Positions 1 through 64,000 of a DNA stretch of 64,000 nt are shown here, piece after piece (positions within the stretch are counted from its first letter, which is position 1; each line of letters opens with the position of its first letter). Both the position numbers and the translations under genes were made by a program. Origin of the DNA: a virus; IMG/VR virus record IMGVR_UViG_3300025030_000067, positions 1 to 64,000 of that record. The stretch is one strand, 5' to 3'. A model generated the notes under the pieces. That model was not told the DNA's origin. It saw only the letters and a program-made list of their open reading frames with translations, and did no database searches.

Positions 1-204
1 CTACGATTTACCGGAACGCAGCGCACAGGCTGCATGTTCTGCGGTTTCGGGGCACATCTCGAAACCAGTCCAAACAGGTTTGAAGTGATGGAGAAAACGC
101 ATCCCCAGCAGTACCGATATTGCATGGAATCGTTGGGGCTCCGGGAGGTATTGCAGTATTGCGGCATACCTTGGCGGCGTGAGCAGGGGGAGCTGTTTTC
201 GTGA
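1..204 (+). CDS. C-terminal fragment of PAPS-reductase-family phage protein (partial, 5' end outside window)
   Basis: Frame 1 translates ...QRTGCMFCGFGAHLETSPNRFEVMEKTHP...GELFS* (stop TGA 202-204). RTGCxxC followed by NRF..M..THP is typical of phage PAPS-reductase-like proteins. Confidence 0.6.
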   Translation, partial: LRFTGTQRTGCMFCGFGAHLETSPNRFEVMEKTHPQQYRYCMESLGLREVLQYCGIPWRREQGELFS

Positions 205-353
205 TATATTTGGTTATTTCCTACGTGGTAATTGCACTTATTGGTGGCGGTGATGTTGCAGCTTGTTTGCTTCTTATTCTGATGCTTCGGGCTTTGTGAT
301 CATTTTGCGGCATAGGCTTCTGTTGAATAAAGGCAGAAGTAATAGGAGGTCCG

Positions 354-704
354 ATGAACCCATCAGAATTTAGAAAAGAATTGGTAAAAATCATGCCTGG
401 TTACGATTGGACGGTCCACAAGTCCAGTAACCCCGAAATGCATTTGTCGGCCACAGGGATACAATCGAGCGGCTTTAATCGGCTGTCAACGCTGAGTGTG
501 GTACGGAGAGACATATTGTCCTCTGGTGGAGTGCAGTATGAGGTCAAAAGCGCTGGTTTCGGTACAAAATCTCCGTGGTTGGCAGAGCGGGGAGGACGGA
601 CGCTTGCACAGGCACTACGCGCCCTTCAGGCCCATTACGAAAATATGGCTCAAACATATAGAGGCCACGCTAATGACCTGCAAAATGCACGCAAAAAAGC
701 ATAA
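354..704 (+). CDS. hypothetical phage protein
   Basis: 116-aa ORF with AGGAGG RBS upstream. Confidence 0.7.
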   Translation: MNPSEFRKELVKIMPGYDWTVHKSSNPEMHLSATGIQSSGFNRLSTLSVVRRDILSSGGVQYEVKSAGFGTKSPWLAERGGRTLAQALRALQAHYENMAQTYRGHANDLQNARKKA

Positions 705-730
705 CCACTGAAAAGAACTGGAGGACGAAG

Positions 731-1087
731 ATGTTAGCTTTATCGATACAGCAGCCATGGGCGTGGTTAATTGTGAACGGTCACAAGGATATTGAAAACC
801 GCACTTGGCCTACGCGAATAAGGGGGCTGATTCACGTCCATGCTGGGCAGAAGTTTGACAAGGAAAGCCATGAATGGATACGGCGCGAGTTCCCTGGGAT
901 CGCCATGCCTGCCCCTTCCGAGTTTGATCGGGGCGGGATCGTTGGGCAGGCAAGGATTACCGGATGCGTCGAGGTATCGGATTCGCCGTGGTTTTTCGGG
1001 CCATTCGGGTTTGGGCTGGCAGATGGCCGGCCAAGTATATTCTTACCATGCCGAGGGAAGCTTGGCTTCTTTAAGGTAGAGGGCTAA
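731..1087 (+). CDS. ASCH domain protein
   Basis: ALSIQQPWAWLIVNGHKDIENRTW (GxKxxExR) motif; GGAGG RBS. Confidence 0.9.
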   Translation: MLALSIQQPWAWLIVNGHKDIENRTWPTRIRGLIHVHAGQKFDKESHEWIRREFPGIAMPAPSEFDRGGIVGQARITGCVEVSDSPWFFGPFGFGLADGRPSIFLPCRGKLGFFKVEG

Positions 1088-1110
1088 ACAATTAACTCAC
1101 AGGAGGTTTT

Positions 1111-3561
1111 ATGATTCTCAGATCAATTCGACTGAGGGGTTTTAGGGGATTCAGTGCTGGCATCGGTGTTGATGAAGTGTTTCTCGATCTGTCGGTTCTG
1201 CCTGACGGATTGGTTGCTGTCTGCGGTCCTAACGGTGCAGGGAAAACAACGCTGCTCGACAATCTGCATCCGTACCGAATCCAGCCGTACAAGATTCGCA
1301 AAGCCAAGGACTGGTCGCCTGGTGCGTTCTCATATTATGACCAGTGCTCCGGATCCGATGCGTGCAAAGAGCTGGTGTTCGAGATGGGCGGTGTCGCGTA
1401 CCGTGCTCTGATCCTGATCGATGCCGAGCGGCGCAAGCAGGAAGCGTATCTTTATCAGGCGTCTTCTGTCTGCGCCACAGTTCCGGTCTGGACTCCGCTG
1501 AATGATGGCAAGGTAAAGACCTACGACGAGGCCGTGGAGAAGGTCTGCGGTTCTCCGTCACTGTTCTTTACGTCCGTGTTTCGCTGCCAGGGCGCCAAGA
1601 ATCTTTCGGATTATACTCGTGGCGACATCATGCAGATTATCTCCGAGCTTTTGAATATTGATCATATTCGCGAGCAGTCAGAGAAATGCCGCACCGTTGT
1701 CTCTGGCTTGTCCGCTGGGCTGCTTCTGGCTCGTGACCGCATGGTTGGCCTGGCTGCCGAGTCAGAGGCCGCTGCGGGGCTTGAATTGGAGATATCGCGT
1801 GTCTCCATAAACAAGACCACCGACCAACTCGGGTTAGATAGCGGTCAAAGCGTTCTTGATGGAGTGCGAACGGAAATCATAAAAGTCCGGGAGCAGCAGG
1901 CCGCGCAGGAGTCGGAGGGCGTTCGCCTAACGATGCTTAAAACGCAGCTTTCTGAGGAGGAGCAGCGCCTCACCGAGGGGGGCGCCGCCGCTGTCAAGGC
2001 GATTGCCGACATCGATAAACGTATTGCTGATGTCGTGCTATCCCGTGATCGGGCCAAGGCTGGGCTGCAAGGCCAGATCACTAACGCTCTTACGTCCCGC
2101 GACAATGCAAAAACTGGTCTTCAGGAGCGCATTGCTCGAGCAGAAAAGATTATTTCGGGTGGCGCCGGTATTCGTGGTGCAGTGGCGAAAGAGTCTGGGC
2201 TTTTGGAAGATATCAACCGGGAGAAGTCAAGCCTTGCTCGGCTCACCAAGGAGCGGGATGAACGACGTGGCCACCTGTCTAAATGGGGAGCGGAATTGTC
2301 TGGCTTGAACGCTGAAATAAAGGCGCTTGAGCAGGCAGCGGCGAAGCTGGATGGCCTGGATTGTCATGGTGACGCCTCGGGCTGGCTAAATCCGAGCTGC
2401 CGGTTCATAGCAGATGCTGTTGCTGGGCGTGACTCGTTACCGGAATCAATTGCTCACCGGGATGCGCTGCAGGCGGATTTCTTGAAAATGCAGGGCTTAT
2501 TGTCGGAATCGGATAGTGCTGTTGGGGATTGCAACCGTGCCTTAGTCTCCGCAGAGGATGCGCTGAAAGAGTGCCAGAAGTTCACTCGTTTGCTCCCGGA
2601 GTTGGACCAGGCCGAGGCTAATCTTGTTGTTTGGAATAATGATCTGACCGACCTGGACAAACAGGCTGATGCCAGCATTGCTGCATGGCGCGATGATATG
2701 GCTGGTCTGGATAAGCGTGCCGAGGACGATCTGAAGGCTTTGGGCGGAGACAAGTGGCTGGCCGAGTCTGAGTGGGATTTGGCCCGTATCAGGATAAGCG
2801 ACCGCATCACGGAATTGCGCCGGGATATCGAAGCGTTTCCGGTCTTCGGAGATTTGGCCGGCCAGTTGCGGGAACTGATCATTCGTGAGGGTATCTCTCT
2901 GGCTGCAGTTACCAGTTTCGAGAAGCGGATTCATGATGCTGATATCGAAATTGCTGCGCTACGCACAAAGATGGAGGCAGCGCAGGCCAAATGCGGTGAG
3001 CTGGCTCTGCTAAAAGATAAAGAGGGTAAGCTCGCTGCTGAAATCGCGAAGTTCACTCTGCTAATGAAGGCATGCTCCAATGACGGCATTGTGGCGCTTG
3101 AACTCGATGATGCGGCTCCTTCTATTGCCTCCATCGTTAACGACCTGCTACGGGCGTGTTATGGCTCACGCTTTACGGTTCGCCTGGACACTCAGGCTGC
3201 AAAAGTAAATGGCGACATGAAGGAGACTTTCGACATCATAATTTTTGATGCGGATGCCGGAGACGAGAAGTCGATCACGGAGTGTTCCGGAGGGCAGGTC
3301 ACCGTTCTCGAGGACGCGATCACCCGGGGGATTTGTCTTTACAACATCCATCGTTCTGATCGTGTGTATGGGACGCTCTACAGTGATGAAAAAGACGGGG
3401 CTCTTGATGAAGCTCGCAAGCTTGAATTCATGCGAGTGAAGCGGGAGGCATTGCGGGTAGGCACTCACCGTCATGAGTTTTTTATTACCCAGACGCAGGA
3501 TCTCGTCGATATGGCTGATGCCCGTATTGTGCTGGCTCCGGGCGGTATCGTGATTCAGTAA
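1111..3561 (+). CDS. SMC/SbcC(Rad50)-like ABC ATPase
   Basis: Walker A GPNGAGKTT, long coiled coils with a central Cys pair, signature CSGGQ, Walker B/D-loop LYSDEKDGALD, C-terminal ITQ. Confidence 0.9.
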   Translation: MILRSIRLRGFRGFSAGIGVDEVFLDLSVLPDGLVAVCGPNGAGKTTLLDNLHPYRIQPYKIRKAKDWSPGAFSYYDQCSGSDACKELVFEMGGVAYRALILIDAERRKQEAYLYQASSVCATVPVWTPLNDGKVKTYDEAVEKVCGSPSLFFTSVFRCQGAKNLSDYTRGDIMQIISELLNIDHIREQSEKCRTVVSGLSAGLLLARDRMVGLAAESEAAAGLELEISRVSINKTTDQLGLDSGQSVLDGVRTEIIKVREQQAAQESEGVRLTMLKTQLSEEEQRLTEGGAAAVKAIADIDKRIADVVLSRDRAKAGLQGQITNALTSRDNAKTGLQERIARAEKIISGGAGIRGAVAKESGLLEDINREKSSLARLTKERDERRGHLSKWGAELSGLNAEIKALEQAAAKLDGLDCHGDASGWLNPSCRFIADAVAGRDSLPESIAHRDALQADFLKMQGLLSESDSAVGDCNRALVSAEDALKECQKFTRLLPELDQAEANLVVWNNDLTDLDKQADASIAAWRDDMAGLDKRAEDDLKALGGDKWLAESEWDLARIRISDRITELRRDIEAFPVFGDLAGQLRELIIREGISLAAVTSFEKRIHDADIEIAALRTKMEAAQAKCGELALLKDKEGKLAAEIAKFTLLMKACSNDGIVALELDDAAPSIASIVNDLLRACYGSRFTVRLDTQAAKVNGDMKETFDIIIFDADAGDEKSITECSGGQVTVLEDAITRGICLYNIHRSDRVYGTLYSDEKDGALDEARKLEFMRVKREALRVGTHRHEFFITQTQDLVDMADARIVLAPGGIVIQ

Positions 3562-3622
3562 AAAGCTATCTTGGATTTGTGGCAAATCTGCCACAAAATT
3601 TTAGTTGACTTGCGCAGGTTGG

Positions 3623-3651
3623 AGGCCAGGGCATACACCCTGGCCTTTTTC
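3623..3651 (+). terminator. intrinsic terminator hairpin between convergent genes
   Basis: AGGCCAGGG-CATACA-CCCTGGCCT followed by a T-tract. A second palindrome TTGTGGCA-AATC-TGCCACAA lies at ~3577-3596. Confidence 0.6.
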
Positions 3652-3672
3652 TATGGAGTATTGCTGGATGGG

Positions 3673-4095
3673 TTATTTTGCTGCGAACGCTGCGGCTATG
3701 CCGGTCACCAGTGCCGCCACAAATCCTGCCGCGAACCAGCGAAGCCGGGACGGTGCATTGCTTGTCGCTTCGACTCGTGCTTTATCTGTGGTGACGTAGA
3801 GAGTTTGAAACCGGTCTGATTCGGTTCGGTACGCTTCTTTATCCGCCTGCAGCCCTGTCGCCTTCTTATCCAGTAGTGTGACCTGATTTTCGAGCAACGA
3901 TCGGTCTTTGTCGCATAGAGTCAATCGCTTGATCTTATCTGCGGACTCCTTTTTTGCGAAGGCCAGGTCCACATATAATCGGTTGGCTGTGGTGTAGTTG
4001 AAGAATATCTCAGCGCACTGAGCAGGAATAGCCTGCAAGTACAAACAGGCGAGCAAGAGCGTGGATATCACCCTGAGTCTTGTTTTGGACTTCAT
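3673..4095 (-). CDS. putative spanin/lysis accessory membrane protein
   Basis: N-terminal signal-like segment, coiled coil, C-terminal TM helix. Last gene of the lysis cassette, overlapping the previous ORF. Confidence 0.45.
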   Translation of the reverse strand: MKSKTRLRVISTLLLACLYLQAIPAQCAEIFFNYTTANRLYVDLAFAKKESADKIKRLTLCDKDRSLLENQVTLLDKKATGLQADKEAYRTESDRFQTLYVTTDKARVEATSNAPSRLRWFAAGFVAALVTGIAAAFAAK

Positions 4096-4375
4096 CTGCT
4101 ACTTCCTTTCTGCCGGGAGCCGGTTTCCGTTCCTCGGTTTTGATTTTTGCTCTATGGGTCTTGATGTCGGAGATGCCCCTGTCTATGTCTGGGTACAGAT
4201 TTGTTTCGCGCTCCTTGACTGCACCCCGGCCTGCCTGGGCTGAACTGATCTGCTGTTGTCGAACACCTCCGGCGTCGATTGTCCGTAGCTTTCCTTTGTT
4301 GCGATCGCATTGGTAGGTGGCGAGGCAGAGCGCCAATATCAGTGCTGCAATTATGATTTCTCTTATATATGTCAT
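4010..4375 (-). CDS. putative spanin (Rz-like) membrane protein
   Basis: MTYIREIIIAALILALCLATYQC: N-terminal TM/lipobox-like segment, downstream of the endolysin. Confidence 0.45.
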   Translation of the reverse strand: MTYIREIIIAALILALCLATYQCDRNKGKLRTIDAGGVRQQQISSAQAGRGAVKERETNLYPDIDRGISDIKTHRAKIKTEERKPAPGRKEVADEVQNKTQGDIHALARLFVLAGYSCSVR

Positions 4376-4500
4376 TTTGTTACTCCTGGGATCAGGCCAT
4401 ATCCGCATTTACTGCACCACGTTTTGTGTCCGTTGGACGCCATCGGCCCTTTGCATTCCGGACAATTGTCTCCTGTCGGTAATACTATCAGTGGCATTTT

Positions 4501-5121
4501 CTACCTCACTCTGATGAATCCTACGACTTCAAATGCCGAACCAATGTCGAGCCTTCGATTTCGATCAAATACGCCGCCACCCTCGCGCTGGTTGCCAGTG
4601 CTGCCTGGTTGAGTGTTTCCTTCTCTGCTGCGGAAAGTAGTGCGTCCGGTCTGAGCAAGAGCAATACCGGCATGTCCATTGAAGTTCGATGTTGTTCCAC
4701 GGCCATGCCTCCAAATTATTCCATCTGCTGGTCGGATCTTCTCGATACCCATCGAGACGGCTTCCGCGTCAAAAATCTTGTACGTCAGCTCTCTTGCTCT
4801 GCATGTTTGCCACAACAGCGAACATCTGCCGATCCTTGGCAGGTTGTGCCCCTGCTCGTGGTAGTTGTACACGTAGAATGCTGCGCAGTATGGTTGCCCC
4901 ATTGGTAGCCCGAGGTATTTGAGCCAGGTATCTATCTCTGGTGACCGGTTATCGTTGTGGCGCTCTCTGACGTGCAGATATTTTGCGCTATTCTCTACCA
5001 CCCGCTCCTGGAGGGTTGCCCCATGTGCTTGCGTGCAGAAAATAACCGTCAACACGATCAGGAACAAAAATGCCAGGTCGCCGTGTGGGGCGTTTCGGAA
5101 TTTATTATCGTAGCAACTCAT
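4501..5121 (-). CDS. endolysin, CHAP/NlpC-P60-like peptidase with N-terminal hydrophobic segment
   Basis: GQPYCAAF (catalytic Cys), GHAGI (His), EGNT motifs; lysis cassette position. Confidence 0.8.
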   Translation of the reverse strand: MSCYDNKFRNAPHGDLAFLFLIVLTVIFCTQAHGATLQERVVENSAKYLHVRERHNDNRSPEIDTWLKYLGLPMGQPYCAAFYVYNYHEQGHNLPRIGRCSLLWQTCRARELTYKIFDAEAVSMGIEKIRPADGIIWRHGRGTTSNFNGHAGIALAQTGRTTFRSREGNTQPGSTGNQREGGGVFDRNRRLDIGSAFEVVGFIRVR

Positions 5122-5264
5122 AGCGCCAGTCCCGGTATTGCACCCAAAAAGAGTTTGACGACTTCACCCGAATACACTCTGGCCTCTGGGACAAATGCGC
5201 CGATCAAGGCGATTACCACCACTGCTACAGCAAAGATGATTGAGATAATTCGTTTGGTGTCCAT
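5118..5264 (-). CDS. small membrane protein, holin candidate (48 aa, below ORF-track cutoff)
   Basis: MDTKRIISIIFAVAVVVIALIGAFVPEARVYSGEVVKLFLGAIPGLAL*; its stop overlaps the endolysin start (ATGA). Confidence 0.55.
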   Translation of the reverse strand: MDTKRIISIIFAVAVVVIALIGAFVPEARVYSGEVVKLFLGAIPGLAL

Positions 5265-5265
5265 G

Positions 5266-5568
5266 TTATTTTCCTACGACCGCAGCGACAGACAGCAAAA
5301 GTGCCGCCACCAGTATTGCTGCCGCGATGTTGTTCTCTCCGAATATCTCCTGGTAAACGTCAAACTTCGTACCGCGCAGAAAGAAAAGGAGGCCTACCGC
5401 CACAGTCAGCAGCACTGCCACGTAGATCATCTTGAGGACCACGATCTCGACGATGGCCGCTCCGTTCCCTGGTGCAAGAAAATATACCGCTGCTACGGTT
5501 GCGAACAGCCACACCAGCGCAAAGAGTTTTTCGTCTACTGCTGCCCAGATCTTCTTGATTGTTTCCAT
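5266..5568 (-). CDS. multi-TM membrane protein, holin candidate (DUF350-like)
   Basis: Three hydrophobic helices; ...EIFGENNIAAAILVAA... motif. Confidence 0.6.
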   Translation of the reverse strand: METIKKIWAAVDEKLFALVWLFATVAAVYFLAPGNGAAIVEIVVLKMIYVAVLLTVAVGLLFFLRGTKFDVYQEIFGENNIAAAILVAALLLSVAAVVGK

Positions 5569-5588
5569 GGTTCATCCTCCAGTTGGTT

Positions 5589-5936
5589 TTAGGTTGGTGT
5601 GTTTTTACCGCCGTGTTGTTTGGCGCAACCGACTTCGAATTCATGAAAATCGGATTTCAGGTGATTTAGCTCTTTCCATATCTCTTCGAATTCATCACCC
5701 GAGTTATCCTCTTTTTCGGATAGCTTCTTTACGATCTCTTCCAGCCGGACGATCATTTTTCCGATATTCTCGAATGTAGTTCTGCCGTTTTCGAGTTGGG
5801 TGTCGTGTGCCTTGATATCGGAATTCAACCTGTTGTACAGCATGGTTACCAGTCCACATATCACTGTGAAGCAAGCAATCAGGGCTGCCCATGTTTCGGC
5901 TGGGAATGATTGCGCCAGTGTTTTAGGGTCTGACAT
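5589..5936 (-). CDS. TM plus coiled-coil lysis-region protein
   Basis: Probable start MSDPK at 5936; one TM helix followed by a coiled coil. Confidence 0.5.
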   Translation of the reverse strand: MSDPKTLAQSFPAETWAALIACFTVICGLVTMLYNRLNSDIKAHDTQLENGRTTFENIGKMIVRLEEIVKKLSEKEDNSGDEFEEIWKELNHLKSDFHEFEVGCAKQHGGKNTPT

Positions 5937-6107
5937 TGCGCACCTCGGCAATGCGTTGGCGGCGGTCTTTGCGGCGTCGGCAATCTCTAAGTATTTTGTA
6001 GACGTCAATGCCGCACATGATAAGCGTCAGGAGACAAAGAGCTATAAGTGCTATTAAAACCAAGTAGTGGATATCCATTAGATCGCTCCGGCTTTGAGAT
6101 GTTGGTT

Positions 6108-6476
6108 TTACCAGGCGATCGCCAGAACTTCTTCCTCGGTTTCTGCTGCCGCAAGTGTCTGCTCCAGCTCCCATTTACGGGCAAATAATCCCAGACCAAA
6201 ATCGACCAATTCTCCGACAATCTCGGAAAGTTCGGCTACAGTCACGGTGTGGAACTGATTGTCGTAGTCACGGATGGTGGTGGTTGTGCTGGTAGTGCCT
6301 GTCTCAACCAGTCGGTCGCGAAGTCTGGACAGATTGTCGATGTCTTCGCGCTTGGCGTCCATTTTGAAACCACCTGCAGTCAAATATCCGTTAAGTGGTG
6401 CTTGTACGAATCCGTCCCTGATGCGTGATGCCTGCACTGCTTTCAGTCCGTCGAGAGGGTTGCTGTTTGATTCCAT
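6108..6476 (-). CDS. DUF4376-like tail-fibre-associated protein
   Basis: IRDYDNQFHTVT...ARKWELEQTLAAAETEEEVLAIAW C-terminus typical of this family; AGGAG RBS. Confidence 0.65.
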   Translation of the reverse strand: MESNSNPLDGLKAVQASRIRDGFVQAPLNGYLTAGGFKMDAKREDIDNLSRLRDRLVETGTTSTTTTIRDYDNQFHTVTVAELSEIVGELVDFGLGLFARKWELEQTLAAAETEEEVLAIAW

Positions 6477-6488
6477 GATTTTCTCCTT

Positions 6489-7541
6489 TTAAAGTAGTGC
6501 CGGGACGCTGCCCTTTGAAAATATGAGCTGATTTAAAATTGACTCTACCGACCGCTTGCCGTCGCAATGCTTCATGTATCCCAGAAAGCTTGCGACTCTG
6601 ACCCGTATCTGCTCCAAGCTCATTAATCCTTCGCGGTAGAGTTCGACGAACTTCTTGAACCGTTTCCTGGCACCTTTCACTGTTCTGATGCGGGGCTTGG
6701 TGTAGTCCGGCCACATGCGGTATCCGCAGAAGTCGATCGGGTGGCATGTGCCGTTGCCGGATTTGAATATTGTGGTTTTGGGATTGAATGTCAGGTGCAG
6801 GCGTTCGGTGATGAAAACTTCAATGTCTGCATGCAGCTTTTTGAGGTAATCTTTGTCTGGATGAACCACAACAAAGTCGTCCATGTATCGGGCGTACATC
6901 TTTACGCCGAGATCGTCCTTGACGTAGTGGTCCAGTGCGTCCAGATAAATGTTGGCGAATAGCTGGCTGGTTAACGCTCCGATTGGTACTCCGCGCTTGT
7001 CGCCGTCGCAGTCTATTATCTGCCCTATCAGCCACAGTGTATCTTTATCGGATATCGTTCTTTTGATCAGTTCGAAGAGCACGTTTCTGTCGATGCTGGG
7101 GAAGTAGCCTTTGATATCTGCTTTCAGCACATAGTAATCGCCCCATTTTTTGTCGGCAGCGACGGCAAACGGTTCGACGCGCATCTTTGCTGCATGGGTT
7201 CCTTTGCCGGTGCGGCAGGCGAACGAATCCGGAATGAATCTCCGCTCGAAAAGCGGCTCTATGATTTGGACAAGGGCGTGGTGGACTACCCGGTCTTTAA
7301 ATGGTGGTGCGTGGATTGTTCTCTTCTTTGGTTCGTAAACGAAGAATTCACGATATCTTGATGGCTTCCATTGCTTCCACGTCAGCTGGTTTAGCGCATT
7401 AATAAGGTTCTCTTCCAGATTTTGCCCATAACGCAGGACCGAACCACGGAAGCGTTTTGCTCGTGAGGCTCCACGGAATGCTTCGTACATGTTCTCGAAG
7501 TTCACTATCTGGTCCCATATGTTGTTGTGGGTTACGGGCAT
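6489..7541 (-). CDS. DGR reverse transcriptase
   Basis: RT motifs FKDRVVHHAL, SFACRTGKGTH, LKADIKGYFPSID, GVPIGALTSQLFAN (DGR-type SQ), RYMDD, DFCGY. 350 aa with no maturase/endonuclease; adjacent TR and Avd. Confidence 0.95.
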   Translation of the reverse strand: MPVTHNNIWDQIVNFENMYEAFRGASRAKRFRGSVLRYGQNLEENLINALNQLTWKQWKPSRYREFFVYEPKKRTIHAPPFKDRVVHHALVQIIEPLFERRFIPDSFACRTGKGTHAAKMRVEPFAVAADKKWGDYYVLKADIKGYFPSIDRNVLFELIKRTISDKDTLWLIGQIIDCDGDKRGVPIGALTSQLFANIYLDALDHYVKDDLGVKMYARYMDDFVVVHPDKDYLKKLHADIEVFITERLHLTFNPKTTIFKSGNGTCHPIDFCGYRMWPDYTKPRIRTVKGARKRFKKFVELYREGLMSLEQIRVRVASFLGYMKHCDGKRSVESILNQLIFSKGSVPALL

Positions 7542-7711
7542 GCTATCCTCGGGGTTCTAAGTAGAAAAGCGGCCATGTTCTCTTGCGATACTTACCGCAA
7601 CTTTTCAGCTAAACATTGTTTGTGCCCACCACTGCGACACAGGAGTAAGGCTCCTTTTGCCTGTGCGCTGAAAGCTCTCCCATGGGAACGCTTTATCTAG
7701 CAACAGGCGAG

Positions 7712-7822
7712 AGCGGGACGGAAGCCGATGTTGCTGTTCACGTTGGAGCGCTGATTGTTCAAGTTCAAGGCAGCCAGGCCAGCATTCGAGGTGTTGTTCC
7801 AATTGCCACCCCGGATCGGCAG
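7712..7822 (-). repeat. DGR template repeat (TR)
   Basis: 111 bp rich in AAC/AAT codons (LPIRGGNWNNTSNAGLAALNLNNQRSNVNSNIGFRPA). Aligns without gaps to 8255-8365 and 59103-59212, with mismatches only at TR adenines. Confidence 0.95.
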
Positions 7823-7830
7823 AGATAGCC

Positions 7831-8166
7831 TTACCCCTTTATTGATTTCACCCACCCACCGATCATCCTGCCAAGTTCGGCAAGATTTCCTCCCCACACT
7901 TCGTACTTCGCGAACGGCAGGAACTGCAGCTCCATCGCAAGGCGCACTTGAGTGCGGAGGATTTCAAGCTCGGTGTCTATTGCATATATCGTTTCTCTTT
8001 TATCTCTGCTCCGGTTCGCCCGGATGATCTGCTCGAGCAATCCGAACATGGTTCTTTTGATATCTTGTGCCAGCGAGAATTTCTCTGACTTCGGGAACTG
8101 CCGCAAGGCGATGTATCCGTACTTGATCATGTCTTCGCATTTTTGTTTGATCTTTAAGTTTTCCAA
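7831..8166 (-). CDS. avd: DGR accessory variability determinant (Avd)
   Basis: 111 aa, QFPKSEKFSLAQDIK...ELGRMIGGW four-helix-bundle signature; lies between target and TR. Confidence 0.9.
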   Translation of the reverse strand: MENLKIKQKCEDMIKYGYIALRQFPKSEKFSLAQDIKRTMFGLLEQIIRANRSRDKRETIYAIDTELEILRTQVRLAMELQFLPFAKYEVWGGNLAELGRMIGGWVKSIKG

Positions 8167-8171
8167 AGCCT

Positions 8172-8254
8172 TGCCCTTCGGGCAGCAGGGGCAGAAACCG
8201 CCCCTGCTAACCCATCAGATACCCAGAGAGTCAGATTGCAGATTATCCTATAAA
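8172..8254 (-). promoter_or_regulatory. DGR IMH region and downstream hairpins of target 1
   Basis: Sequence 3' of VR1 differs from that 3' of TR but is shared with VR2. Hairpins AGCAGGGGC-N7-GCCCCTGCT (8184-8208) and TGCCC-GAA-GGGCA (8172-8184). Confidence 0.75.
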
Positions 8255-9307
8255 AGCGGGACGGAAGCCGAGGATGCTGGCCACGTAGGAGCGCTGATTG
8301 TTCAAGTACAAGGCAGCCAGGCCAGCATTCGAGGTGTTGTTCCAATTGCCACCCCGGAGCGGCAGGGCCTCGAACGATGGCGCGTTGGTGTTGTTGGCGT
8401 AAATCTGCCCGAGTACGCTACCCATGTTGGCTGCTGTGTCGTAAGGGGCAAGGAGTGCCTGCTTCATTTTGAGCGCAACGGCTGGAGTCGTGAGCCCTGT
8501 TGCCACGGTAGAGCTCCATGCTGCTTGGTTCAGTGACGGTCCACGGTTTACATCGGCTACTGCTGTTTCGGTCAGCACCAATGCCCCTGTGGCGGCGTTG
8601 GCTGTACCTGCTGTTGCGGATGCGATACGTGCCAGTGAGTCCGGCCAGCTGGCTTCTGCGAGGGTGTAGTTGTTGTCGGACGGCATCTTGATCACGCCGT
8701 CGACGAGTTTCATGCCATCCTGCCATTCCCATACATTGCCGACGAGATCAGAAATGCCGGTAAAGTCACCGGAGTGTCGCCACGATGCGGGACCGGAACC
8801 GGTAAGGGTGTGAGCGCTGCCGGACGCAGTGCCCGGCGCCAGGCCGTCAGTTCGGCGGCCTGTTTCAAATGGGCTTGCATGAGACTGACCATAATATGTG
8901 TTGCCTCGAACAAGCGGCAGACCGTTCTTGATACACCAGAGCGCGATAGCTGCCCACTCCCAGTTGGTCATCATGTGCCATCCGGCGCCTTTATTGGTGC
9001 AGGCGAGTTTGGCGTTGTCGAAGTTGATAGACACATACGGAGCCATGCCTGGCTGGGAAACCCCAAGACCGTTCATATTGACAGCGTTATATTGCCCAAG
9101 GAATATTTCGTTCTTCTCGACTCCGCCTACTATGAACGCTGGATGGACTCCGGTTCCGAGGTTGGCACTGATGTCCTCGCAACGGAACTTGGGAATAATT
9201 CGCATGTAGTTAGCGAAACCCTGGCTGTCATAAAGCACTGTACACTGGCCGCCTGTGGCCGCTTCAACCGACTGTCTTAACGCATCTTTGGTAATGATTG
9301 TTGGCAT
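8243..9307 (-). CDS. DGR target protein 1 (FGE-sulfatase/C-type-lectin fold, probable receptor-binding protein)
   Basis: WHMMTNWEWAA, GISDLVGNVWEW, RGGNW...GFRP motifs; VR1 at the C-terminus; next to tail fibre genes. Confidence 0.9.
   Translation of the reverse strand: MPTIITKDALRQSVEAATGGQCTVLYDSQGFANYMRIIPKFRCEDISANLGTGVHPAFIVGGVEKNEIFLGQYNAVNMNGLGVSQPGMAPYVSINFDNAKLACTNKGAGWHMMTNWEWAAIALWCIKNGLPLVRGNTYYGQSHASPFETGRRTDGLAPGTASGSAHTLTGSGPASWRHSGDFTGISDLVGNVWEWQDGMKLVDGVIKMPSDNNYTLAEASWPDSLARIASATAGTANAATGALVLTETAVADVNRGPSLNQAAWSSTVATGLTTPAVALKMKQALLAPYDTAANMGSVLGQIYANNTNAPSFEALPLRGGNWNNTSNAGLAALYLNNQRSYVASILGFRPAFIG
8255..8365 (-). repeat. DGR variable repeat VR1
   Basis: 7 mismatches to TR, all at TR adenines (T on the + strand). 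Confidence 0.95.
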
Positions 9308-9331
9308 CGTTCTCTCTCCTTTTTAATTTAA

Positions 9332-10228
9332 CTACAGGTTGTATTTGGTCATTGACCAGCGCACTGCGATATTGTCCGCTGTTCCGTTGGTAACGATGTC
9401 AAAGCCGGTGGTTGTCTTGTTTGTTGCGAATACGTCACCAAGTTGTGTGGCTCCACCGCTGTATCCGGTAACTTCCAGGTCAACGGTGTAATCGTTGTTT
9501 GGCATTGCGAAAGGCAGAACAATGGACACCTTCGGGTATGCTGTGTAGTAGACTGGGTACGCTGCCTGAATAGACGCGGTTTTGGTGAGTGTGCATCCAG
9601 TCAAGTCTTCGGCAGTGTTACTGGCTGGTACGGTTACCCGGTAAAGCACCATTGTGTTTGCCGGCGAAGTGCCGCCCAAGTTGGTCGCTTTCAGGTCTCC
9701 GGTGCTGTCCAGATACAATTCCACATAATCTGTGGCACTACCTGTATTCTGTGCAATTGATGCTGTACTTGTTTGTGCGGATATCGGCACTCTTTGGCCA
9801 TTCACATAGGCCTGTCCTGCCGACAGGTTAACGAGCCGACCGGTGCCGCCTGCAGTCGCGTCGCACCCAGAAACGACTCCGGTATTTCGTAGTATTGCGG
9901 CTCCCTTCTGTGTGCGCTTTGTCAAAAGCGTCTGCAATTCACGGTTTGCGATGCCTGCTTCTGAAATGGCAGCAATCACCATCTGACCGATGTTTGTCTG
10001 CATCTCCGGGTCAAGCAGGTCGTAGGTATCGAGCCGTGCGTCCAGGCTTGCTTTCCCTCCGCGTGCTGCTGCTACTTCGTCAGCAAACTGCTTCAAAAAC
10101 GCTGTGCGGTTTGCAAGCTGTTTTGCCTGCACATTTGCTATACCGCTTGCTCCGCCGACTACCGGGTCAGTTGTTTCGATCTGGTAGATTCCGGAATCGT
10201 ATTGTACGACCTCTGCTACGTTTGCCAT
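9332..10228 (-). CDS. tail fibre/fibre-base protein
   Basis: N-terminal IYQIETTDPVVGG..GIANVQAKQLANRT motif of myovirus tail fibres; C-terminal gp53-like beta domain. Confidence 0.8.
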   Translation of the reverse strand: MANVAEVVQYDSGIYQIETTDPVVGGASGIANVQAKQLANRTAFLKQFADEVAAARGGKASLDARLDTYDLLDPEMQTNIGQMVIAAISEAGIANRELQTLLTKRTQKGAAILRNTGVVSGCDATAGGTGRLVNLSAGQAYVNGQRVPISAQTSTASIAQNTGSATDYVELYLDSTGDLKATNLGGTSPANTMVLYRVTVPASNTAEDLTGCTLTKTASIQAAYPVYYTAYPKVSIVLPFAMPNNDYTVDLEVTGYSGGATQLGDVFATNKTTTGFDIVTNGTADNIAVRWSMTKYNL

Positions 10229-10241
10229 TGTTTACTCCTTC

Positions 10242-10679
10242 CTAAAAAATAATCGTCCAGCTGCCGTCGAGTGAAATATCGTCCTGTTTTTCTATTGCGC
10301 CTCGGGTCTTGCGTGCGAAGAGGGTGGTGTCTCCGCAGATAAGACCGAATTCCTTGATGCTCATGCCGTTAGCCTCGGTGGTGGCCAGCAGCCAATTGAA
10401 TTGCACTTGTCCGGTTGCGGGATAGCTGACGCTGGCAACGTTTTTGCTGTAGCTACTGGTTAGTCCGGTGTCCGCTGGTGATGGGCCATTACCGTTTGTT
10501 CCAAATCCAATCTTGGTGATGGTTTTGCCGCTACCGGCTCCACCGATCAGGTGAGCCATGGCGTCTTTCGCCACGTTCATGATCATGTTGCTGTCTTCGT
10601 ACTCTTCGATCACCACGCCGTTTTTTATGACCTTTAAACGCAAGGTGCCGCGCATCGCTATTGTGTCTGTCTGAATCAT
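10242..10679 (-). CDS. tail-collar/fibre attachment protein
   Basis: EANGMSIKEFGL...LFARKT...W.IIF motif; lies between baseplate and fibre genes. Confidence 0.7.
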   Translation of the reverse strand: MIQTDTIAMRGTLRLKVIKNGVVIEEYEDSNMIMNVAKDAMAHLIGGAGSGKTITKIGFGTNGNGPSPADTGLTSSYSKNVASVSYPATGQVQFNWLLATTEANGMSIKEFGLICGDTTLFARKTRGAIEKQDDISLDGSWTIIF

Positions 10680-11980
10680 ATGCGTATCTCCTGGATGGTA
10701 TGAATTCCTTGATGCAGCATATCTACTGCGTAGCCAGTTGAGCCGTCGTAACGTAGTGCGCCGGTATATGCCTTGCTCCCGCCGTATGTCCGTTTTCCGT
10801 CGTACAGGTAGTGCTTTTTGACCGACAGTTCGATTCTGCCATCCCGTATCGGTGAGTCCGTGGCGCCGAAGTCCTCGAATCCGTCAAAGTCGGCCAATCC
10901 GTCGTAACAGATCTGCACGGCCTGGCGATCGCTTGCGGTCACATGGGCTGCTTGGGTGTCGCTCTCCCATGAGTTGTTGTGTAATGTTCTTGTAGCTGCC
11001 CACCCGCTCCACATCCGTGTTCCGCCGTAAGTCATGGAGCCATTGAATGCCTGAATGTCGGCATTGTTGTAGCTCAGTGACCCGTCATATCGTATCCCCC
11101 ATGGCAGGATATCGGAGGCTATGGCATGAGCAGAGGTTGTCTGGGTGTCGTTGATATCGGCTTTATCGGATAGTTCTTGCCGCATCAGGAATGATTTGAA
11201 TTTCGTGCCGGCTGCCCGACGCTTGTTTATGACGCCTCGAGCGTGCTGCAGGATTGTTGATAGCGGGGTTGAAGTCTCTGCGAGCGTGATATTGCACTCG
11301 AATTGGGCTGGTTGTTCGAGGCCACTGTATGTGGCCCCAGCGTCATAGAGTAGCGCAGCATTGTACATTTCGGTGATGTCTGCCGTGGCGTCAACGATCG
11401 ATGCGTCGGTGATTCCGGACAGTGCCCGTATTGCATTCGCTATCGCTGTGTTGTTGCACGAGCCAGCATTGATTGAAGCAATCACCAGATCGCGGTATTC
11501 TTCATCCGTTACTCCGCCACGTCCGATTCCGAAATAACCTTCTCCCCACACATCCAACCAATCCTCGTCTGCCGAATGGAGATAGAGTTGCTTCTCTGCG
11601 CCGTCGATTCTTGATGACTGCTGTTCAAGAGCCCATGCATATGTGAGCATCTCGGCAAAGAATACCGAACTGGGCATATACAGCTTATTGTCCGCTGCTA
11701 TTTCCTGTTGCGTGCTTGAAAGAATACCTTTAGCCAACAACGGAGAGTATTCGGAGCTGGTGGGGGTGGCCGTGATCGGAGTGGTAGTGCTAATCTCGGT
11801 GGCCAGTTGCAGGACGGTCTTGTTTGCCTTCAAGATTCTGGTTACGCTTGTTCCTGATGTGACAATTATCGACTCACTGTCGATGGTCAGGACGGCGTTG
11901 CCGGAAAGACTCAAAACCGCAACAGGCTTTGGGTCTTTATTGAATACCCGGTGTAGTCTATTTATGATCCGATTGATCAT
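10676..11980 (-). CDS. baseplate wedge protein (P2 I / Mu gp48-like) with Tyr-Asp-Gly repeats
   Basis: WLDVWGEGYFGIGR..TDEEYR motif, RAAGT, repeated YDG/YxG motifs; follows baseplate J. Confidence 0.7.
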   Translation of the reverse strand: MINRIINRLHRVFNKDPKPVAVLSLSGNAVLTIDSESIIVTSGTSVTRILKANKTVLQLATEISTTTPITATPTSSEYSPLLAKGILSSTQQEIAADNKLYMPSSVFFAEMLTYAWALEQQSSRIDGAEKQLYLHSADEDWLDVWGEGYFGIGRGGVTDEEYRDLVIASINAGSCNNTAIANAIRALSGITDASIVDATADITEMYNAALLYDAGATYSGLEQPAQFECNITLAETSTPLSTILQHARGVINKRRAAGTKFKSFLMRQELSDKADINDTQTTSAHAIASDILPWGIRYDGSLSYNNADIQAFNGSMTYGGTRMWSGWAATRTLHNNSWESDTQAAHVTASDRQAVQICYDGLADFDGFEDFGATDSPIRDGRIELSVKKHYLYDGKRTYGGSKAYTGALRYDGSTGYAVDMLHQGIHTIQEIRI

Positions 11981-13128
11981 AGTATACCCACCGTTATAGT
12001 TTTGGTGCCTTTGGTGTAGACCTGATTAAATGTTGGTGTCAGGTCTCCACTTGGTGCGCTGATTGCCACGTTATAGACTCCCGGCAATCCCATGAGACGT
12101 TCCACAATCACATTAAAAATCAGTTTTTCACCAATTTCCAGAGAAGCGATATAGCTGTCGATCACCTCTTCTGCGACTGTCTTTGTGGCAACTACATCGC
12201 CGCCAGACAGTAACGTGATTGTGGCTGTGGTCGCCACCGGGGTTGTTACTGCTTTTTTTACGACGCAAATTACTCCTGCAGCTTTCCACCCAGGTACAAG
12301 CACGTTGTCTGCCGTGCGGTATCCATCGATGATCTTTTGTGCTTCTGCCACCAGCTCGTCGCTGGCTCCGGTTTCTCCGTTATAGACGTAGCACTCGAAC
12401 TTCCCGACTGGCTCTATCAAGCTGTGCAGAAACGGCTCATATATAACTGCCGACTGGACTCGCTCTGTGATTACCCCGTTTGCACTTGCCAGATATGTAG
12501 TCTTCGCGCCATAAATCACAGCATCGGCGGTGCCTTTTGAGAGTGTTTTGACGTATTCGATGAAGCGCAAGCGTCGTTCATCCTCAGTCTCTCGTTCCGA
12601 ACCACCGGTAACAGCACTTTCGTTGATGACTGTCAGTGAGGATGCGCCGGTCACGGCGGATTTGACGGCTATTATGGTGCCGAGTGCCACGTTTCCGATC
12701 GTGCCGGCCACTGTGCATTGGACGGGAATGTCTACGGTCGCTGTCTGTCCGATATCGATGGATGCGTCGGCAACCGTCTTGAAGAGAACTTCTCCAGCGG
12801 AGAGTGACGCAATGGTGCCAACTATCGTATTTGCCGGAATTGTTATGCTGACACTTACCGGGGCTGGAATAGAAAAAACAGCGGATCCGATGGCTGCCTG
12901 GGCTGGCTGCAACTCAAAATCGAAAGCTCTGTACAGTGCGATCGGAATTGCCTTTTTTAGCGACTGGTACCAGGCGTAGTCCTGGGCTTCCAACTCAACG
13001 GCGATAGTCTCAAACTTGCTTCTGATTTTTGAGCCGACTACGAAGTCAGTGATGGTTTTACAGACACCTGTAAACCAATCGATCATGCTTGCGACGCGGT
13101 CTTCTGCCCTGATGATCTTGTATCCCAT
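11977..13128 (-). CDS. baseplate J-like protein
   Basis: ITDFVVGSKIR, GTIGNV, GGSERETEDERRLR motifs. Confidence 0.9.
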   Translation of the reverse strand: MGYKIIRAEDRVASMIDWFTGVCKTITDFVVGSKIRSKFETIAVELEAQDYAWYQSLKKAIPIALYRAFDFELQPAQAAIGSAVFSIPAPVSVSITIPANTIVGTIASLSAGEVLFKTVADASIDIGQTATVDIPVQCTVAGTIGNVALGTIIAVKSAVTGASSLTVINESAVTGGSERETEDERRLRFIEYVKTLSKGTADAVIYGAKTTYLASANGVITERVQSAVIYEPFLHSLIEPVGKFECYVYNGETGASDELVAEAQKIIDGYRTADNVLVPGWKAAGVICVVKKAVTTPVATTATITLLSGGDVVATKTVAEEVIDSYIASLEIGEKLIFNVIVERLMGLPGVYNVAISAPSGDLTPTFNQVYTKGTKTITVGIL

Positions 13129-13134
13129 GTGGCT

Positions 13135-13172
13135 ATATTATTCCTTGTGTAGCGTATGTCAAATCGTTTGCC
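13135..13172 (-). promoter_or_regulatory. putative promoter containing the 13-bp box (baseplate J)
   Basis: Minus strand GGCAAA-cgat-TTGACA-tacgctaca...-TAATAT (16-nt spacer); ATG 6 nt downstream with no SD. Confidence 0.6.
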
Positions 13173-13181
13173 GACAAAAAG

Positions 13182-15206
13182 TCACGCGATTGGTATCGTG
13201 ACAACCACCGGGTCTTGGTTGTTGATGGGATAAACGTCGGCCTCGAATAAGAGTGCGGTCCCTTCATTATAGAGTCGGACATTGTCCAAGTATTGCACCC
13301 TGGGGTCTGCTTCTGCTGCCAGTCTGCACTCCAGCAGTATGCGTTCCCGCCATACCGGAGTCATTGGTTTGCCTATAAACGTCGGCACAAGGGATCCGTA
13401 TTCAGGGTGTCCCAGCTGTGAGAGCTCTCCTTTCAGCGTATTAATTCGGTGGTAGATCTGCATCGAAAGGTTTTTGTTCCCAGCGGCCACGACAATGTCG
13501 GTGTTGTAGTCCGGCATCAGGCCGTTGTTGTCAAGCATCTCGTCTACTCCGAACAGCATCTCGTCGAATGTTTCAGATGAACCGGAAATCTGGCCGATGC
13601 CGGGGCTGCTGCCTGGTATCGACAGCTTCTGCCCTGGCACTGCGATTGACATTTGCTTCTCGTGCACTGTGACTGCGCTGCCTTTCGGTATGCCTGCCGG
13701 AGCCGAGGTCGTTACGGTGATGGACCACCCGTCGTAGCTCTTAACTACGAGCGTTATGTTGCCGGAGTCAAACGCCAGAATATTGCCTGGCGACGGTGCC
13801 AATCCTTCGATTCTGAACTCTGATGCTGCTTCGGTTATTTCAGGGGCGATCCCAGATGCTATTGACGGAGAAAGAGCGTCCATCGGGTTTGAGGATATGA
13901 ACGGGTAATCCAGGTTGTTGAGGGAGGCGATCTGTTTCCAATCGACGCCGGTTCTGGCTGCTATGGTCTGGATGGTGTCGTTACCGAGCACCGATTCTTG
14001 TGATGCGGCCACTAGTGCAAGTGTCTCGGTATCCCCATCGTAGATTGTTTCTTCCGGGATCTGCATGCCGGTTGCGCCGGCCTGTTGCATTGCCGGTGTC
14101 ACTGGGCCTGTAAGTATCTCTGTGCCGGTTGGCGTCTGTATAGCAGTGCTTGCGGATGGCGTTGTTATGCTCGTAGTCGCATTGGTGGCTGTCCCAAGTG
14201 CTGCTCTTGCGGAGGTGCTTGTCCTTAATGCAGTTGGTGGTGCCACGAACATCTGAGGCTGTTTCCCCATCCCCTGCAGCAGCCGCTGGATTTGTCGCAT
14301 GTCGTTGATGAATTCGTGCGGCAGGTTCGCCAGGTTCTTTGCGGAGGCCATGATGCTGTTCACGGTAGCCAGTGCCGATTTAACCAGGTCGAGCGGGGCA
14401 TGTACCAGGCTGGTGACTCCGTTGGTAAAGTTGGCGACGGCGGTTGATATGGCGGTCATCTGGCTCTGTAGATCGCCTACCAGCGATTGAATCTTCTGAA
14501 TGCCCTGCATTGTGGATTTGTAAGCGTCCAGCAGCTTGCTCCATGTACTGACGTTGGCTGCCGCTGCATCGGTTTGAAGTTTGGTGAGAGGGGTTATACT
14601 GCCTTGAGCCGCATCCGTAAGTACTGCGCTCGCTGGAACCTTATCTTCGGATACTCGCTTGAGCCCGGTCATTTGGATATCGTACTGGTAGAGGTGTCGT
14701 CTTTGTGTGTTTCGGACCAGTGTAAACACGTTGATTTGAACCACCCAGTATTCTTCGTCGTAGAAATTATAGAAATTCAGCGCGGGGAGTTTTTCTGGGT
14801 CTACTTTGTTGCTGTCGAGCCCGTCCATATTGTATGTGCCGAACCGCTCGTAAAGGGAAAGCAGGTTCTGTTCCATCTCTTGATATAATTCCAGACCAGT
14901 CATGTTTTTATGTTCACTCAACGACTTTTGTGGTGCGTTTGCGTCAAAAGTGCCCATGACTCCGAAAACTCCTGACATGGCAAATTTTGGCGGCGCCAGT
15001 CCAATGTTGTCCTCAAATACCCCGCCTTGAGTTACTGTGGTGCTCACTCTTGGCTGATAGGTCATTTTGTAGTTTTCGGGGTTGACCGGCAGCAACATTT
15101 GCCAAGGCTTGTTCGTCTCGAGGTTGGTAACCTCGAACATGAATGGCAGACCTGGTGTCAATACGCTGCTTTTACCTTTCTTTTTCCACGATCCCTTGTT
15201 GGCCAT
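13182..15206 (-). CDS. baseplate/tube-initiator protein with LysM and C-terminal gp25-like domain
   Basis: LPVNPENY N-terminal domain; DTIQTIAAR..WKQIASLNNL LysM-like motif; HPEYGS...EADPRV gp25-like motif. Confidence 0.75.
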   Translation of the reverse strand: MANKGSWKKKGKSSVLTPGLPFMFEVTNLETNKPWQMLLPVNPENYKMTYQPRVSTTVTQGGVFEDNIGLAPPKFAMSGVFGVMGTFDANAPQKSLSEHKNMTGLELYQEMEQNLLSLYERFGTYNMDGLDSNKVDPEKLPALNFYNFYDEEYWVVQINVFTLVRNTQRRHLYQYDIQMTGLKRVSEDKVPASAVLTDAAQGSITPLTKLQTDAAAANVSTWSKLLDAYKSTMQGIQKIQSLVGDLQSQMTAISTAVANFTNGVTSLVHAPLDLVKSALATVNSIMASAKNLANLPHEFINDMRQIQRLLQGMGKQPQMFVAPPTALRTSTSARAALGTATNATTSITTPSASTAIQTPTGTEILTGPVTPAMQQAGATGMQIPEETIYDGDTETLALVAASQESVLGNDTIQTIAARTGVDWKQIASLNNLDYPFISSNPMDALSPSIASGIAPEITEAASEFRIEGLAPSPGNILAFDSGNITLVVKSYDGWSITVTTSAPAGIPKGSAVTVHEKQMSIAVPGQKLSIPGSSPGIGQISGSSETFDEMLFGVDEMLDNNGLMPDYNTDIVVAAGNKNLSMQIYHRINTLKGELSQLGHPEYGSLVPTFIGKPMTPVWRERILLECRLAAEADPRVQYLDNVRLYNEGTALLFEADVYPINNQDPVVVTIPIA

Positions 15207-15433
15207 TATTTCACCTTCCCGGTAATGATCCCGGAACCGGCTGTCCCGGAATCTTTCGAGACTGGCACCAGTTCGCTATTTGCGACTATCTCGTCAATAA
15301 TGCCTTTGCTCATTGCCGTATAAAGGCTCAGGCGGTATGCTGCCATCCCTGCCGCATCGGTTGTCTGTTGTCCTCCGATTGCGTCCACTGCTGCTTGTAT
15401 CTTGGCGGCCATGCCGCTTGCTGTCATCGCCAT
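15206..15433 (-). CDS. small baseplate-region protein
   Basis: 75-aa ORF translationally coupled to its neighbours. Confidence 0.6.
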   Translation of the reverse strand: MAMTASGMAAKIQAAVDAIGGQQTTDAAGMAAYRLSLYTAMSKGIIDEIVANSELVPVSKDSGTAGSGIITGKVK

Positions 15434-15434
15434 G

Positions 15435-16130
15435 TCATTTACTCGCTTTCACGGTGGCTGAAATATGCGCATGCGGTTTCCCTGTGTAGGCGCAGACACT
15501 GTCTCCCTGCACCACACCCTTCGGGCTGCCGCTCCCGCCATCCCATTCTATAGTTCCGTCCGAAGTCCATGCTGTTTTGCCCTTTATATGCACCGTGCAT
15601 TTCCCTTGGGCTACTTCGACGGTAATGTCTCCCGTTTCAACGATTACAATCTCGCTATTCTTGATTTTGACCGTTTCGTTGCCGTTGACGTATGTCGTCC
15701 GATTCCCGTCTTTGTCGATCACGATGTCCGTCTTGTTGCATTTCATGTGATACCGGCGCTTGCCTTTGGGAACTTCAGTTTCTTTAGCCATGATCTCGTT
15801 TGATGGCGGGTTGCAGTACCCGGTAACGATCGGCGATGTCCACATGCCGTTGATGAACATGACAATTACGAAGTCGCCTTCTTCCGGCGTCCATTCCACG
15901 CCGGCGTTCATGTTTACTTTTTGCGCCATCATCGGGACTCTGCTCAGTTCGGAATATCCGCCGAATAGGATGATATCTACCACCGTTTGCAGCAGTGGAT
16001 TTCCGGTTGAGTCTTGAAAATAGACTTTTTTGATAGTGCCCTGGAGGGGATAGGGGAATGACCGCATTTCCTGCATTGCAGGTTTATCGCGTAGGCTTTC
16101 TTGTCGGCGTGCGCCGATCTCACTCAACAT
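15435..16130 (-). CDS. baseplate central spike (gpV/gp45-like)
   Basis: OB-fold motif PEEGDFVIVMFING; beta-helix repeats; C-terminal C-x-x-x-G-x-x-H-x-H tip. Confidence 0.75.
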   Translation of the reverse strand: MLSEIGARRQESLRDKPAMQEMRSFPYPLQGTIKKVYFQDSTGNPLLQTVVDIILFGGYSELSRVPMMAQKVNMNAGVEWTPEEGDFVIVMFINGMWTSPIVTGYCNPPSNEIMAKETEVPKGKRRYHMKCNKTDIVIDKDGNRTTYVNGNETVKIKNSEIVIVETGDITVEVAQGKCTVHIKGKTAWTSDGTIEWDGGSGSPKGVVQGDSVCAYTGKPHAHISATVKASK

Positions 16131-17451
16131 ACTTTTGCCCTCGGGTTACTTGTAGGCTTGTAACGAATTGTAATTGTGGCCAGACAATATACTGGTGAGT
16201 AACCTGTTCGATAAGGTAGGACATCTTCTTATTGTTTCCGAGATCGTGTATCAGTTCGTGTCCTGCTTTAATTTCTGGCCGTAAATGAGTTTGAATTGTT
16301 CCTGACCAATAGTCTTGGTTAAGCCTGTACCAGTTCCAAAGCTTTGATTTCGCTTCTTTGGCACTTTCGAGCCAGACTGACGGAGGTGGCAGCACAAACG
16401 GAATGCGCCACTTTGACTCGGGTGGAACAAACTCGTCTTTTATGGTTTTAGAACAATACCCGTGCGATTCAATAGATGCTTCAGACCATTCGACCAGGTC
16501 ACGGTGTGCCATTGCTATTGGGATGTTCATGCCAGCAGCAGTCAAATAAAACGTAGGCTGATAAAACAGAAAATTGATGCGCTCGGTGTCGCATATTCCT
16601 ACGTCGTCGCTGATAATATCTGAATCGAATATGATGTGCTGTCGATCTGGATTTTGTATAATCCGCCCATAGTCGTCCAATGGCCGATCTTCAAGGGTTA
16701 TTGTGAATAATTTTTTCCCTACGTCGTCTGTTTCTGCCGTTAGTACATTGAATGGACCGTGTGCACATTTCGTCAGCATGTCCCATACGCTACATCCTTG
16801 CAGGTTGATAATTGCCGGGTTCCATAACACCCAGTCATCTTTTGCGTTGCTGGTGTCTACCTTGAAGAATGGGTCCCATTTTGGTAACACTTGAGAAAAT
16901 ACTTTTTTGAAAAGTTTCTCTACCATCACCGGTGGAGTGCCGGTAATAAGGCTGACGTCAAACTGGCGGTTGAGTTGGGCATCTATTTTTTGTACATCGC
17001 TATCGCCGTTTTCCGTTGTAATTAAATTAAATGCGACTATGTCCCAGCCTATATCGTGTTTTAGTAAAAGCTTCCCCATATCTTGGCCGCTTATCTTTAC
17101 TTGGCGCTGTGGGGTGTTCCCGCCTGGCCGTGTGAACGAAACTCTGTCTACTAGGCCCATCATAACGGGTTTGTACCCGTTACCGTCGCCTGCATCGAGT
17201 TCGATTGTGACGATGTCGTCGGTAGTGATGTGCTTGTCGTAGGTATCAATTACCCCGAGGTTGTTCGACACAGCCTTGTACGTCAGCATCATCTGCCACG
17301 TCCCGGCTGCTCGTTCGTAGACCTTGTTAGTTGTCAGGCTTATAAGGTCGTTGCTTACGTCAAAGAGATCTTCTCCGGTGTCGTTGCGGATGAACTTGAC
17401 GCGGTGTTTCGGCGAGTAGCTTCTGAAATATTGAGGTGTGTGTTCTGGCAT
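16120..17451 (-). CDS. baseplate hub protein
   Basis: Position between tape measure and spike; ISGQDMGKLL and YLIEQVTH...LQVTRG motifs. Confidence 0.7.
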   Translation of the reverse strand: MPEHTPQYFRSYSPKHRVKFIRNDTGEDLFDVSNDLISLTTNKVYERAAGTWQMMLTYKAVSNNLGVIDTYDKHITTDDIVTIELDAGDGNGYKPVMMGLVDRVSFTRPGGNTPQRQVKISGQDMGKLLLKHDIGWDIVAFNLITTENGDSDVQKIDAQLNRQFDVSLITGTPPVMVEKLFKKVFSQVLPKWDPFFKVDTSNAKDDWVLWNPAIINLQGCSVWDMLTKCAHGPFNVLTAETDDVGKKLFTITLEDRPLDDYGRIIQNPDRQHIIFDSDIISDDVGICDTERINFLFYQPTFYLTAAGMNIPIAMAHRDLVEWSEASIESHGYCSKTIKDEFVPPESKWRIPFVLPPPSVWLESAKEAKSKLWNWYRLNQDYWSGTIQTHLRPEIKAGHELIHDLGNNKKMSYLIEQVTHQYIVWPQLQFVTSLQVTRGQKYVE

Positions 17452-17457
17452 GTGCTT

Positions 17458-17495
17458 ATGGTAGCAAATCCGTAGCGCATATCAAACTGTTTGCC
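17458..17495 (-). promoter_or_regulatory. putative promoter containing the 13-bp box (baseplate hub)
   Basis: Minus strand GGCAAA-cagt-TTGATA-tgcgctacg...-TGc-TACCAT; ATG 6 nt downstream with no SD. Confidence 0.6.
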
Positions 17496-17579
17496 GTTAT
17501 GTCATTCTATGGGCTTGTCTTTTGGTTGGTGTGGTGGTATCTGTTCGGTGTAGCGTATACCTAAATAACAGGGAGGTTT

Positions 17580-18167
17580 GTGATGAAAATGGTTAGTGAT
17601 GTAGTTAAAGTTCTGGAGGGTTTGGCCGTAGAGGACGCTCTGATTATTCTGGACAATGCAAAAAGCGTTGTCCAGAGCGCATCTGGCTTGGCGGTGTCTT
17701 TCGAGTGTAACCGCGAGATGTTCAAAACCAACTATCCCGAACAGGTACTCGCTGCAACTGTCGATTTTGACAAGGAAAGCCTGGAGGCATTCAAAGAACA
17801 AATCCTCAAGGAAGTTGGCGGTATGAAACTGCGCGAAACTCCAAACGGCATGTTATTTGATGCAATGATTAAGCTGGCAAAAGAGCAGAAAACTACTGAT
17901 TCCGCAGAACCCGCCAAGGCAGACGCACCGATAGCGGAGACTCAGCGCGACACGAAATGCATTGTGGCACCTAAATATGGGACGCAAGAATACCGTGACC
18001 GCGAGAATTACAAAAATTCTGTTGTGGTTGAGGTGTGCAACCTACTGTCGCAACGGAGTCTATCTGTTGCTGATGGGACGAGAGTTCTTGAGGTTGCTAT
18101 TGCTCATCTTGTTTTTTCGCCTGTTGCGCCTTTAGATCGGTTAAATGATGAATATAAGCCGCTCTGA
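17580..18167 (+). CDS. hypothetical protein containing a copy of part of the phage's own portal protein
   Basis: GGAGG RBS. Residues NREMFKTNYPEQVL...KLRETPNGMLFDAMI match the portal (51666-53399). Confidence 0.75.
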   Translation: MMKMVSDVVKVLEGLAVEDALIILDNAKSVVQSASGLAVSFECNREMFKTNYPEQVLAATVDFDKESLEAFKEQILKEVGGMKLRETPNGMLFDAMIKLAKEQKTTDSAEPAKADAPIAETQRDTKCIVAPKYGTQEYRDRENYKNSVVVEVCNLLSQRSLSVADGTRVLEVAIAHLVFSPVAPLDRLNDEYKPL

Positions 18168-18371
18168 TTTTTTGCCTGGCATCTTCGGTTGAGTGTGGTT
18201 TTGGTGATATTAAACCAAGCTCAACAGCCGTTAATTGTGCCGCTACCAGCATGATTGTCTTGTCCATCGTTCTCTCCTTGTGGTGTCTGTTTTGATTGGC
18301 GTCGGCACGATACCACGAGAGAACGGTGGACATCATTTTTTTCTTGCAATTCCTTTCCATGGTATCGTACA

Positions 18372-18590
18372 GTCGCTCACATGAGGCATCGCAACCTCTG
18401 TGAGCGGCCCACGCTCCCGACAGTACGTGTTTTTTTGTGCCTGCAATCTGAAATCTGAACATCTGTATAGTACGTCGGGGAGTGGGCTAATAAAATACCA
18501 GTAATGGAAATAACCCAGCCGTCTCACAGCGGTGCGATCCCCCGGCCTACTCTTAGCCGAGTACGCTTAAGTCAGCAAACTGTGAGGTAA
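18372..18590 (+). ncRNA. candidate C4-like antisense/structured leader of the antirepressor operon
   Basis: Two stems (18372-18408, 18408-18486) and repeated CTCACA(G)/(C)TGTGAG elements, the last overlapping the RBS of the BRO gene. Confidence 0.4.
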
Positions 18591-18594
18591 CACC

Positions 18595-19326
18595 ATGCAA
18601 AAACCCGCCTGTAGTCCCGTCCCGGCAGTATTCAGTTTTGAATCCCACGATGTACGAACAATTGTAGTTGGCGAAGAGGTCTGGTTTGTGGCCAGGGACG
18701 TTGCCGCTGTATTGGGCTATGCCAAACCGGAAAAAGCCATTTCATCACATTGTAAGCATGCCAAATCGTTAGCCTCCCCCGAATTGGGGGGGCAGGTTCC
18801 AGCCGGTTGGCCTCGGAATATGATGATCATCCCCGAGCGTGACGTCTACCGCCTGATTATGCGCTCCACTCTTCCCGCCGCCGAAAAGTTTGAAGACTGG
18901 ATTGTCTCCGAGGTCATCCCTTCCATCCGCAAGCACGGCCACTACGGCCAGCCGGTTGTTCTCCCTGCCGATCCGATGCAGATTCTCAAAGTTACTTATG
19001 ACGCCCTGGTGCAGGTGAATACCCGAGTGGACGAGGTACAGGAAACTGTTACCCGTTTGCTCGACACCGTCCGGCTCCAGCAATGGCAATGTTACGAACT
19101 GAAAGCCGCCGTCACGCAGAAGGCGCAGGAGTTCCGTGATACCTATAATTGCACTTATGCGTTGCTCTTTCCCGCCGTCTGGGGCTTTGTCAAAAAACAC
19201 TTCCGGGTTGCTACTTATTCCGCCATTCCGACTGTCCGTTTCGACGAGGCGCTTGCGCTTGTCAAGGCTATCACTTTTGGCGACATGCCCGACTATGTGC
19301 GCGAGAGCGCAGGGGGTGCCAAATGA
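18595..19326 (+). CDS. BRO-N family phage antirepressor (ORF6C-like C-terminus)
   Basis: WFVARDVAAVLGY, IPERDVYRLIMRS.LP.AEKFEDWI.SEVIPSIRKHG; C-terminal F.VATYSAIP..RFDEA. Confidence 0.9.
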   Translation: MQKPACSPVPAVFSFESHDVRTIVVGEEVWFVARDVAAVLGYAKPEKAISSHCKHAKSLASPELGGQVPAGWPRNMMIIPERDVYRLIMRSTLPAAEKFEDWIVSEVIPSIRKHGHYGQPVVLPADPMQILKVTYDALVQVNTRVDEVQETVTRLLDTVRLQQWQCYELKAAVTQKAQEFRDTYNCTYALLFPAVWGFVKKHFRVATYSAIPTVRFDEALALVKAITFGDMPDYVRESAGGAK

Positions 19327-20357
19327 GAATCGAACCCACCCTCAACGAAAAAGTTTACTATCGCACTCCGGAGATGAACCGTAAAAAGAAAGGCTTCATC
19401 GTCGCCGGCAGTATCGAAACCGGCTTTGAAATTAAACCGGTGCGTGAAGGCTATACGCTCAACCCACCGAACATTAACGGAGTTTTCCGCGACAGCATCT
19501 GGACGGCAGCAGAACATGCCGCTGGCAGATTACCGAAAGGCACAGGACGGGGCGTGGCCGCAAAAGAAAGCAAGCGCAGGGGGCAGGTTGGCATGGAGCG
19601 CATCGGCGTGTCTGAGGCTGAAATCATGCGACACCCTGGCATTGTGAGTATCATGGGAAAAATATTGTCAGGTCTGGCAGCACGGAACGGATTTAATCCG
19701 CATTTCGTGCTTGCCGATGGCGTTATGCACAACGACGATCTTGCCGCGAATGAATTGTACAGCGAGTACGTCACGGCAGCTCTCGGGGCTCTGCGCACGT
19801 CCGGCAACAATGCCAGTGATGCCGACATCGAGCAGTTCAAAGCGTACTTGTCCGGTGCATCCCTTGAAAGCAACATCGCGCTTACGATTGCCCGTACCGG
19901 CAAGACCGCAGCCATGCGGCACCTGATCTCGGATAATGACCGGCTGAAAGCGTCCGTTTCCTACGATACCCAGGGTGAAGACGACTACGAGACCGGCATG
20001 CGAGCGATTGCGGCCAAGGTTGCCGTCAATCCAGAACGTGGCTCTGGCGCTGCCAAGCAGGAAGCCCTGACGTTCGGCATTGCGGAACAGCTGGAAGCTC
20101 TGGACGACACGGCGGCAGCGGTCATCATTAAAATGAAGTTCGGCCTGGAGCAGTTCGAGCATGCCTACAAGGAACAGGACATCGCAGCCGCTCTCAACCG
20201 GGCGAAGGTTCCGGCTCCGAATGGCTTGTGGGATGCGGTGAAGGTGAAGATCAAGATGTTGGCTGCGCTTGCGATTCTGGCGCATACCCGAGGGATGCAG
20301 AACCTGCGCGACTTCATAAGCGGTTGCGACTACTCTTTTGTTGGAGGTGCAGCATGA
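19323..20357 (+). CDS. sigma-70-like protein; paralog of the N-terminal domain of the 1504-aa polyprotein
   Basis: ATG 19323 overlaps the BRO stop (ATGA). Region-4-like LEALDD..AVIIKMKFGL...YKEQDIAAALN...AALAIL; co-linear with residues ~70-400 of 37742-42256. Confidence 0.6.
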   Translation: MRIEPTLNEKVYYRTPEMNRKKKGFIVAGSIETGFEIKPVREGYTLNPPNINGVFRDSIWTAAEHAAGRLPKGTGRGVAAKESKRRGQVGMERIGVSEAEIMRHPGIVSIMGKILSGLAARNGFNPHFVLADGVMHNDDLAANELYSEYVTAALGALRTSGNNASDADIEQFKAYLSGASLESNIALTIARTGKTAAMRHLISDNDRLKASVSYDTQGEDDYETGMRAIAAKVAVNPERGSGAAKQEALTFGIAEQLEALDDTAAAVIIKMKFGLEQFEHAYKEQDIAAALNRAKVPAPNGLWDAVKVKIKMLAALAILAHTRGMQNLRDFISGCDYSFVGGAA

Positions 20358-20533
20358 GCCCGAATAAAAAAGCTACCATGATGCGTGACCTGGATGTCGC
20401 CCTGTCCCTTTTTGATGTTCTTGAAAACCTGCTGGAGAATAATGCCGGTGTGACTGATCTGCACTATCTGGCTTCTCTGGCCGGGGAGGGTAAGCGTAAG
20501 CTCAATGGTGTTGTCGATGTCTTGGCCGGGTGA
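20354..20533 (+). CDS. small hypothetical protein
   Basis: GGAGG RBS; ATGA overlap with the previous gene; MSPNKKATMM... Confidence 0.55.
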   Translation: MSPNKKATMMRDLDVALSLFDVLENLLENNAGVTDLHYLASLAGEGKRKLNGVVDVLAG

Positions 20534-20718
20534 TCATTCTGTTTTACTGTCTTTTACCTGTTGAAGTGGAGGTGTGCCATGCTTTGTATTCGCGTTTCCG
20601 TGAAGGGTTCTTTTGTTGGTCTGGTTCATGATTCTGATCGCGCCATAATTCGCAGTCTGGTCAAGCGATTCGGTCTTGAATCACTGGCTCTTGTTCCGGT
20701 GGTTGTACTGTGATATAC

Positions 20719-20751
20719 GAAAGGGGTGTCCGTTAGAGGGCACCCCTTTTT
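20719..20751 (+). terminator. intrinsic terminator
   Basis: AAAGGGGTGTC-loop-GGCACCCCTTTTT. Confidence 0.65.
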
Positions 20752-20783
20752 CTGTTGGAGGGATCTTGCAATTTGGAGGCTTT

Positions 20784-21083
20784 ATGCGTTCGTTTCTTGT
20801 TGTGCTGGACCAGCCAGGGGACAATCTTTCTTATGCACAGGTACTGGTGGAGCTTGCTGACAATGAAGGTAAACAAGAAGGAATTGAACAGCTTGCAAAA
20901 AATGTCTACATGATTCCAGAAGGTAGGTTTTTGTGGTTCGTTTCTGCCATTGCCGTGCGTTTGGAGCCATTCTCTCGCCGCGCAGGACAGCCCCATGGTC
21001 AAACGTGTGCAGCTTACGGCTATAAGTGTCTACTTTTTGATGAAGCCCTTCAATGGCTTCGCTTTGACGGTTCCCAACAATAA
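20784..21083 (+). CDS. hypothetical protein
   Basis: GGAGG RBS then MRSFLVVLDQ... Confidence 0.5.
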   Translation: MRSFLVVLDQPGDNLSYAQVLVELADNEGKQEGIEQLAKNVYMIPEGRFLWFVSAIAVRLEPFSRRAGQPHGQTCAAYGYKCLLFDEALQWLRFDGSQQ

Positions 21084-21217
21084 CCGGTGTCATGCTTTGG
21101 GTTATACCGTTTCCGTACCATCTTAAATCTTCGGATGCTGACATGTGTTCCTCCTTTCGGACAGTTTTACGGACAGTATCACACCTTGTGGCGTATATCA
21201 AATAAATGGAGGTCGTT

Positions 21218-21943
21218 ATGAAACTGTTTCTCGTTGTTGTTATGTTGCTGCTCCCCGTGGCAGGGTGGGGGGAAGGTGTTAGAGGTGTACAGTCAAAAAA
21301 AACACGCACGGTTGCGACAAAAAACAAAACTGATGGTTTTCAGGGTATCCTCTTTGGCACCAAAGAAGCCGAAGTGACGGATCTGTTAAAAAAGAAGTAT
21401 CCTGGTGCTTATAATGATGCCGATAATAGAGTTTTTTTAGGTGATCCCAGATCTGTTTTTCTGGGTGATTTAAAATCACAACACGGCATTGTTTTAAATG
21501 AGAATTACAATGAGTATGGGTATAAATATGTGCCAACTATTTATCAAGTGGAATTCATTTTTAAAGACAATAAGTTTTCTGCTTATCAGATTTACAAGCG
21601 CTTAAATATGGCTGGAATTAACGAACAATCAATCTACTTAACCCAAATACAAAAAATGATGTTTGACAAATATGGCTATGCTCAATACCAAACTAATTTA
21701 AGCAATTTATATGATATCGTGGCACACACTACACGCTTAGAATGGAAAAGTTATATAATTAACGCTTGGACTCCAAAAACAAACGCCAATGTTTTTGTCG
21801 GTACTCTTGTGTCGTCAGCCGATAACAATATGTACTTATTTGCGAGAGTTTGTATTGCAAAAGACGACCCTGTTGCCGCAAGATTTTCGGGTCAATACAA
21901 GTCCGAAAAAGACAGGACTGGAAAAGAGTTTCCTAATTTTTAG
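21218..21943 (+). CDS. secreted/periplasmic hypothetical protein, AT-rich moron
   Basis: Signal peptide MKLFLVVVMLLLPVAGWG; visibly lower GC than the flanks; GGAGG RBS. Confidence 0.7.
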   Translation: MKLFLVVVMLLLPVAGWGEGVRGVQSKKTRTVATKNKTDGFQGILFGTKEAEVTDLLKKKYPGAYNDADNRVFLGDPRSVFLGDLKSQHGIVLNENYNEYGYKYVPTIYQVEFIFKDNKFSAYQIYKRLNMAGINEQSIYLTQIQKMMFDKYGYAQYQTNLSNLYDIVAHTTRLEWKSYIINAWTPKTNANVFVGTLVSSADNNMYLFARVCIAKDDPVAARFSGQYKSEKDRTGKEFPNF

Positions 21944-21969
21944 CTTATTCTTGGCAGAATAACACCATC

Positions 21970-24585
21970 CTATTGTCCTTTCGGAGCGCTGATTATTGCT
22001 GATGTAATGTCCCTCACTGGCTTTACCACAATCCCATTGGTGGTGATGTAGTCAAATAATTTCTTCGTATAATCTTCCGAATACGGTGCATTTGTTGCCG
22101 GGTTGGCTGCCGAGTTTGGCCGCTCTCCCGGCTTCTTTGTTTTTTCTACCCTCTCTTCCACTTCATCGGTATATTTTGGTCCCAGTACCGTTTGCATCAC
22201 TGGGCTACGGTCGATGTCCTCTTGCCTGTATGCTCCGTCATAGATATTCGCGTATTTTTCTACAGTGTCTACATACCCGCTTGTGACTTTCGATTGTGGC
22301 AGATGTTTCTTCCAGTTTTTGGGATCTTTCTTCACCGCCTTGTCAACATTCCCTGGCCCTGCGTTATATGCCGCGAGCGCCTTTTCCTCGTCACCTTTGT
22401 ATCTGTCGAGCATTTGCTTGAGGTATTTTACCCCGCCGATCATATTTTGCGTTTCGTTGAATGGATCTCTTACCCCCATGTCTCTTGCCGTTTCGGGCAT
22501 GAGCTGCATAAGCCCTTTTGCCCCTTTGTCGGACACTGCATTGGGGTCGCCGCCGCTTTCTGCCTTGATGACAGCTTTTACCAGTGAAGGCCGGACTTTG
22601 TACTGCCGTGCAATCCTTTCGGCCTCAGACATCCGTTGCGCTTGTGGTCGGGTCGGTGTAGTGCCGGTGTCCTTTCCATAGGTGCCATCCGTAAAGTAGT
22701 CGAGTGCAAACTTGGTGCCCTCGTATGCTGCAAGCCCCGTTAATGCAGGTAGCACCATGCGTCCCATGATTGCTTTACCTGCTGCTCCGCCTGGGATCAT
22801 GTTGCTGATGGACGATGCGAACATGAGGGTTGCGGCTCCCATCATGAGCTTTCCTGCTGGTCCCGCTTCTTTCATGGCTCCTGCGATCGAATCAAAGGCA
22901 CCTTTCCAGTTCTGGTCGGTCAGTGCGCTTGCGAACGTCAATGCGCCGTCCTCGAACTTCCCAAACAGCTTGTTCAGCTGCTCTCCGGCCTCTATTTTTA
23001 CCATCTGCCGTTTTGCTTCCAGAGCTTCTTTGTTGATTGCCGGGTTTTTACCGATCTCCTTTTGCCATTCAGCGTATATCCGCTTGTCCTCCGCGCTGCC
23101 TTTGGACAGGTCACCTATTTTCTTCTTGCCGCCGTCGAGTGCCACTGAAAGCCTGTCAAAAAAGCTCGTTCCTGTTTTTTCATCCTTCTTTGACATAGCG
23201 ATCAATTTTTCGGCTGGCGCACCCTTTATGCCGGCTGCTTCCAAGAGTGTTTCAAGTTCTCCGGCTTTCCCTTTGTCTGTTGTTGAACGGAGACCGCCAA
23301 TCAGCTGAGACAGCAGCTTGGGATTCTCCATGAATCCGCCCTGCTTCATCACGTTCATGTCGTGGATCTTCTCAAAGTTCATTGGTCCTTTGAATCCACC
23401 CATCAGCTGGAATAACCGAATGTCTCCCGCTGCAGTCCCGGCACCTTGCAGGCCGTTCTGCATGAAGTTCTGAAAGTTTCCGCTCTTGGCGTACTGTGCA
23501 TAATCTGCCTTGCTCTGCGTGGCTTTCATCGCCTCTATCGCGAGAGCGGTGGCTTGCCCTGCCTGCTTATCGCTCCCGGCTCCACCCATGGCCTGTGCGG
23601 TCGCCTGCGTGTTCCGGCTGACCAGCTGCAGCAGTTCGGATGCTCGGGACTTGTCCATCCCTTTCTTGATCGCCTCGCCCATCATGGACAGTGCGCCGGT
23701 ACCGGCCTGTTGGTTACCGGTCGCCTGGTACATCGTGCCGTACATGCCTGCTACTTGGCTGGGGTCAGTTCCGGTGTACTTCGCGAACCTGCCGGACATA
23801 TTCGCTGCAGAATTGGCCTTCTTGCCGAACATGCCGGTTGACTGGCTGATTCCTTCCAGCATCTGCATCTGTTCGAGCGGGTCTATACCTGCGCTGACAC
23901 CGTCGTTATATCCGCTCTTGATGCCTCTGGCGTAGAGTCTGCCTTCATGGCCGACCGCCTGTTGGTACTGTGCTCTGGATGATCCAAGAAAGCCGAGTAG
24001 CGAGAAGCCACCTGCTGCCGCTAATCCCCACCCGACGGCCTTTTTGATGGTGTTGCCCATGGTGCTGGCTTGGCTCCCACCACCAGACGCTTCTTCATCA
24101 ACACGGCTTGTTACTGTACGGCCATAGTTCCCGTGTTCTTTAAAATAGCGGTCTGCCGCTGTCTCTCGCTTACGTGGTTCGTTGGCATCTTTCCAGAAAG
24201 CGTCTGCGGCTCTCTGTGACTCCTTATGCATTCTGGCTGATTCGGCAGATGACACCGTGCCTACGCCTGGTGCCGCTGTTGCCGCTGCGCCTCTGAACGA
24301 TGTCATTGTTTTTATCAGCTTGTCGTAGTCTTTGGCTATGTCCGATACGACTCTTCGTGTGCCTTCCATCTCCTTGCGATATGCAATTGCACTCTTGGCG
24401 GTACGATCCATTGCTCCGGCATTTACCGTTGCGTCAGTCCCAGGTGGACCTCCAGAATTGACACCTCCGACGATAGTGAATTCTTTATCGTTAAGCTTAC
24501 TGGCTTTGTCCGCAAGCAGTTCAACTTCCCTTTTAGCGTCTGTTACCTGCTGGCGGTTTACCCTGATATCAATGCCGATTCCCAT
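21970..24585 (-). CDS. tape measure protein with lytic transglycosylase (SLT) domain
   Basis: Ala/Gly-rich helical protein after the tail chaperones; AVIKAESGGDPNAVSDKGAKGLMQLMP and ALAAYNAGPG SLT motifs. Confidence 0.9.
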   Translation of the reverse strand: MGIGIDIRVNRQQVTDAKREVELLADKASKLNDKEFTIVGGVNSGGPPGTDATVNAGAMDRTAKSAIAYRKEMEGTRRVVSDIAKDYDKLIKTMTSFRGAAATAAPGVGTVSSAESARMHKESQRAADAFWKDANEPRKRETAADRYFKEHGNYGRTVTSRVDEEASGGGSQASTMGNTIKKAVGWGLAAAGGFSLLGFLGSSRAQYQQAVGHEGRLYARGIKSGYNDGVSAGIDPLEQMQMLEGISQSTGMFGKKANSAANMSGRFAKYTGTDPSQVAGMYGTMYQATGNQQAGTGALSMMGEAIKKGMDKSRASELLQLVSRNTQATAQAMGGAGSDKQAGQATALAIEAMKATQSKADYAQYAKSGNFQNFMQNGLQGAGTAAGDIRLFQLMGGFKGPMNFEKIHDMNVMKQGGFMENPKLLSQLIGGLRSTTDKGKAGELETLLEAAGIKGAPAEKLIAMSKKDEKTGTSFFDRLSVALDGGKKKIGDLSKGSAEDKRIYAEWQKEIGKNPAINKEALEAKRQMVKIEAGEQLNKLFGKFEDGALTFASALTDQNWKGAFDSIAGAMKEAGPAGKLMMGAATLMFASSISNMIPGGAAGKAIMGRMVLPALTGLAAYEGTKFALDYFTDGTYGKDTGTTPTRPQAQRMSEAERIARQYKVRPSLVKAVIKAESGGDPNAVSDKGAKGLMQLMPETARDMGVRDPFNETQNMIGGVKYLKQMLDRYKGDEEKALAAYNAGPGNVDKAVKKDPKNWKKHLPQSKVTSGYVDTVEKYANIYDGAYRQEDIDRSPVMQTVLGPKYTDEVEERVEKTKKPGERPNSAANPATNAPYSEDYTKKLFDYITTNGIVVKPVRDITSAIISAPKGQ

Positions 24586-24606
24586 CTGCGTATCCTCCGT
24601 GCCTTC

Positions 24607-24644
24607 ATCCTATCAAATCCGTAGCGTATGTCGAACGCTTTGCC
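24607..24644 (-). promoter_or_regulatory. putative promoter containing the 13-bp box (tape measure)
   Basis: Minus strand GGCAAA-gcgt-TCGACA-tacgctacg...-TGa-TAGGAT. Confidence 0.55.
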
Positions 24645-24649
24645 AATAG

Positions 24650-24672
24650 AAAAGGGAGCCGTTAAGCTCCCT
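24650..24672 (-). terminator. intrinsic terminator after tail chaperones
   Basis: AGGGAGC-CGTTAA-GCTCCCT hairpin, T-tract on the minus strand. Confidence 0.55.
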
Positions 24673-25003
24673 CATCTTTTGATTCAATCACTACTGGCTC
24701 CCATTTGTCTCCGTATAACTCTTTGTTTAAATCGATCTTTTCTCCTGCTTCAATCCTAGCGAATATGTCATCTACTCCCGCATCTCCCGACAACTCTATG
24801 TCGCAGGTCGGGCACTTGTCGCGGTGAGTCGTCATTTCGCATGTGAAGCATGTTTTGAGCGATTTACCTTCCGCTGCCAGGGACATCTCATATTCAAGAG
24901 AGATTTCCTCGTCGGTGATGCTGGTGTATCTAACGTCATTGACCGGCAGGTTGTACTTTGTCCGGTACCAATAACGCAGGCTGTTTATCTCCCTCGCTGC
25001 CAT
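24662..25003 (-). CDS. tail assembly chaperone, downstream (T-like) frame
   Basis: YWYRTKYNLP..D.RY motif; overlaps the upstream chaperone in its +1 frame. Confidence 0.65.
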   Translation of the reverse strand: MAAREINSLRYWYRTKYNLPVNDVRYTSITDEEISLEYEMSLAAEGKSLKTCFTCEMTTHRDKCPTCDIELSGDAGVDDIFARIEAGEKIDLNKELYGDKWEPVVIESKDEGA

Positions 25004-25376
25004 CGCTCCCAGTTGCTTTGGGTCGAAAGGAGTTTAGGTGCTTTTGGACCTCGTGCCATACGGCCAGTATTGCGTCTTCGTCTTCGTCTTCGTGCATCTC
25101 CGCCAAGTCGAACCATTTCGGCAGCGGCACGGTCGAAGTCGTCTCTACGAATGTGACGATGTACGACAGCAGTTTAAGGCCTTCCCCGATCAGTTCTGGA
25201 TTAACGGCACCGAATTCCGACATGGTGACGGCGTCACGTAGAGCTATTGTGCGCTTGTCCAGCAGAGATGGTCTGCGAATGGAAAAAGACCCAGCGTATT
25301 TGCTACCAAATGGCTTTCCCGTGGTGGGGCAGAGTGCGCTTTCAATGTTGAATTCTGTTATCAGTGGTATTGACAT
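24936..25376 (-). CDS. tail assembly chaperone (G-like)
   Basis: Lies between tube and tape measure; AAGGAG RBS; YAGSFSIRRPS, P.WFD motifs. Confidence 0.7.
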   Translation of the reverse strand: MSIPLITEFNIESALCPTTGKPFGSKYAGSFSIRRPSLLDKRTIALRDAVTMSEFGAVNPELIGEGLKLLSYIVTFVETTSTVPLPKWFDLAEMHEDEDEDAILAVWHEVQKHLNSFRPKATGSDGSEGDKQPALLVPDKVQPAGQ

Positions 25377-25396
25377 AATGGCTCCTTGGATGGGGT

Positions 25397-25421
25397 GGGG
25401 GAGGCAATGACGCCTCCCCTT
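25397..25421 (-). terminator. hairpin after tail tube gene
   Basis: GGGGAGGC-AATGAC-GCCTCCCC. Confidence 0.5.
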
Positions 25422-25437
25422 TGATATGCGCTACAGT

Positions 25438-25851
25438 TTATCGCTGGGAAACGCGGTGTCTTGCCAAAATTTGAAAATTTTCGCCGGTCACTTGATGCTT
25501 GGTGTATCTGCGGCTGTGGGTGTTGAACTTGCAGCCGGTGTAGTTCTCGATGGTGGTGCCGGAGACGGTGTCAATGACTTCTACCGAGAGTTCCGGAGCG
25601 GTCAGCCATTCGTCGCTGTTGGGTACGAACCCGAGCTTTTCCAGCGTTTCCGCTGCCACCAGGTATTTCTCGCCGCTGATGCGGTGGGTGAGTTTGCCAA
25701 CAACGTGCTCCACGACTTCTACGTCGCCGAGCCCGTCCACTTCCTGGAGATTGAAATCGTCTTCAAAACTTACGTTCTGGCAGGTTCCGATTGCCTCTCC
25801 CTTCATCTTCAGTATAACCCTGTTGCCGGTTGCGGTATTCTTAACAGCCAT
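25438..25851 (-). CDS. tail tube protein
   Basis: 137 aa directly after the sheath; TGNRVILK...EVDGLG..EHV, YTGC motifs as in SPO1/Twort-like tubes. Confidence 0.85.
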   Translation of the reverse strand: MAVKNTATGNRVILKMKGEAIGTCQNVSFEDDFNLQEVDGLGDVEVVEHVVGKLTHRISGEKYLVAAETLEKLGFVPNSDEWLTAPELSVEVIDTVSGTTIENYTGCKFNTHSRRYTKHQVTGENFQILARHRVSQR

Positions 25852-25865
25852 GATTTATGCCCTCC

Positions 25866-27629
25866 TTACAGGCCGATACTGAACTTTGTGGGTTGCAGGT
25901 GGTAGGTCGAGAAGATCCAGTTTACTGGCAGGATCGGCTCGGCGAAGTAGTCCACGTAGCGGATGGTTCCATCCACTCGCAGTTGGGTTTTTTTCGGGTC
26001 GAAGTAACGGATGTATTCTTCCCGTTTTGCAGCCTCGAGGACGGCATTGGTCAGGTTGACGATGGTGATGTCCAGGCTTTCTGTGCCTGGCTTGCCCACC
26101 AACAGCTCGTGACGGTTGCGGATCTCTCTGGCGATGTAGTCGGCGCCACGGCCAACCGAGAACTCGATACGGTACAGATCGTCGTTCTGGTTCCAGGTGG
26201 TGAGCTGGCGGCTGATTACATATCCTGCTCCTTGCACTGCATCGGGGATCGGGATTGCCACGGCGCTTTCGAGCAGGGTTTCGATCTCGGAGATGCGGAG
26301 CTCCACTTCGAGCCCGAGGCAGCGCAGGTATTTGCGGGTAAGCGGCTCAACCGGAGAGCTGCCGCCTGCAAGTCCGGCATACATGCATGCCGTGATGTAT
26401 CCCGGATAAAGCTTGATATTACCATCGTGGTCATAAAACTTGGCACCGAGGCCGACGTGCATTGTCCGGTCGCTGTTAAGATTCTTGACTGCGGTCTGTA
26501 ATGCGGCGATTGCCGTGAGACGGGCTGCTTCGCTAACCCAGCTCTGGAGTGCTCCGCCAACGAAGCAACGACGCTCTGATTTGCCGCTTGGACCACTCAT
26601 ATAGGCGCAATGCGCGTCTGCCATGGAATGGATTGCCGCTGCAGACGTGATCGGCACAATCAGGTCTATCTTCATGGTTTTCAGCAGGTCGAAGGCTGCC
26701 TGCCAATCGTTGTTGGTGGTCGTGCCATTCGAGCCACCATTCAGGAAAGTCCAGCCAACATTTGCCGGGATCGTGCCGGCGTCAGTGTTGCGTGAGGCAA
26801 GCACGTATCCTGACAGTTTGTTGATGCCATCCACGATCGCCTGCAGGTCGGATTTGGCTGTGAACGCTGCTGTCTTGACGTCCTGTGTGGTTACCGTATC
26901 AAGCTGAATGGATAGGTCAGTCTTTGGCTGTTTTGTGGTTGCAACAGCTGTGTACTTCGCCACTCCGGCAACGTTGAAGCTGTTGATGGCGTCTACCAGT
27001 GCCTGAATGGTTGTGAAGGAGTTCAGGTCGAGATTCAGGTTGTCAGCGGCCACGGCTGTTGCATTGGTGGTCAGCAGGTGCGTGGCGGCAGAGATGTTTA
27101 CGGTCATGGTGCAGGACGCGGCGGCTCCGGTGTACTGGATGCTGAACGAGTCCTTGGTCAGGTTGTCGAAAATTTCAGCATTGTCGACGTACTGAATTGT
27201 GACCTTCTTGCCTGTGGTCCCGGCTTCGATTTTGGCTTTCACCTGGTTGGCTGTCTGGCCGAATAGGTAGCTGGTCAGCGTGAGCACGTCAGCAACCGCA
27301 GCATCTTTGAATGTCTTGCTCGATGCTGTCGCAGGGTTTACCGGAATCAGATAGACTTCGCTGGCTCCCTGTGCGCCTGGCGATGGATCGAACAGCAACT
27401 GTGCGCCCAGCCGTGCCTCTGCCGAGTCGGGATGAACCAGCTGGTTCACCAGCGATGGGCTGTTGATTTTGATGGCGGTTCCTGGCGGGATAAGCCCGAC
27501 CATTTCCGCGAGAATCGCTACCTTGTTTGCCCCACCAAGTGGACTGTTGGCCAGTGCCGACGAATCGATGCGGCTGGCAGCCTGGGGGATCAGGTAGTAT
27601 TTACCGTTCCAGAGAACTCCTTTGCCCAT
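25866..27629 (-). CDS. tail sheath protein
   Basis: 587 aa; LNGGSNGT...W..AFD.L, EPLTRK, PILPVNWI motifs. Confidence 0.9.
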   Translation of the reverse strand: MGKGVLWNGKYYLIPQAASRIDSSALANSPLGGANKVAILAEMVGLIPPGTAIKINSPSLVNQLVHPDSAEARLGAQLLFDPSPGAQGASEVYLIPVNPATASSKTFKDAAVADVLTLTSYLFGQTANQVKAKIEAGTTGKKVTIQYVDNAEIFDNLTKDSFSIQYTGAAASCTMTVNISAATHLLTTNATAVAADNLNLDLNSFTTIQALVDAINSFNVAGVAKYTAVATTKQPKTDLSIQLDTVTTQDVKTAAFTAKSDLQAIVDGINKLSGYVLASRNTDAGTIPANVGWTFLNGGSNGTTTNNDWQAAFDLLKTMKIDLIVPITSAAAIHSMADAHCAYMSGPSGKSERRCFVGGALQSWVSEAARLTAIAALQTAVKNLNSDRTMHVGLGAKFYDHDGNIKLYPGYITACMYAGLAGGSSPVEPLTRKYLRCLGLEVELRISEIETLLESAVAIPIPDAVQGAGYVISRQLTTWNQNDDLYRIEFSVGRGADYIAREIRNRHELLVGKPGTESLDITIVNLTNAVLEAAKREEYIRYFDPKKTQLRVDGTIRYVDYFAEPILPVNWIFSTYHLQPTKFSIGL

Positions 27630-27631
27630 TG

Positions 27632-27898
27632 TTACTTACCTCCTTTTATTTGCCATTCGGCCCATGTCAATGCTGTCGGCATGGTCTCGAACAGTCCGAG
27701 TAATGTTGCCCATTCGCTTCTGTATTTCCTGCCGTTGATCTTCTCTGCTTGGCACAGGTGGGTGAATGCCGCTTTTGTCTCGACCCGGGCTTTCGGTATT
27801 TCACTCAAAAACTCTTCCAGGGTTACCGGGAACTCAGATACTTCCGTGGCTGGTTCTTGCGTTGGAGCAGATTCTGTTGTTGCATCGGCTTTTGCCAT
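27632..27898 (-). CDS. hypothetical virion-module protein
   Basis: GGAGG RBS; 88 aa; co-oriented with the operon. Confidence 0.65.
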   Translation of the reverse strand: MAKADATTESAPTQEPATEVSEFPVTLEEFLSEIPKARVETKAAFTHLCQAEKINGRKYRSEWATLLGLFETMPTALTWAEWQIKGGK

Positions 27899-27937
27899 GA
27901 TGTTTCCTCCTTGATGTTGATATACGCTACAGTTAAT

Positions 27938-28582
27938 TTAAATCTGAACGTTGGTGCCGGTTGCGTAATTACCGATTGGCACACGCTTGGTCCACGAATT
28001 CTGTACTTTGCAGCTGATCTGCACTGCTCGGTTGAAGACTGTCTGAGGCAGGTGCTCCTGTTCCGGCTTGAGGTCTGCGACTGTGATATCAATCTCATAT
28101 GCCCCTATGCCGGCCAGTGAATCTTGGGCTTCGCAGATGAATCTCTGTACCAATCGTGCCAGCCAAATCGCTTCGTCTATTGTTGCGGTCACCACATCGA
28201 CCCGGTATATTGCTGATGCGACATATCCTTTCGGGATGTCCCAGTGGGTTTGAGTTCCGGTTGCAGGGTATGGCTGTGACTCGCCCAATAGATCGTTCAG
28301 AAACTTATCTGCTGTGTTCTCTTGACCAAGGCTGATTCCGATCTGCGGGAGCGGCATATCCAGCAGCGGGAAGTGTGGAAGGATGTATACCTGTCCGTCG
28401 TCTCTTTTGCGGAGATCACCCGTAAAAGTCTTACGGGTGATGTAGGCGGTTATTTCCGCAATCTCTCCTGCGTCCAAATCGTCGAAAGTGTCATTGATCG
28501 CAAACCCGCCATCCGCTTTCGCTGCCGCAAACTTTTCGAAGAACAGTTTCACCAGATATTTATCTACGTTCGGGAATCCCAT
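27938..28582 (-). CDS. putative tail terminator/neck protein
   Basis: Upstream of the sheath; LPQIGISL motif. Confidence 0.55.
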   Translation of the reverse strand: MGFPNVDKYLVKLFFEKFAAAKADGGFAINDTFDDLDAGEIAEITAYITRKTFTGDLRKRDDGQVYILPHFPLLDMPLPQIGISLGQENTADKFLNDLLGESQPYPATGTQTHWDIPKGYVASAIYRVDVVTATIDEAIWLARLVQRFICEAQDSLAGIGAYEIDITVADLKPEQEHLPQTVFNRAVQISCKVQNSWTKRVPIGNYATGTNVQI

Positions 28583-29349
28583 TATATTGTTCCCATGCTT
28601 ACTGTTGCGGTCTGGAGGTCAAGTACCGCTGCCTGCTGCACCATGGCTTCTACTGCTGGCTTGCAAAAAGCAGATACCGCTCCGGCAATATTATGCGGCT
28701 TGTATCCGGGGTGTATCCATGACCCGGGAGCTGACTTGTCGCTGACAATTCGGAAAGTCATATACTTGTTTTGAGTGGCCTTGGCGTAGGTCTTCTCGAT
28801 CCTTACCATCCCCTCGAATCTGCCGTTCTTGTGCTGATAACCGCTTGTCGGGTTCTTCCCTGGTGCGTGTTGAGTCTCGGTACCCGTGAGCCTGCCGCCC
28901 CACTTGATGGCGTTGCCCTGCTTGACGCTCGCTTTGAGTGCTCTTGCCTGTTTGTAGACGTCCTTCGGCATTGCCGGGAAGTTGCTGTTTGGCGAACTTC
29001 CGTTGCCTGTGCCTTGCCGAAACGGGATGATGTTGTATCTGCCGTTCTTCCCGATTCGTGCCTTTGGTCCGTTCAGGAGTGCCGGCTTCATGTCGAATGG
29101 AGCGCAACCGTTTTCCAGCTGCTCCGCAACTTTTGATGTCGCGACGACCTGCTGGCTGATGCTGTTGCCTTGGGTCAACTGATCTCTGGTGACGATGCTG
29201 TCGGAATAGATGCGTCGCAGACCGATATTATTTTGAACCGGGAGCATACCGGGGATGGTTTGTATCCCCATCACAGCCTGCTGCCATTGAGCCTGGACGA
29301 ATCCTGCTGCTCTCTCAACGGCTGCTTCTATGTTTGGGGTATCGTTCAT
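28582..29349 (-). CDS. putative neck/tail completion protein
   Basis: LENGCAPFDMK, YMTFRIVSDKS..SWIHPG motifs as in Twort-like neck proteins. Confidence 0.65.
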   Translation of the reverse strand: MNDTPNIEAAVERAAGFVQAQWQQAVMGIQTIPGMLPVQNNIGLRRIYSDSIVTRDQLTQGNSISQQVVATSKVAEQLENGCAPFDMKPALLNGPKARIGKNGRYNIIPFRQGTGNGSSPNSNFPAMPKDVYKQARALKASVKQGNAIKWGGRLTGTETQHAPGKNPTSGYQHKNGRFEGMVRIEKTYAKATQNKYMTFRIVSDKSAPGSWIHPGYKPHNIAGAVSAFCKPAVEAMVQQAAVLDLQTATVSMGTI

Positions 29350-29993
29350 CTCGACTCCATGAGGTGTTTCTTGCGCAACATGACCTTGCTGCCGAGGTCG
29401 TCTCCGTGGGTAATTCTCTCAATTGGTGGCACAAATACCAGCCATTCGATGTATGCCCGGTACTTGATCGTATATCTGATGGCGGTTGCTGGTTTGATGC
29501 CGGTTTTGCCGGACCAGTCCCAGGCAATATTCTTGCCTGATAGTCTAAAGTCGGTTCCTTCAACGTACTTCTGTTTGTTTTCGTCAATACAGAATATGCC
29601 GCTGACTCCCTCGTAATAGAGTTTGTCGGATATTCCTGCTCCTCTTACCAGTGGATCGCCCTGGCCGTATGGCAGTGGCCACATAAAAATTATCTTGTCT
29701 CCCTCGCTCACGGTGTCTGATGTGAGTGGGGAAAAGACGCAATCTCCCGGCATGAATACTCCGGTTTCCATCAGCTCTCGCCGCTGGCTGATATCGGTCA
29801 CCAATCCCGTGATAATCTTTTCTTCTGCATACAGCCAACCGCCTGTTTCGTGTTCCATGCAGTTCGGGTTTGGTTGGCCACTGGCATCATGGCAGAAACA
29901 GCGCAGGCCAATCAGGTGCCGGACCTGCTCTCCTTCTTCGGCTACAAAGTTATCAACGGCGTCGATTGGAATTGGCATCACAGCACCACGCAC
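29346..29993 (-). CDS. putative head-tail joining (stopper) protein
   Basis: RCFC...PNPNC..GGW motif; head-tail region. Confidence 0.55.
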   Translation of the reverse strand: MRGAVMPIPIDAVDNFVAEEGEQVRHLIGLRCFCHDASGQPNPNCMEHETGGWLYAEEKIITGLVTDISQRRELMETGVFMPGDCVFSPLTSDTVSEGDKIIFMWPLPYGQGDPLVRGAGISDKLYYEGVSGIFCIDENKQKYVEGTDFRLSGKNIAWDWSGKTGIKPATAIRYTIKYRAYIEWLVFVPPIERITHGDDLGSKVMLRKKHLMESR

Positions 29994-31333
29994 GAGATAC
30001 CGCGATACAGGTTGCGCAGTCGCGGCAGATTGGTTTTGTTCCAGTCTTTGTATTCCTGGATGGCGGTGTCGTAGACGCCTTTTGCGTTGTAGCTCTGGCT
30101 TCTACTGACACCGTCCTTGCTGATGCTTTCGCTGGTCATTCCTGATCGCCACGCTTGCTCTGCGGTAGTCAGGATCGATATGGCCGAGGTGTAGCCGACC
30201 ATCTTGATTATCTCTGCCGGGATCTTCTCGTCTATGCCGAGAATGGCTTTGTACCGCCAGAAATCGGCGATGAATTCGCGCACGCCCCAGAAGTTTATGC
30301 CCATGAAGAATGTCCAGTATTGTGCGTACTGGCTGTTGTACGGCAGGACATCCACGTTCCCGCTCTTGCGGTTGACGGTCAGTGCGCCTGATTTCAGTTC
30401 CATGGCCCTGGTGTTACCGATGTAACCCACGAGGTCTGTCACTTTGCCTACCTGATGATATGGAAGGTCGAGGTGCCACCCCATGCCGCGTTTGTTAAAA
30501 TCCTTCTCGTAAAAAGTGAGCGGTACCGCTTTCGAGTCGAAATATTCCCCCTGTTCCGGATTGGAATAGTACGGCTCGGTTGCTACTCGGGTTGGCTCCA
30601 AGAATATCTTGAGCATGCTCTCGACTTCCTGAGTGGCCTTTTCAATTTCGCTCTGCAGGAAGCCATCGGCCAGTTCTTCTTGGTCGAGCAGGATCCCTTC
30701 GGCGGCATCAGCGGATGGTAGCGAGAAGAAATCCACGTCCACCTCGCAATAATTGCCGGTGGCGTCCAACAGGATCTCGCTGGTGCTGTTTTTGGTGATA
30801 GGGATTGGTGTACCCTTGCCCCAAGTCAGTGTGTTGCCTGTGGCTTTATATTCAAGGCCAACGACGCCCTTCTTGGTGCCCTTGGATACGCCCGTGATGG
30901 TTACTCCGGTCACGACGGCAGGCTGCCGCTTCGGCATCAGTTTGTATCCGGACACCAGATGTAAACCCTGGCAGTAGGTCCGCCGCATTTCGTCTGCCGT
31001 GATGATGGACACTTTGAACGCAGCGACCGAAGTCAGATCGCCTTGTGTCGCTGTGATCTTGTAGTCGCCTCGGTTGATATGCGTTGTCCCGTCTGCATCA
31101 TTGATGTTGGCCAGATCGAACTCTACGACAATCCCCTTGGCTGCGCTTCCGCTGAATACGATGGCCTGGGTAGCCAGCGGGACGCCTTTCTTTTCCAGGG
31201 AAATAACTACTGGCTCCGAGGCCAGGTCGATGGCGGGAGAGGGTACGATCCTCGCCTTCACCACCGACCTTGGAGCCTCGTATCGGGAATATTCATCTCG
31301 GTTGAGATATATGCCGACCCCGGTAAGTGCCAT
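29978..31333 (-). CDS. putative head-tail adaptor protein
   Basis: C-terminal SESISKDGVSRS motif; downstream of the capsid genes. Confidence 0.6.
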   Translation of the reverse strand: MALTGVGIYLNRDEYSRYEAPRSVVKARIVPSPAIDLASEPVVISLEKKGVPLATQAIVFSGSAAKGIVVEFDLANINDADGTTHINRGDYKITATQGDLTSVAAFKVSIITADEMRRTYCQGLHLVSGYKLMPKRQPAVVTGVTITGVSKGTKKGVVGLEYKATGNTLTWGKGTPIPITKNSTSEILLDATGNYCEVDVDFFSLPSADAAEGILLDQEELADGFLQSEIEKATQEVESMLKIFLEPTRVATEPYYSNPEQGEYFDSKAVPLTFYEKDFNKRGMGWHLDLPYHQVGKVTDLVGYIGNTRAMELKSGALTVNRKSGNVDVLPYNSQYAQYWTFFMGINFWGVREFIADFWRYKAILGIDEKIPAEIIKMVGYTSAISILTTAEQAWRSGMTSESISKDGVSRSQSYNAKGVYDTAIQEYKDWNKTNLPRLRNLYRGISCVVL

Positions 31334-31561
31334 TTATGCGATCTTCTTGGCGTCAACAGCGACAAACGCTGGCGTGAAACCTGTACCAGAAGAACCGTCC
31401 GGGGCTTTTGTGGCGACAGCACTGTGTGTGTGGACTGAATATGCTGCTTTCAGTTCTTCGACTTCATCCACCAGCTTGTTGAACTCTTCGCGCATAGCGA
31501 CCAGTTCTGCTCCATATGCTGCCTTGTTTGATCCGAATGTCCGTGTTGTTCGTGTTGCCAT
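31334..31561 (-). CDS. small head-region protein
   Basis: GGAGG RBS; 75 aa with coiled coil and HTH motif. Confidence 0.6.
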   Translation of the reverse strand: MATRTTRTFGSNKAAYGAELVAMREEFNKLVDEVEELKAAYSVHTHSAVATKAPDGSSGTGFTPAFVAVDAKKIA

Positions 31562-31594
31562 TGCGACACCTCCTGGTTATATGGGTTACTTCAG

Positions 31595-31969
31595 TTACTT
31601 CGCGAGTGCTTTGCTGCGTTTTGCGGCTTCGTCCATGACGCTCTTGCGAGGGTTTTCACTGATGCGTGCTTCTTCCGCAATCAGCTCTTCAATCTCTTCG
31701 ACCGTGATGGCTGCCCTGATCTTCTCAATCATCTCGGCTGCTGTTGCGATTTTGGCATCTGATTCTTTGCCGCCGTCTGCATCGACCTTTGGCTTCCAAT
31801 AGTCGGGCAGGCCGATTGAGAGAAATGCGCCGGCTTCGTCGTTGTCGCACATGGCCAGAAACACGTCGGGTGTGTCAGTCTCTTTGAATTCGACCGTTAC
31901 GGATTCGCCTTTTACCTTTGTGGCAATTTTGCCTTTGTGGCGGGATGCTATTTCGATGGTCTTTGACAT
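31595..31969 (-). CDS. head-region hypothetical protein
   Basis: AAGGAG RBS; 124 aa. Confidence 0.65.
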   Translation of the reverse strand: MSKTIEIASRHKGKIATKVKGESVTVEFKETDTPDVFLAMCDNDEAGAFLSIGLPDYWKPKVDADGGKESDAKIATAAEMIEKIRAAITVEEIEELIAEEARISENPRKSVMDEAAKRSKALAK

Positions 31970-31995
31970 AAAAGCTCCTTGGAGTGATTTGATAA

Positions 31996-32019
31996 GCGGG
32001 AGGCCGTTAAGCCTCCCGC
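31996..32019 (-). terminator. hairpin after major capsid gene
   Basis: GCGGGAGGC-CGTTAA-GCCTCCCGC. Confidence 0.6.
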
Positions 32020-32040
32020 CTTGTTACATATACGCTACAC

Positions 32041-33480
32041 TTATGGCGCAGTGTATGTACCGCAGTTTTTGTAGATCATCACTCGTTCAGGAGCTTTGAT
32101 CACGGAAACGATGTACAGCAGCAGCATGAACGGGAAGGTTGTGCCTACCTGTGGCAGCGGCATTTTGATAAGCGGTGTCATCTGAGCGATGGCGATGTCG
32201 CGTGCGTCCGGCTTGATCACCAGTGCGATGCCGTCAGAAGGTTTACCGGCTGCATCCACAGTGCTCCATTCGCCCTTGTCAACGAAGGTCAGGTCGCCGG
32301 AAGCGGTCTGCGCAACCTTGGCAATCCATTTCGCGTCAGAACCGTTTGCCAGCTTACCGCGATAGATGCGGTATCCAGTAGCGCCGGCCAGGCGGGTAAC
32401 TACGATGGTCACCTTTGTGGTGGCATCAGGTACTGCAATGGCACTGGTAATGGTCCCGAGGGATTCGCCAGTGTCGTTGAACGCGGCCACTGTGTAGTAA
32501 TATGTGGCGGCGAGGTGCTGACCGGCAGCGTCGTCGGCTGCTGCTGGCTGGGTTGTGATTGCTGGTGCGGCAGGAACGCCAGCCGGTGCGGCAGCCAAAG
32601 GTGCGGCAGCTTCGACTTCCTGGAGCAGAATGGAGTAGTCGAAATTGAACCGACCGAACTGCGTATCGTATCCGTCAAGGTTTTGTCCCAAGGAATACGT
32701 CGGCTGCTGTCCGCCGTCCTTGTTGAAGCGAACCATGTTGCGGGATGCGAACTGCTGGTTCAATCCTGCGGTTACGTGTGCCGACTGCAGCACGTTGTAC
32801 CCGTTGACACTGGCCTGCTTGCCGGTGGTTACCAGGGACTGGGCGGCAACGTCCAGTTCATTGAAAGTCAGGGGAGCGCCCTTCATATCAATTACGTTCG
32901 CCGAGTTGGCAGCGGTCAGTGCAGCCAAGAGCCCGTCGAAGTTTACTTCTTCGCCGTTCTCGTCCTTGATTGCAGACTGGCCGAACACCAATTCACGCTC
33001 TACTTTTTCGAGAAGCTCCAGCGTGCGGTCACGGTTCTCGCGGACGGTGGGGTCTTCGAAAGCGCCGCCATTCTGTCCAGTGATCAGCATCTGGTGAGTG
33101 ATCCCGCCGAGTACGCCGAGGAACTTGTTGTAGATACCTTTACGCTCAAACGTAGAGGTTCCGCCCTTTGGTGCCCCGCCCTGACGGAAGCCAGCGCCAC
33201 CGCTGCGGTTGGAACCGAAGCCTTTGTGGACGTTGTACTCGTAGTAAGGCTGCGCACTGGGAACCTTGGGGAGCATGTTGAACAGCTTGAAGTGCTGCTC
33301 GGTGATGAGTACTTCTGTCATCACTGCATCCAGGTTTTCCAGCATGAGTGGTCCGGACTGAATGCCTCCGGGACCGCTGTTGGTGGTTGCGAGTGCTTTG
33401 CGCAGGTCGTCGACGATACCGTCACCGGTCTGGTTGTAGCCACCGCTTTTCAACATCTGATCGTAACTTTGTACTTCCAT
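32041..33480 (-). CDS. major capsid protein (SPO1/Twort-like)
   Basis: LRKAL...PLMLENLD N-terminus, E..LVFG...FDGL, inserted Ig-like domain (YYYTVAAFN..GES, GYRIYR), PLIKMPL; follows protease and scaffold. Confidence 0.9.
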   Translation of the reverse strand: MEVQSYDQMLKSGGYNQTGDGIVDDLRKALATTNSGPGGIQSGPLMLENLDAVMTEVLITEQHFKLFNMLPKVPSAQPYYEYNVHKGFGSNRSGGAGFRQGGAPKGGTSTFERKGIYNKFLGVLGGITHQMLITGQNGGAFEDPTVRENRDRTLELLEKVERELVFGQSAIKDENGEEVNFDGLLAALTAANSANVIDMKGAPLTFNELDVAAQSLVTTGKQASVNGYNVLQSAHVTAGLNQQFASRNMVRFNKDGGQQPTYSLGQNLDGYDTQFGRFNFDYSILLQEVEAAAPLAAAPAGVPAAPAITTQPAAADDAAGQHLAATYYYTVAAFNDTGESLGTITSAIAVPDATTKVTIVVTRLAGATGYRIYRGKLANGSDAKWIAKVAQTASGDLTFVDKGEWSTVDAAGKPSDGIALVIKPDARDIAIAQMTPLIKMPLPQVGTTFPFMLLLYIVSVIKAPERVMIYKNCGTYTAP

Positions 33481-33511
33481 TTGGGTGTTCCTCCTTTTGT
33501 TGTACGGTGCT

Positions 33512-34198
33512 TTACAGACCGATTATTTTTTTGACGTCGTCGGGGAGACGGCCAACGTCTTTGTAAGTGCCGAATATCGACAGGTGACGAGCGTCTACCT
33601 GCCCTGCCTGTACTGCTTTTGTCAGCGATTCTGAAATATCAGATATTGATTTGGTGAGTTCCTCCACCACTTCAACACCGCCGATGCCGAACTTAGCCTG
33701 GCCGGGAGATAGTGGTTTCGCTCCGAGTTCGGTTACCGACTTCTCGATGCGTTCCATATCTTCATGGCGAGATTTGGCAAGGGATGCGATCACCTTGGCC
33801 TGCTTGATGTTCAAATTCAGCAGAGCAGCGACAGACTTTTTCAGCGAGTCAACTTCGCCGGCAAGGCCTACCGTCATCTCCTGGACCGATTTTTCGAGAG
33901 ACGCGAACGCATCGCTGGCTTTTACCAGCTCTTCATCGTAGTTCTCGTCCTGCGTGGATTTGTCGAGGTCGGCTTCACCTTCGCCATCTCCCTCTTCTTC
34001 GCCAACGGGCTCTGCGCCTTTGTCGTCCTCGTCACCGTCCGGCTCTTTGTGGCTTTTGGTCAACTCATCGCCGAGTTCTTCTTCCAGAGACTTGGTCAAC
34101 TCGTCCAGTTCGTCTTTGGGCTCTTCTTTGACGGACTTTTCAAGATCATCAAGCTCTTCCATCGCCTTATCTAAGGCTTCTTGATTCTCTACACTCAT
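33512..34198 (-). CDS. scaffold-like acidic head protein
   Basis: Acidic coiled coil with about a dozen (L/I)xK(S/A) motifs, between protease and MCP. Confidence 0.75.
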   Translation of the reverse strand: MSVENQEALDKAMEELDDLEKSVKEEPKDELDELTKSLEEELGDELTKSHKEPDGDEDDKGAEPVGEEEGDGEGEADLDKSTQDENYDEELVKASDAFASLEKSVQEMTVGLAGEVDSLKKSVAALLNLNIKQAKVIASLAKSRHEDMERIEKSVTELGAKPLSPGQAKFGIGGVEVVEELTKSISDISESLTKAVQAGQVDARHLSIFGTYKDVGRLPDDVKKIIGL

Positions 34199-34225
34199 TC
34201 GCGTTTCCTCCTTTTGATTTGCTGC

Positions 34226-35182
34226 TTACGGTTTATGTAAAATTCCCGCTGCCTTTACTAACGCTGCGAGGTCTGGCCTGTATTGGGCACCATGTATTGC
34301 TTTCCGCAGGAAGTTGATGCTCTGGCCTTTTGAATATCCCTGACATTTTTGCATATGTTCGACGGCCCCGGTCAGACCACCGTTGAACTTCCCGGCTGAG
34401 TTAAAGCATCCGCAGTCCGTGTTGTTGCCGTACAGGATGCCGCTCATGCCTCTGTCGAGGTTTTCCAGCATGAGTGGTCCGGCTGACGTAGTGGACATCG
34501 CTTTATTCAGATCTTCGACGTCTTCTTTGCTCATAGGTGCATGTGCTCCACAGCTGTGCCCTGGGGTATAGAGCGGGTGATCTGGTGAGCATTTGCCGCA
34601 GCAGAACGACTTACGGAAGAGCTCTATGGTGGCATCCTCGTTAACCGGCTTGTGTGTCACTGCGAGATTGCAAACTACCGACCTCACGATCTTGTTGCCT
34701 TTGCGCTGCAGCACTCCGCCTTCTACCGAATACGCCAGTGCTCGTTTGCCTCCGGACTTTTGAAACGCGAGCCCCAGCTCCCACATCTCGTCGGCCAGCT
34801 TGGTCTGCTCGCTGGTGGTTTCTCCGGTGGGTTTGAGCAGTTCTCCTTCTACCCATAGGCCTTTGTCTCTGATCTCAGCTCTTGTGGGATAGCCGATGAT
34901 GATCGGCATCTTGGCGCCTTTGACTACTCCGCAGCTCGGGCACTTGGACAGTGCATGGATGTGTCCGCATTTGAGGCACTTGGCGTAGTGGTCATAGTTC
35001 AGGTATCCGGATTTCATAAGCGGTCCGAAGTCGATTCCGGATTGCAAGATAACTTCACCGTCCTGGTCCATGCTTTCGGTGGATGCGTATCCGCGAACGA
35101 TACGGCGATCTCCACCTGCGCTCTTGCGTAGCTCCATCTCGATCGGTAACTCAAACAGGACTTGGTTGTCGGTTTCTTCCAT
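34226..35182 (-). CDS. prohead protease (HK97/U35-like)
   Basis: GYASTESMDQDGE, LNYDH, GLWVEGEL, YSVEG (catalytic Ser), AVTHKPVN. Confidence 0.88.
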   Translation of the reverse strand: MEETDNQVLFELPIEMELRKSAGGDRRIVRGYASTESMDQDGEVILQSGIDFGPLMKSGYLNYDHYAKCLKCGHIHALSKCPSCGVVKGAKMPIIIGYPTRAEIRDKGLWVEGELLKPTGETTSEQTKLADEMWELGLAFQKSGGKRALAYSVEGGVLQRKGNKIVRSVVCNLAVTHKPVNEDATIELFRKSFCCGKCSPDHPLYTPGHSCGAHAPMSKEDVEDLNKAMSTTSAGPLMLENLDRGMSGILYGNNTDCGCFNSAGKFNGGLTGAVEHMQKCQGYSKGQSINFLRKAIHGAQYRPDLAALVKAAGILHKP

Positions 35183-35259
35183 CTGCTGCCCCTAGAACAC
35201 AAAAAGACGGCTCCGGGTTTACCCAGATGCCGCCTATAACTGCGCTGACTCGTAGTTGC

Positions 35260-35454
35260 CTATTCGCCGTTTGCGCCTGTCAAGCGTTGTTTCGTAACTT
35301 CGATGTTGCCTTTTGGTGTTACCGTTATGTTTATTTCCTGCCCTTTGAAGTAAAAACAGAGCGGGAAATCATCTCTTTTAAGCACTGGTATTGCCGCCGT
35401 TTCTGCCTGTTTGCTCTTTCGGAGCAGATATATCAGCTTCGGGGCTTTGTTCAT
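35260..35454 (-). CDS. small hypothetical protein with LRKS motif
   Basis: 64 aa immediately downstream of a box-containing promoter. Confidence 0.5.
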   Translation of the reverse strand: MNKAPKLIYLLRKSKQAETAAIPVLKRDDFPLCFYFKGQEINITVTPKGNIEVTKQRLTGANGE

Positions 35455-35462
35455 TTGTTCTG

Positions 35463-35500
35463 ATTCTAAATATCGCTGTAGCGTATGTCAAACATTTTGC
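35463..35500 (-). promoter_or_regulatory. putative promoter containing the 13-bp box (head genes)
   Basis: Minus strand GCAAAA-tgt-TTGACA-N17(tacgctaca...)-TAGAAT. Confidence 0.7.
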
Positions 35501-35821
35501 TTACGGTTTTCCACCATATCGCTTTTTGTCTTTAATCCTTCTGTTTGGTCGCTTGCTGGTCATGTACGGTCGCTCGACTGTCATGATCTTTGTCACATCC
35601 TCGTCCGTGACGAACCGCCAGTACTCAGCGACGAAGTATCGGGCTGGCGTAAACCCGTTCTTGATGGTTCTGATGGCTGCTCCGTAGCCAAGGTCTACCT
35701 CTTCTGCTGTAGCTATGAGGCGGTCAAGTTCGGTCCGGTAGCATGGCGGTGGTTCGCTTTCCCATCTCTTCAGGAAGCGCAGCCAGGCATGCCTGGTGAT
35801 TTCTGCTTTGCGTAGTGGCAT
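35501..35821 (-). CDS. hypothetical protein (ITRHAWLRF motif)
   Basis: 106 aa, coupled to the upstream gene (TAATG). Confidence 0.6.
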   Translation of the reverse strand: MPLRKAEITRHAWLRFLKRWESEPPPCYRTELDRLIATAEEVDLGYGAAIRTIKNGFTPARYFVAEYWRFVTDEDVTKIMTVERPYMTSKRPNRRIKDKKRYGGKP

Positions 35822-36729
35822 TAGTAACGGATCCCGGCTCTAGCTTTGAGTAGGCCCATCTTCTTGACCTCTGCCATCTTGGAGTAGTAGTGCGGATCCT
35901 CGTCGAGATGTACCAATACGATTTTGGCGATCTTGGTCTCATCATGGTCCACAACGTCGGCATGCTCTTGCTCGTCGAACATGCCGTCACAGAATTCGTC
36001 CAGGTTGTACCGTTTCCAGTCAATGCCCATGCTGTCGCCCAACTGCTTACACATAGCTTCACCGGACTTTTTAAGTTCCTGCGGCATTCCTCGCCTTGCG
36101 GCAGCCAGCAGGTCTTCTGCCGTCAGAGGACGTCCGGCCTTCACCGATGCCTCGTCAATGGCTCGCTGGGCTCTGTCTCGGAGTTCGTCTTCTCTGAAAA
36201 GCCGTCCCGGACCTGTTTTGATGCCGTTGTCGGATTCTGTAGGCGGAATATACTGGTTCCCACTCTGCAACTTTTTACCCTTCATGCTGGTCAGTGCTTC
36301 TTTGAATTCACCGAACGGCCAGATACTCATGCTGCCAAAGAACCGTGGCTCGCTGTAGGATGCGTGGAAGGCCCGGACAGCTTCTCCAGGCGTGTTCAGG
36401 CCGACGAAACACTTGTCTTCGTCGTACTCAGTGAAATCCGGGGCTCTGGTTGTATGGACTACATAGACCTCGGAATTTGCGGAGGGATCTGGCCCAACAA
36501 AGACGTCTACTGCATCTCCGTCTGTGGCCAGCGTGCCTCTTATGTAACCGTATGGTAGCGACATTCTGCTCATGCCCTGGCTGCCGTCCTGCGGATTGTG
36601 CCATTCGCGACATCGGCTGCGTCCGGTCTCGATGCTGATCGGGAGACCATTGAAGTTGACCCTGCCATGGAGCTGGCGGGATTTGATCAGTGATGGTAGG
36701 TGCTTGATACTTTTTTTGTCTTCTATCAT
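35821..36729 (-). CDS. inorganic-pyrophosphatase-like domain plus DUF5661-like domain
   Basis: GLPISIE...YGYIRGT..DGDAVDVFVGP...YDEDK (phage InPase-like); EQEH...HLDEDPHYYSK C-terminal domain. Confidence 0.75.
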   Translation of the reverse strand: MIEDKKSIKHLPSLIKSRQLHGRVNFNGLPISIETGRSRCREWHNPQDGSQGMSRMSLPYGYIRGTLATDGDAVDVFVGPDPSANSEVYVVHTTRAPDFTEYDEDKCFVGLNTPGEAVRAFHASYSEPRFFGSMSIWPFGEFKEALTSMKGKKLQSGNQYIPPTESDNGIKTGPGRLFREDELRDRAQRAIDEASVKAGRPLTAEDLLAAARRGMPQELKKSGEAMCKQLGDSMGIDWKRYNLDEFCDGMFDEQEHADVVDHDETKIAKIVLVHLDEDPHYYSKMAEVKKMGLLKARAGIRY

Positions 36730-37127
36730 GCGATGTCTCCGCTTACCTTGCTGTAAAGTTCCCCTGGCGATACCTGTCTTGGGCTTAAGCCCATTGCTGC
36801 GGCTGCCAGCTCAGAGCAGTACCAGCGACTGGGGTCGTCGAATCCAAGCGTAATAAGTCCAAGGATTCCCAGCCAGTCGTAACCCTTGCCGACTTGATTG
36901 AGAAGCCATGGCGCATCTTTCTGTAATTCAACTTCAACCACATCCCAGTTGTCCCGGTTAAAAGTCGTTACTGGAGCGGTTCGGACTTTTCCTGACCAGG
37001 CGTCGGCGGCACAGGCTATCCCACCCACTACAATCTCGACGTGGCTGTACCGGCTTTTCGTCCACCACCTGATCACCTTGTCAAAAAACTTGCCCGGAGC
37101 TTTATAAAACCAGAGCTGTGCTTCCAT
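36726..37127 (-). CDS. permuted papain-like (NlpC/P60, C92/YiiX-like) peptidase
   Basis: YSHVEIV ... GYDWLG ... WYCSEL (His before Cys). Confidence 0.75.
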   Translation of the reverse strand: MEAQLWFYKAPGKFFDKVIRWWTKSRYSHVEIVVGGIACAADAWSGKVRTAPVTTFNRDNWDVVEVELQKDAPWLLNQVGKGYDWLGILGLITLGFDDPSRWYCSELAAAAMGLSPRQVSPGELYSKVSGDIA

Positions 37128-37234
37128 GCGTCGCCTCCGTTATTTTCAGTCCCAGCATCCAACAGGGAAATGTTCGGGGCAGCAAAAGAAATCCTTGCAG
37201 CCTCGGCATTGTTCTCCGAAGCATGGGTTCTCAC

Positions 37235-37666
37235 TTACTTCGGTTGTCTCTTCCGTATCGCGTACCAATATTTTAATTCTCCGCTTTCCAATACGTTAAT
37301 TCCCTGCCACAGCTTGTTCGGGTTTGGGTCGTGGACCACTACGCCATTCTGGTCGATGATTATCGCGTGAGTGGCGTTCTCAAACGTCTTGCTTGCCACG
37401 CAGGCCTCGAAGTAACCGTCTACGCTGTCTGTCAGCTCCAACCGATCTTTGTCCGGCATTAAGCACCCGATGTATTCGTATCCCATGGCGTAGAGGAAGT
37501 ACCAGTACACGTCAAACCAGCCGCGTTCCGGAAACTTGCGGAAGTTCGGCACCTGGTCAATTTCGAGATCAAATAAGCTGGCAACTACCGCTCGCTGGCA
37601 GTCTCCGGTACCAACGCAGACGATTGTCTGGTATATGGGTGTCATTGTTTCTTTTCTCCTGGGCAA
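37235..37666 (-). CDS. hypothetical protein, papain-like Cys-His-Asp pattern
   Basis: GDCQRA...THAII...VVHDPNP. Confidence 0.55.
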   Translation of the reverse strand: MPRRKETMTPIYQTIVCVGTGDCQRAVVASLFDLEIDQVPNFRKFPERGWFDVYWYFLYAMGYEYIGCLMPDKDRLELTDSVDGYFEACVASKTFENATHAIIIDQNGVVVHDPNPNKLWQGINVLESGELKYWYAIRKRQPK

Positions 37667-37741
37667 TTATTGCATCCGAGTCCGCAGGATCCGTCGCAAC
37701 GCTTCTCTTTTGTAACTGGGCACCGAAAGCAGGTTGCCATG

Positions 37742-40700
37742 CTATGCCTCCAACTGTTTAATGTGGCGTTCGAGCATGGCGCCGACTTCTGCCGAGCCTT
37801 GCTTGCCGAGCCGTTCATGACCTTTGTATTTAAGGATGTTTTTAGCTGTTTTGGCGTATTTTTCGGGGGTCGAATAATCCGGGTGGTCGGTGTTTATCCC
37901 CATGCCGCCGCGACCTTTTTTATCGTGCCGCTCGAATGCGTCGTGAAGTTCCTTGACCATCTCATGGTGAGGTTGCCCTTTTTGCGCGACATTCGCTGTT
38001 GCTCCGGATGCTGTGGTGCGAGTGTATGCAGCATGATCGGAGTGCTGTGACTTGCGTAAGATATGCGCTACAGAGAGGGCACAACTTTTCCTGACTGGCT
38101 CCTGTACTGTTTTGGGGCTTCCGTCGCCCTTTGGTCGTTTCGACTTGATCAGGTACATTTCACGTCTCCTTCCCTTAAATAACCTCACTTGCAGTAGTCC
38201 TGAGTGATCACCCGGGAGATGATCGGCCATGGGCTCTTTGTTTTCTTTGGCCGGCATGTTTTCTTCTTTCCATTTTTCCCAATGGGTGTGGGCTCCGTGG
38301 ACCTCTTCTTCTGCATCGAGTATCCGCTGCTTGGTGTGATCATCCAGTGTGCCCCAGTGGGGGAGGTGGGCGAACCGTTCCTGTCGCAGTTTATGGAGCT
38401 GGTGGCTGCTCTCGGTACGTGCCAGCTTGATTGCGTAACGCTTCACTCGGCTGTCTTCGTGGGCATCGATGTGTGCAAGTGCCCCGGATGCAGTCGTGCG
38501 GTCGTAGGCTGTGACGTGCGATTTCAGGAGCCGAACGGCTGCGGTTTCGCTGCTGACTCGTCCTTGCCTGCCTGCTCTCGTTTGTTCTTGGGTTTCTTCT
38601 TTTTGGACTTTGCAGCTGCAGCTTTCTTCTTGTCCGCAACATCCATTGTGTCCGCATCCGCAAGAGCTTTTTTCAAGAGTTCCGACTTCTTCTTGTACTT
38701 TTCCTCGTCGCTTAATTCCGCCATTGCTTCCTCCGTGCGATTTTATCAGGTGTGTTAAGGCTGGCCGCTGTAATGACTTTTTCACACCATCATCGGAACT
38801 ATTCACCTTGTCAAGAGCCTGCTTTACGACCTGCTCTTTGTTCTTTGGCTCCGCTGGTCCCGAGAACATGTCCACCTCGGGGTTTTCCCGGCTGGCAACC
38901 TCGTTTTTGATGCCGTTGCTGATGGCTCGGAAGACGTTTTCCAACCTGTTGCGAGATCCGGCTCGGTCGCTGATCGCCAGTATCATGTCAACGGAGTGAT
39001 CAGTTTTGAACTTCGGGGTGTCTCCGGTGAAGTCCAGCGAGCCAGCGTTTTTAAGAGTGTGCTCCAGCTCTGCCTTACTCTGGTTCTGGTGTGCCAGTGT
39101 GTACTCGATCGCTTCCATCATGTCCGGCACCACGTCCAGGTCGTCATGGCCTTTGATCTGGGCGAAGTCGCCGACGCACCCGTTCAGCGCCTTGAGTATG
39201 TTCCTGATCTTCGGCTTGGCGCTCTCGGCTTGCAGCTCGGTCAGCATGGAGCTGCCGTATACTTTCGTGAAGACCGCGTTCTGGATCCGCTCGATGCATT
39301 TCTTGTTCGGGTCGCCGTCAGCATCGCGCAGGCCGGCTGATTCGTTCTTGCCCAGCTTGTCGAGGAATCCATTGATGAAGTCCATATTTTCGTCGTTGTA
39401 GATTTCACCGTCTTCGTCGACCGCGAACTTCTTGAGCAGGCTGTCGTCGATTCTGGCCGAGTCATTCCATGCCTGTTCTGCTGGCGAAGAGCCGAGGTTG
39501 CCGGTGTCGTTGGCTTCTCTGGCAAACTCTGCCCGGTCGGTATTTTTGTCGTCATCGCTGCGGACTCTGACCAGTACCGGGTTTTTCATCTTCTCGACAT
39601 CTTCCGGCTTTATGCCGAACGTGTCCGCTTCGCCTTTCAGCCATTCCTTGTAGTGATCCGCCAGTCCGCGCTTGTACGCTTCCGTCAGGGCGATGGTGCG
39701 ACCATTGCCGCTTTCGACAGCTCCATCCTTGCCGACGATTGGAGCGCCATGAGCAGCCATTGAACCGGCACCGAAAAGTTCCGGCTTGATATCGTTCATC
39801 ATGTTTGCCATTTGCATCTGGCTCGATAGGCGTTCCCGTTCTCGGGGCTGTATCTCTTGAGGGTAAGCTCTGTTGATATGTCCCTGGATGGTGTGGGAGG
39901 TCGTCAAGTCGTCGGATTCCACCAGCGCATACTTACTGCTGACCTCGTTCATCTTGGCCGTGTAGGCTTTGTTCTCTTTGCCCATGACGAACTTAGGCTC
40001 TTTCTTGCCGGTGTCCACGCTCTGGACTTCCTTCTTGCCCTGGAGGCTGGATATCTGCTCTTTGTCCTTGCTCGGGTCGCCACCGGCGAAGTGTACCGTG
40101 TGGCCGTCGCTATCCTTCGACATGATTATGGAGTGGCCGTCTTTCTCGTATTTCGTCGCGGTGCTGTCGCGATCGACCTGGTGACCGTAGTGCTTCAACA
40201 GCTTCTCGCGGTAGTCGTCAATGGCCGCCGTGTAGGTGTTGCTCCGGCTGGTGTTTATGTTCTTGAGTACTGAGACTGGGTCGTCGCTGGCTGCTGCGGC
40301 TTCGCGCATCTTCTTCATGCCGCGTTCGGCTGTCTGTAGAGCTCCGTTCTCCCGGTTCTTCGCCTTGATCTCTTCATGCTCCGGCATGTCTTCTTTTTTG
40401 CCGCCCTTGTGCCCTTCGATTGGCTTCACCTGATGGACTTCGCGCTCTTTCCAGCCTCGGCTCTTGAGGTGTTCGGCCAGCTGATCGCCGTGTTTCAGTT
40501 TGGCTCCCGAGTGTATCTCTTCTCCATGCTCATTTTGGTGCTTGAGCACGTCCTGGTGCTTCTTGACACGTTTGTCGTCGTGCTCTTGCACTACCGAGCC
40601 GTCCTGCCTGGTATATTGCTTTACGTGGGACTTGATCAGCATGGACCGATCCATGAGATTGTCGGCTCTCAGGCTCTTGGTGAATATGTCGATATCCATC

Positions 40701-42256
40701 AGCGCCTGTTCCCAATTATTGAACCGGATGGCCCGGTCGTCGAGATACACGTCCGCGATTGGCTTTCCGTCGTTGCTGTCTTCTGGTTGATCGGTTTTTT
40801 TGTTGATCTCGTCATATGGGATGTCGTTAAATCCGAGATAGCCTCGCAGTGCCGGTGTTTCCTGCCGAGTGGTGAAAATGATGATTTTCCATCCCGCTTG
40901 CTTAAGTGCCTGCATGGCTGCCGAGACTTGCGGCAACGGTTCTCCGAACGTCTCGGCCCCTTGCCATCCCTGCGAGTAATCGGCAATTACTCCGTCGAAG
41001 TCCACACAGATGGTCTTCTGGTGGATGCTTGCCGACTTTCTGAGCGTGGTCTCTTCCCGCAGGCTTTTGAGGAAGCCGAGCAGCTCCTTGGCTCCCTTGG
41101 TCCTGGCTAGTCGTACCAGCGCCGTTTGCATATGCGACTTGACCGCCGCTGCGTCCCATCTGTCTACTGCTTCTGATCGAACACCTGTCCGGTTGAGCGC
41201 TGCCGCGATATCCTGTTCTTTGTATCCGTGGTCGAACCGACCAAGGCCGAATTTCATTTTGATTATGGCGGATGCAATCGGGTCGTCGAGTGCGTCCAGC
41301 TGCTCTGCGATACCGTTTGCGAGTCCTTCTTGTTTAGCTGCGTTCGATTCGTTGGCTGGTCCTACTGCGGCTTTTGCTGCGATATCGCGCATGCCTGTTT
41401 CGTAATCGTCTTCACCCTGGGTGTCGTATGACTGTTCTTCCTTCAGTCGGTCGTTGTTGGTGATCAGGTGGCGCATGGCCGCCGTCTTGCCGGTACGGGC
41501 TATCGTTTTGGCGACGTTGCTCTCTGATGCGGTGCCGGCCAGATAATTCTTGAACTCCTGTATGTCGGCATCGCTGGCGTTGGTTCCGGATGTTCTCAGG
41601 GCTCCGATCGCCGCCGTGATGTATTCGCTGTACAGTTCGTTCGCTGCCGGGTCATCGTTGTGGAGCACTCCGTTGGCGACAACGTAGTTCGGGTTATATC
41701 CGTTTCTGCTGGCCAGGTGTTTGAGCGTCCCTTTCATTCTGTCAACTATGGCCGGGTGCTGCAATATCTCCGCCTCTGGCATGCCAATGCGTTCCATCCC
41801 GACCAGCGCCCTGCGTGTGCTTTCCTCTGCCGTCACACGGCCACCTGTGCCCTTTGGTGCTTTCTCCGCCGTATGCTCTTCTTCTGTCCAGATGTGGTCT
41901 CGGCTAATATCTTTTATATGCGGAGGGTTTAGTGTGTATCCTTCGCGTACTGGTTTAACTTCGTATCCGGTCTCGTGGCTGCCACCGACGATATGTCCGC
42001 GCTTTTTGCGGTTCATCTCCGGGGTGCGGTAGTAGATCTTTTCGCCATGTTTCGGCTCGGAGCTTTCTTTGCCTCGTACCTTCACCTTGCGTTGGTGTTC
42101 TGCGACTTGTGCGATGGCCCCTGACGCGAGGTGTCGTGTGCCTGCGTGTACCGTATGGACTTCTTCATGCTTGGGCGGCTGGTAGTCGAACAGGCTCATT
42201 TGTGATTTTCTGAGGTAGAAGAATTGCGTGATGTGTTTGATCATCCTTGCCTCCAC
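37742..42256 (-). CDS. 1504-aa multidomain (polyvalent) protein: sigma-like, HAD phosphatase-like and DdrB-like ParB domains
   Basis: Sigma-4-like IIKMKFGL..YKEQDIAAAL; HAD motifs VDFDGV, FTTR, KP.ADVYLDD; ParB-like YPQEIQPRER...GAPIV...VESGNGR; domains separated by xxKS motifs. Confidence 0.85.
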   Translation of the reverse strand: MEARMIKHITQFFYLRKSQMSLFDYQPPKHEEVHTVHAGTRHLASGAIAQVAEHQRKVKVRGKESSEPKHGEKIYYRTPEMNRKKRGHIVGGSHETGYEVKPVREGYTLNPPHIKDISRDHIWTEEEHTAEKAPKGTGGRVTAEESTRRALVGMERIGMPEAEILQHPAIVDRMKGTLKHLASRNGYNPNYVVANGVLHNDDPAANELYSEYITAAIGALRTSGTNASDADIQEFKNYLAGTASESNVAKTIARTGKTAAMRHLITNNDRLKEEQSYDTQGEDDYETGMRDIAAKAAVGPANESNAAKQEGLANGIAEQLDALDDPIASAIIKMKFGLGRFDHGYKEQDIAAALNRTGVRSEAVDRWDAAAVKSHMQTALVRLARTKGAKELLGFLKSLREETTLRKSASIHQKTICVDFDGVIADYSQGWQGAETFGEPLPQVSAAMQALKQAGWKIIIFTTRQETPALRGYLGFNDIPYDEINKKTDQPEDSNDGKPIADVYLDDRAIRFNNWEQALMDIDIFTKSLRADNLMDRSMLIKSHVKQYTRQDGSVVQEHDDKRVKKHQDVLKHQNEHGEEIHSGAKLKHGDQLAEHLKSRGWKEREVHQVKPIEGHKGGKKEDMPEHEEIKAKNRENGALQTAERGMKKMREAAAASDDPVSVLKNINTSRSNTYTAAIDDYREKLLKHYGHQVDRDSTATKYEKDGHSIIMSKDSDGHTVHFAGGDPSKDKEQISSLQGKKEVQSVDTGKKEPKFVMGKENKAYTAKMNEVSSKYALVESDDLTTSHTIQGHINRAYPQEIQPRERERLSSQMQMANMMNDIKPELFGAGSMAAHGAPIVGKDGAVESGNGRTIALTEAYKRGLADHYKEWLKGEADTFGIKPEDVEKMKNPVLVRVRSDDDKNTDRAEFAREANDTGNLGSSPAEQAWNDSARIDDSLLKKFAVDEDGEIYNDENMDFINGFLDKLGKNESAGLRDADGDPNKKCIERIQNAVFTKVYGSSMLTELQAESAKPKIRNILKALNGCVGDFAQIKGHDDLDVVPDMMEAIEYTLAHQNQSKAELEHTLKNAGSLDFTGDTPKFKTDHSVDMILAISDRAGSRNRLENVFRAISNGIKNEVASRENPEVDMFSGPAEPKNKEQVVKQALDKVNSSDDGVKKSLQRPALTHLIKSHGGSNGGIKRRGKVQEEVGTLEKSSCGCGHNGCCGQEESCSCKVQKEETQEQTRAGRQGRVSSETAAVRLLKSHVTAYDRTTASGALAHIDAHEDSRVKRYAIKLARTESSHQLHKLRQERFAHLPHWGTLDDHTKQRILDAEEEVHGAHTHWEKWKEENMPAKENKEPMADHLPGDHSGLLQVRLFKGRRREMYLIKSKRPKGDGSPKTVQEPVRKSCALSVAHILRKSQHSDHAAYTRTTASGATANVAQKGQPHHEMVKELHDAFERHDKKGRGGMGINTDHPDYSTPEKYAKTAKNILKYKGHERLGKQGSAEVGAMLERHIKQLEA
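38524..38724 (-). CDS. possible nested small basic protein overlapping the polyprotein in another frame
   Basis: GGAGG RBS 5 nt before ATG; MAELSDEEKYKKKSELLKKALADAD... Confidence 0.4.
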   Translation of the reverse strand: MAELSDEEKYKKKSELLKKALADADTMDVADKKKAAAAKSKKKKPKNKREQAGKDESAAKPQPFGS

Positions 42257-42272
42257 TGTGGTCGTAGCAATA

Positions 42273-42311
42273 ATACTATGCTATGCTGTGGCGTATATCA
42301 AATTGTTTGCC
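42273..42311 (-). promoter_or_regulatory. putative promoter containing the 13-bp box (polyprotein)
   Basis: Minus strand GGCAAA-caat-TTGATA-N17(tacgccaca...)-TAGTAT. Confidence 0.65.
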
Positions 42312-42349
42312 GTATCATTTCAGGTTTAACCCTTTGGGTATGTGTATTC

Positions 42350-42708
42350 TGATGGTTCTTTGAAAACTGCATAGGGAAGATGATGGTCGGAGCGGTATCT
42401 ACGCGCAAAGAGTATATGTGACGAATCTGACGGTAGCTGGTCCCGAGAGGTGTAAAAACTCCAGCGGAAAACAGAATTGATCGAGAGCACAGCCACAAAC
42501 TACATGATCAGGTGAAAGTCCGGTGGTAAGGGTAGATCTTGGGCAGTCCGGGTAAGGGTGGCGTTGAGGGTATGTGCTACATGGGGTATCGGGATGATCA
42601 TCGGAGTCAGAAATGGAGGCCGACCAAGGCGACTTGGTTGGGTGCCCAACACTCATTGCGATGAGGGCTATGTGTAGCGATCCCTATGCAGTTTTGAATC
42701 AACCATCA
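42350..42708 (+). ncRNA. candidate structured non-coding RNA (~360 nt)
   Basis: Terminal stem: 42350-42357 pairs with 42701-42708, and 42363-42377 pairs perfectly with 42681-42695. Internal hairpins; no credible ORF. Strand inferred. Confidence 0.5.
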
Positions 42709-42727
42709 CAGGTAAACGGGGGCATTT

Positions 42728-42952
42728 GTGGCTAAATCAACGGTAAATATTGGCAAGCGAACGGCAGAACAGCAGTTCTATGCCGAGGCAGAAATTTTGG
42801 TATCGACTCCTGCTGGAGAGGGTGTCTTTTATGGCATGACTCATAGTCGCAATTCCTCACAGGAAGTTCTGGCGAAGGTCTGTTACGTCGATAGCATTGT
42901 GCTGGTCCCGCTTTCTGATGTGAAGATCGTACGGTCTGGAGGTGTCGCATGA
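42728..42952 (+). CDS. hypothetical protein
   Basis: First ORF of the plus-strand island; ATGA overlap with the next gene. Confidence 0.5.
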   Translation: MAKSTVNIGKRTAEQQFYAEAEILVSTPAGEGVFYGMTHSRNSSQEVLAKVCYVDSIVLVPLSDVKIVRSGGVA

Positions 42953-43257
42953 AAGGCTTGCGTTGTTCGATCTACCAGAATCCATCTGGTAATTTTTCTG
43001 CTGGTGGCATCTCGTCGCGGGTTCGTCAGGTTACTTTGGTTGGAGAAGACATCGATGGTGTCTTTGAACCGTCTGACGATGCGCCTGCCGTGCATCTCTG
43101 CAAGCGTCAGCTTACCGAAGATCGGGAACATGTCTTCGCAAAGCCGGTGGAGTTTGGTGCCTCGCATTCTATGATGGGCGGTTGTTTCATCTGGACGTCC
43201 GATGGCCGTTTCCCGGCAAACTATCCCATCCCTTTGCATGATCGCGTTGAGTCGTAA
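42949..43257 (+). CDS. hypothetical phage protein
   Basis: GGAGG RBS; MMGGCFIWTSDGRF..YPIPLHDRVE motif. Confidence 0.7.
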   Translation: MKGLRCSIYQNPSGNFSAGGISSRVRQVTLVGEDIDGVFEPSDDAPAVHLCKRQLTEDREHVFAKPVEFGASHSMMGGCFIWTSDGRFPANYPIPLHDRVES

Positions 43258-43292
43258 TTGTACTGTAGCGCATATCTAATTTTGGAGGTTTT

Positions 43293-44888
43293 TTGATGTT
43301 GTCTAACAAAAGTTTCTATCCTACACCGGCTGCACTCGTACAGAAGATGGTTTTCAAGATTAAGGGCCATCCGCGCAAGGTGTTGGAGCCGTCTGCCGGC
43401 AAAGGAGACCTGGCGGAAGGCGTTTCTTCCCGCTGGAAATACTCCGGCAGTCATGCCGCCGAACTGTCTGTGATCGAGATCAATCCGGACTTACAGGCGA
43501 CCCTCCGGGGTAAGGGGCTCAGTCTGATCGACTCCGATTTTCTAGCCTACTCGGGTGCTGACCAGTTTGATCTGATCATCGCCAATCCTCCGTTCGACGA
43601 CGGCGACAAGCACTTGCTCAAGGCTCTCGATATTATGTATCGAGGCCAGATCATCTTCCTTCTAAACGCCGAGACGCTCCGTAATCCTCACACCAATGAC
43701 CGCAAGCTGCTCGTGCGCCGACTGGAAGAGTCTGGAGCCGAGATTGAATTTATTCAGAATGCCTTTCTTGCTGCCGAGCGTAAGACCTCTGTTGAGGTTG
43801 CCCTGATAAACATCGTAATCGACCGCAAGGTTGAGGATGATCTGTTTGCTGGCTGCGACGATCACTCGGCTCGGGCTCATCAGACGGTTGCGGATAAGCA
43901 TGAGGTGTCCACGGGCAAAACGATCGCCGAGCTGGTCCTTGAGTACGACGATATCATCCGGGTTGGCACTGACACCGTAGTCGGGTTCTATCGCAATTAC
44001 CGGAAGGTTGGCCAGTATCTCTCGCTAAACGATTGTGGCAAAAACGACAAGTCATATTCTTCGGACGACCTCACCACTCTCATGCAAAACCAGGTCAATG
44101 CTCTTCTAAAATCTGTCCGCACCTGCTTCTGGCGTCGGACGTTGGAACTTAAAGACTTCAAGGCCAAGTTGACTGAGAAAAAACGCCGAGAGTTTGAGGA
44201 TGCTCTGGTGTCGCATTGCCATATGGACTTCACCGAGTCGAATATCCGCCAGTTCATGCTTAACCTGGTCGGCTCTTACGAGCAGACGCTGACGGACGCC
44301 GTCCTGGACCTATTCGATATGTTCACCGTTCGGCACTGCTACGAGCGGGGTGTTCACGAGAAAAATGTTCATATGTTCAACGGCTGGAAGACGAACAGCG
44401 CCTTCAAGGTTGGGCGCCGAGTAGTTATCCCGGTCCGGTCCGGCTATGGGTCTCCGTTCCTCGGGTACCGGGGCTGGGAGTTGAATTATTCCGCTGCCTC
44501 TTTCCTGGACGACGTTGACAAGGTCATGAATTACTTTGATGGCGGTACTCCGTATCGCTCTCTTTCCAATGCCATCACGGGTTCCTTTGCCAATGGCGAC
44601 AGTTCGGGGCAGTCCACCTATTTCAAATTCATTTGTCACAAGAAGGGCACCATCCATCTCACGTTCATAAGCGAGGACATCCTGCGGCGCTTCAACGTTG
44701 TTGCCTGTCGCGGCAAGGGCTGGCTGCCGGGTGACTTCGGGGCGAAGGGCTACGGCCAGCTGTCGGCTCCCGAGCGTGCCGTGGTGGATTCGTTCGAGGG
44801 CGAGAAGTCCTACGATGCCAACCGTACCGTTGCTTTGTTCGGCGGATCCGCTCTGCCGCAGATAGAATTGTTTCAGGAGGCCGCATGA
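43293..44888 (+). CDS. N6-adenine DNA methyltransferase with DUF4942-like C-terminus
   Basis: FYPTP, VLEPSAGKG (motif I), IIANPPF (motif IV), KKGTIHLTF. Confidence 0.88.
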   Translation: MMLSNKSFYPTPAALVQKMVFKIKGHPRKVLEPSAGKGDLAEGVSSRWKYSGSHAAELSVIEINPDLQATLRGKGLSLIDSDFLAYSGADQFDLIIANPPFDDGDKHLLKALDIMYRGQIIFLLNAETLRNPHTNDRKLLVRRLEESGAEIEFIQNAFLAAERKTSVEVALINIVIDRKVEDDLFAGCDDHSARAHQTVADKHEVSTGKTIAELVLEYDDIIRVGTDTVVGFYRNYRKVGQYLSLNDCGKNDKSYSSDDLTTLMQNQVNALLKSVRTCFWRRTLELKDFKAKLTEKKRREFEDALVSHCHMDFTESNIRQFMLNLVGSYEQTLTDAVLDLFDMFTVRHCYERGVHEKNVHMFNGWKTNSAFKVGRRVVIPVRSGYGSPFLGYRGWELNYSAASFLDDVDKVMNYFDGGTPYRSLSNAITGSFANGDSSGQSTYFKFICHKKGTIHLTFISEDILRRFNVVACRGKGWLPGDFGAKGYGQLSAPERAVVDSFEGEKSYDANRTVALFGGSALPQIELFQEAA

Positions 44889-46684
44889 AACCGCAAGAGG
44901 TAGTCACTCGTCTGATGGAGATGCGCACGGAAGTCCTGCGCACGATGCCGCATGTTGGCTGTAGCCCGTTATTCAATCCGGAGACCGACCCTTTTTCTCC
45001 GTTTTGTAATTGCTACAAGCGTGACCTGCTTCGTGCTCTTTTGGCTGCCGAGGGCGATGTCCGTGTTGCTCTTGGCCTGGAGCCGTTCTGATGTCATTCC
45101 ACCGTCCCGGCTTTTACCCGGTGAATGAAGGAGGTAATTGTAATGGTTGATCCGCGCATAAAACTGATGGTCGATAAGCTCTGGCTGGAGTGTGAGTATG
45201 GCCGTATCGATGATGATTGGACGTGTGGCTTCCTCATGGACATGAAGGCCCGTATCAAGCTTGACCGTCCCTTTTCTGACAAACAGATTGAGAAAATTGA
45301 GCAGCTCTTCGAGAGGTACTAAAAATGAGCAATTCACTTATTGAATATGATCATGCGGTAAAAGAGGCACGGGCTGGGCGTGGTCGGTCGGTTTCAGATG
45401 AAGAGCTGTATAACCACATGCTGAAAAACTATCCCGAGTTTTCCCGCCTACCGTCGCTGCAGGACGTTATAAAACAGGCAATTGGTGGTGGGTACGCCGT
45501 GCGCCATGATTCTGGTCGGCTGTTCCTACTGCCTGACCATACCAAGGGGGTTTTGATATGAGTCGCACACCTGGCTCGTGGTCTGTTCGTGAAGCTTATT
45601 CCAATGGAGAGCCATGTGGCTTTGTAGTCCATTCCGGAGCCATTGATATCTGTGAAGTTGCATCTCGGGATGATGCTGATTTATTGGCTGCTGCTCCAGA
45701 TCTTTATGCGGCTTGTGACGAAGCTGACACTGCTTTGGCGGTTATCGGTATTTCCGAACTTACTCCGCAGGCTCGGGGCTGCGTTCGTGAGGCTTGGCCG
45801 ATGGTCCAGGCTGCGAGAGCGAAGGCTAGGCCGGGGAGCGTTTACGCCGAGGTCATTGACGAGGCTCACAAGTCGGAGATATCGCGGCTCGATGCTGTCA
45901 ATTCCGATCTGCAGGCGGCACTGAAAATGATGCTGGATTATGTCAATGGCCTTCCAACAATGCCTTGCATCAGTAAGGCTATGGTGGTAGTGGGGGCTGC
46001 GCGTAGCGCCTTGTCCAAGGCCGGGGGTTCCGTATGAGCAAGCATAGTCCTGGACCGTGGGAGTATCGCCATTTTGCCGCATGTTCGACCGGGAACCATA
46101 TTGAATCGGCGTCCGACATGGTGAAAATTGGCAGCAAAATGATTCATATTTACAACAAGCACGATGCCGTCCTTATCTCCGAGGCACCAAATATGCTTGG
46201 CATGCTGGAGCTTGCCTTGAAGTATCTGGAACATCCAGACGTGCAGGCCATTCCTTTTGCTGCTCCAGCCGAGTGTGTTGCTGACCGTATGCGTGCTCTC
46301 ATTGCAAAGGCAAAAGGCGGAAAGTCATGATTGCCGCACGCTTCCGCAATGGTCGACTGTCGTTGGCAGTGCCTTCTCGTGGTGAGTTTGGTGATTGCAT
46401 TTGCGAGCACATGCTGACTTATGACGAATTATTAGATATCCAGCAGAGTATAGATTCGGCTTTGTCGGAATATTTGGTTTATAAACTCTCTGATGGCGAC
46501 GCCGATGTTGCCTGATCCTTTTGATCCGTTTGTCAACGTTGCCGGCTTCGTCAGAGAGTGTTGGCGGTGTGGTCATGTCTTGACCCGGGAGAATGACCAT
46601 CTGCACAAGTGTCCTGTATGTGATGATTCTCGGCTTGTCCCGTACGGCAGTAGATTTGAGCTAACGGCGGATTTCCTTTATTGA
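44885..46684 (+). other. cluster of short overlapping hypothetical phage genes (44885-45091, 45125-45322, 45325-45561, 45558-46037, 46034-46330, 46327-46515, 46493-46684)
   Basis: Head-to-tail ATGA overlaps. Two share a TPG(S/P)W...DA.L(L/I)..AP motif common in phage early genes. Confidence 0.6.
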
Positions 46685-46742
46685 TCTGATAGACAGCAGT
46701 AAATAGTCCTGATATAATTGCGGCATATTCCCTGGAGGGTGT

Positions 46743-47123
46743 ATGCCGCTTTTGTGTCCGGACTGTGCATATTCTGCTGACGAAGACGAACCTTACTGCT
46801 CCCGCTGCGGTCATGATCTTGTGCGTTCGCTCCGGCAGCGCAGTGTCCCTGTTGTGGTTCCTCGACAGGAGGTGGTAGTTGATCGCTTCAAGGTCAACTG
46901 CGTCTGCTATGGAGAGGTTCTTCGGTTTGATCCGGTTGACGAAGCGATGTCGTCTGTATTTCGCTGCGCCAAGTTCCAGCAGCGTGTTGATTGCATCGGT
47001 TGCCCGATCTGCACCAAGTGTGGGCAGCTCAAGTGTACTTGCGGTTTTGTCGGCATATCCATCGATGTGAAAATAAAAGGCACCGTCATCGAGACAGTGC
47101 CTTTGCGTGATCGGCTGGAATAG
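46743..47123 (+). CDS. Cys-rich zinc-ribbon protein
   Basis: CPDC..CSRC..CIGCPICTKC; GGAGG RBS. Confidence 0.6.
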   Translation: MPLLCPDCAYSADEDEPYCSRCGHDLVRSLRQRSVPVVVPRQEVVVDRFKVNCVCYGEVLRFDPVDEAMSSVFRCAKFQQRVDCIGCPICTKCGQLKCTCGFVGISIDVKIKGTVIETVPLRDRLE

Positions 47124-47129
47124 CTTTAG

Positions 47130-47690
47130 TTATGCGTTTTTCTTTGCTGCCCATTCCCTGTGGTATTTATTGTAACAATCCGCATGATAATAATTTTTCT
47201 TGTGTTTTTTCATATTAGCAACGTCATCGTACTCGTGACACCCACTACATTTTCTCCAGTCTTCGTTTCCGCACTCTTTTAATGCAATCATCTTTCGATG
47301 TATCGTTTGATGTTCTGCCCGGTTCTTGCAAATCACTATTCCATACTTGTCGGTTCTTCCTTTGTTGTTATCCGTATGGTGAACCACTGCTCCAGGAGGC
47401 AATGGGCCACCTATCATTTTTTCTGCGATAACAATATGTTCAAGCACATATCCATTGGAGCACGAACGCGGATGTTCTGGCATCAGGATCGTATTGTAAC
47501 CTTTTGCTGTTTTGCGGTTGCCGCCTTTCCATTGGCTATGTTTTTCTCCATGTTGAGGTGGATTGTGCCCTGGACAATACTTGTTTGGGTCTCCTTTTTT
47601 GATGCCGAGCCTGGCATTGCTTCTGCTTTGGAATTTCGTCTTTCCTCCGCATCCACAGTGACACTCTCCGTATGAAATATCTTTTTCCAT
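47130..47690 (-). CDS. HNH homing-endonuclease-like protein
   Basis: Probable start MEKDISYGECHCGCGG; WKGG, GYVLEHIVIAE, VVHH.DN...EH..IH motifs. Confidence 0.75.
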   Translation of the reverse strand: MEKDISYGECHCGCGGKTKFQSRSNARLGIKKGDPNKYCPGHNPPQHGEKHSQWKGGNRKTAKGYNTILMPEHPRSCSNGYVLEHIVIAEKMIGGPLPPGAVVHHTDNNKGRTDKYGIVICKNRAEHQTIHRKMIALKECGNEDWRKCSGCHEYDDVANMKKHKKNYYHADCYNKYHREWAAKKNA

Positions 47691-47694
47691 CTTA

Positions 47695-48927
47695 TTAACC
47701 ACCTCTGTTTCTGTGTTTTGCCCACGTCTCATGCCCGGTGTACTCATACGGCCCAGCACAGGCACACCAAGGGTGGACAAGTCCAGCAACGGCCTTGAGT
47801 GTTTCGGCACCATCGCTTCTCCCGCCTGGTACTGTTTTGCCCCCACGGACGGGGTGCGGCTTACGACCTATATTTGTTCCGTTATTGATCAGGCGCGACA
47901 GCTTAAACAGCCGGGGTGTTTTCCCGTCTTTCTGTAAAAAAAGGTGTTTGCATTGAGCGCAGGCATCCGGCATCGGTCTCTTGTAGACCAGTTTATCAAT
48001 GTTGCCGTCCTGCAGCAGCTTGTGCGCCATGCCTTGTTTCTGTGCGTCCGTCAGCTCATAAAACGCCACTCGGTCCCAGTCTCTTGCCTTGTCGGTCATG
48101 GTATGGTGCAGCTCGCTCGAAAACTGTCGCCACGTCTCGACCGGCCTGTCTGGTGTCGCTATCCCCTGCATCTGCTTCTCGTCGCGGTCCAGCACCTTCC
48201 TGTTGAGTTTCCTCGCGTGGAAGTCGATTGCCATACTGCGCACTGTTTCGGCCTGCTTCTTCGCCCACAGTTTCCCGGCTTCCGTCGCAAGATCGGCTGC
48301 ATTGTTGGTGATGAAGTTCGCTGTCTGTTGTTCGGCCACGGCGATCGCGTGTAGGTCGGGTGCCAGTATCGGCGCATGAAGTGCCAGCTGCATGACCTCC
48401 TGGTATGTCTTGCCGGCTTCCACCGCCTCGATAAATTTACCCATCAAGAAAGCGTTGCGAACGAAGTACATCTCTGCCGGTACCGAGGCAGCGAAGGTTT
48501 CCGGGGTAATCCCGGCATCCACGAGTCCGAGTTGCTTCCATCGTTCGAGCAGATCGGGTGCTGGCTGATAATCCACCGACTGGATCTGGCCGGCGACGAA
48601 TGCGAACCGGTCGTTGATTGCCTGTTGTAATTGTCTCAACTGATCGGCGGTCAGCGGGGAATGGGAGACCGCCTTTTCCAGCTCTCCCTTGTTGATCATC
48701 CTGGCGTACCGTTCGATATCCCTTGCCGCCTGCCAGTACTCCTGCTGCATCATGTGGAACAGGATTCTCATGGCCTTGGTCCGGGGCTCCTTCGGGGTGT
48801 TGTCACAGGCGCAGGCCTTGGTCAGTGTATCGATTACTTCTGGTTCGATACCGCTGGCCACTGCCATGCCTGAGAGCGCCTTACGGAGCTGGTCGTCGGT
48901 GAGGTTGTGTTCGACGGTCAGGTTCAT
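47695..48927 (-). CDS. head morphogenesis protein (gpF/SPP1 gp7-like)
   Basis: DWDRVAFYE, ACAQC, HPWCAC motifs; downstream of the portal. Confidence 0.7.
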   Translation of the reverse strand: MNLTVEHNLTDDQLRKALSGMAVASGIEPEVIDTLTKACACDNTPKEPRTKAMRILFHMMQQEYWQAARDIERYARMINKGELEKAVSHSPLTADQLRQLQQAINDRFAFVAGQIQSVDYQPAPDLLERWKQLGLVDAGITPETFAASVPAEMYFVRNAFLMGKFIEAVEAGKTYQEVMQLALHAPILAPDLHAIAVAEQQTANFITNNAADLATEAGKLWAKKQAETVRSMAIDFHARKLNRKVLDRDEKQMQGIATPDRPVETWRQFSSELHHTMTDKARDWDRVAFYELTDAQKQGMAHKLLQDGNIDKLVYKRPMPDACAQCKHLFLQKDGKTPRLFKLSRLINNGTNIGRKPHPVRGGKTVPGGRSDGAETLKAVAGLVHPWCACAGPYEYTGHETWAKHRNRGG

Positions 48928-50285
48928 TATTTCGCCGATCTGTTGTGCTCTTTGACCATATTCATGTGCAGGTCTTCGTCGGCTGAGTCTTTTTCGGCGT
49001 GCCCTGCGGCTTTCAGGTGGAGTGCCGCCGCTTTTGCGTGGTCCTCTTTTGTTTTCGCCTTGTCGCCGACCTCGAACGCCTCTTTATCGGCTGCCTGGTA
49101 TTCTGCGGATCCAGATCGGAACTTGCTGCCTGCTGGCTTCTCGGGTGCTTTGGCTTTTTTATCATGCTCTGCAGCCAACTCGTGCTTAACTGCAATCTTG
49201 GAGTGGACATCGAAAGCCGCATCGTCATGTTCGTTTTTAGCCATTTCCATGGCTTTGTTGTTGAGTTTGGCGGCTTCTTGGTGGTCTTCTTTGTTCCCGG
49301 ATGCAGTCGCTTTTTTACTGGCAGAGAGTGCAACCTGTCGCATGCCGTCTTTGCCACCTTTTTTGTAATAGTGTTCCGGTTCTGACGATTTGTTTGACTC
49401 TGTCGCCTTTTTCTCGTGCTCTGCAGCCTTGGCTTCATGCTCGGCACTTCCCTCGCTGTCGTAGTCCAATTTTGCCGCTTCCTTGTGGGCATCGGCTGCG
49501 GCCTTGTGGTCGTCGGTTGTACCGCTCTTCTTGGCTTTGTCGCTGGCTGCGTATGCCTTATCGGTGGCGCTGATGGCAATACCAGACAGTCTCTGAACTT
49601 CCTTTCCGTGGGTTCTGGCTTCACCCGTGTGAAAATCAGCCTTTTTCTGGGCTTCTTTCTCTCCTGGCTTACCGTAATGCTTATTTGCAAGCGCCATGTA
49701 TGCGGTTGACGCTCTCATGTGCTGTTCCATCGCCAGCATATGCAGGCTGCTGCGTTTATTCAGCGTTGCGCTGTCGTGTGATGGCAGTTCGTTCCCTTTA
49801 TCGTCATGGGACTCGCTGAATGCATGCCTGGTGATTTCGTTTGCGTGGTTGCCAGAGTTTTCTGCATGATTTTCTTCATTGCCGCGATGGTAGCTCGCCA
49901 TGCTGTGATTGGCCTGCAGGTGTCGGCTGGCTGCGTGCATGTGTTCGTTGATCTGTTCGTTGGTTGATGCGTGTCGAAGTGCCTCTACGTGAGCGTGAGC
50001 AGCGTCTGCATGGTTGGCGGCGACTACCTTCGTATCTCTTGGGTCGTCCCAGTTATGTTTTGCCTGAGTTTCTTCAGCAAGTTTGCTGGCTTTCTGTGCT
50101 GCCTGCCGCTTGTCGTCATGTTCTTTTACCTGGACGCTGGCCCCCGACGCCGTCGTGCGGGTGTATTCCTTGACGTGGCTTTTTCGGAGTGCCTCGGTAT
50201 GGATGCTTCCGCCGACTTCGCTCTTTTTCAATTGTTCCACGGCTTCTGATGCCTGATCGATGGCTTGTTTAAGTTCGGTGTTCAT
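48927..50285 (-). CDS. His/Ala-rich putative internal head protein
   Basis: LKKS/LRKSHVKEYTRTTASG leader; repeated HxxAAxxH helices. Confidence 0.65.
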   Translation of the reverse strand: MNTELKQAIDQASEAVEQLKKSEVGGSIHTEALRKSHVKEYTRTTASGASVQVKEHDDKRQAAQKASKLAEETQAKHNWDDPRDTKVVAANHADAAHAHVEALRHASTNEQINEHMHAASRHLQANHSMASYHRGNEENHAENSGNHANEITRHAFSESHDDKGNELPSHDSATLNKRSSLHMLAMEQHMRASTAYMALANKHYGKPGEKEAQKKADFHTGEARTHGKEVQRLSGIAISATDKAYAASDKAKKSGTTDDHKAAADAHKEAAKLDYDSEGSAEHEAKAAEHEKKATESNKSSEPEHYYKKGGKDGMRQVALSASKKATASGNKEDHQEAAKLNNKAMEMAKNEHDDAAFDVHSKIAVKHELAAEHDKKAKAPEKPAGSKFRSGSAEYQAADKEAFEVGDKAKTKEDHAKAAALHLKAAGHAEKDSADEDLHMNMVKEHNRSAK

Positions 50286-50298
50286 TGAGTATCTCTCC

Positions 50299-51627
50299 TT
50301 ATGGCATAGTCCAGATTAGGCCGTGGCCTTTTGATGCTGCCCATTGCTTGGCGTGTTTCTTGGCTTCGGCATATGGCATGTTCGGTGTCACGATGTAGTC
50401 TTCGCCTTCCTTGTGGTTTGCGAAGTCAATCTTTCTATTCTGGCTGAACATCCATCTGCCTGTTCCCTTCGGTGTCTTACCGTGGGACATTTCGTGTTCA
50501 GTAGTTTCTACCGTTACTCGCGAGGTTGGAATGGCTGGTTTGCTCTGCGTTGCGGAGGGAGCCGGGGTTTCTGCTTTCGGTTCTTCCTTGATCTTGGAGA
50601 TGTACCGTGCGTAGTCGTATCCTTGCGAGTCCACCAGATACCGGTTGCCGTTCGTATGCTTCAGGATGAATGATTTGTGGCCGTTGGCTTCTTGCTTCTT
50701 CATGAACTCTTTGCTGAATGAGGTTCCGCCTGGCACGATCTCACCTTTGTATGTTCTCGGGTGTGTACCGTATACTTCGCCCATGGTGTGATGCCTGGCC
50801 TCGGTGCCTTCGACTTCTTTGGCTGGTATATGTGGCGGGTGCCCGTTTCTGGCATCGTCGCTGTCGGCATGACTAAATTTTTCCAGTTTTGAGTGCATCC
50901 TTTTCACGTACCGGTTTGACACCTGCTGCAGGTGCTCGCTTGCTTCCGTTTCGGTCATGTCGGCTTTCGGAGCTGCTGCTTTCTCTGCCATCATCTTCAC
51001 ATCGGACAGGACATCGTGAGCTGCTTTGGCTGTTGGGTTGGCTTTGAGGGCTTCCAGCTTGTGGTCGATGAATGGTTTGTATTCGGCCATCTTCGGGTCG
51101 GCGGCTATCTTGGCTACCGCTTCGTGGGTCATACTCACCAGTTTGGCGACGTGCTGTTCATGCTCGGTTTGCTCTGGATTGGCTGCGAGCTTGTCTTGGC
51201 GATTTTGCTCACGCTCGTGCTCTAAAGACGTTTCAAAGTGGTGTTGGTTTTTTCGCATGTGGTATGTGTATGGCGATGAATCTTCTTTATAAAGTTTTGC
51301 TGCTTGATGGTGGAGGTTCATGGCGTGCTGATGGGCTGCAGCAGCCTCGGCGTGCGTGTGGGTGCTGAGTCCATTAGTGGCAAGATCGTAGCTGATATTG
51401 TCGGCGTGGTGGCTGGCTTCCATGTGGTGTTCGGGAAGCCCTTGCGCTCCCTTTGCCTGAATGTGGCTCACGGTGCCGCTGGCATTCGTTCTTTCGTACC
51501 CGACGTGGTGCGGATCCCCAAACAAGCTCATTTGGCTCTTCTTGAGGATTTCTGCCATCTGCTGGCCGAGGTCGATCGCTTTCGCGAGGTCTTCAATTTC
51601 TTTACTCATGGTGGCTGGCTCCTTCAT
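50299..51627 (-). CDS. His-rich putative internal head protein
   Basis: LAKA/LKKSQMSLF...YERTNASG leader shared with the polyprotein. Confidence 0.65.
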   Translation of the reverse strand: MKEPATMSKEIEDLAKAIDLGQQMAEILKKSQMSLFGDPHHVGYERTNASGTVSHIQAKGAQGLPEHHMEASHHADNISYDLATNGLSTHTHAEAAAAHQHAMNLHHQAAKLYKEDSSPYTYHMRKNQHHFETSLEHEREQNRQDKLAANPEQTEHEQHVAKLVSMTHEAVAKIAADPKMAEYKPFIDHKLEALKANPTAKAAHDVLSDVKMMAEKAAAPKADMTETEASEHLQQVSNRYVKRMHSKLEKFSHADSDDARNGHPPHIPAKEVEGTEARHHTMGEVYGTHPRTYKGEIVPGGTSFSKEFMKKQEANGHKSFILKHTNGNRYLVDSQGYDYARYISKIKEEPKAETPAPSATQSKPAIPTSRVTVETTEHEMSHGKTPKGTGRWMFSQNRKIDFANHKEGEDYIVTPNMPYAEAKKHAKQWAASKGHGLIWTMP

Positions 51628-51665
51628 CGTTTCGTTATATTGGTTAAGCCATGTGTCTTGAATGA

Positions 51666-53399
51666 TCAGTCGAGTGTGATCTTGAGGAACTTCGTCTCGG
51701 GCTGTGACTTCCGCATTGACTTGTAATACTGGTCACTGTCGCCGCCCTGTTGATCGTCTCCCTGGTCTTCGTCCTGATCCGGTTCTTCTTCTGCCTGTTG
51801 CTGCTGTGCGAATGTGTTCAGGTAGTTCGGGATCGGCACGTCTGCAGGGTAATTCCATGGGTTCTTGTCGTACTTCTCTTTGTTCTCGTCGCCCTCCTGG
51901 AGCTTGCTGTACTGCTCTGGCGGCAGGTAGAATCCGATGGGGGCTCCGCCTTCTTCCATGCGACATTCGTTCTTGGTGATCCATTTGGAGACTCGGCTGG
52001 TGCGGATATCGACCGCCTGTTTCTCGTCTTCCGGGTTCAGGCCAACAACTATCAGCTTGAGGTCGTCATATCTAGGTTTAATGAGTGCGTCGGTGAGCCA
52101 TTCCGCCATGTCGGTGATGGAAGGGATGAGTCCGTGTTCTTTCGAGAACTCAATTTCTCCGGAGGCATTACCGGCAAAGATGCTACCGCCGCCTGCGCCA
52201 CTGTCGGTCTCCATGTTCAGTGTGCTGGGGTGGGCTCCGTAGGCCGAGCATTTGAACATGACCATCATCCTGATCATCTGGTCGAACAGCATGTCCTTTG
52301 GAGACTCGCGGAGCTTCACGCTTTCGATCTTGAAGTTCTCCATGTCGCCGGCAGGGATTACCGGCAGGCGCCAGTTGTTGCCGACTCCACCAGCCTCGCC
52401 AAGTATCTGCTGCTTGAACGCGGCCAAGCCTTCTTTGTCGTAGTCGCCGGAGACCGTCAGCACCTGCTCGGGATAGTTGGTCTTGAACATCTCGCGGTTG
52501 TATGTGAATGCCATGAGCAGGCTGGTGGTGATGTCCAGTGACTCTTCCAAGCGGGATGTACCGTATCCCCATCGGTTGAGCCGGTCGCTCGGGTTACTGA
52601 TGTGGACGCTGATTTCGTCGTCGGTGAATGCAGCTGTGATCATACCGTCGATCATCTGGACATAGCTGGCACGGGCGAGGTCAAACCCGGTGGAGTACGA
52701 CATCTTGTTTATCGTGTCTCGGCCTACCTTGCCGTTGCTCTCGTTCTTTTGAGCCCATGCCCGAATTGACTCATCCACGTTCTTGATCGTCTCTCCTGGC
52801 AGCCAGTGGAATGCTGCGTAGCCTTGGCCGTCTCGGCGTTTGTATCGGAGGATGCATTTGCGGTCGATGATCAGCTCCGTGCGGGTCAGAACGCCGACGA
52901 GGTCTTTCAATCGGGTATGTGGCCGGACGTTGTGCGGGTAGAGGTAGATGTGTTCGGTGGGCGTCGGGTCGCTGATGAATTTCTCCATCTCGTGGCAGCG
53001 TTCTTTATCCTGTCTGGTGACCTTGTAGTCGGGATCATCTGCGCGGTCGTGAACAACTCTGAATCCAATCTCCTTGTTCTTGCCCTCATTGGCCTTCTGC
53101 CAGATGCGTTTCTGCTGGTCGGTCCGGGCTCTGATCAGGATGCGGTCGAGGGTGGATTTTTCTGCGGCTTCGTACAGGATGGAAAACTGCGGGGTGCCTA
53201 TTGGCTTTTCTCGGGCTCCCATTACTATTGAGTTGTTTAATGCGAATTTGGAGAAGAAAGACGCTTTATTTTCGTCTCTTCGCATTTTATTAGCTTCTGA
53301 TTTTATCAGGTCGTCCGCTGAATGTTTTGGCACCAATAATCCTGATGAAAGTTGCACTGACTCTTCAAACACTCTGTTCAGGAATAATTTGTTATGCAT
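51666..53399 (-). CDS. portal protein
   Basis: 577 aa; NP...YGTSRLE, NREMF..NYP, DMLF, AYGAHP..L, T.NECR motifs; acidic tail; head module position. Confidence 0.88.
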   Translation of the reverse strand: MHNKLFLNRVFEESVQLSSGLLVPKHSADDLIKSEANKMRRDENKASFFSKFALNNSIVMGAREKPIGTPQFSILYEAAEKSTLDRILIRARTDQQKRIWQKANEGKNKEIGFRVVHDRADDPDYKVTRQDKERCHEMEKFISDPTPTEHIYLYPHNVRPHTRLKDLVGVLTRTELIIDRKCILRYKRRDGQGYAAFHWLPGETIKNVDESIRAWAQKNESNGKVGRDTINKMSYSTGFDLARASYVQMIDGMITAAFTDDEISVHISNPSDRLNRWGYGTSRLEESLDITTSLLMAFTYNREMFKTNYPEQVLTVSGDYDKEGLAAFKQQILGEAGGVGNNWRLPVIPAGDMENFKIESVKLRESPKDMLFDQMIRMMVMFKCSAYGAHPSTLNMETDSGAGGGSIFAGNASGEIEFSKEHGLIPSITDMAEWLTDALIKPRYDDLKLIVVGLNPEDEKQAVDIRTSRVSKWITKNECRMEEGGAPIGFYLPPEQYSKLQEGDENKEKYDKNPWNYPADVPIPNYLNTFAQQQQAEEEPDQDEDQGDDQQGGDSDQYYKSMRKSQPETKFLKITLD

Positions 53400-53868
53400 T
53401 GGCCGTCTCCTGATAATTCTTCCAAGACTGGTTGTTTAATATTTTAGCGGTCTGAGCGATTGATAGTCCGTATCTCTGGCCGATTGATTTATATGTTCCG
53501 GTTTTCCCGTTTCGTCGCATTTCCTGCACTTGCTTGAGTGTTACCTTTGCTTCGTTGTGACGTTCTCCGTCTGGTTGACGCCGCTTCTTGGTCCTGTCTG
53601 CTACGTTTTCTATGTTTGTTCCGACGAACAGGTGGTCGGGTCGGATGCATCTGGGGTTGTCGCATTTATGCAGGACTTGCAATCCTTCTGGTATCGGGCC
53701 GTTGTGCATCTCCCAAGAGAATCGGTGCGCTTTCCCCATTTTCCCGTGGTGGTGAAAGAACCCGTATCCGTCTTTATCTCTTGCTGCCTGCCACTCCCAG
53801 CACTCTTTGCTCTTGTCTACTTTCTCCCAGAAGTTTTCTTCCGGCGTTCTGACTGGCCATCTTGGCAT
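53392..53868 (-). CDS. HNH endonuclease
   Basis: CWEW...GYG..KAHRFSW...VLHKCDNPRCIRPDHLFVGT..EN. Confidence 0.9.
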   Translation of the reverse strand: MPRWPVRTPEENFWEKVDKSKECWEWQAARDKDGYGFFHHHGKMGKAHRFSWEMHNGPIPEGLQVLHKCDNPRCIRPDHLFVGTNIENVADRTKKRRQPDGERHNEAKVTLKQVQEMRRNGKTGTYKSIGQRYGLSIAQTAKILNNQSWKNYQETANA

Positions 53869-53986
53869 TTCACATCTCCGTGTGCGTCCCGATTATTCTC
53901 TGTGCCCAGGACGGTCGGAGTTCCGTCTTTTCTCCCGCTAAAGATAGGGCACAGCATGTCTTGTTAGACAATACTGTGCCCTAATT

Positions 53987-54011
53987 TGTAGCGTATATCA
54001 AACTGTTTGCC
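53987..54011 (-). promoter_or_regulatory. 13-bp box with GGCAAA/TTGATA upstream of HNH-portal
   Basis: Minus strand GGCAAA-cagt-TTGATA-tacgctaca; -10 element not clear. Confidence 0.5.
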
Positions 54012-54016
54012 GCTGG

Positions 54017-54259
54017 TTAGCCTTTAACCATATACAGAGTTTTACCTCTTATAATTGCAAGAAGTTCTGCATCTGTCTTCTCTTGGACCGGTCCATATAC
54101 CGTCTCTGCAACACCGTGAATCCAATTAAGGAGCTTCTCTGCATCCGCGATCACGTCATCGCTATTTATCCCTCGTCCATGGCTGTCCGCACTTTCCAAT
54201 ATTTCTTTACTCATCTTCAAACACGTTAATCTTAATTTTCGTTGGTTCATTGGTTTCAT
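54017..54259 (-). CDS. hypothetical protein
   Basis: 80 aa; AAGGGAG RBS. Confidence 0.55.
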   Translation of the reverse strand: MKPMNQRKLRLTCLKMSKEILESADSHGRGINSDDVIADAEKLLNWIHGVAETVYGPVQEKTDAELLAIIRGKTLYMVKG

Positions 54260-54279
54260 CTCCCTTTTGGGTTTAATGT

Positions 54280-54396
54280 TTGGGCGCTTTGTAGATCTGG
54301 TTTTCTAATTATGCTTGGCACGCTTCCTTGTATTGGTGTTCTTATGTGGAGTGGCTCGCTACGTCAACGTGGTTTTCTTTTGCACCTTGGCTATGC
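54280..54396 (-). repeat. TIGR-like array, downstream block (3 x 36-bp units)
   Basis: Minus strand (A/T)GCCA-N9-AGAA(A/C)ACCA-N9-AGCG x3, starting in the TAG stop of the Tas gene. Confidence 0.85.
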
Positions 54397-55398
54397 TGCT
54401 TGCTTCTCCCCGCCATGGACGTATCCCAGCTTCGCCTCGTGGTAGGGTAGCGACACCGGCAGACCCTCAATGGTCCTCCAAGCTGTGTAGAGGTCGATCA
54501 GGAACATCTTGACCATGTAGCGCATCGCGGCGTTGTGTCGGTGCCCCTTCTCGCTCACGGTTTTCTCTTTGCCCTTGTCGTTGGTTTCGGTTCGGTCCTT
54601 CCAGTTGGTGTGATTTTCCAGACGGTTCTTGTAGTCGTCATATATCGTCCGGTATTTGCTCTCACCGGCTCTCAGGAAGCTGCTGGCGAGCACTCCCATC
54701 AGTTTTGTTTTGAGGAATGGGTTGAATGTGATTCCGTTCCTGATCGCTGAGTTACCTTCTTTGTCGATATACGCTACAGTCTGGAGATGCTCTTTCCTTC
54801 GTGATCGGCCTTTGCCATCATCTGCGCAGTCGAGTCCTGCATACTTCCAGATGCTGCTCGGGTGTCTGGACTTGGTGATGTCGATCTCGCTGATGATCAC
54901 TCCTGCCATGGCTGGGCCTATGCCTCTGACGCCTTCGAGGAATTCGACGTATATCGGGTAATCTTCGAGTATCTTGCCGAGCATCCGGAAGTGCCGGTTC
55001 TCTTGGGATTCGAGGTCTTTGTATTGCGATATCAGGCAGAGCTCCGTGTAGTCACTGATCACTGGATTTCCCTTGAATTTCTTTTTGCTGGGCAGGCCGT
55101 CTGCCGTCAGTAGTGAGTAGTGTTTATCGAGCAGTTGGGACACAAGCCCTGCGATCTTCTTTTCTTCTTTTTCCGTCTGTTCCAGCTCCGCGACTGCTCC
55201 GGTGGTGACCAGTTTGTTGGCATTCCGTATCCGTGCCAGCAGTTGCTGCGATTCGGCGTCGAGTCCTTCTTCTGGTTCGCTTGGTGCCTGGCCGAGTTTG
55301 GCCTTGAAGTTGCCGACTATCCTGTTTCCGGTTTGGATGCGGAGCTTCTGGATGTCGTAGCTCCCTCTTACGATGGTTTTCAGATTTCCTGCTGACAT
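54391..55398 (-). CDS. TasA-like Nop-domain RNA-guided protein (IS110-related, no nuclease domain)
   Basis: QKLRIQTGNR coiled coil; FLEGVRGIGPAMAGVIISEID...SSIWKYAGL; FNPFLKTKL; HNAAMRYMVKMFLIDLYTAWR. No RuvC/DEDD or HNH motifs; flanked by 36-bp arrays; AAGGAGG RBS. Confidence 0.85.
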   Translation of the reverse strand: MSAGNLKTIVRGSYDIQKLRIQTGNRIVGNFKAKLGQAPSEPEEGLDAESQQLLARIRNANKLVTTGAVAELEQTEKEEKKIAGLVSQLLDKHYSLLTADGLPSKKKFKGNPVISDYTELCLISQYKDLESQENRHFRMLGKILEDYPIYVEFLEGVRGIGPAMAGVIISEIDITKSRHPSSIWKYAGLDCADDGKGRSRRKEHLQTVAYIDKEGNSAIRNGITFNPFLKTKLMGVLASSFLRAGESKYRTIYDDYKNRLENHTNWKDRTETNDKGKEKTVSEKGHRHNAAMRYMVKMFLIDLYTAWRTIEGLPVSLPYHEAKLGYVHGGEKQAA

Positions 55399-55421
55399 GA
55401 TGCCTCCTTGGTTGGTTTGGT

Positions 55422-55826
55422 GGTTCCTCTCTTTAGTAGTGGTTTTCTTAAACCGAATGGCTCGCTATTGTCTGTTGGTTTTCTTAATGTTAATGACTCG
55501 CTCTACGTATCTGTGTTTCTTTTGATGAATGGCTCGCTTCGTTATGCTGGTTTTATCTTCTTTATCGGCTCGCTCACTACATTTGGGTTTCTTTTCTGGA
55601 ATGACTCGCTTCGGTCGTTTGGGTTTCTCCCATTTCTTGGCACGCTCAATATTGCTGGGTATCTCTTTTTTTCTGGCTCACTTCGTCAGGATGGGTTTCT
55701 TCTGCGTTTTGGTTCGCTCTTTCATCATGGTGTTATTACAAGTGCTGGCTCGCTGTCTTCACTTGGGTTTCTTTTTGAATTTGGCTCGCTATGAAAAGAT
55801 GGTTTCCTTTCTCATTATGGCTTCTC
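55422..55826 (-). repeat. TIGR-like array, upstream block (11 x 36-bp units)
   Basis: Strict 18/36-bp period. Alternating 9-nt repeats AGCGAGCCA and AGAAA(C/A)CCA (minus strand) are separated by unique 9-nt spacers; loop repeats start at + coordinates 55440, 55476 ... 55800. Confidence 0.92.
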
Positions 55827-55861
55827 TTTCTATAAGTCTCCGTCACAGAATGATGCCGATG

Positions 55862-56602
55862 CTACGGAATCGTTATTTTGTGCTTGCCAAATACCGGGTT
55901 GATCTTAATCGCGCACCATGCGATTGCGTATAGCAGCTTCGATGTAATCCACCAGCAGCGGTCAGTAGTGTCGTTCAAGTTGATTGCCCATTGTTGGTAT
56001 TCTTCCCGATTGACGATGCCGTTGTATCCGCCGCCATTGTTGTTTATCCCTGGGCCTTGCCAAATGAAAACGGCGTGATCGTCGGAACGGAAGTATGACC
56101 GAAACTTTCTGGCGAATGGCTGTATCTCCGGGGTGTAGACGAATGGGCTTGTGTCGTCGTATAGGCCGATGATCGGGAGTATCTTCTTGCCCTTGTACAG
56201 CACTTTGATGAAGTGCGACGATATCGCGATGTTCAGGTAATTCTTGAACTTCGTCATTTTATCCGAGTAATAGATGTCCATCATGTACCAGTCGAAGTTG
56301 GTGGAGCACTGCTGTTCTATTTCTTCGATCAGTGCGATCGCCAGCGGCTTGTTTGTTCTGGCTCTGTACCAATTGATCTTGTCGTCCTGGTCGCGTATGG
56401 AAATCTTCTGTACGTCCGGTTCGTCAAAGAGGTAGTAGGCAATGATCGTGCGGTGTTCTTTGTATTCGCTTGAGACCACTGCCATGCCGATCTTCGCCAT
56501 GAGCTCCATTTCTTCCACCGTGAAGTCGCCCAGCACGGTGTTGAAGCCCAGTCTCTTGATTTCCAGAAAATCCGCTCCGGATGATGCGTACACAATTTTC
56601 AT
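55862..56602 (-). CDS. hypothetical protein, possible glycoside-hydrolase-like barrel
   Basis: IIAYYLFDEPD and WYMMDIY motifs. Confidence 0.5.
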   Translation of the reverse strand: MKIVYASSGADFLEIKRLGFNTVLGDFTVEEMELMAKIGMAVVSSEYKEHRTIIAYYLFDEPDVQKISIRDQDDKINWYRARTNKPLAIALIEEIEQQCSTNFDWYMMDIYYSDKMTKFKNYLNIAISSHFIKVLYKGKKILPIIGLYDDTSPFVYTPEIQPFARKFRSYFRSDDHAVFIWQGPGINNNGGGYNGIVNREEYQQWAINLNDTTDRCWWITSKLLYAIAWCAIKINPVFGKHKITIP

Positions 56603-56603
56603 G

Positions 56604-56990
56604 TCACTGTTCTCCGTGGTAGAAGATTGGTATGCCGCGAGTGCTTGCGTGCTGATGCTCCATGACGCTGCCGGGGCTGTCTCTCCACCCTGGCACCATC
56701 ACTACGGCGTCGCATTTGTCGAGTAGCGGGATGCAGACCTTGCGCATCCAGTCGCCATGCTGCATGTGGGCGAACTGCGGGTCTTCATCCCAGAAGGCGG
56801 TTATTCTGTGAGGGATGATCGGGGCGAATCCAAGGTGCATCATGTGCTTGCCGACTACTTCGGCGGCGTCAATGTTGGCTTGGACTTCTTCTCTGGTGGG
56901 GGCTGTGTACTTTCCTGCGACGTAGCAAATCATTTCTTTCTCCTGGATCGTTTTTCGTTGCTGTGGAGTGCTGCGTGGGATTTGTTGCAA
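56604..56990 (-). CDS. DUF4406/DUF1937-like (nucleoside deoxyribosyltransferase fold) protein
   Basis: YVAGKYT...PH...CDAVVMVPGWRDSPGSVME. Confidence 0.75.
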   Translation of the reverse strand: MQQIPRSTPQQRKTIQEKEMICYVAGKYTAPTREEVQANIDAAEVVGKHMMHLGFAPIIPHRITAFWDEDPQFAHMQHGDWMRKVCIPLLDKCDAVVMVPGWRDSPGSVMEHQHASTRGIPIFYHGEQ

Positions 56991-57194
56991 TGTTCTCGTT
57001 TTTCCCAGTTGTGGTCCAGTTCTTGTTCTCCTTGAACCAGTTCAGTGCCGCACCATAGGCAGACCTTTTGATTGGTCACTTATCTCTCCTGATGGTTCCG
57101 GTCTTTTTTAGTTTCCGCCGTTCGTGCCGGTTGGCCGGTGCAGTCGGTGCCGGCACAACAAGCAATAGGTTGTTGAATCCTCCAAGGCACACCG

Positions 57195-57716
57195 TCAGCA
57201 TAATTTCCTCCGAATGGCACTATGTATTTTTGGGTCGTATGTTTCTCCTATTGCTTCTGCGTATTCGGTCAGAAGGAACCAGCTGCCCAGCGCCTGCCCT
57301 TCGTCTCCCGCCTGAATTATTTCTCCCGGTAAAAGGTAGTGGTGACCATCGGGTTGCAGTCTTCCTACTGAGAATTCCCTGGCCTCTTCTTGTGATTGAT
57401 GCAGATACATCTCCACCTGCTGGCCGATTGGTTTCTCTTCGTCTCTGACCATCCCGAGTATCCCGTAACCGGATATGTCCCGGTATGGCGATTCTCCGAG
57501 CGCATGTTTGTCTGTGGCAATCCGGAACAGCTTGTCGATGATCCTGGTCACTAGCTGCATATCGCCGTACTGCTCCGGCTGGACTCCGTTCGGGTAGAGG
57601 ATGCGGAGGATGTCGCCACTTTTACCGACGCTGTCGCCGTATGCCGTGTTCTTGACGTCCACTTCTTTACCGCTGGCTTGGCCGGCGTTCTCGTATTTAC
57701 CGATTTCTTTCCGCAT
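57195..57716 (-). CDS. hypothetical phage protein (DUF1599/nucleotide-modification-associated-like)
   Basis: KNTAYGDS...IDKLFRIA...ESPYRDISGYGIL. Confidence 0.6.
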   Translation of the reverse strand: MRKEIGKYENAGQASGKEVDVKNTAYGDSVGKSGDILRILYPNGVQPEQYGDMQLVTRIIDKLFRIATDKHALGESPYRDISGYGILGMVRDEEKPIGQQVEMYLHQSQEEAREFSVGRLQPDGHHYLLPGEIIQAGDEGQALGSWFLLTEYAEAIGETYDPKIHSAIRRKLC

Positions 57717-57981
57717 TGGTGACCTGCTCCTTTTTCTTTATTCTCCAGCGTCTGCCGGCCACGTTTGCCAGTTGCGGCAGCTCTGCCAGTTCCCCGTGCG
57801 GTCCAGTCACGTCATTCGCTTCTCTAGCTGCATCCCATTCCTCATATTCGCCTCTTACAGCGTCGGCTTGTTCCTGCTCTGTCAATGCTGACCATCTGCC
57901 GTGTTTTGCCCTGCCTCGGTTATATTCCTTGGCGACCTCTTGAAAAAATCCTGTCAGCGGGTGGTTGGTGATGTCGGGCAT
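57697..57981 (-). CDS. hypothetical protein, MazG-like helical pattern
   Basis: GEYEEW...AELPQLANVA (ExxE...ExxQ). Confidence 0.45.
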   Translation of the reverse strand: MPDITNHPLTGFFQEVAKEYNRGRAKHGRWSALTEQEQADAVRGEYEEWDAAREANDVTGPHGELAELPQLANVAGRRWRIKKKEQVTNAERNR

Positions 57982-58348
57982 GCGGCTTCTCCGGTACTTC
58001 TTGTTGATATTGATATTTCGATGTTGGTGCGACAGTTCGGGCAGATCACGATGGCTGCCAGCTTGGTTTCGTCGGGTCCGCAGACCACGTCCTTATGGGT
58101 GAGGTCGGCGTTGATTGCTTTGTTGCAGTTCGGGCATCCCGTGAACAGTGTCATAGTCGGTCCTTTCCGTATCTGATGCCGTTGCTCTTTTTGCATGTGA
58201 TGCGGTGGTAGTATGTTTTCCCGTTAACCTCGATCAGCACATGCTCCTTGCACTTGTCGCATTTTTCCCAACGGCGACCGGTGTTGCCTGCGGTCTTCTT
58301 GAAGTCTGGCACCTGGACTTCTTTGGGTGGCGTGGTGGCTTCTTTCAC
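57954..58348 (-). other. two small Cys-containing hypothetical genes (57954-~58153, 58151-58348)
   Basis: CPNC..CPNC and CDKC..H..C zinc-ribbon patterns; overlapping start/stop codons. Confidence 0.5.
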
Positions 58349-58782
58349 TGCTTCCTCCCGTTTGCTTCGAGTAGTGCCGCCTTACACATGGCTTCTGGAA
58401 ATGTTGAGGCGACCACTCGGTATCGTTTGCTGTCAATATCTGTGGCGTGTTGTATGACGACGGTCACGTCCTCGGGAGTCACGAATATATCAACATCGTT
58501 GCCATGCGACTTGATCGCTTCAAGGACTTGCCATGCCTGGCTGTTGTTGGCCGATGGTCGCCAGTCATCTACGTGCGCTGGGCACGAAGTCATGGCCTTG
58601 TTCTTTTCCTCTGCTTGGCAGTAGCAGGCGGTATTCCGAAAGTGTACTGCCCATCCCATGATCTTCTCGGCCACCAGCTTATTCAGGTCTTCGTCTGGCT
58701 CCATCTGGTTGACGTATTGTGGGTATTCGTCGGTGGTCATGGTTTCTTTGGTCTCCGATAGCTGCCAAGCCTGTCCTCGCAT
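58345..58782 (-). CDS. phage ABA-sandwich-like protein
   Basis: LNKLVAEKIMGW...WRPS.N..QAWQV...PEAMCKAAL. Confidence 0.6.
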   Translation of the reverse strand: MRGQAWQLSETKETMTTDEYPQYVNQMEPDEDLNKLVAEKIMGWAVHFRNTACYCQAEEKNKAMTSCPAHVDDWRPSANNSQAWQVLEAIKSHGNDVDIFVTPEDVTVVIQHATDIDSKRYRVVASTFPEAMCKAALLEANGRKQ

Positions 58783-59036
58783 TGGCCGATTATTGATTTC
58801 AGGGTGCGCCGGTATTCCTGGCGTCCTCGTGTTGATTCTTTGCTTCGTGCCAGCCTTATGACGATGGTGTACATCTGGTCAGTGTCCTCGATGGTTTCCA
58901 TCCCTTGGCCGTGTCGATTTGGTGCTTTTTTCATTGGTTGCCTTGTAGCGGAATGTGTCTATTTACTCGACGCTTGTATCACATTATCTGTGGTATACGC
59001 TACAGCTTTTTAGATATGCGCTACACTATAGGCTCA

Positions 59037-59102
59037 CAGGGGCTTTCGCCCCTGCTAACCCATCAGATAACCAGAGAGTCAGATTGCAGATTATCCTATA
59101 AA
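59037..59102 (-). promoter_or_regulatory. DGR IMH region and GAAA-loop hairpin of target 2
   Basis: ~55 nt identical (1 mismatch) to the region 3' of VR1; hairpin CAGGGGC-GAAA-GCCCCTG at 59037-59054. Confidence 0.8.
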
Positions 59103-60065
59103 AGCGGGACGGAAGCCGACGTAGCTGTACACGTTGGAGCGCTGATTGATCAAGCTCAAGGCAGCCAGGCCAGCATTCGAGGAGTAGCTCCAACCGCCAC
59201 CCCGGAGCGGCATGGCCTCGAAGTTTTCGGTGTTATCGGCCCATACGTGGCCTGGTATGCCGAGGCTGCCGTCGCAGGGACACAGCAGCGCCTGGTAGAT
59301 GGATGCCGGGAGGGGTTGATCTGCCTTGGCGGTGATTTCGGCGAATGGCGTGCTCAACCAGTCTCTGTCGGTGATCTTGTTGGAGATCTCAATGTCGCTC
59401 TTTCCGTTGATGACTGCACCGGTTTCCGCCCATGCTGATTCTTTGGCTGTGAATTCGTTGTTTCTCGGCATGATGATCTTGCCACTGGCCAGCTTCAGTC
59501 CGTCCACCCATTCCCAGACGTTGCCCACCAGATCGGCAATCCCGTGCATTGTGCCATCGTGGCGCCATGTATCCGGTCCTGATCCGGTCAGGGTCTTGCC
59601 GCCGTCGCCCGATGGCATGCCGGACTCTTCTTCATTCTTGTGCGACTTGCCATAATCGGTGTTGCCGTGCGCGTCTCCGTATCCGTTTTTTGCCATCCAG
59701 AGTGCGACTGCTGCCCACTCCCAGTTGGTGAGCATGTGGAAGCCTGGGCCAGCGGCTATGCAGGCCGCTCGTGCGTTGTCGAAGTTGATGCCGGTTTTAG
59801 GGGTCTGGTAGGGGAGTGAGATCGCTTGGCCGTTGCTGATGATGGCCTGGTAGGTGCCGATGTGGATCTCGCTCTTTTCGACGCCGTTGACGATGAAGGC
59901 CGGGTGCAGTCCAGTTCCCATGCTTTCGCTGATGTCCTCGCACTTGAACGCTGGTATCACGTTGAAGTATGACGGGTAGCCCTTGGTGGTCCGCCTGACG
60001 GTTTGCTTGCCCTCTGATGCTCTTTCTACCTGTTCCCTCAGTGAATCCTTGATGATGATGTTCAT
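59091..60065 (-). CDS. DGR target protein 2 (remote paralog of 8243-9307)
   Basis: Same motifs (GLHPAFIVNGVEK, HMLTNWEWAA, DLVGNVWEW, RGG.W...GFRPAFIG); AGGAGG RBS; VR2 at the C-terminus. Confidence 0.9.
   Translation of the reverse strand: MNIIIKDSLREQVERASEGKQTVRRTTKGYPSYFNVIPAFKCEDISESMGTGLHPAFIVNGVEKSEIHIGTYQAIISNGQAISLPYQTPKTGINFDNARAACIAAGPGFHMLTNWEWAAVALWMAKNGYGDAHGNTDYGKSHKNEEESGMPSGDGGKTLTGSGPDTWRHDGTMHGIADLVGNVWEWVDGLKLASGKIIMPRNNEFTAKESAWAETGAVINGKSDIEISNKITDRDWLSTPFAEITAKADQPLPASIYQALLCPCDGSLGIPGHVWADNTENFEAMPLRGGGWSYSSNAGLAALSLINQRSNVYSYVGFRPAFIG
59103..59212 (-). repeat. DGR variable repeat VR2
   Basis: 11 mismatches to TR over 110 bp, all at TR adenines. Confidence 0.95.
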
Positions 60066-60128
60066 GTAAACCTCCTTTTAGTGGTGTTGCTTGGTATAAG
60101 CCTGGTGGCTAAAATGATGCTGGACGCT

Positions 60129-60455
60129 CTATCTGCCTTGCAGCCGTCTCAGGGCGCTTACCAGCATCGCTTGTTCTGCCTGCATATTCTTTTCGGGAAA
60201 ATGGAACTCCTGTTGGCTGCTCCAGATGTTGCCTTTCGGTCCGATCTGCTGTCTCGGCTTCCCGTTTTCCATTATCCAGATCAATCCCCATTTTTCCGGC
60301 AGGTCTTTTGCCGTGATGATTCCAGCGGGGCAGAGGTAGAATCGGTATGTTCCCATTCCCATCCATGGGTTGCGGCGGAACAGTTTTTTTGCGTCGGCCA
60401 GAAAGTCGGAACGGCTTGTCTTGCATTCGATCAGGGTGGAGGTGCCATCGACAAA
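60129..60455 (-). pseudogene. 5'-truncated MmcB-like PD-(D/E)xK protein remnant
   Basis: Frame reads *FVDGTSTLIECKTSRSDFLADAKKLFR...GMGTYRFYLCP...LPEKWGL; there is an in-frame stop just upstream and no start before the IECK motif. Confidence 0.5.
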
Positions 60456-60772
60456 TCAATTGGCTTGTACCATCCGTCTATTTGCAGTGTGACCGCTACT
60501 CGGCCAAGCGGTTTGTGTTCCGGACCACCAACTCTCCTTGCATTGAGCCCTTTACAGAGGTGGTCTACCAGGGCGGCATTGCCTACTGCACCGTCTGTCC
60601 ATGGTGCGGCAATCAGATCAAAGTCCCGCTTGAGCGAACCATGGACTCCTACGGCGTACCCGACTTCTCGCGCCAGCTTCCAGATAAGTCGAATGTCCGG
60701 CAGCTTTGGGTCTTCCCATCCAGGCGCTGGTTTATCATGCTGTGGTGGTGCTACTAAATCCGGCCATGCCAT
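60431..60772 (-). CDS. hypothetical protein, nucleotidyltransferase-like motif
   Basis: GYAVGVHGSLKRDFDLIAAPW (GS...DxD). Confidence 0.6.
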   Translation of the reverse strand: MAWPDLVAPPQHDKPAPGWEDPKLPDIRLIWKLAREVGYAVGVHGSLKRDFDLIAAPWTDGAVGNAALVDHLCKGLNARRVGGPEHKPLGRVAVTLQIDGWYKPIDLSMAPPP

Positions 60773-60785
60773 TGTCCTGCCTCCG

Positions 60786-60992
60786 TTATCCGATGCTGTA
60801 CCCGTCCGGCACAGCCGTTGTTCGGGTTTCGATGTTGTCGTATTCCTCTACTTCCCATGAGGCCAAGTTGAGGTCTACGTTGCAGGTGATGTTTTCCTCG
60901 CTACTCAGTAGCTCTTCGACTTCATCGTCTGGCACGTCAATGTGCTGCCGGAACGTGATTGTCATCTTCCCGGTGATGTGGATCCGCTTCAT
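60786..60992 (-). CDS. small acidic hypothetical protein
   Basis: 68 aa; ATGA overlap. Confidence 0.55.
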   Translation of the reverse strand: MKRIHITGKMTITFRQHIDVPDDEVEELLSSEENITCNVDLNLASWEVEEYDNIETRTTAVPDGYSIG

Positions 60993-62323
60993 GGTTGCTC
61001 CGGGTCATACTCACTGGGCTCGCCCTTCGCCAGCTTGACTAGTTCGACGATCTGCTTTTCAATATTTGCGTCCGCTAGAGTGGATCCGTCCAGGCTGCCG
61101 TCGTATGGCGGTTCTTGTGTTGGGAAGTACAGTATGGCTTCCCCGTATCCATTTTCCATGTGGATGTGTATCTGGTAGTTTTCCGGCAGCTCGCCGCAGA
61201 CCAGCTGTGTCATGCCGTGGATGGTCATTCCGAGTGGGACTATCTCGATCGGCATCTGTGTGTTCATTGCGGCCTTTAGTCGGACCATGTCTTCCTCGCT
61301 GAGTTCGACTGGCGATACCACGAAGAGGGGGCTGCTGCGCTCTTTGATGTACTGTTCGAGTGCCCTGATCTTGTCCAGATGCTTTTTGCTGATCTCGAAT
61401 TCTTTTTCGAATAGATCTCTGTAATAATTCGCGGAATCGTTGCCCCAATCCGTCGATCGGTTCCAGCGGATTGTCTTTTCCGCAGTTTCGCACCTCAGTT
61501 CGTACTTTTGAATGTTCGTTTCCAGCTCCGCGATGCGGTCCATTTGCCGGTCGATCACCACCGCTGCTTCTTTGAGCTGTGTGTGGGCGCCTTGTACCGC
61601 TTGCGCTTGCACCGCGACCACGTTGGCCTGCTCTGCGATGCGATGCACCAGTATTTCGGAGTCGATCAGCCTTGACACCTCTTCCGGCGTGTACTGGCTG
61701 TTGTTGTCTCGTATCCGGGCGAACATCACGTCGTGCTCGATCTGTAGGTTCTCGTTTTCCGACTCCAGGTCTTCGACGCTTTCCTGCAACTTGTCGTACT
61801 TGTCTGTTACGCACTTGATGATGTCGATGTCTGCTGGATCTGTTGGCGTGTTGTATGCGCCGACGTGGTCCCTTATCGACATGATCATGCCATGCATTCG
61901 CTTATTGGCGTCTTCCAGCTCGGCCATGCGTGCTACTCTCTCCCTACTCCGCGCTGCCCCATTACGAGCCTCGCCTGGCGTTACTCCGAGATCATCCAGG
62001 GCTCTTTTGAAATCGTCACGTTCGGACTCCAGTTCGGTGACCCGTGTCCGCAGCTTCTGGCGTTCCATGGCGGTACAGTTGCAGCCGGCGTGGCCTGCTC
62101 CGTTCAGGAGGTTGCAGTCGCCGTCATGATCGACTGTGGTGCTTTCCAGTAGGATGCTGGCTGGCATGCTCTTTGCCCAATCGAGCGCGGCTTTATGCAG
62201 CTGTTCTTCGCGTTGCAGGTGCGACATTATGGACTCGTGATGCTGGCGTCTGGTTAACAGTCCTCCGCCTTGGCTGTTTGCTGCGTCTTCCAGTAAGGAT
62301 ATTGCTGCTTCTCTCGGCGTCAT
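60989..62323 (-). CDS. coiled-coil hypothetical protein (ead/Ea22-like mosaic)
   Basis: Repeated R(V/I/M)(T/A)ELE coiled-coil motifs; GGAGG RBS. Confidence 0.65.
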   Translation of the reverse strand: MTPREAAISLLEDAANSQGGGLLTRRQHHESIMSHLQREEQLHKAALDWAKSMPASILLESTTVDHDGDCNLLNGAGHAGCNCTAMERQKLRTRVTELESERDDFKRALDDLGVTPGEARNGAARSRERVARMAELEDANKRMHGMIMSIRDHVGAYNTPTDPADIDIIKCVTDKYDKLQESVEDLESENENLQIEHDVMFARIRDNNSQYTPEEVSRLIDSEILVHRIAEQANVVAVQAQAVQGAHTQLKEAAVVIDRQMDRIAELETNIQKYELRCETAEKTIRWNRSTDWGNDSANYYRDLFEKEFEISKKHLDKIRALEQYIKERSSPLFVVSPVELSEEDMVRLKAAMNTQMPIEIVPLGMTIHGMTQLVCGELPENYQIHIHMENGYGEAILYFPTQEPPYDGSLDGSTLADANIEKQIVELVKLAKGEPSEYDPEQP

Positions 62324-62345
62324 GATTCCTCCTTTGAGGTTGTGG

Positions 62346-62531
62346 TTAATCTACGTCGATATTGAGTATTGCGACGTCAGCCACAACCTTGTGCTCGTGA
62401 GCGCCGACCCGTTTCCAGACTTGACAGAGTCCGTTTCTATCGTTGCATCCGATTTGCAGCGTCTTCGGCCAGGTCTTAGCCAATTCTTGCAGTGCTGTGA
62501 TGGCCTGTTTTTCCTTTAGTGTTGGCGTCAT
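62346..62531 (-). CDS. small hypothetical protein
   Basis: GGAGG RBS; 61 aa. Confidence 0.55.
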   Translation of the reverse strand: MTPTLKEKQAITALQELAKTWPKTLQIGCNDRNGLCQVWKRVGAHEHKVVADVAILNIDVD

Positions 62532-62667
62532 GATTCCTCCTTGGGTTTATTGTTGAAGTTTCTGCTTTGGTATTTGTATTCGGCTATCTCGATCATCTGC
62601 TCTTGCTTGGACATCCGCTGGAACTTCCGTGACCGCATAAGTTTGAGCAGCAGCTGATCTTTCATGG

Positions 62668-62907
62668 CTATTTTCCTCCGGTTGCAGGTGCTTCTATGTC
62701 TGCCCAGTGGCTGGGGTGACTATTTCTCATGGCTGGTTTGCCACTCAGCCTGTCCTTGTCGTGTTCCCAGTGCGGCTGCGGTTTTTTGTAGAACTCATCC
62801 TCATCCCATCTTCCAAATACCATGTTTATTCCGTTAAAAATTGGTTCTGGGTAGTAGAGCAGTATCCGTCTATCTTTTGGAGCGGTTTCTATTGGCTGCC
62901 AGTTCAT
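62668..62907 (-). CDS. DUF551-like protein
   Basis: MNWQPIETAPKD...PSHW. Confidence 0.75.
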   Translation of the reverse strand: MNWQPIETAPKDRRILLYYPEPIFNGINMVFGRWDEDEFYKKPQPHWEHDKDRLSGKPAMRNSHPSHWADIEAPATGGK

Positions 62908-62982
62908 TGTAATTCTCCTTTGTAGTGGCCTTCCCCTGCTGTAAGCCGGTCCACTACAATGACGTTGGTAGGGTTTCGGCGT

Positions 62983-63999
62983 CTATTGCGGTTCGCATTT
63001 CGCCCATCCTCTCTTTTCCGCTACGTGTTGAGCATTGTCGCTTGGTGGTACCTTAACAGTGATGCCGCACTGCTCGCAGCGGTAGTGCTCGGGGTTGGCC
63101 TGCTGCGTCCAGTCGTGGACACCTTTAGCAGTGGCCTTCTTGGCCTCTGTCGCGAAATCTCCGAACGCTATGTTTCTGCCTTCGAGCTTGATGCGAGACA
63201 GTGCCAGCTCGCAGTACAGATCGGCATGCAGGAAGTGAGGGTCGAGACCGATGTTCTCGAAGACCATCCGGAACTTGCCCTGGCTCTCGTCGATCATCTC
63301 TTTGCGCCTGGCTACCTTCTGCAGGTGTACCCAGAACATCTGCTCACACAGAAACATAGTCACCGGGCGTCCGACGTTGTCCTGTACCGTTGCCTCGATG
63401 CCGCGTTCGTGCGGCTGTTCTTTGAGGCGGTGGACATACTTCATCAGGTTCCACTCGATGCCGTGATACCGGGATATTTTCACGGTGTATTTGTTCTTGG
63501 TTTCTTCGCTACTTCTCTTTTCGCTTTGGTTGTCTTTTGGTCGGTCTCCCCAGATACAGATGTCATCGTCTCCCTTCTTGTCGTAGGAGTAGTCGGCCAG
63601 CCATACGCGACCTTTGTGGCGTTTTGCGAATCGTCGGGCTTCATTGATGTTCGGGAGTGCATCGACTACCGCAACATTGACGTCATACTGTTCCATGAGT
63701 TCGTCGCAGCGGTCCCATGGGTCGTCGGCGTAGATCACTTCGATGTGAACGAGACGCGACTTACTCAGGCCGTTGTCGGTCTTCGGACCCCAGCAGCGTA
63801 TGGTCACCACGTTAAATCCCCCCATCTGGTCAACTCCCATGGCGCAGTTGCCTGCTTTGTTCAGCCATTTGAGGTCTGCGTTGACGGTGGCTCGGAGGAT
63901 ATCTTCGTTGACTATCTGGGATTCCGGCGCAAGGTATGCAATGCCGAGCTTGCTGTTGAAAAATTCTTGCAGGTCGGATGCTTCTTGGTATGCAGTCAG
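62983..63999 (-). CDS. terL: terminase large subunit, C-terminal nuclease part (GpA-like; partial)
   Basis: Frame is open to the window edge: ...LQEFFNSKLGIAY...MGVDQMG...VVDALP...DPHFLHADLY. Confidence 0.85.
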   Translation of the reverse strand: MTAYQEASDLQEFFNSKLGIAYLAPESQIVNEDILRATVNADLKWLNKAGNCAMGVDQMGGFNVVTIRCWGPKTDNGLSKSRLVHIEVIYADDPWDRCDELMEQYDVNVAVVDALPNINEARRFAKRHKGRVWLADYSYDKKGDDDICIWGDRPKDNQSEKRSSEETKNKYTVKISRYHGIEWNLMKYVHRLKEQPHERGIEATVQDNVGRPVTMFLCEQMFWVHLQKVARRKEMIDESQGKFRMVFENIGLDPHFLHADLYCELALSRIKLEGRNIAFGDFATEAKKATAKGVHDWTQQANPEHYRCEQCGITVKVPPSDNAQHVAEKRGWAKCEPQ

Positions 64000-64000
64000 T

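Follow-up and report, generated by a model that had tools for sequence, protein, structure and literature searches.

The window analysed here, 64,000 nucleotides from a virus (positions 1 to 64,000 of IMG/VR record IMGVR_UViG_3300025030_000067), carries a DGR and two paralogous genes that each end in a VR, one beside the DGR and the other far from it. The question that it raises is whether one Avd-TR-RT cassette diversifies both genes. The source phage is temperate and contractile-tailed, with a full record of 90.5 kb, and the TR, VRs, targets, avd, RT, fibre, terminase and portal all lie on the minus strand. The whole record holds three repeat copies (TR, VR1 and VR2) and one RT, and a search across its 90.5 kb found no second RT. 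With a probability of roughly 85%, a single DGR services these two co-oriented targets. The same proposal in the preliminary description is borne out by the single RT and TR, by variation at the A sites of VR2, and by a related genome in which both VRs track their own TR.

The RT gene (6489..7541, minus strand) encodes a 350-aa DGR reverse transcriptase that matches Pfam RVT_1 (E 3.2e-18) and phrog_1423 'Reverse transcriptase' (E 1.8e-130), and stays below the thresholds curated for RT models of group II introns, retrons, Drt and Abi. From the TR to the RT gene runs a structured spacer RNA (7564..7713) that matches the Rfam RT-14 motif (RF02921) over the full model (1-144); it scores 53.9 bits, above the gathering score of 48.1, with an E of 4.8e-6. 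RT motifs adjoin RT genes and are possibly part of DGRs (PMC5737381), and by analogy to BPP-1 (PMC12875486) this RNA may be the priming spacer. The TR (7712..7822) has 25 adenines in 111 nt, with 15 A-bearing codons that include 10 AAY codons, and no stop codon can be reached by changing its adenines. The Avd accessory protein (7831..8166, 111 aa) was identified with NCBIfam NF033474 (123.5 bits, cut-off 80) and Pfam bAvd (PF22296, E 8.8e-33). Together, avd, the TR, the spacer RNA and the RT gene would form the cassette. If the mutagenic mechanism follows that of the homologous BPP-1 system, the RT-Avd complex would copy the TR-spacer RNA into cDNA, inserting a random base wherever the template has an adenine. 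The mutagenised cDNA would replace the final ~111 nt of the adjacent target 1 (VR1), and cDNA from the same source would replace the final ~111 nt of the distant target 2 (VR2).

VR1 (8255..8365) and VR2 (59103..59212) each occupy the 3' end of the gene that encodes their target, ending 9 nt ahead of the stop codon. TR 7712-7822 aligns to VR1 without gaps at an offset of +543, and all seven mismatches are at coding-strand TR adenines. TR 7712-7821 aligns to VR2, also gap-free, at an offset of +51391 with 11 of 11 mismatches at adenines; right at the edge of VR2 (7822/59213) there is one extra difference, C>A. Given the adenine content of the TR, chance alone would put every mismatch on an A with a probability of 1.4e-5 at VR1 and 1.0e-8 at VR2. 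These alignments agree with the preliminary description, as do the amino-acid strings that it quoted for both VRs and its statement that the substitutions mostly differ between them, since only three mutated positions are in common and two of these three carry unlike letters. G001 (79.9 kb), a genome of a second lineage, contains exactly one TR, one VR1 and one VR2, on one strand. In both complete genomes VR1 is unlike VR2, so the two are independent draws. The separation of 51 kb claimed for the targets holds on the record as deposited but not on a circular or permuted map: a relative, L088, connects both ends of the record, so that the shorter arc between TR and VR2 would be ~39 kb.

Target 1 (8243..9307, 354 aa; phrog_2889, E 7e-113) and target 2 (59091..60065, 324 aa) are variable proteins resembling TaqVP from a Thermus aquaticus prophage DGR, which has a C-type-lectin fold of the FGE subtype and a C-terminal VR. 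The cassette of TaqVP has one target (PMC6328139), against two here. Target 2 matches the TaqVP structure (PDB 5VF4) over its full length with an E of 5e-67, and its predicted model (pLDDT 93.4) has a TM of 0.90 and 39% identity to 5VF4. Target 1 falls in the same PHROG, and the two proteins are full-length paralogues, as had been described, with 47% identity over 355 aligned columns. Both targets are thus full-length single-domain TaqVP homologues with a C-terminal VR, as judged from sequence and model for target 2 and from sequence for target 1. Each VR has 15 variable codons, including the 10 AAY codons, which would allow about 6e14 protein variants. Outside the VR, dN/dS is 0.03-0.16 for target 1 and 0.05 for target 2, and both scaffolds are under purifying selection. 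The T1 and T2 clades have SH-aLRT supports of 98 and 99, and their sister grouping 88, indicating that the duplication predates the split of the two lineages. The age of the distant copy, its conservation in two lineages and the purifying selection on it mean that a second hypervariable binder is being maintained and is no incidental feature.

Target 1 adjoins a putative tail fibre gene (9332..10228, 298 aa), whose product resembles tail-fibre PHROGs at the N-terminus (phrog_3100, E 5e-16). The predicted fibre model (mean pLDDT 75) has long helices at residues 31-105 followed by a beta domain, and structure comparison gives only weak hits among phage fibres and RBPs (best E 0.013). Of 93 fetched loci, 20 have a homologue of the fibre gene upstream of a TaqVP-like target, and this gene order is consistent with target 1 being the receptor-binding tip on the fibre. 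In a few cultured phages, members of the target family are labelled 'antireceptor' or 'virion structural protein'; these are depositors' names and not tests.

Target 2 lies in the terminase-portal interval. The large terminase gene (62983..64000 in the window, to 65049 in the record; phrog_675; 688 aa for the full ORF) is the first of the late minus-strand series, and the portal protein gene (51666..53399; Pfam Phage_portal, phrog_12) forms the lower edge of the accessory block that contains target 2. This late series suggests, at somewhat short of an even chance, that target 2 is a late-made, virion-associated second binder. It is possible, though doubtful, that target 2 is instead non-structural: a soluble hypervariable binder, directed for example against host or competitor molecules, or released on lysis. 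The accessory block would suit such a protein, being rich in morons (a nucleoside deoxyribosyltransferase-like gene, an HNH endonuclease and an IS110-like transposase) and differing in content between relatives. TaqVP is monomeric and single-domain, without a separate docking domain (PMC6328139), no fibre paralogue was found near target 2, and none of the seven T2-type loci has a fibre homologue. The second target of the Faecalibacterium phage FP_Lagaffe lies amid early and replication genes. Against a non-structural role, target 2 shares the strand and gene series of the structural genes, has a strong ribosome-binding site (AAAGGAGG) and shows no promoter-like site of its own nearby; its full-length paralogue, target 1, adjoins the fibre, and the depositors' labels, as names only, point the same way.

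Both VRs, whatever the role of target 2, are followed by a near-identical segment that the TR lacks. As first noted in the preliminary description, ~55 nt at the two sites (8200-8254 and 59048-59102) agree at 54 of 55 positions. The flank at the IMH position of VR1 (8209..8254) has four TCTG repeats, spaced by 7-9 nt, along with the stop codon of target 1, and that of VR2 (59056..59102) likewise has a stop codon and TCTG repeats. After CCCGCT the target flanks are unrelated to the sequence that follows the TR, whereas the BPP-1 IMH is nearly identical to the IMH* of its TR (PMC12875486). A CAGGGGC/GCCCCTG hairpin is predicted after both VRs, also as previously described. At VR2 (59036..59055, with the hairpin proper at 59037-59054) the loop is GAAA on the coding strand. 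At VR1 the folded region (8173..8208, centroid structure) includes a stem of 8186-8192 with 8200-8206 and a 7-nt loop, GGTTTCT on the coding strand, as well as a small second hairpin (8173-8183) that immediately precedes the start of avd. Phage DGR targets have a GC stem of 7-10 bp and a 4-nt loop with the consensus GRNA (PMC3240598); the VR2 hairpin matches both features, but the 7-nt loop of VR1 does not match GRNA. The flank and hairpin may serve as the recognition label for both VRs. The shared address, absent from the TR, would then consist of the GC-rich VR end, a ~45-nt stretch over the stop codon in which TCTG recurs every 7-8 nt, and the GC hairpin. A limited literature search found no description of a TCTG-repeat element as a DGR recognition module. 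The hairpin loop (GAAA or 7 nt) is the sole difference between the two labels, which offers a natural contrast for loop dependence.

Within each genome the flanks of targets 1 and 2 are kept alike. They share 81 consecutive nt in G001, and about nine lineage-specific flank changes are, every one, common to both copies. Because the TR cannot supply this sequence, homogenisation within genomes speaks for gene conversion or for flanks that co-evolve with the recognition machinery, and suggests that recombination or conversion between the two target sites does occur. VR2 might then owe its diversity second-hand to conversion from VR1 through the ~170 nt that they have in common, and not to TR cDNA. 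This is improbable, since in each complete genome most of the mutated positions distinguish VR1 from VR2, and the IMH-side flank of VR2 is its own and complete, with a canonical hairpin. For direct targeting of a foreign gene by the BPP-1 DGR, moreover, the IMH and hairpin are enough (PMC3240598).

Diversification is observed between relatives at both VRs, in keeping with one DGR acting on both targets. L085, L087 and L088 have a TR with flanks identical to the window at 151 of 151 positions. Among L085-L088, VR1 differs at none of its non-A positions and at 11-17 of the 25 A positions, while the target-1 gene outside VR1 is 15-22% different. The target-2 genes of L004 and L005 have no differences in 965 positions outside VR2, and inside it 18 differences at TR-adenine positions and one elsewhere; the VR of L005 carries an N, and that of L007 a gap. 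The pattern that the preliminary description associated with a frozen duplicate, VR2 invariant while VR1 varies, is therefore not what is found. In G001 both VRs hold the nine non-adenine changes that distinguish the resident TR from the TR of the window. Its VR2 has three non-adenine mismatches to the resident TR and its VR1 none, so VR2 was rewritten less recently than VR1 there. In contigs of runs X1 and X2, possibly the source samples, no heterogeneity appears within a sample: VR2 shows a single variant, the same as in the window, at a depth equal to that of its flanks; contigs drop rare variants, so this limit covers high-frequency variation only. That VR2 is a frozen paralogue, written once and no longer serviced, is very unlikely despite the single variant in X1 and X2 and the three mismatches in G001, given the A-site differences between L004 and L005, the absence of any difference from the TR at 85 non-A positions (7712-7821) in proteins that are otherwise only 47% identical, the intact cis elements with their canonical GAAA loop, and a G001 VR2 that follows its lineage-specific TR.

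One DGR serving both targets may also be extended to a fuller scheme, although an unlikely one as a whole. The two targets would be independently evolving binders, with target 2 a late virion part made from the packaging or head-proximal block, for example an adhesin of the head or neck, or an alternative tip for the fibre. The TCTG-repeat and hairpin label would be portable and kept identical by gene conversion, and RT/Avd recognition would co-evolve with the targets as a unit. If so, the TCTG-repeat element would be a conserved target-recognition module of VHML/TaqVP-type DGRs.

The layout itself is already known. Non-adjacent second targets of phage-associated DGRs are in print, and the layout reported by Wu et al. 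(2018) is exactly that seen here (PMC5758913). The available text of that survey gives neither population evidence for activity at the distant copy nor an analysis of flank homogenisation, and both are presented here. The two-target finding does not overturn the current understanding of DGRs, but it provides a clean natural case in which one DGR works in trans across tens of kilobases, and variation between populations indicates that both paralogous targets are being rewritten. The VR1/VR2 pair also bears on the position-dependent editing rates proposed for multi-target DGRs (PMC12875486).

BPP-1 (mtd-VR/avd/TR/brt) shares with this phage the order target-VR, avd, TR, spacer and RT, TR-VR differences at adenines only, and a GC hairpin after the VR. 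The BPP-1 hairpin, CGGGGCC GAAA GGCCCCG, has the same GAAA loop as VR2, and the BPP-1 IMH region, like the flanks here, contains YCTG-type words (TCTG, CCTG, TCTTG). BPP-1 has one target and not two, and its Mtd, an obligate trimer, has three domains (PMC6328139), unlike the single-domain TaqVP-type targets of this phage. The gut myophages nd4 and nd12 (Baykov et al. 2023, PMC10743442) do have two VR-bearing C-type-lectin targets, and the role of the second is stated there to be unclear. Those targets differ in topology, a tentaclin with Ig domains and another protein, whereas the targets here are full-length paralogues.

FP_Lagaffe (NC_047911.1), also a myovirus, has one DGR and two paralogous targets of the FGE type. 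The available text of its paper gives one target gene (PMC5883640). The genome encodes a target (gp26), Avd (gp27), RT (gp28) and a second paralogue (gp40), and a check of its TR against the VRs placed 13 of 13 mismatches at A for gp26 and 11 of 11 for gp40. The second target of FP_Lagaffe is ~9.5 kb from the TR, and that of the present phage 39-51 kb, in the late series between terminase and portal. The gp40 VR lies ~350 nt before the gene end, whereas the VR of target 2 is at the extreme C-terminus.

The phage carries one DGR that is genuine and active and has two targets, a layout already known in kind. The TR (7712-7822) aligns without gaps to both VR1 (8255-8365), in target 1 (8243-9307), and VR2 (59103-59212), in target 2 (59091-60065). 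On the coding strand, the seven mismatches to VR1 and the 11 to VR2 are all at adenines of the TR. Adenines make up 25 of its 111 nt, and chance alone would give such adenine-only placement with a probability of 1.4e-5 (VR1) and 1.0e-8 (VR2). One additional C>A difference between TR and VR2 lies at the edge position 7822/59213. The two target proteins (354 and 324 aa) share 47% identity from end to end. The preliminary description, which had reported gap-free repeats with adenine-only mismatches and had placed a full-length paralogue of target 1 in the terminase-to-portal block, thus holds on both points. BLAST of the whole 90,534-nt record (classed linear, CheckV completeness 100%) identified only the TR, VR1 and VR2 as copies. 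The TR has 15 adenine-bearing codons, ten of them AAY, from none of which a stop codon can be reached, and about 6e14 protein variants are possible from it.

All genes concerned are on the minus strand. The RT gene (6489-7541) belongs to RVT_1 and phrog_1423, and Avd (7831-8166) matches NCBIfam NF033474 with 123.5 bits against a cut-off of 80. Between the TR and the RT gene, also on the minus strand, is a spacer RNA (7564-7713) with the Rfam RT-14 motif (53.9 bits, gathering score 48.1), the position that the priming spacer occupies in BPP-1 according to PMC12875486. A second RT was found neither in the window nor in the other 26.5 kb of the record. A DUF4376 protein (6108-6476, Pfam E 4.4e-12) is encoded directly after the RT gene and is kept in relatives.

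VR2 varies among relatives. A related-locus search with target 2 matched 122 stretches, 111 of them encoding relatives, and 80 were kept. Loci L004-L007 encode 92-97% orthologues of target 2 in the same terminase-to-portal context. L004 and L005, which come from different metagenomes, are identical at 965 of 965 positions over the target-2 gene and 3' region outside the VR, and inside the VR they have 18 differences at TR-adenine positions and one elsewhere; the VR interior contains N in L005 and a gap in L007. The preliminary description had considered that VR2 might be invariant while VR1 varies, a frozen duplicate, and this reading is rejected by the L004/L005 pattern. Outside the VR, dN/dS for target 2 is 0.05 against L004 and L006. 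In Logan contigs of sequencing runs X1 and X2, which bear only on high-frequency variation, VR2 is a single variant, the same as in the window. Over 58700-60500 the contigs of X1, X2, X4 and X6 break at the shared flank 59090-59100; extra letters within the VR come from misplaced TR and VR1 pieces, as shown by loose ends at 59103 that continue into the flank of the TR.

VR1 was compared across three relatives (L085, L087 and L088) whose TR and flanks are identical to those of the window (151/151). Their target-1 genes are 15-22% different outside the VR, and within VR1 there are no non-adenine differences and 11-17 of the 25 adenine positions differ. In a further locus, L086 (10001-11522), the DUF4376 gene comes straight after target 1; the entire avd-TR-RT cassette (record 6499-8176) is lacking, and the break lies right after the hairpin. 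VR1 of this locus differs from the window TR only at 11 adenines and the edge position. Its cassette has either been lost recently or is located elsewhere in that phage.

G001, a 79.9-kb record of a second lineage (91% complete, represented by loci L008 and L084), has a single copy each of TR, VR1 and VR2, and the three share one strand. Its TR has 13 differences from the window TR, and the nine non-adenine ones are present in both G001 VRs. Against its own TR, VR1 has eight adenine mismatches and no others, and VR2 has ten adenine mismatches and three non-adenine ones. At these three positions (L008:7664-7690 versus L084:11580) VR2 retains A where the resident TR and VR1 have G, which suggests that the TR itself changed from A to G after VR2 was last rewritten. 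In this lineage, VR2 was therefore rewritten less recently than VR1.

The two targets share a label on the 3' side of the VR. Identity between the target genes begins about 12 nt ahead of the TR homology (in the 84 nt preceding the VR, only 31 positions match), and it ends sharply in the hairpin region in the window and after this region in G001. The near-identical 3' flank that the TR lacks, as first described, is confirmed at 54 of 55 positions, as is the GAAA loop of the VR2 hairpin. In G001, 81 consecutive nt of the flank are identical between targets, through both hairpins. All of the roughly nine flank differences between the window and G001 lineages are common to both copies within each genome. 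Since the TR cannot supply this stretch, its homogeneity points to gene conversion between the sites or to both copies co-evolving with the factor that recognises them.

The flank consists of a stop codon, four TCTG words and a hairpin, the words lying between VR and GC hairpin (8209-8254 and 59056-59102). Across 33 loci that were hand-picked among matches reaching the C-terminus, with obvious near-duplicates dropped, the 60-nt stretches following the VR contain 64 TCTG words in 1980 nt, an 11-fold enrichment over same-strand background (1439 in 501,857 nt); the loci are related and the counts are not independent. At least two words occur in 20 of these loci and at least three in 15, and neighbouring words are usually 7 nt apart (22 cases) or 8 nt apart (nine cases). 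Some loci without TCTG repeats carry CTTG or CCTG repeats. The BPP-1 IMH region likewise reads TCTG...CCTG...TCTTG ahead of a GAAA hairpin. A limited literature search found no published description of TCTG repeats. Guo et al. (PMC3240598) describe hairpins at phage DGR targets, 4-34 bp away from the VR, that have GC stems of 7-10 bp and GRNA loops, and they report that IMH and hairpin suffice to target a foreign gene. The GAAA loop of VR2 fits the GRNA consensus whereas the 7-nt loop of VR1 (GGTTTCT) does not, and despite this VR1 clearly turns over.

Target 2 matches TaqVP, the Thermus aquaticus DGR variable protein (PDB 5VF4), with E 5e-67. Its model (pLDDT 93.4) superposes on 5VF4 at TM 0.90, with Mtd and TvpA next best. 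PMC6328139 describes TaqVP as a monomer with a single domain, a C-type lectin of the FGE subtype. A quick maximum-likelihood tree built from 41 proteins groups target 1 and target 2 types into separate clades (SH-aLRT 98 and 99) that are sisters at 88, and the duplication is therefore older than the split of the two lineages. A more distant relative, L009, has tandem T2-type genes (7211-8173 and 8252-9229) that both end in a VR-like stretch, with avd-TR-RT after them (region 7211-10873).

Two-target phage DGRs have been described previously by Baykov et al. (PMC10743442). According to Wu et al. (PMC5758913), non-adjacent targets are numerous among phage-associated DGRs and nearly always less than 50 kb from the RT, with one target adjacent and one not; a term search of Roux et al. 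2021 (PMC8144416) found no passage on multi-target distances. When 50,697 records of cultured phages were searched by tblastn with target 2, 55 gave a match, none of which reached 60% identity, and two matching places each were present in FP_Lagaffe (two accessions, one phage), Dulem virus 37 and Clostridium phage Saumur. The FP_Lagaffe TR matches a VR in gp26 (13/13 mismatches at A) and another in gp40 (11/11 at A), the latter being about 9.5 kb away among early genes. The added value of the present system is modest, and comprises population evidence for a distant target, a conserved terminase-portal position, and a homogenised label of TCTG repeats plus hairpin.

The structural genes run along the minus strand in the order small terminase (record 65021-65527), large terminase (record 62983-65049), accessory block, portal (51666-53399), protease, major capsid protein (32041-33480), sheath (25866-27629), transglycosylase-bearing tail protein (21970-24585), baseplate genes (10.7-17.5 kb), fibre-like gene (9332-10228), target 1, avd, TR and RT. 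Genes for an integrase and a CI-like repressor (record 73334-75261) mark the phage as temperate. In the L088 contig, record position 183 continues directly into position 89570, so the ends of the record join and the TR-VR2 distance is 51 kb by one arc and about 39 kb by the other.

Gene order is the evidence on where target 1 may act, the gene lying next to the tail-fibre-like gene. This 298-aa protein has a tail-fibre N-terminus, and its model consists of long helices and then a beta domain; fold searches gave weak matches only, to chains of cyanophage fibres and lactococcal phage RBPs (best E 0.013). Of the 93 loci searched, 20 have a fibre homologue upstream of a TaqVP-like target, and 16 of these homologues cover the C-terminal half. 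None was found in the seven T2-type loci, and a paralogue scan found no other copy in the genome.

Target 2 has the same orientation as the late genes and a strong ribosome-binding site. No promoter-like sites were found in 58000-63000, and terminator-like sites are no commoner there than in shuffles. Target 2 may be virion-associated, and a non-structural role is only somewhat less probable. The gene content of the surrounding accessory block varies among relatives. Neither the 77-aa gene upstream nor the 65-aa gene downstream is conserved beyond the close lineage, L005 and L007 lack the 444-aa gene, and no functional family was matched by any of the three. None of them was retained as a partner of target 2.

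A block at 53392-55853, next to the portal gene, carries an HNH endonuclease (53392-53868) and an IS110-like transposase (54391-55398). It is absent from L004 and L006 and looks like a recent insertion between the target-2 block and the portal. A plus-strand island (17580-21943) within the minus-strand tail module carries partial paralogues of head genes and is partly shared with L085. Its ORF 17580-18167 has 47% identity over 88 aa with portal residues 291-378, and ORF 19149-20357 has 67% identity over 330 aa with residues 67-396 of a 1504-aa head-module protein (37742-42256). The latter has a ddrB-like ParB domain (E 8.8e-35) and a phosphoheptose-isomerase-like stretch, and is possibly an ejected or internal virion protein.

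What the first reader, a model, noticed from the sequence alone, without database searches (positions are those of the whole stretch)
17709..17872. Free-standing copy of the portal clip region in a plus-strand gene: decoy or assembly inhibitor?
Seen: ORF 17580-18167 contains NREMFKTNYPEQVLAATVDFDKESLEAFKEQILKEVGG-MKLRETPNGMLFDAMI. The portal (~52270-52500, minus) reads NREMFKTNYPEQVLTVSGDYDKEGLAAFKQQILGEAGG[22 aa]VKLRESPKDMLFDQMI. Identity is 28/38 then 11/16, with an in-frame 22-aa deletion; the DNA differences in the 14-residue identical block are synonymous. Established knowledge: by motif this segment is the stem-clip-stem of HK97-type portals, where terminase and adaptor dock, and Avs4-type sensors recognise portals. 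Inference: a portal mimic acting as an anti-defence decoy, or a dominant-negative packaging inhibitor for superinfection exclusion.
Basis: partly seen in the sequence, partly recalled or inferred. Interest (0 to 1): 0.72.

Follow-up and report, generated by a model that had tools for sequence, protein, structure and literature searches.

The report
Portal-clip copy inside accessory phage gene
A temperate phage keeps a small extra gene, outside its head genes, that holds an old but well-preserved copy of the docking tip ("clip") of its own DNA-packaging portal minus one hairpin; it looks like a working molecular mimic, but what it binds has not been tested.

Summary
The gene at 17583-18167 (+), 194 aa with a strong ribosome site, carries in residues 34-99 a paralogue of portal residues 291-338 plus 361-378 (BLASTP E 5e-22). 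39 of 54 aligned residues are identical, and exactly 22 portal residues are missing. A portal model, read against the published T4 definition, places the segment at the stem end, first clip strand, clip helix and start of the second stem helix. The missing piece is the two-strand clip hairpin. Third codon positions are close to saturation (0.44 identical) while positions 1+2 are 0.83 identical; 0 of 2000 neutral simulations reached the observed protein identity. So the copy is old and under selection. The family is tiny: 4 sequences. It is absent from a complete relative, an Oryzomonas rubra provirus. It lies in an anti-repressor island, next to a second free-standing copy of part of a virion protein. 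My best reading (0.35) is a soluble clip mimic that competes for a clip partner (portal subunit, terminase or adaptor), probably to interfere with assembly or packaging. The decoy and inhibitor ideas are both still untested. This scan has noted free-standing portal-clip genes before in at least 8 other phage genomes. I found no paper describing one.

The parts
17572..17576 (+). Shine-Dalgarno GGAGG, 6 nt before ATG 17583
   Evidence: Read from the sequence. Conserved in L004.
17583..18167 (+). Accessory gene, 194 aa plus stop. It has no Pfam, PHROG, PADLOC or PDB sequence match.
   Evidence: Homologues are P0001 (94%), P0002 (79%) and P0003 (partial).
17583..17681 (+). N-terminal part, residues 1-33, no portal similarity. 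6 of the 11 non-synonymous differences to L004 fall here (7 within residues 1-42), and no synonymous-only difference does.
17682..17879 (+). Portal-like part, residues 34-99. It corresponds to the end of stem helix 1, the tip loop, the first clip strand, the clip helix, a remnant of the last clip strand and the start of stem helix 2.
   Evidence: BLASTP, codon alignment, portal model.
17822..17823 (+). Junction where the 22 portal residues 339-360 (the two-strand hairpin) are missing, in frame.
17880..17939 (+). Low-complexity linker, about residues 100-119. Partly deleted in P0003.
   Evidence: Alignment A2.
17940..18164 (+). C-terminal part, residues 120-194, of unknown family. It has 0 non-synonymous and 3 synonymous differences to L004, is nearly identical in P0003, and is replaced by a diverged version of the same length in P0002 and run X9.
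51666..53399 (-). Portal gene, 577 aa, the paralogous source type.
52272..52499 (-). Portal segment 301-376 that the ORF copies. It is the most conserved stretch of this portal family.
52320..52385 (-). Codons for portal residues 339-360: the loop, strand 347-350, the turn and most of strand 357-362. This is the part absent from the ORF.
18100..18267 (-). Possible 56-aa gene with its own AAGGAGAG site, convergent with the ORF and overlapping its last 68 nt. Whether it belongs to this feature is uncertain.
   Evidence: Against L004, dN is 0 and dS 0.057.
18595..19326 (+). Anti-repressor (Bro-N plus ORF6C), the neighbour in the same plus-strand island.
19323..20357 (+). 344-aa free-standing paralogue (66.7% identical over 330 aa) of an internal part of the 1504-aa virion protein encoded at 37742-42256 (-).
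   Evidence: The orthologue in L004's contig is 95% identical.

Best explanation
The gene at 17583-18167 is a real accessory gene under selection in a temperate myovirus of about 90 kb. The phage's nearest named relative is a provirus of Oryzomonas rubra (Geobacteraceae). The middle third of the protein is an old paralogue of the part of the portal that protrudes from the capsid. It keeps the end of the first stem helix, the tip loop (14 of 14 residues identical), the first clip strand, the clip helix and the start of the second stem helix. It has lost precisely the two-strand hairpin. In T4, the clip sheet between neighbouring subunits is built from one strand of one subunit and two strands of the next, and the clip is where the packaging ATPase and later the neck dock. 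I therefore read the protein as a soluble mimic of the clip. It could engage something that normally engages the clip: a portal subunit's hairpin, the large terminase or the adaptor. It could not itself extend a portal ring. The unrelated C-terminal domain, joined through a flexible linker, would add a second function or anchor. The gene lies with an anti-repressor in a plus-strand island inside the minus-strand late operon. The most likely role is therefore interference with head assembly or DNA packaging, either of superinfecting relatives or as a brake on the phage's own packaging. Shown: the paralogy, the mapping to domains, purifying selection, mosaic spread, and the temperate context. 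Inferred: the fold of the copy, any binding, and the biological role.
For: Paralogy: BLASTP E 5e-22, and the portal is the only non-self hit in the genome.
Mapping: the portal model has stem, three strands plus helix, then stem. The fold matches solved portals. T4 passages define the clip, the 1+2-strand inter-subunit sheet, and terminase and neck docking; HK97 passages say the same about docking.
Selection: 39 of 54 residues are identical, with 22 synonymous-only codon differences. dN is 0.156 and dS is too saturated to compute. Third-position identity is 0.44 against 0.83 at positions 1+2, and 0 of 2000 neutral simulations reached 39 of 54 (maximum 28; 1795 of 2000 acquired a stop). The ORF family keeps 20-21 of the 24 columns that are at least 90% conserved among 102 portals, against 18-19 of 30 variable columns (Fisher p 0.04-0.06).
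A real gene: there is a strong SD. The frame is intact in four variants. Contigs from hydrocarbon and pond metagenomes cover the gene at about 91-93% identity, and none of the 12 listed indels falls within 17583-18267; 13 further indel rows were not shown.
Mobile accessory module: the ORF block is 97% identical at the nucleotide level to L004 (dS 0.047). The neighbouring anti-repressor has dS 0.275, and the adjacent tail protein is only 58% identical. The N- and C-terminal halves are shuffled among P0002, P0003 and the window.
Context: an integrase is present in G000 and G001. The anti-repressor is the neighbour. The island holds a second free-standing partial copy of a virion protein.
Against: No binding partner, expression or phenotype is known. 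The copy lacks two of the three clip strands and has changed 4 of the 24 portal-invariant positions, so it may not fold like a clip at all. Between the window and L004, residues 1-96 differ by 11 non-synonymous and only 2 synonymous codons (dN about equal to dS). That fits relaxed constraint as well as an arms race. In P0003 the portal-like part is shortened further and its 14-residue block is altered. The family is very rare. Only P0002 and P0003, besides the window's own cluster, appear among 1.84 billion representatives. It is absent from the complete relative G001 and from 185,579 species genomes. The portal segment is identical across the window's clade, so an inhibitor aimed at it would also hit the phage's own portal unless expression is controlled, and no such control is shown.
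Confidence: 0.35

Rival explanations
1. Bait or blocker for a portal-sensing host defence (Avs4, Avs11 or SpbK type). The free clip copy, made early or from the prophage, would occupy the sensor without triggering it, or would divert it.
For: Portal-sensing defences exist: Avs4 and Avs11 (passages) and SpbK, which binds the SPbeta portal (passage). The excess of non-synonymous over synonymous changes in the N-terminal half between close relatives (11 against 2 codons in residues 1-96) would fit an arms race. The gene is in an accessory island and spreads as a mosaic block.
Against: Which part of a portal these sensors bind was not established here. The passages I read describe recognition of folds over extended interfaces, and a 66-residue fragment without the hairpin reproduces such an interface poorly. 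No portal sensor is known in the presumed hosts. There is no PADLOC hit nearby. A partial mimic could just as well trigger a sensor. No anti-defence protein of this kind appeared in the two reviews I searched by passage.
Confidence: 0.15
2. Co-opted building block. A piece of portal gene was captured by illegitimate recombination and is now only a helical and strand scaffold in a protein whose function lies in the N- and C-terminal parts, for example regulation tied to the anti-repressor island. That function would have nothing to do with portal partners.
For: Two thirds of the protein is not portal-like. The C-terminal part is the best conserved, with 0 non-synonymous changes to L004 and near identity in P0003. 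P0003 tolerates further deletions in the portal-like part. Phage genomes are mosaics, and this island holds another captured fragment.
Against: The residues kept are preferentially the ones invariant in portals, 20-21 of 24, including the whole 14-residue tip block. A generic scaffold would not need them. The deletion removes one complete structural element rather than a random piece.
Confidence: 0.22
3. A helper for the phage's own assembly. It would act as a chaperone or timer that holds portal monomers, or the terminase, until procapsid assembly starts.
For: The structural logic is the same as in the best explanation. The portal segment is identical in the carriers' own portals, so the phage's own portal and its partners are the nearest targets.
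Against: The complete relative G001 assembles without it, and so presumably do more than 100 phages with related portals. It lies on the opposite strand, outside the head module, beside an anti-repressor. That is unusual for an assembly factor.
Confidence: 0.1
4. A neutral relic. The ORF is a chance chimera left by recombination and has no function.
For: The distribution is narrow. dN is about equal to dS in residues 1-96 between two close relatives. There is no family match.
Against: The protein sequence is preserved although synonymous sites are saturated, and 0 of 2000 neutral simulations match it. The frame is intact in four variants from different habitats. There is a strong SD. None of the indels listed in divergent contigs falls in the gene.
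Confidence: 0.08

Closest known systems
Clip domain of tailed-phage portal proteins (T4 gp20 residues 279-358, PMC4493910; phage 812 portal, PDB 8q7d/8qje, PMC12886913)
   Same: It is homologous in sequence to this phage's own clip and the adjoining stem ends. It keeps the tip loop, the first strand and the clip helix.
   Different: It is free-standing and soluble, with no wing or crown. It lacks the two-strand hairpin. It is fused to two unrelated parts and is encoded outside the head module on the other strand.
Free-standing portal-clip mini-genes noted earlier by this scan in T4-like, jumbo, crAss-like, Bxz1-like and Mu-type phages (AI notes; unpublished as far as I could find)
   Same: It is a small gene under selection that copies only the clip region of the phage's own portal, and its target is untested.
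   Different: It comes from another portal family (812/SPO1-like) and has no sequence relation to those genes (one search found no look-alike). The hairpin is deleted. It is embedded in a 194-aa three-part protein. It sits in a temperate phage's anti-repressor island, and the family has only four members.
immI region of Salmonella phage P22 (ant, arc, mnt, with sieA nearby, inside the late operon); recalled from my own knowledge, not checked in any call
   Same: An anti-repressor island interrupts the late structural operon of a temperate phage and carries accessory, exclusion-type genes.
   Different: No sequence relation was tested or is expected. P22 SieA is a membrane protein acting at DNA entry, not a mimic of a virion protein.
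Packaging-interference proteins of phage satellites (for example SaPI Ppi acting on the helper's small terminase); recalled from my own knowledge
   Same: They are small proteins that interfere with a competitor's DNA packaging by binding a packaging component.
   Different: They are not derived from the portal and are encoded by satellites. There is no homology here.
Portal-sensing defences Avs4, Avs11 and SpbK (passages), and the T7 portal's moonlighting on RelA/SpoT (PMC13483052, section 9 read)
   Same: They show that portals have binding partners other than virion parts, which a mimic could address.
   Different: In T7 the clip is dispensable for RelA/SpoT binding and an intact ring is needed, so that route is unlikely here. 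No sensor was tested.

Membership tests
Portal protein (PF04860-type, canonical portal fold) | Full set of wing, stem, clip and crown domains in a protein of about 400-700 aa | tested here: not met
   The ORF is 194 aa and only residues 34-99 align to the portal. It has no Pfam or PHROG hit. The true portal at 51666-53399 does meet this feature.
Portal clip domain (three strands plus one helix between two stem helices; T4 definition) | Clip helix and first strand flanked by stem helices | tested here: met
   ORF residues align to portal 291-338, which is helix 283-305, strand 312-317 and helix 322-335 in the model, and to 361-378, the start of helix 368-386. This rests on homology only, because the ORF's own model is unusable.
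Portal clip domain (three strands plus one helix between two stem helices; T4 definition) | Two-strand hairpin that completes the three-stranded inter-subunit sheet | tested here: not met
   Portal residues 339-360 (strand 347-350 and most of strand 357-362) are absent from the ORF.
Free-standing portal-clip genes (this scan's notes) | Separate small gene, similarity limited to the clip region of the phage's own portal, kept by selection | tested here: met
   It differs by its extra parts and the missing hairpin. It has no sequence relation to the earlier cases.
Anti-defence decoy or inhibitor of portal sensors | Binds or blocks a portal-sensing defence protein | not testable with these tools
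   No sensor of the host is known. PADLOC gives no hit for the ORF or its neighbours, apart from a weak PbeC match for 19323-20354 at E 0.009.
Prophage accessory (moron or exclusion) gene | Encoded by a temperate phage in an accessory island outside the conserved order of essential genes | tested here: met
   An integrase is present in G000. The complete relative G001 is a provirus of Oryzomonas rubra. The same site in G001 holds an anti-repressor island without this gene.
Prophage accessory (moron or exclusion) gene | Expressed from the prophage and excludes other phages | not testable with these tools
   No RNA run holds the stretch. The promoter scan was uninformative.

The most novel reading that the evidence does not exclude
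Tailed phages of many lineages have repeatedly evolved free-standing copies of the portal clip as weapons or regulators aimed at the packaging vertex. This instance is a hairpin-less 'chain-terminator' version that a prophage uses, together with the neighbouring free-standing copy of a virion polyprotein domain, as a kit of dominant-negative virion-protein fragments. The kit would block assembly or packaging of superinfecting relatives.
Probability: 0.18. Interest if true: 0.85.

Novelty: new variant of a known kind. Interest (0 to 1): 0.6.

Why it matters
The portal clip is the hub where the packaging motor and then the neck dock. A natural soluble mimic of it, kept by selection, would be a new type of viral tool. 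It could be an inhibitor of head assembly or packaging used between competing phages, or a bait for host sensors of portals. It would also give a ready-made probe for the still poorly resolved contact between terminase and portal. This case is useful for three reasons. The missing element is exactly the one that links neighbouring subunits, which gives a testable 'cap' model. The phage is temperate and has a cultivated host genus for a relative. A second free-standing virion-protein fragment lies beside it, which hints at a wider strategy. If instead it is only a co-opted scaffold, it still documents how new phage genes arise from pieces of essential ones.

Tried and rejected
- Complex prediction of portal residues 64-500 with ORF residues 1-120: verdict 'no answer', score 0.00, controls not run. 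This is no evidence either way.
- Structure of the ORF from its 4-sequence alignment: mean pLDDT 38.8, unusable, so no fold search was run on it.
- ESM Atlas look-ups for the whole protein and for residues 118-194: best scores 0.77 and 0.83, below the level that means anything.
- Pfam, PHROGs, PADLOC and PDB sequence searches of the ORF and its homologues: nothing.
- Phage GenBank collection: no match for the DNA or the protein.
- Genome collection, two scans, and metagenome scan: no further free-standing homologue. The 3 metagenome loci are portal genes.
- Viral-contig scan with the neighbouring tail protein: nothing.
- RNA evidence: no RNA holder listed. Run X17, labelled RNA-Seq but probably DNA, gave only short contigs. 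Nothing can be said about expression.
- Table 3 was cut (179 rows not shown), so I could not rebuild the variant genes or compute dN/dS from the metagenome contigs.
- Promoter and terminator scan: 3 promoter-like sites against 1.8 expected, none convincing.
- Internal repeat between the N- and C-terminal parts: E 0.18, rejected.
- Link to the TIGR-Tas guide arrays near the portal: the 12-14-nt matches between the arrays and the rest of the genome do not touch the ORF or the portal segment. Rejected.
- Link to the intein found in related portal alleles (P0017, P0004): the intein sits after residue 281, 10-20 residues upstream of where the similarity begins. I found no relation between the ORF's N-terminus and the intein by eye, and I did not pursue it.
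- T7-type portal moonlighting on RelA/SpoT: the clip is dispensable there (section 9 read). Rejected as a model.
- Origin from another phage's portal: the ORF segment is no closer to any of 102 portals than to its own clade (39-42 of 54), so no donor can be named.
- P0130, a 146-aa protein with the hairpin and the stem start followed by unrelated sequence: its context could not be fetched, so I could not tell whether it is a second kind of fragment gene or a broken portal.
- Literature: searches (0 papers; 3 papers; 13 papers, 10 listed) showed no paper on a free-standing portal-clip gene. I saw listings only, plus passages of two reviews. Supplementary files were not opened.

Full report
WHAT IS THERE. 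The window is the first 64 kb of a 90,534-nt IMG/VR virus record that CheckV rates as complete. The late structural genes run on the minus strand, from the portal (51666-53399, 577 aa) down to baseplate and tail genes near 4-17 kb. Between a tape-measure-like lytic tail protein (21970-24585) and a tail or baseplate protein (16120-17451) lies a plus-strand island of about 4.5 kb. It holds the gene in question (17583-18167), an anti-repressor with Bro-N and ORF6C domains (18595-19326), a 344-aa gene (19323-20357), and two further ORFs. The genome encodes a tyrosine integrase. A complete relative, G001 (89.8 kb, portal 74% identical), is classed as a provirus and has its integrase at one end. Its portal is 100% identical to a protein that NCBI names as the portal of Oryzomonas rubra, Geobacteraceae. 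So this is a temperate myovirus, probably of Geobacteraceae or their neighbours. The habitats of runs holding the stretch are groundwater, sediment, hydrocarbon and pond metagenomes.

The ORF most likely starts at ATG 17583, 6 nt after GGAGG, and its homologues start at the same Met. BLASTP against the portal gives E 5e-22, aligning ORF 34-99 with portal 291-378 across one 22-residue gap. In the whole genome the portal is the only non-self match (E 3.5e-20). The codon alignment gives 28 of 38 and 11 of 16 identical residues. A 14-residue block (NREMFKTNYPEQVL) is identical and carries four third-position synonymous differences. The missing piece is portal residues 339-360.

WHICH PART OF THE PORTAL. 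An AlphaFold2 model of the portal, built from 102 homologues (mean pLDDT 75), shows helix 283-305, strand 312-317, helix 322-335, strands 347-350 and 357-362, and helix 368-386, followed by a low-confidence loop. Foldseek finds solved portals: phage 812 at E 1.7e-22, and also HK97, T5, GTA and lambda. HMMER aligns residues 245-562 to the phage 812 portal. This is the topology the T4 portal paper describes: two stem helices joined by a clip of three strands and one helix. According to that paper, the clip is exposed outside the capsid and is the attachment site of the packaging ATPase and the neck. [quoted passage not shown] The HK97 motor paper and the phage 812 neck paper say the same about docking (passages). 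The ORF therefore keeps the end of stem helix 1, the tip loop, the first strand, the clip helix, two residues of the last strand and the first 11 residues of stem helix 2. It lacks exactly the two-strand hairpin. That the hairpin is the 'two-strand' donor of the inter-subunit sheet is my inference from the T4 description. I did not check it on coordinates.

IS IT SELECTED. The ORF copy and the portal differ in 37 of 54 codons, 22 of them only synonymously. dN is 0.156 and dS is too saturated for Nei-Gojobori. Third positions are 0.44 identical and positions 1+2 are 0.83 identical. I evolved the portal segment neutrally until third positions reached 0.44. In 2000 such simulations the mean protein identity was 10.2 of 54, the maximum was 28, and 1795 runs acquired a stop. 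None reached the observed 39. For comparison, portals that are only 72-74% identical overall still share 0.65-0.67 of third positions with the window's portal in this segment. The copy is therefore old, or its codon usage has been reshaped: GC3 is 0.52 against 0.81. Among 102 portals, 24 of the 54 columns are at least 90% conserved. The three full-length ORF variants keep 20-21 of these 24, against 18-19 of the 30 variable columns (Fisher p 0.04-0.06). The short variant P0003 keeps 11 of 20. The ORF segment is about as close to its own clade's portals (39-42 of 54) as a median family member is (40 of 54), so no foreign donor stands out.

RESULTS THAT CUT THE OTHER WAY. Between the window and L004 (94% protein identity), residues 1-96 differ at 11 non-synonymous and 2 synonymous codons. 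Within residues 1-42 the count is 7 against 0, with dN 0.082 and dS 0.017. Residues 97-194 differ at 0 and 3. The numbers are small and fit relaxed constraint as well as diversifying selection. P0003 has a shorter and more altered portal-like part. Four portal-invariant positions are changed.

DISTRIBUTION. In 5.8 billion clustered proteins there are three homologues: 94%, 79%, and a 125-aa partial. In 1.84 billion representatives read by HMMER there are 14 hits at E up to 0.001. Two are this family. Two are repeat proteins that I judge spurious. Ten are proteins of 564-972 aa matched only through the portal-like part; six of those reappear as portal homologues, and the other four were not checked. 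The 79% homologue, P0002, has the same contig profile (7 contigs, longest 90,277 nt) as a portal that is 87% identical, P0023, so it probably comes from a sister phage. The gene is absent from the complete relative G001, where the same site holds an anti-repressor and a 121-aa gene. It is also absent from the phage GenBank set and from 185,579 species genomes. A search for short proteins containing the clip found only P0002 and one unrelated-looking 146-aa protein, P0130.

MOSAIC BEHAVIOUR. The block 17400-18590 is 96-97% identical to L004, and the ORF's dS there is 0.047. In contrast, the neighbouring anti-repressor has dS 0.275, and the adjacent tail protein is only 58% identical in protein and gave no blastn match. 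A pond-metagenome contig keeps the first two thirds of the gene but has a diverged stretch of the same length over 17963-18229, which matches P0002's different C-terminal part. P0003 combines the window's C-terminal part with a different portal-like part. So the gene is a shuffled, recently exchanged accessory module.

A SECOND FRAGMENT GENE. The 344-aa gene at 19323-20357 is 66.7% identical over 330 residues to an internal part of the 1504-aa virion protein encoded at 37742-42256. In G001 the only match lies inside the long protein. The island thus holds two free-standing diverged copies of parts of virion proteins.

HOW IT MOST LIKELY WORKS. The protein keeps the outward tip and the acceptor side of the clip and has lost the element that would link it to the next subunit. 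It is attached by a flexible linker to an unrelated conserved domain. The simplest mechanism is competition. It could bind a portal subunit's hairpin and cap the growing ring, or it could occupy the terminase or adaptor surface that normally meets the clip. It is encoded with an anti-repressor on the strand opposite to the late genes of a temperate phage, so I favour a role in interfering with assembly or packaging of related superinfecting phages. A brake on the phage's own packaging is a variant of this. I put the reading at 0.35. The rivals are a decoy for portal sensors (0.15), a co-opted scaffold with an unrelated function (0.22), a helper for the phage's own assembly (0.10), and a relic (0.08). 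Nothing here shows binding.

COMPARISON WITH WHAT IS KNOWN. It is not a portal, and it is not a complete clip domain (see the membership table). Three literature searches turned up no paper on a free-standing clip gene (listings only, plus passages of two reviews). This scan's own notes list at least 8 earlier cases in other phage groups, all with untested targets. They are unchecked AI notes, and none is related in sequence to this gene. They raise the possibility of a convergent class, and they mean that this case is a new variant rather than the first of its kind. What is particular here is the deleted hairpin, the three-part architecture, the temperate anti-repressor island, the second fragment gene next to it, and the very small family.

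VERDICT. The feature is real, is not a chance match and is under selection. Interest is 0.6.

Noticed in passing
window 19323-20357 (+) and 41069-42058 (-): A 344-aa free-standing gene behind the anti-repressor is 66.7% identical over 330 residues to an internal part of the 1504-aa virion protein. It is 95% conserved in L004's contig. In provirus G001 the only match lies inside the long protein.
   Followed up: partly
portal relatives P0017 (contig of L010) and P0004; site corresponds to window about 52556-52559 (-): Portal alleles 99% and 73% identical to the window's portal carry an intein of about 360 aa with a LAGLIDADG endonuclease (PF14890, PF03161), inserted after residue 281. That is 10-20 residues upstream of the segment copied in the ORF. 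The window's portal is intein-free.
   Followed up: partly
window 18100-18267 (-): A 56-aa ORF with its own AAGGAGAG ribosome site converges on the clip-copy gene and overlaps its last 68 nt. Against L004, dN is 0 and dS 0.057. Indels in relatives begin just upstream of its start codon. It has no family match.
   Followed up: partly
window 16120-18590 against L004: Sharp mosaic boundary. The clip-copy block is 97% identical in DNA between two phages whose adjacent tail or baseplate protein is only 58% identical in protein.
   Followed up: yes
protein P0130 (146 aa, NCBI/ENA, contig up to 4487 nt): A short protein that begins with the portal's clip hairpin and stem start (84% identical over 41% of the query region) and then continues with unrelated sequence. 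It may be another kind of portal-fragment gene or a broken portal. Its context could not be fetched.
   Followed up: partly
L022 (G001:52500-59000) 4326-4823 (+): The Oryzomonas rubra provirus has a 165-aa tail-tube-like gene directly upstream of the tail protein. It has no counterpart at that position in the window. Its only match in the window's genome is the tube gene at 25438-25851.
   Followed up: partly
window 18440-18470: A 9-nt unit is present once more in relatives (an insertion after 18450/18451 in L004 and in runs X4 and X9). It lies in a run of ATCTG-containing repeats upstream of the anti-repressor and could be an operator-like repeat.
   Followed up: no
window 53392-53868 (-) and 54391-55398 (-): An HNH endonuclease gene overlaps the portal start by 8 nt. 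Further upstream lies the TasA-like gene with its guide arrays, already followed up by the scan. 12-14-nt matches between the arrays and the rest of the genome do not touch the clip copy or the portal segment.
   Followed up: partly

Follow-up and report, generated by a model that had tools for sequence, protein, structure and literature searches.

A motif shared by head proteins and by the joints of a polyvalent protein suggests protease-processed cargo in the head module of an uncultured myovirus

The stretch of DNA analysed here (hereafter the window: 64,000 nucleotides of the IMG/VR virus record IMGVR_UViG_3300025030_000067) carries a head module, that of an uncultured myovirus of about 90 kb. 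It raises the question of why a single four-residue motif, [LIFMV]xK[SA], recurs both in proteins that build the capsid and in module proteins of non-structural appearance. The answer that we favour, with a probability of roughly 0.55, is that the head protease cuts the capsid proteins and packaged cargo at this shared motif, and that the resulting units are ejected together with the DNA. The first-pass annotation had listed instances of the motif, every one of which is present at the gene named, and had proposed a comparison between head-module and other ORFs. In the 90.5-kb virus record, the 12 head-module ORFs (a set picked post hoc, after inspection of the data) harbor 50 copies of [LIFMV]xK[SA] versus 14.8 expected (Poisson P = 5e-13) and 37 copies of the strict form L.K[SA] versus 4.6 expected (P = 2e-21), while the remaining 120 ORFs contain 57 versus 53.5 and 16 versus 16.0, respectively. 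The expectation for each ORF was obtained from 300 composition-preserving shuffles; the head set comprised the greedy-selected minus-strand ORFs of positions 32041-42256 and 47695-53399, the small ORFs 37073-37234, 42399-42656 and 42883-43239 being counted among the others and ORF 35501-35821 lying outside the greedy set. The position of the motif is also biased, since L.K[SA] occurs within residues 1-40 in 10 of the 12 head ORFs and in 2 of the 120 others (Fisher P = 1.4e-11).

The excess is concentrated in the scaffold (12 observed versus 0.97 expected), the protease (7 versus 0.89), a 1504-aa protein (13 versus 4.63) and a 64-aa ORF (2 versus 0.24). The major capsid protein (MCP; 3 versus 1.04), the portal (2 versus 1.29) and the proteins of 442 aa (2 versus 1.45), 452 aa (2 versus 1.70) and 410 aa (3 versus 1.11) show no enrichment in number over the shuffles, and what stands out in them is solely where the motif lies. 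Residues L, K, E, S and A abound in the scaffold and the internal proteins, and the motif might thus be thought a product of chance or composition in Leu/Lys/Ser-rich helical proteins; however, the shuffles, which keep composition, fall far short of the counts in the scaffold and in the whole head set, and the columns of the sites are conserved among relatives. This explanation, whose probability we consider negligible, was rejected on the basis of the shuffles and of the N-terminal placement. The motif by itself is nonetheless too frequent to predict cargo, as the 57 chance-level copies in the other ORFs testify, and some copies in the head genes (at residue 460 of the MCP, 55 and 140 of the protease and 1020 of the 1504-aa protein) lie inside folds, where cutting is improbable.

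All the genes described below lie on the minus strand. The prohead serine protease (34226..35182, 318 aa; phrog_1028, E 1.7e-41) has homologs in 753 phage records, nearly all of Herelleviridae, and contains the motif at residues 18 (LRKS), 55 (LMKS), 140 (FQKS), 189 (FRKS), 225 (LNKA), 292 (LRKA) and 308 (LVKA). Residues K20, S21, H65, S152, K191 and S192 are invariant across nine relatives and all of them but K20 are invariant with three Herelleviridae proteases too. The proteases of phage K, P200 and YungSlug match the Pfam family Peptidase_S78 (26.7, 23.4 and 26.5 bits, respectively, with a cut-off of 21), which is the family of HK97 gp4; that of the window gives no Pfam match, being too diverged for detection. 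Since the protease and the MCP are homologous to head genes of Herelleviridae, whose proteases pass Peptidase_S78, the motif is probably the cut site of the prohead protease, as judged from homology to a protease of known specificity. The most likely cut is after Lys, i.e., (L/I/F/M/V)-x-K↓(S/A), where the arrow marks the predicted cut. The enzyme would thereby trim its own N-propeptide (residues 1-20 of 34226..35182) and split the catalytic domain (residues 21-191, 34610-35122) from a C-terminal domain (residues 192-318, 34229-34609), which copies the N-arm of the MCP around the third site, K227↓A228. Sites 20, 191 and 227 fall in segments of the predicted model with pLDDT below 50; the model as a whole is poor (pLDDT 58.6) and gives weak fold matches, with a best E of 0.01, to assemblins and T4 gp21.

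The MCP (32041..33480, 479 aa; phrog_752, E 4.9e-49) is 25-29% identical to SPO1-like MCPs and carries the motif at residues 9 (MLKS), 26 (LRKA) and 460 (VIKA). The first two correspond to K11↓S12 and K28↓A29, so that the protease would strip off a predicted propeptide of residues 1-28 (33397-33480). K28 is invariant in a six-sequence alignment with the MCPs of phage K, P200 and YungSlug, and its column is that of the K of ALK↓SF in Listeria phage P200 and of VVK↓SF in Staphylococcus phage K; positions 9 and 26 are both retained in four relatives (L004, L005, L010 and L011). The capsid precursor of another Listeria phage, A511, is reportedly cut at Lys-Ser, a finding attributed to Loessner and Scherer in 1995. 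The 12 LxK[SA] sites of the scaffold (33512..34198, 228 aa) predict fragments of 10-34 residues, which would be small enough to exit from the shell. The scaffolds of relatives contain 11-13 sites, largely in the same alignment columns, and those of Herelleviridae are motif-enriched too (7 observed versus 1.18 expected in phage K, 11 versus 1.17 in YungSlug). On the whole, relatives with 44-74% identity in the protease retain 6-8 protease sites, 11-13 scaffold sites and both MCP sites.

Short leaders would also be taken off the portal and the minor capsid protein. In the portal (51666..53399, 577 aa; phrog_12, E 3.8e-22), the motif occurs as LIKS at residue 31 and MRKS at 562; the N-terminal site, K33↓S34, which closes the leader (53301-53399), is retained in three of three orthologous ORFs, and the C-terminal MRK↓S in one of two distinct relatives. 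The minor capsid protein (47695..48927, 410 aa), termed gpF-like by the first-pass annotation, gave no match in the Pfam or PHROG searches and shares 27-32% identity with a gene found in SPO1-like phages of Bacillus and named "minor capsid protein" in phage Nachito. Its sites, LRKA at 14, LTKA at 35 and LEKA at 83, correspond to K16↓A17, K37↓A38 and K85↓A86, and the leader sites are retained in three of three orthologs (L019, L024 and L025).

The same code is found in a set of non-structural proteins of the module, and every stand-alone cargo gene begins with a leader of 5-37 residues ending in the motif. The conserved 64-aa protein (35260..35454) has MNKA at 1 and LRKS at 11, with the leader ...YLLRK↓S; its orthologous ORFs, each located immediately upstream of the protease, retain LRKS in 10 of 10 cases, at residue 11 or 16. 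A two-domain cargo candidate (35821..36729; PF18823, 90 bits, and PF18905, 45.4 bits) has a leader of residues 1-16 whose site (LIKS, 14) precedes the InPase domain (21-146), and a second site (LKKS, 219) precedes DUF5661 (228-288); the predicted fragments are residues 17-221 (InPase, 36067-36681) and 222-302 (DUF5661, 35824-36066). The leader site is retained in four of four cases, that is, in three stand-alone orthologs (L004, L011 and L015) and in a fusion (L012), and 3-4 residues separate it from the conserved LHGR/LQGR that follows and opens the domain. In another relative (L018) the InPase domain occupies residues 225-456, the protein having a module at its N-terminus, and in L013 the InPase ORF starts inside the domain. 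Two further proteins are candidate internal head proteins. The His/Ala/Lys-rich one of 452 aa (48927..50285; LKKS at 19, LRKS at 33) has a leader of residues 1-35 (50181-50285) followed by the junction module described below (50088-50180; E 1.1e-18 against the local profile), and its ortholog in L019 retains the module and two sites (LNKA at 7, LQKS at 22). That of 442 aa (50299..51627; LAKA at 14, LKKS at 28), without a family match in the Pfam and PHROGs searches, has a leader of residues 1-30 (51538-51627) and then a SQMSLF variant of the module (E 9.6e-15).

The 1504-aa polyvalent protein (37742..42256) carries 13 sites, at residues 15, 395, 405, 525, 540, 1020, 1158, 1170, 1194, 1243, 1369, 1388 and 1400, two of which (ILKA 1020 and VRKS 1388) were missing from the earlier list. 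The predicted products are a leader (1-17, 42206-42256), a sigma-like fragment (18-397, 41066-42205), a HAD cassette (408-527, 40676-41035), a fragment with the module and DdrB-ParB (543-1160, 38777-40630) and several C-terminal fragments (1161-1504, 37745-38776). In the AF2 model the leader falls in a segment with pLDDT below 50, like the three protease sites above, which speaks for the favoured reading. PF18763 matches residues 770-899 (119.9 bits), and P1 DdrB shares 34% identity with residues 747-1133. The HAD, ParB-like (DdrB-ParB) and pyrophosphatase-like (InPase) identities proposed by the first-pass annotation were confirmed; as for its sigma-like N-domain, three fold searches lean the same way, weakly but consistently.

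It had also been claimed that the motifs fall at domain borders, and relatives bear this out, these borders being the breakpoints of cassettes. Of 21 homologs, 6 have the HAD cassette and the rest lack it, with breakpoints at motifs, and where it has been relocated (P0007) it is flanked by motifs as well. InPase is stand-alone in the window (..SLIK↓SRQLHGR) and fused to the C-terminus of the polyprotein in L012 (..FLIK↓ARPLHGR); the DdrB-ParB unit, fused in the window at LIK↓SHV, opens a separate ORF of 1441 aa in L004, with the leader ..LFK↓SHI. In the genomes compared, the motif sits exactly where HAD, InPase and DdrB-ParB have been gained, lost or fused. Site 1170 is not retained in L012, where it reads LTKT.

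Such a distribution might also arise if only the leaders were cut, each cassette having brought its own. The internal joints would then be leftovers of fusion, cut poorly or not at all, and the 1504-aa protein would be packaged largely intact, the MCP, scaffold, protease and portal still being cut at the motif. The occurrence of the same cassettes in fused and stand-alone form is what a fusion of leader-bearing genes would give, and known systems such as T4 and SPN3US mostly remove N-terminal propeptides, 13 of the 14 mapped cuts of SPN3US being of this kind (excerpts of PMC10052503). In the AF2 model, moreover, the internal sites 397/407 (pLDDT about 61-74) and 527 (pLDDT 64) are modelled in long helices of moderate confidence, i.e., not in clearly disordered loops. 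However, in an alignment of 24 sequences with a mean column identity of 26%, K397, S398, L540, K542, S543 and H544 are invariant (K397/S398 and L540/K542/S543 belonging to its 22 invariant columns) and K17, S18 and Q19 nearly so, while the linkers around the junction residues drift and differ in length; invariant junctions amid drifting linkers argue for continued selection rather than for relics. The linkers also resemble the scaffold in holding motifs in tandem, two or three of them at a spacing of about 10 residues. We therefore regard cutting at the leaders alone as rather unlikely.

Many cargo sites open a module of about 30 residues, LxK[SA]HVxxYxR...V..HDDxR, which is unannotated and had escaped the first-pass annotation. 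It matches 683 protein cluster representatives at E <= 1e-3 (111 at E <= 1e-10) and co-occurs with InPase, DdrB-ParB, ART-PolyVal, Zeta_toxin, SAM lyase and DUF5661. Among 293 aligned copies, 100% have the Lys, and in 98% the next residue is S or A. In these proteins the motif is depleted in Pfam-matched stretches (7 copies inside versus 156 outside, the stretches covering 20% of residues; P = 4e-9), a count inflated by the choice of proteins for having the module; outside the module copies it is just 1.29-fold enriched (363 versus 282 in 150 representative proteins). The module might be a folded unit that binds or targets DNA, the capsid interior or the portal, with a structural Lys-Ser/Ala whose likeness to the protease site is coincidental. 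The K and S/A indeed equal the remainder of the module in conservation, which a single folded unit would predict, and about two thirds of the anchored copies (151 of 224) are internal. Yet the other 73 follow leaders that are short and variable, for instance MLLLK↓S, and lie 3-35 residues from the N-terminus, and the same four residues mark junctions that have no module (LRK↓SASIHQKTICVDF before HAD, FTK↓S after it, SLIK↓SRQLHGR before InPase), as they mark the scaffolds and MCPs of the same phages; a purely structural role appears improbable to us.

Cutting by another enzyme, either of the host or embedded in the cargo, would be a further explanation; zincin-like MPTase domains are credited with the processing of polyvalent proteins (excerpts of PMC5512222). 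The Pfam, PHROGs and NCBIfam searches, however, revealed no peptidase domain in the 1504-aa protein or in the other cargo ORFs, and the cargo motif equals that of the scaffold, of the MCP and of the protease's own termini, which makes this explanation very improbable. A code placed both on capsid-building proteins and at the joints of a multi-enzyme protein rather suggests that cargo, once packaged, is split into individual enzymes. According to the protease-cut reading, the cargo proteins would be built into the prohead as it assembles and be cut inside it, the 1504-aa protein at every cassette joint, into a sigma-70-like protein, a small HAD phosphatase, a DdrB-ParB nuclease-like protein, InPase, DUF5661 and His-rich internal proteins, which might then be ejected together with the DNA. 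If the cut occurs, each freed unit with the module would keep a basic, hairpin-like tag at its new N-terminus.

Several known systems share parts of this scheme. In the excerpts of the T4 literature, gp21 follows the site rule I/LxE (PMC12991175), and Alt and the IPs (IPI-III), which bear capsid-targeting sequences, are internal proteins that are packaged and injected (PMC5512222). The likeness would lie in an N-terminal leader with a protease site on packaged, injected enzymes and internal proteins and in a scaffold core cut small; however, gp21 cuts after Glu, whereas the window's system would cut after Lys, and T4 cargo consists of single-domain proteins that lose their leader, neither the cutting of a polyprotein nor a retained conserved tag being described there. 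In giant phages (SPN3US gp245, phiKZ gp175), one protease acts at a short motif on the MCP, the portal, ejection proteins and itself, and propeptides are cut at several places within; the motif is A-x-E, and the excerpts of that report mention no code at cassette junctions (PMC10052503). The Dar proteins of P1, including the homolog DdrB, are head-internal and co-ejected with the DNA, DarA being a substrate of the prohead protease Pro and DarB having an N-terminal capsid-localisation signal (excerpts of PMC9024508 and PMC12810830). Dar proteins (DarA, DarB, DdrA and DdrB, together with Hdf and Ulx) are, however, encoded by separate genes elsewhere in the P1 genome; they lack an N-terminal LxK[SA] leader, and the P1 protease is absent among the tblastn matches listed for that of the window. 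Polyvalent proteins, known from phages and conjugative elements (Iyer et al. 2017, PMC5512222), share the DdrB-ParB, InPase, ART-PolyVal, Zeta toxin and LPD3 domains; in the excerpts of that account they are large, encoded among virion genes and predicted to accompany the DNA, their processing is ascribed to embedded zincin-like MPTase domains and the word "linker" occurs 0 times. The joints of the 1504-aa protein, lacking any detected peptidase domain, differ from those excerpts in combining a prohead-protease motif with a junction module not described in them.

The capsid genes also resemble those of Herelleviridae (A511/P100, phage K, SPO1-like), where MCP, protease and minor capsid protein are homologous, as is the position of the scaffold, with scaffolds likewise rich in the motif and a protease C-terminus that also mimics the MCP N-arm. 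Identities are only 25-34%, the genomes measure 130-160 kb versus 90 kb, and portal, protease, scaffold and MCP genes directly adjoin, whereas in the window cargo genes and a plus-strand island are interposed. As judged from the sequences, the capsid protein, scaffold and protease are distantly related to the Herelleviridae/HK97 (Peptidase S78) system. HK97 gp4/gp5 belong to the same protease family, via a chain of homology, and have the same gene order; in gp5, all four motif copies lie inside the 103-residue scaffold (delta) domain, whose end is the FNK↓S of residues 101-104. HK97 and the window share a hydrophobic-x-Lys↓Ser site and, as predicted for the window, a scaffold degraded at several sites. 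HK97, however, has neither a separate scaffold nor known cargo, whereas the code of the window reaches about eight further proteins and the joints of a polyvalent protein.

The first 64 kb of a complete-rated IMG/VR virus record (90,534 bases) make up the window, which harbors a head module on the minus strand (32041-53399). The module begins with the portal gene (51666-53399), followed by those for two unassigned proteins of 442 and 452 aa (o442, 50299-51627; o452, 48927-50285) and for a 410-aa homolog of the Bacillus-phage 'minor capsid protein'. A plus-strand gene island (43293-47675), which includes a 531-aa DNA methyltransferase with DUF4942, splits the module between the 410-aa and the 1504-aa genes. 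Beyond it are located, again on the minus strand, the 1504-aa multi-domain protein (37742-42256, hereafter the polyprotein), two small ORFs, and a protein with InPase and DUF5661 domains (35821-36729), and the module ends with a conserved 64-aa ORF (35260-35454), the prohead protease (34226-35182), the scaffold (33512-34198), and the major capsid protein (MCP, 32041-33480). At the other border, an HNH endonuclease gene (53392-53868) overlaps the portal start and is adjoined by an IS110-family transposase-like gene (54391-55398). Since a tail sheath gene is present (25866-27629), the virus is a myovirus. No DNA near-identical to the window was found in cultured phages, and the lineage appears to be uncultured; among 185,579 species genomes, the prophage relatives amount to one distant Bacillota MAG, and one homologous protein (P0081) carries the name 'hypothetical protein [Oryzomonas rubra]'.

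The first-pass annotation had reported that a four-residue motif, here (L/I/F/M/V)-x-K(S/A), recurs in the head proteins, and all the copies that it listed are present. Its expectation of an enrichment in the head module over the other ORFs was also borne out: in 12 head ORFs, a set picked post hoc with the data already seen, 50 copies were counted against 14.8 expected (P=5e-13), while the remaining 120 ORFs of the full record, which include three small ORFs inside the region, hold 57 against 53.5 expected, each expectation being derived from shuffles that preserve the composition of the protein. The strict form L.K[SA] occurs 37 times in the head ORFs (4.6 expected) and 16 times in the others (16.0 expected). 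The excess is observed in the scaffold (12 copies, 0.97 expected), the protease (7, 0.89 expected), the polyprotein (13, 4.63 expected), and the 64-aa ORF (2, 0.24 expected); by the same composition shuffles, no enrichment by count was found in the portal, o442, o452, the minor capsid protein, or the MCP. Given the 57 background copies, the four-residue motif alone cannot identify cargo.

As for the position of the motif, the arrangement known from T4, i.e., an N-terminal leader ending in the protease motif, was found in the head-module ORFs, L.K[SA] being located within residues 1-40 in 10/12 of them vs 2/120 of the others (Fisher P=1.4e-11). The non-structural-looking proteins of the module each start with a leader of 5-37 residues that ends in the motif. 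The leader motif is maintained in the orthologs of the portal (3/3) and of the minor capsid protein (3/3), and in three stand-alone orthologs of the InPase protein as well as in a fused one (from the related locus L012), where it always lies 3-4 residues before the conserved LHGR/LQGR domain start. The 64-aa ORF directly upstream of the protease gave no family match; near its start it carries ..LLRK↓S (the arrow marks the putative cut), together with a PVLK..DFP core, in 10/10 related loci. The LRKA at residue 3 of the ORF 35501-35821 is treated as a chance occurrence, because none of the 8 orthologs has it. A leader motif was also looked for in the P1 Dar proteins and was absent. In the phage of loci L012 and L019, the minor-capsid gene appears to be split into two ORFs (L019:11357-13058), and a homolog of the window ORF 37235-37666 is located between these two ORFs and overlaps both.

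The MCP shares 25-29% identity with SPO1-like MCPs. Its K28 is one of the 33 invariant columns of a six-sequence alignment and is aligned with the Lys of ALK↓SF in Listeria phage P200 and of VVK↓SF in phage K; this position presumably matches the Lys-Ser bond reported to be cleaved in the capsid precursor of A511. A literature search retrieved no paper on the MCP cut of A511, phage K, or phi812, and the literature on Felix O1 and Bc431v3 yielded nothing on cuts at Lys. Cutting between Lys and Ser is the HK97 archetype. The sequence of HK97 gp5, to which one source assigns a 103-residue scaffold domain (PMC10275583), contains FNK↓S at 101-104, with the three other motif copies all inside that domain. 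Among the IMG/VR relatives whose proteases are 44-74% identical to that of the window, the protease retains 6-8 copies and the scaffold 11-13, and the MCP retains both of its sites; moreover, the scaffold sites fall mostly in shared alignment columns across the relatives. The predicted cleavage products of the window scaffold are 10-34 residues long. The scaffolds of Herelleviridae are biased alike (phage K, 7 vs 1.18 expected; Bacillus phage YungSlug, 11 vs 1.17; P200, 3 vs 1.3). YungSlug, a cultured member of the Spounavirinae, also encodes an 869-aa PARP-domain protein between its minor-capsid homolog and its portal (L009:1604-4213); this protein has 3 motif copies, a chance-level number (3.64 expected), and might represent a packaged effector in a tractable system.

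The window protease itself has no match in Pfam even at E ≤ 10, hence none to Peptidase_S78 (PF04586), the HK97 gp4 family. Its homologs were disclosed in 753 phage records belonging almost all to Herelleviridae; those of YungSlug (26.5 bits), phage K (26.7), and P200 (23.4) exceed the 21-bit cut-off of that family, and the YungSlug protease is 34% identical to the window protease over 90% of the query (E 4e-33). H65 (in NYDH) and S152 (in YSVEG) are invariant in seven sequences, including three Herelleviridae proteases, and also in nine close relatives; they are likely to form the catalytic His/Ser pair. The structural model of the protease is of low confidence (mean pLDDT 58.6). With this poor model, Foldseek gave nothing in the PDB at E ≤ 1e-3, and the ten best rows, weak matches, are all herpesvirus assemblins or T4 gp21 (e.g., HSV-1 8bq1, E 0.01; PRV 4cx8_B, probability 0.94; T4 gp21 5jbl_B, E 0.074); searches of the PDB by sequence, with the protease alone and as a profile, gave no meaningful match.

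The protease carries motif sites of its own: K20/S21 and K191/S192 are invariant in the relatives, and the sites at K20, K191, and K227 are located in model segments with pLDDT below 50. After FRK↓S, residues 192-318 (34229-34609) nearly repeat the MCP N-arm, here too around a motif site (EDLNK↓AMSTTSAGPLMLENLD in the protease, DDLRK↓ALATTNSGP..GPLMLENLD in the MCP), and the copy is also seen in the Herelleviridae phages K, P200, and YungSlug. This MCP-like C-terminal part may be the means by which the protease is built into the prohead. Two cysteine-containing stretches were also observed: a CxxC...CxxC insert at residues 69-84 (34931-34978), beside the putative catalytic His, which among the nine relatives is shared with that of L013 only, and a second Cys/His-rich stretch after FRKS, kept in 8/9 relatives. 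As far as the core head proteins are concerned, the alignments and counts strongly favor the motif being the site of the prohead protease.

The polyprotein had been read by the first-pass annotation as a string of sigma-like, HAD, and ParB-like domains bordered by the motif, with a pyrophosphatase-like enzyme encoded nearby. Three of these assignments hold. Residues 770-899 match the DdrB-like ParB family PF18763 (119.9 bits, cut-off 27.6), and residues 747-1133 are 34% identical to P1 DdrB; the neighboring protein matches InPase (PF18823) with 90 bits (cut-off 26.8) and DUF5661 (PF18905) with 45.4 bits (cut-off 27). In the HAD region, DFDGV at 419-423 provides the DxD motif and phrog_1238 is matched at 402-519 (E 3.2e-26), while the matches in Pfam and NCBIfam are below their cut-offs. 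Residues 1-545 were modelled with AF2 (24 sequences, mean pLDDT 71.1), and the HAD fold at 412-535 (Z 9.3 to 1xpj_A, 9.2 to AfhF of phage HY126) fits the predicted fragment 408-527.

The sigma-like assignment is weakly supported by the predicted fold and not supported by sequence searches. In VIA-align, full-length sigma factors cover residues 142-401 with Z 7.6-8.6 (7vpd_F, 8.6 over 145-401; 4xln_F, 8.3 over 142-398; sigB 8x6g_H, 7.6), and fragments match as well (1sig_A, sigma-70 region 2, Z 7.2 and rmsd 2.1 over 160-267; 4g6d_A, sigma-4, Z 6.9 over 312-386), although Z values below 8-13 can reflect a common helical arrangement. Foldseek retrieved many sigmaA and sigmaS chains from the PDB at E 0.05-0.2, and phage sigma factors from BFVD starting at E 1.4e-3 (phage sigma-70 A0A0E3HNS4). 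No Sigma70 family was detected for this region in Pfam (E ≤ 10), NCBIfam, PHROGs, or a profile search of PDB sequences; the sole Pfam row is HTH_62 (E 0.026; residues 348-377 of the polyprotein, 330-359 of the submitted fragment), and the ESM Atlas gave no usable match for the region or for o452. Since the fold scores lie in the range of chance helical matches, the indication of a sigma-70-like N-domain is regarded as weak but consistent. A Tudor/PWWP-like beta-barrel is predicted before the sigma-like part, at residues 62-132 (41861-42073), with Z 7.1-7.8 to 6kco_A, 2l8d, and 5yj8_A.

The polyprotein shows the features of a polyvalent protein, that is, at least two unrelated effector-type domains in one polypeptide and a gene located between portal and protease. 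An embedded zincin-like MPTase is common in such proteins and not obligatory; no peptidase family was found in the polyprotein by Pfam, PHROGs, or NCBIfam. One of the small ORFs of this region, of 133 aa (36726-37127), gives a match (E 3.7e-34) to phrog_1128, whose label is 'enoyl-CoA hydratase/carnithine racemase-like', and has FYKA at residue 7.

That the motifs fall at domain borders was confirmed by four comparisons with relatives, in which the motif marks the borders of exchangeable domain units (cassettes). Firstly, an ortholog of 1735 aa with 63% identity (L012) retains motif copies at the sites aligned with 15, 395, 405, 525, 540, 1020, 1158, and 1194, and has lost that at 1170. Secondly, this ortholog ends in an InPase domain after FLIK↓ARPLHGR, where the window has a separate InPase gene starting ...SLIK↓SRQLHGR. 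Thirdly, L004 encodes the DdrB-ParB unit in an ORF of its own (1441 aa), whose leader reads ..LFK↓SHIRQYTR and whose residue 24 is aligned with residue 540 of the window protein. Lastly, among the 21 homologs of residues 18-397, hydrophobic-x-K↓SQ(M/L)xLFD occurs in 20/20 of those having the N-terminus and the domain end (F/L)LK↓S in 20/21; the HAD cassette follows LRK↓(S/A) in 6/21, the others without HAD running straight to hydrophobic-x-K↓SH(V/I). In the homologous protein P0007, the HAD cassette lies at another place, again between motifs. K397, S398, L540, K542, S543, and H544 are among the 22 invariant columns of the 24-sequence alignment (mean column identity 26%), and in the AF2 model the sites 397/407 and 527 are located in moderate-confidence helices, not in loops. 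A Cys-rich stretch, SSCGCGHNGCCGQEESCSC, at residues 1197-1217 (38606-38668), is bounded by motif sites; its counterpart in L012 differs from it and is longer.

Many cargo sites open a conserved stretch of about 30 residues (the module, consensus LxK[SA]-HV-x-x-Y-x-R-x-T-x-SG-x4-V-x-E-HDD-S-R), of which the window holds four clear and two degenerate copies. A 13-copy profile run against 1.84 billion proteins retrieved 683 cluster representatives at E ≤ 1e-3 (111 at ≤ 1e-10), the best 150 of which contain 305 copies. Among 293 aligned copies, 100% have the K and 98% have S or A after it, figures biased by a search profile that itself contained the K and S/A columns; of the 224 anchored copies, 73 are located no more than 40 residues from the N-terminus. 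In 78 of the 150 proteins, Pfam disclosed InPase, DdrB-ParB, DUF5661, ART-PolyVal, Zeta_toxin, SAM lyase, RadC, LPD3, and ParB_N, and no family covering the module at E ≤ 1e-4; at E ≤ 10 the module itself (six small proteins and two window copies) gave just sub-threshold chance rows. In the 26 domain-bearing proteins, 7 motif copies are inside and 156 outside the Pfam-matched stretches holding 20% of the residues (P=4e-9), a count inflated by the selection of proteins for having the module; with the modules masked, the motif is just 1.29-fold enriched. A degenerate DNA pattern search yielded nine loci, and in L018 and L021, where the context was available, the module proteins are found beside an MCP and a protease of the same family as those of the window. 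In cultured phages, tblastn of P0001, a protein with five copies, gave just four weak matches, all to its N-terminal 60 residues.

Given the motif statistics, the chain of homology, and the fact that sites and breakpoints are conserved, we infer a mechanism to which we assign a probability of about 55%. An S78 protease would enter the prohead via its MCP-like C-terminal domain and cut after Lys, trimming itself, the MCP, the portal, and the minor capsid protein and cutting up the scaffold; co-assembled cargo would be cut at its leaders and joints, and the released units, most of them beginning with the module, would remain inside the head until they exit together with the DNA. Two papers describe that behavior for P1 DdrB and other Dar proteins (PMC9024508, PMC12810830), and, according to a third, the processing in studied systems is in most cases the removal of an N-terminal propeptide (PMC10052503). 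A more specific proposal, which we consider rather improbable at present, is that the module is a portable 'cut-and-tag' cassette border. Inside the prohead, the S78 head protease would cut the module at its first four residues, and polyvalent proteins without a peptidase of their own would thereby be split into separate enzymes, each keeping at its new N-terminus a basic hairpin tag that perhaps holds the enzyme on the DNA or guides its exit through the tail. The sigma-70-like unit would then be delivered ready-made with the genome, redirecting the host RNA polymerase as soon as infection begins. We know of no packaged sigma factor.

Phage heads with injected enzymes are the first line of counter-defence. 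To our knowledge, the processing of large polyvalent proteins is known by conjecture alone, with embedded metallopeptidases as the proposed agents. If the head protease does cut at a four-residue code, the mature products could be predicted from sequence for hundreds of phage proteins that are so far uncharacterised, cargo cassettes would be recognisable by their borders, and the leader or the module would become a candidate tag with which foreign proteins could be loaded into HK97-type capsids. The delivery of a sigma-like protein by the virion would be a new route to the takeover of host transcription.

In the literature searched, no paper on the processing of polyvalent proteins by a prohead protease was found, and the polyvalent-protein paper, in the portion seen, invokes embedded metallopeptidases (PMC5512222). 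With respect to that literature, what would be new is the use of the motif code at the internal joints of peptidase-free polyvalent proteins, the evidence for gain, loss, and fusion of cassettes at these joints, the widespread junction module, and possibly a virion-borne sigma-like unit. The principle of a single head protease with a single short code and with injected proteins that carry leaders is known from T4, phiKZ/SPN3US, and P1.
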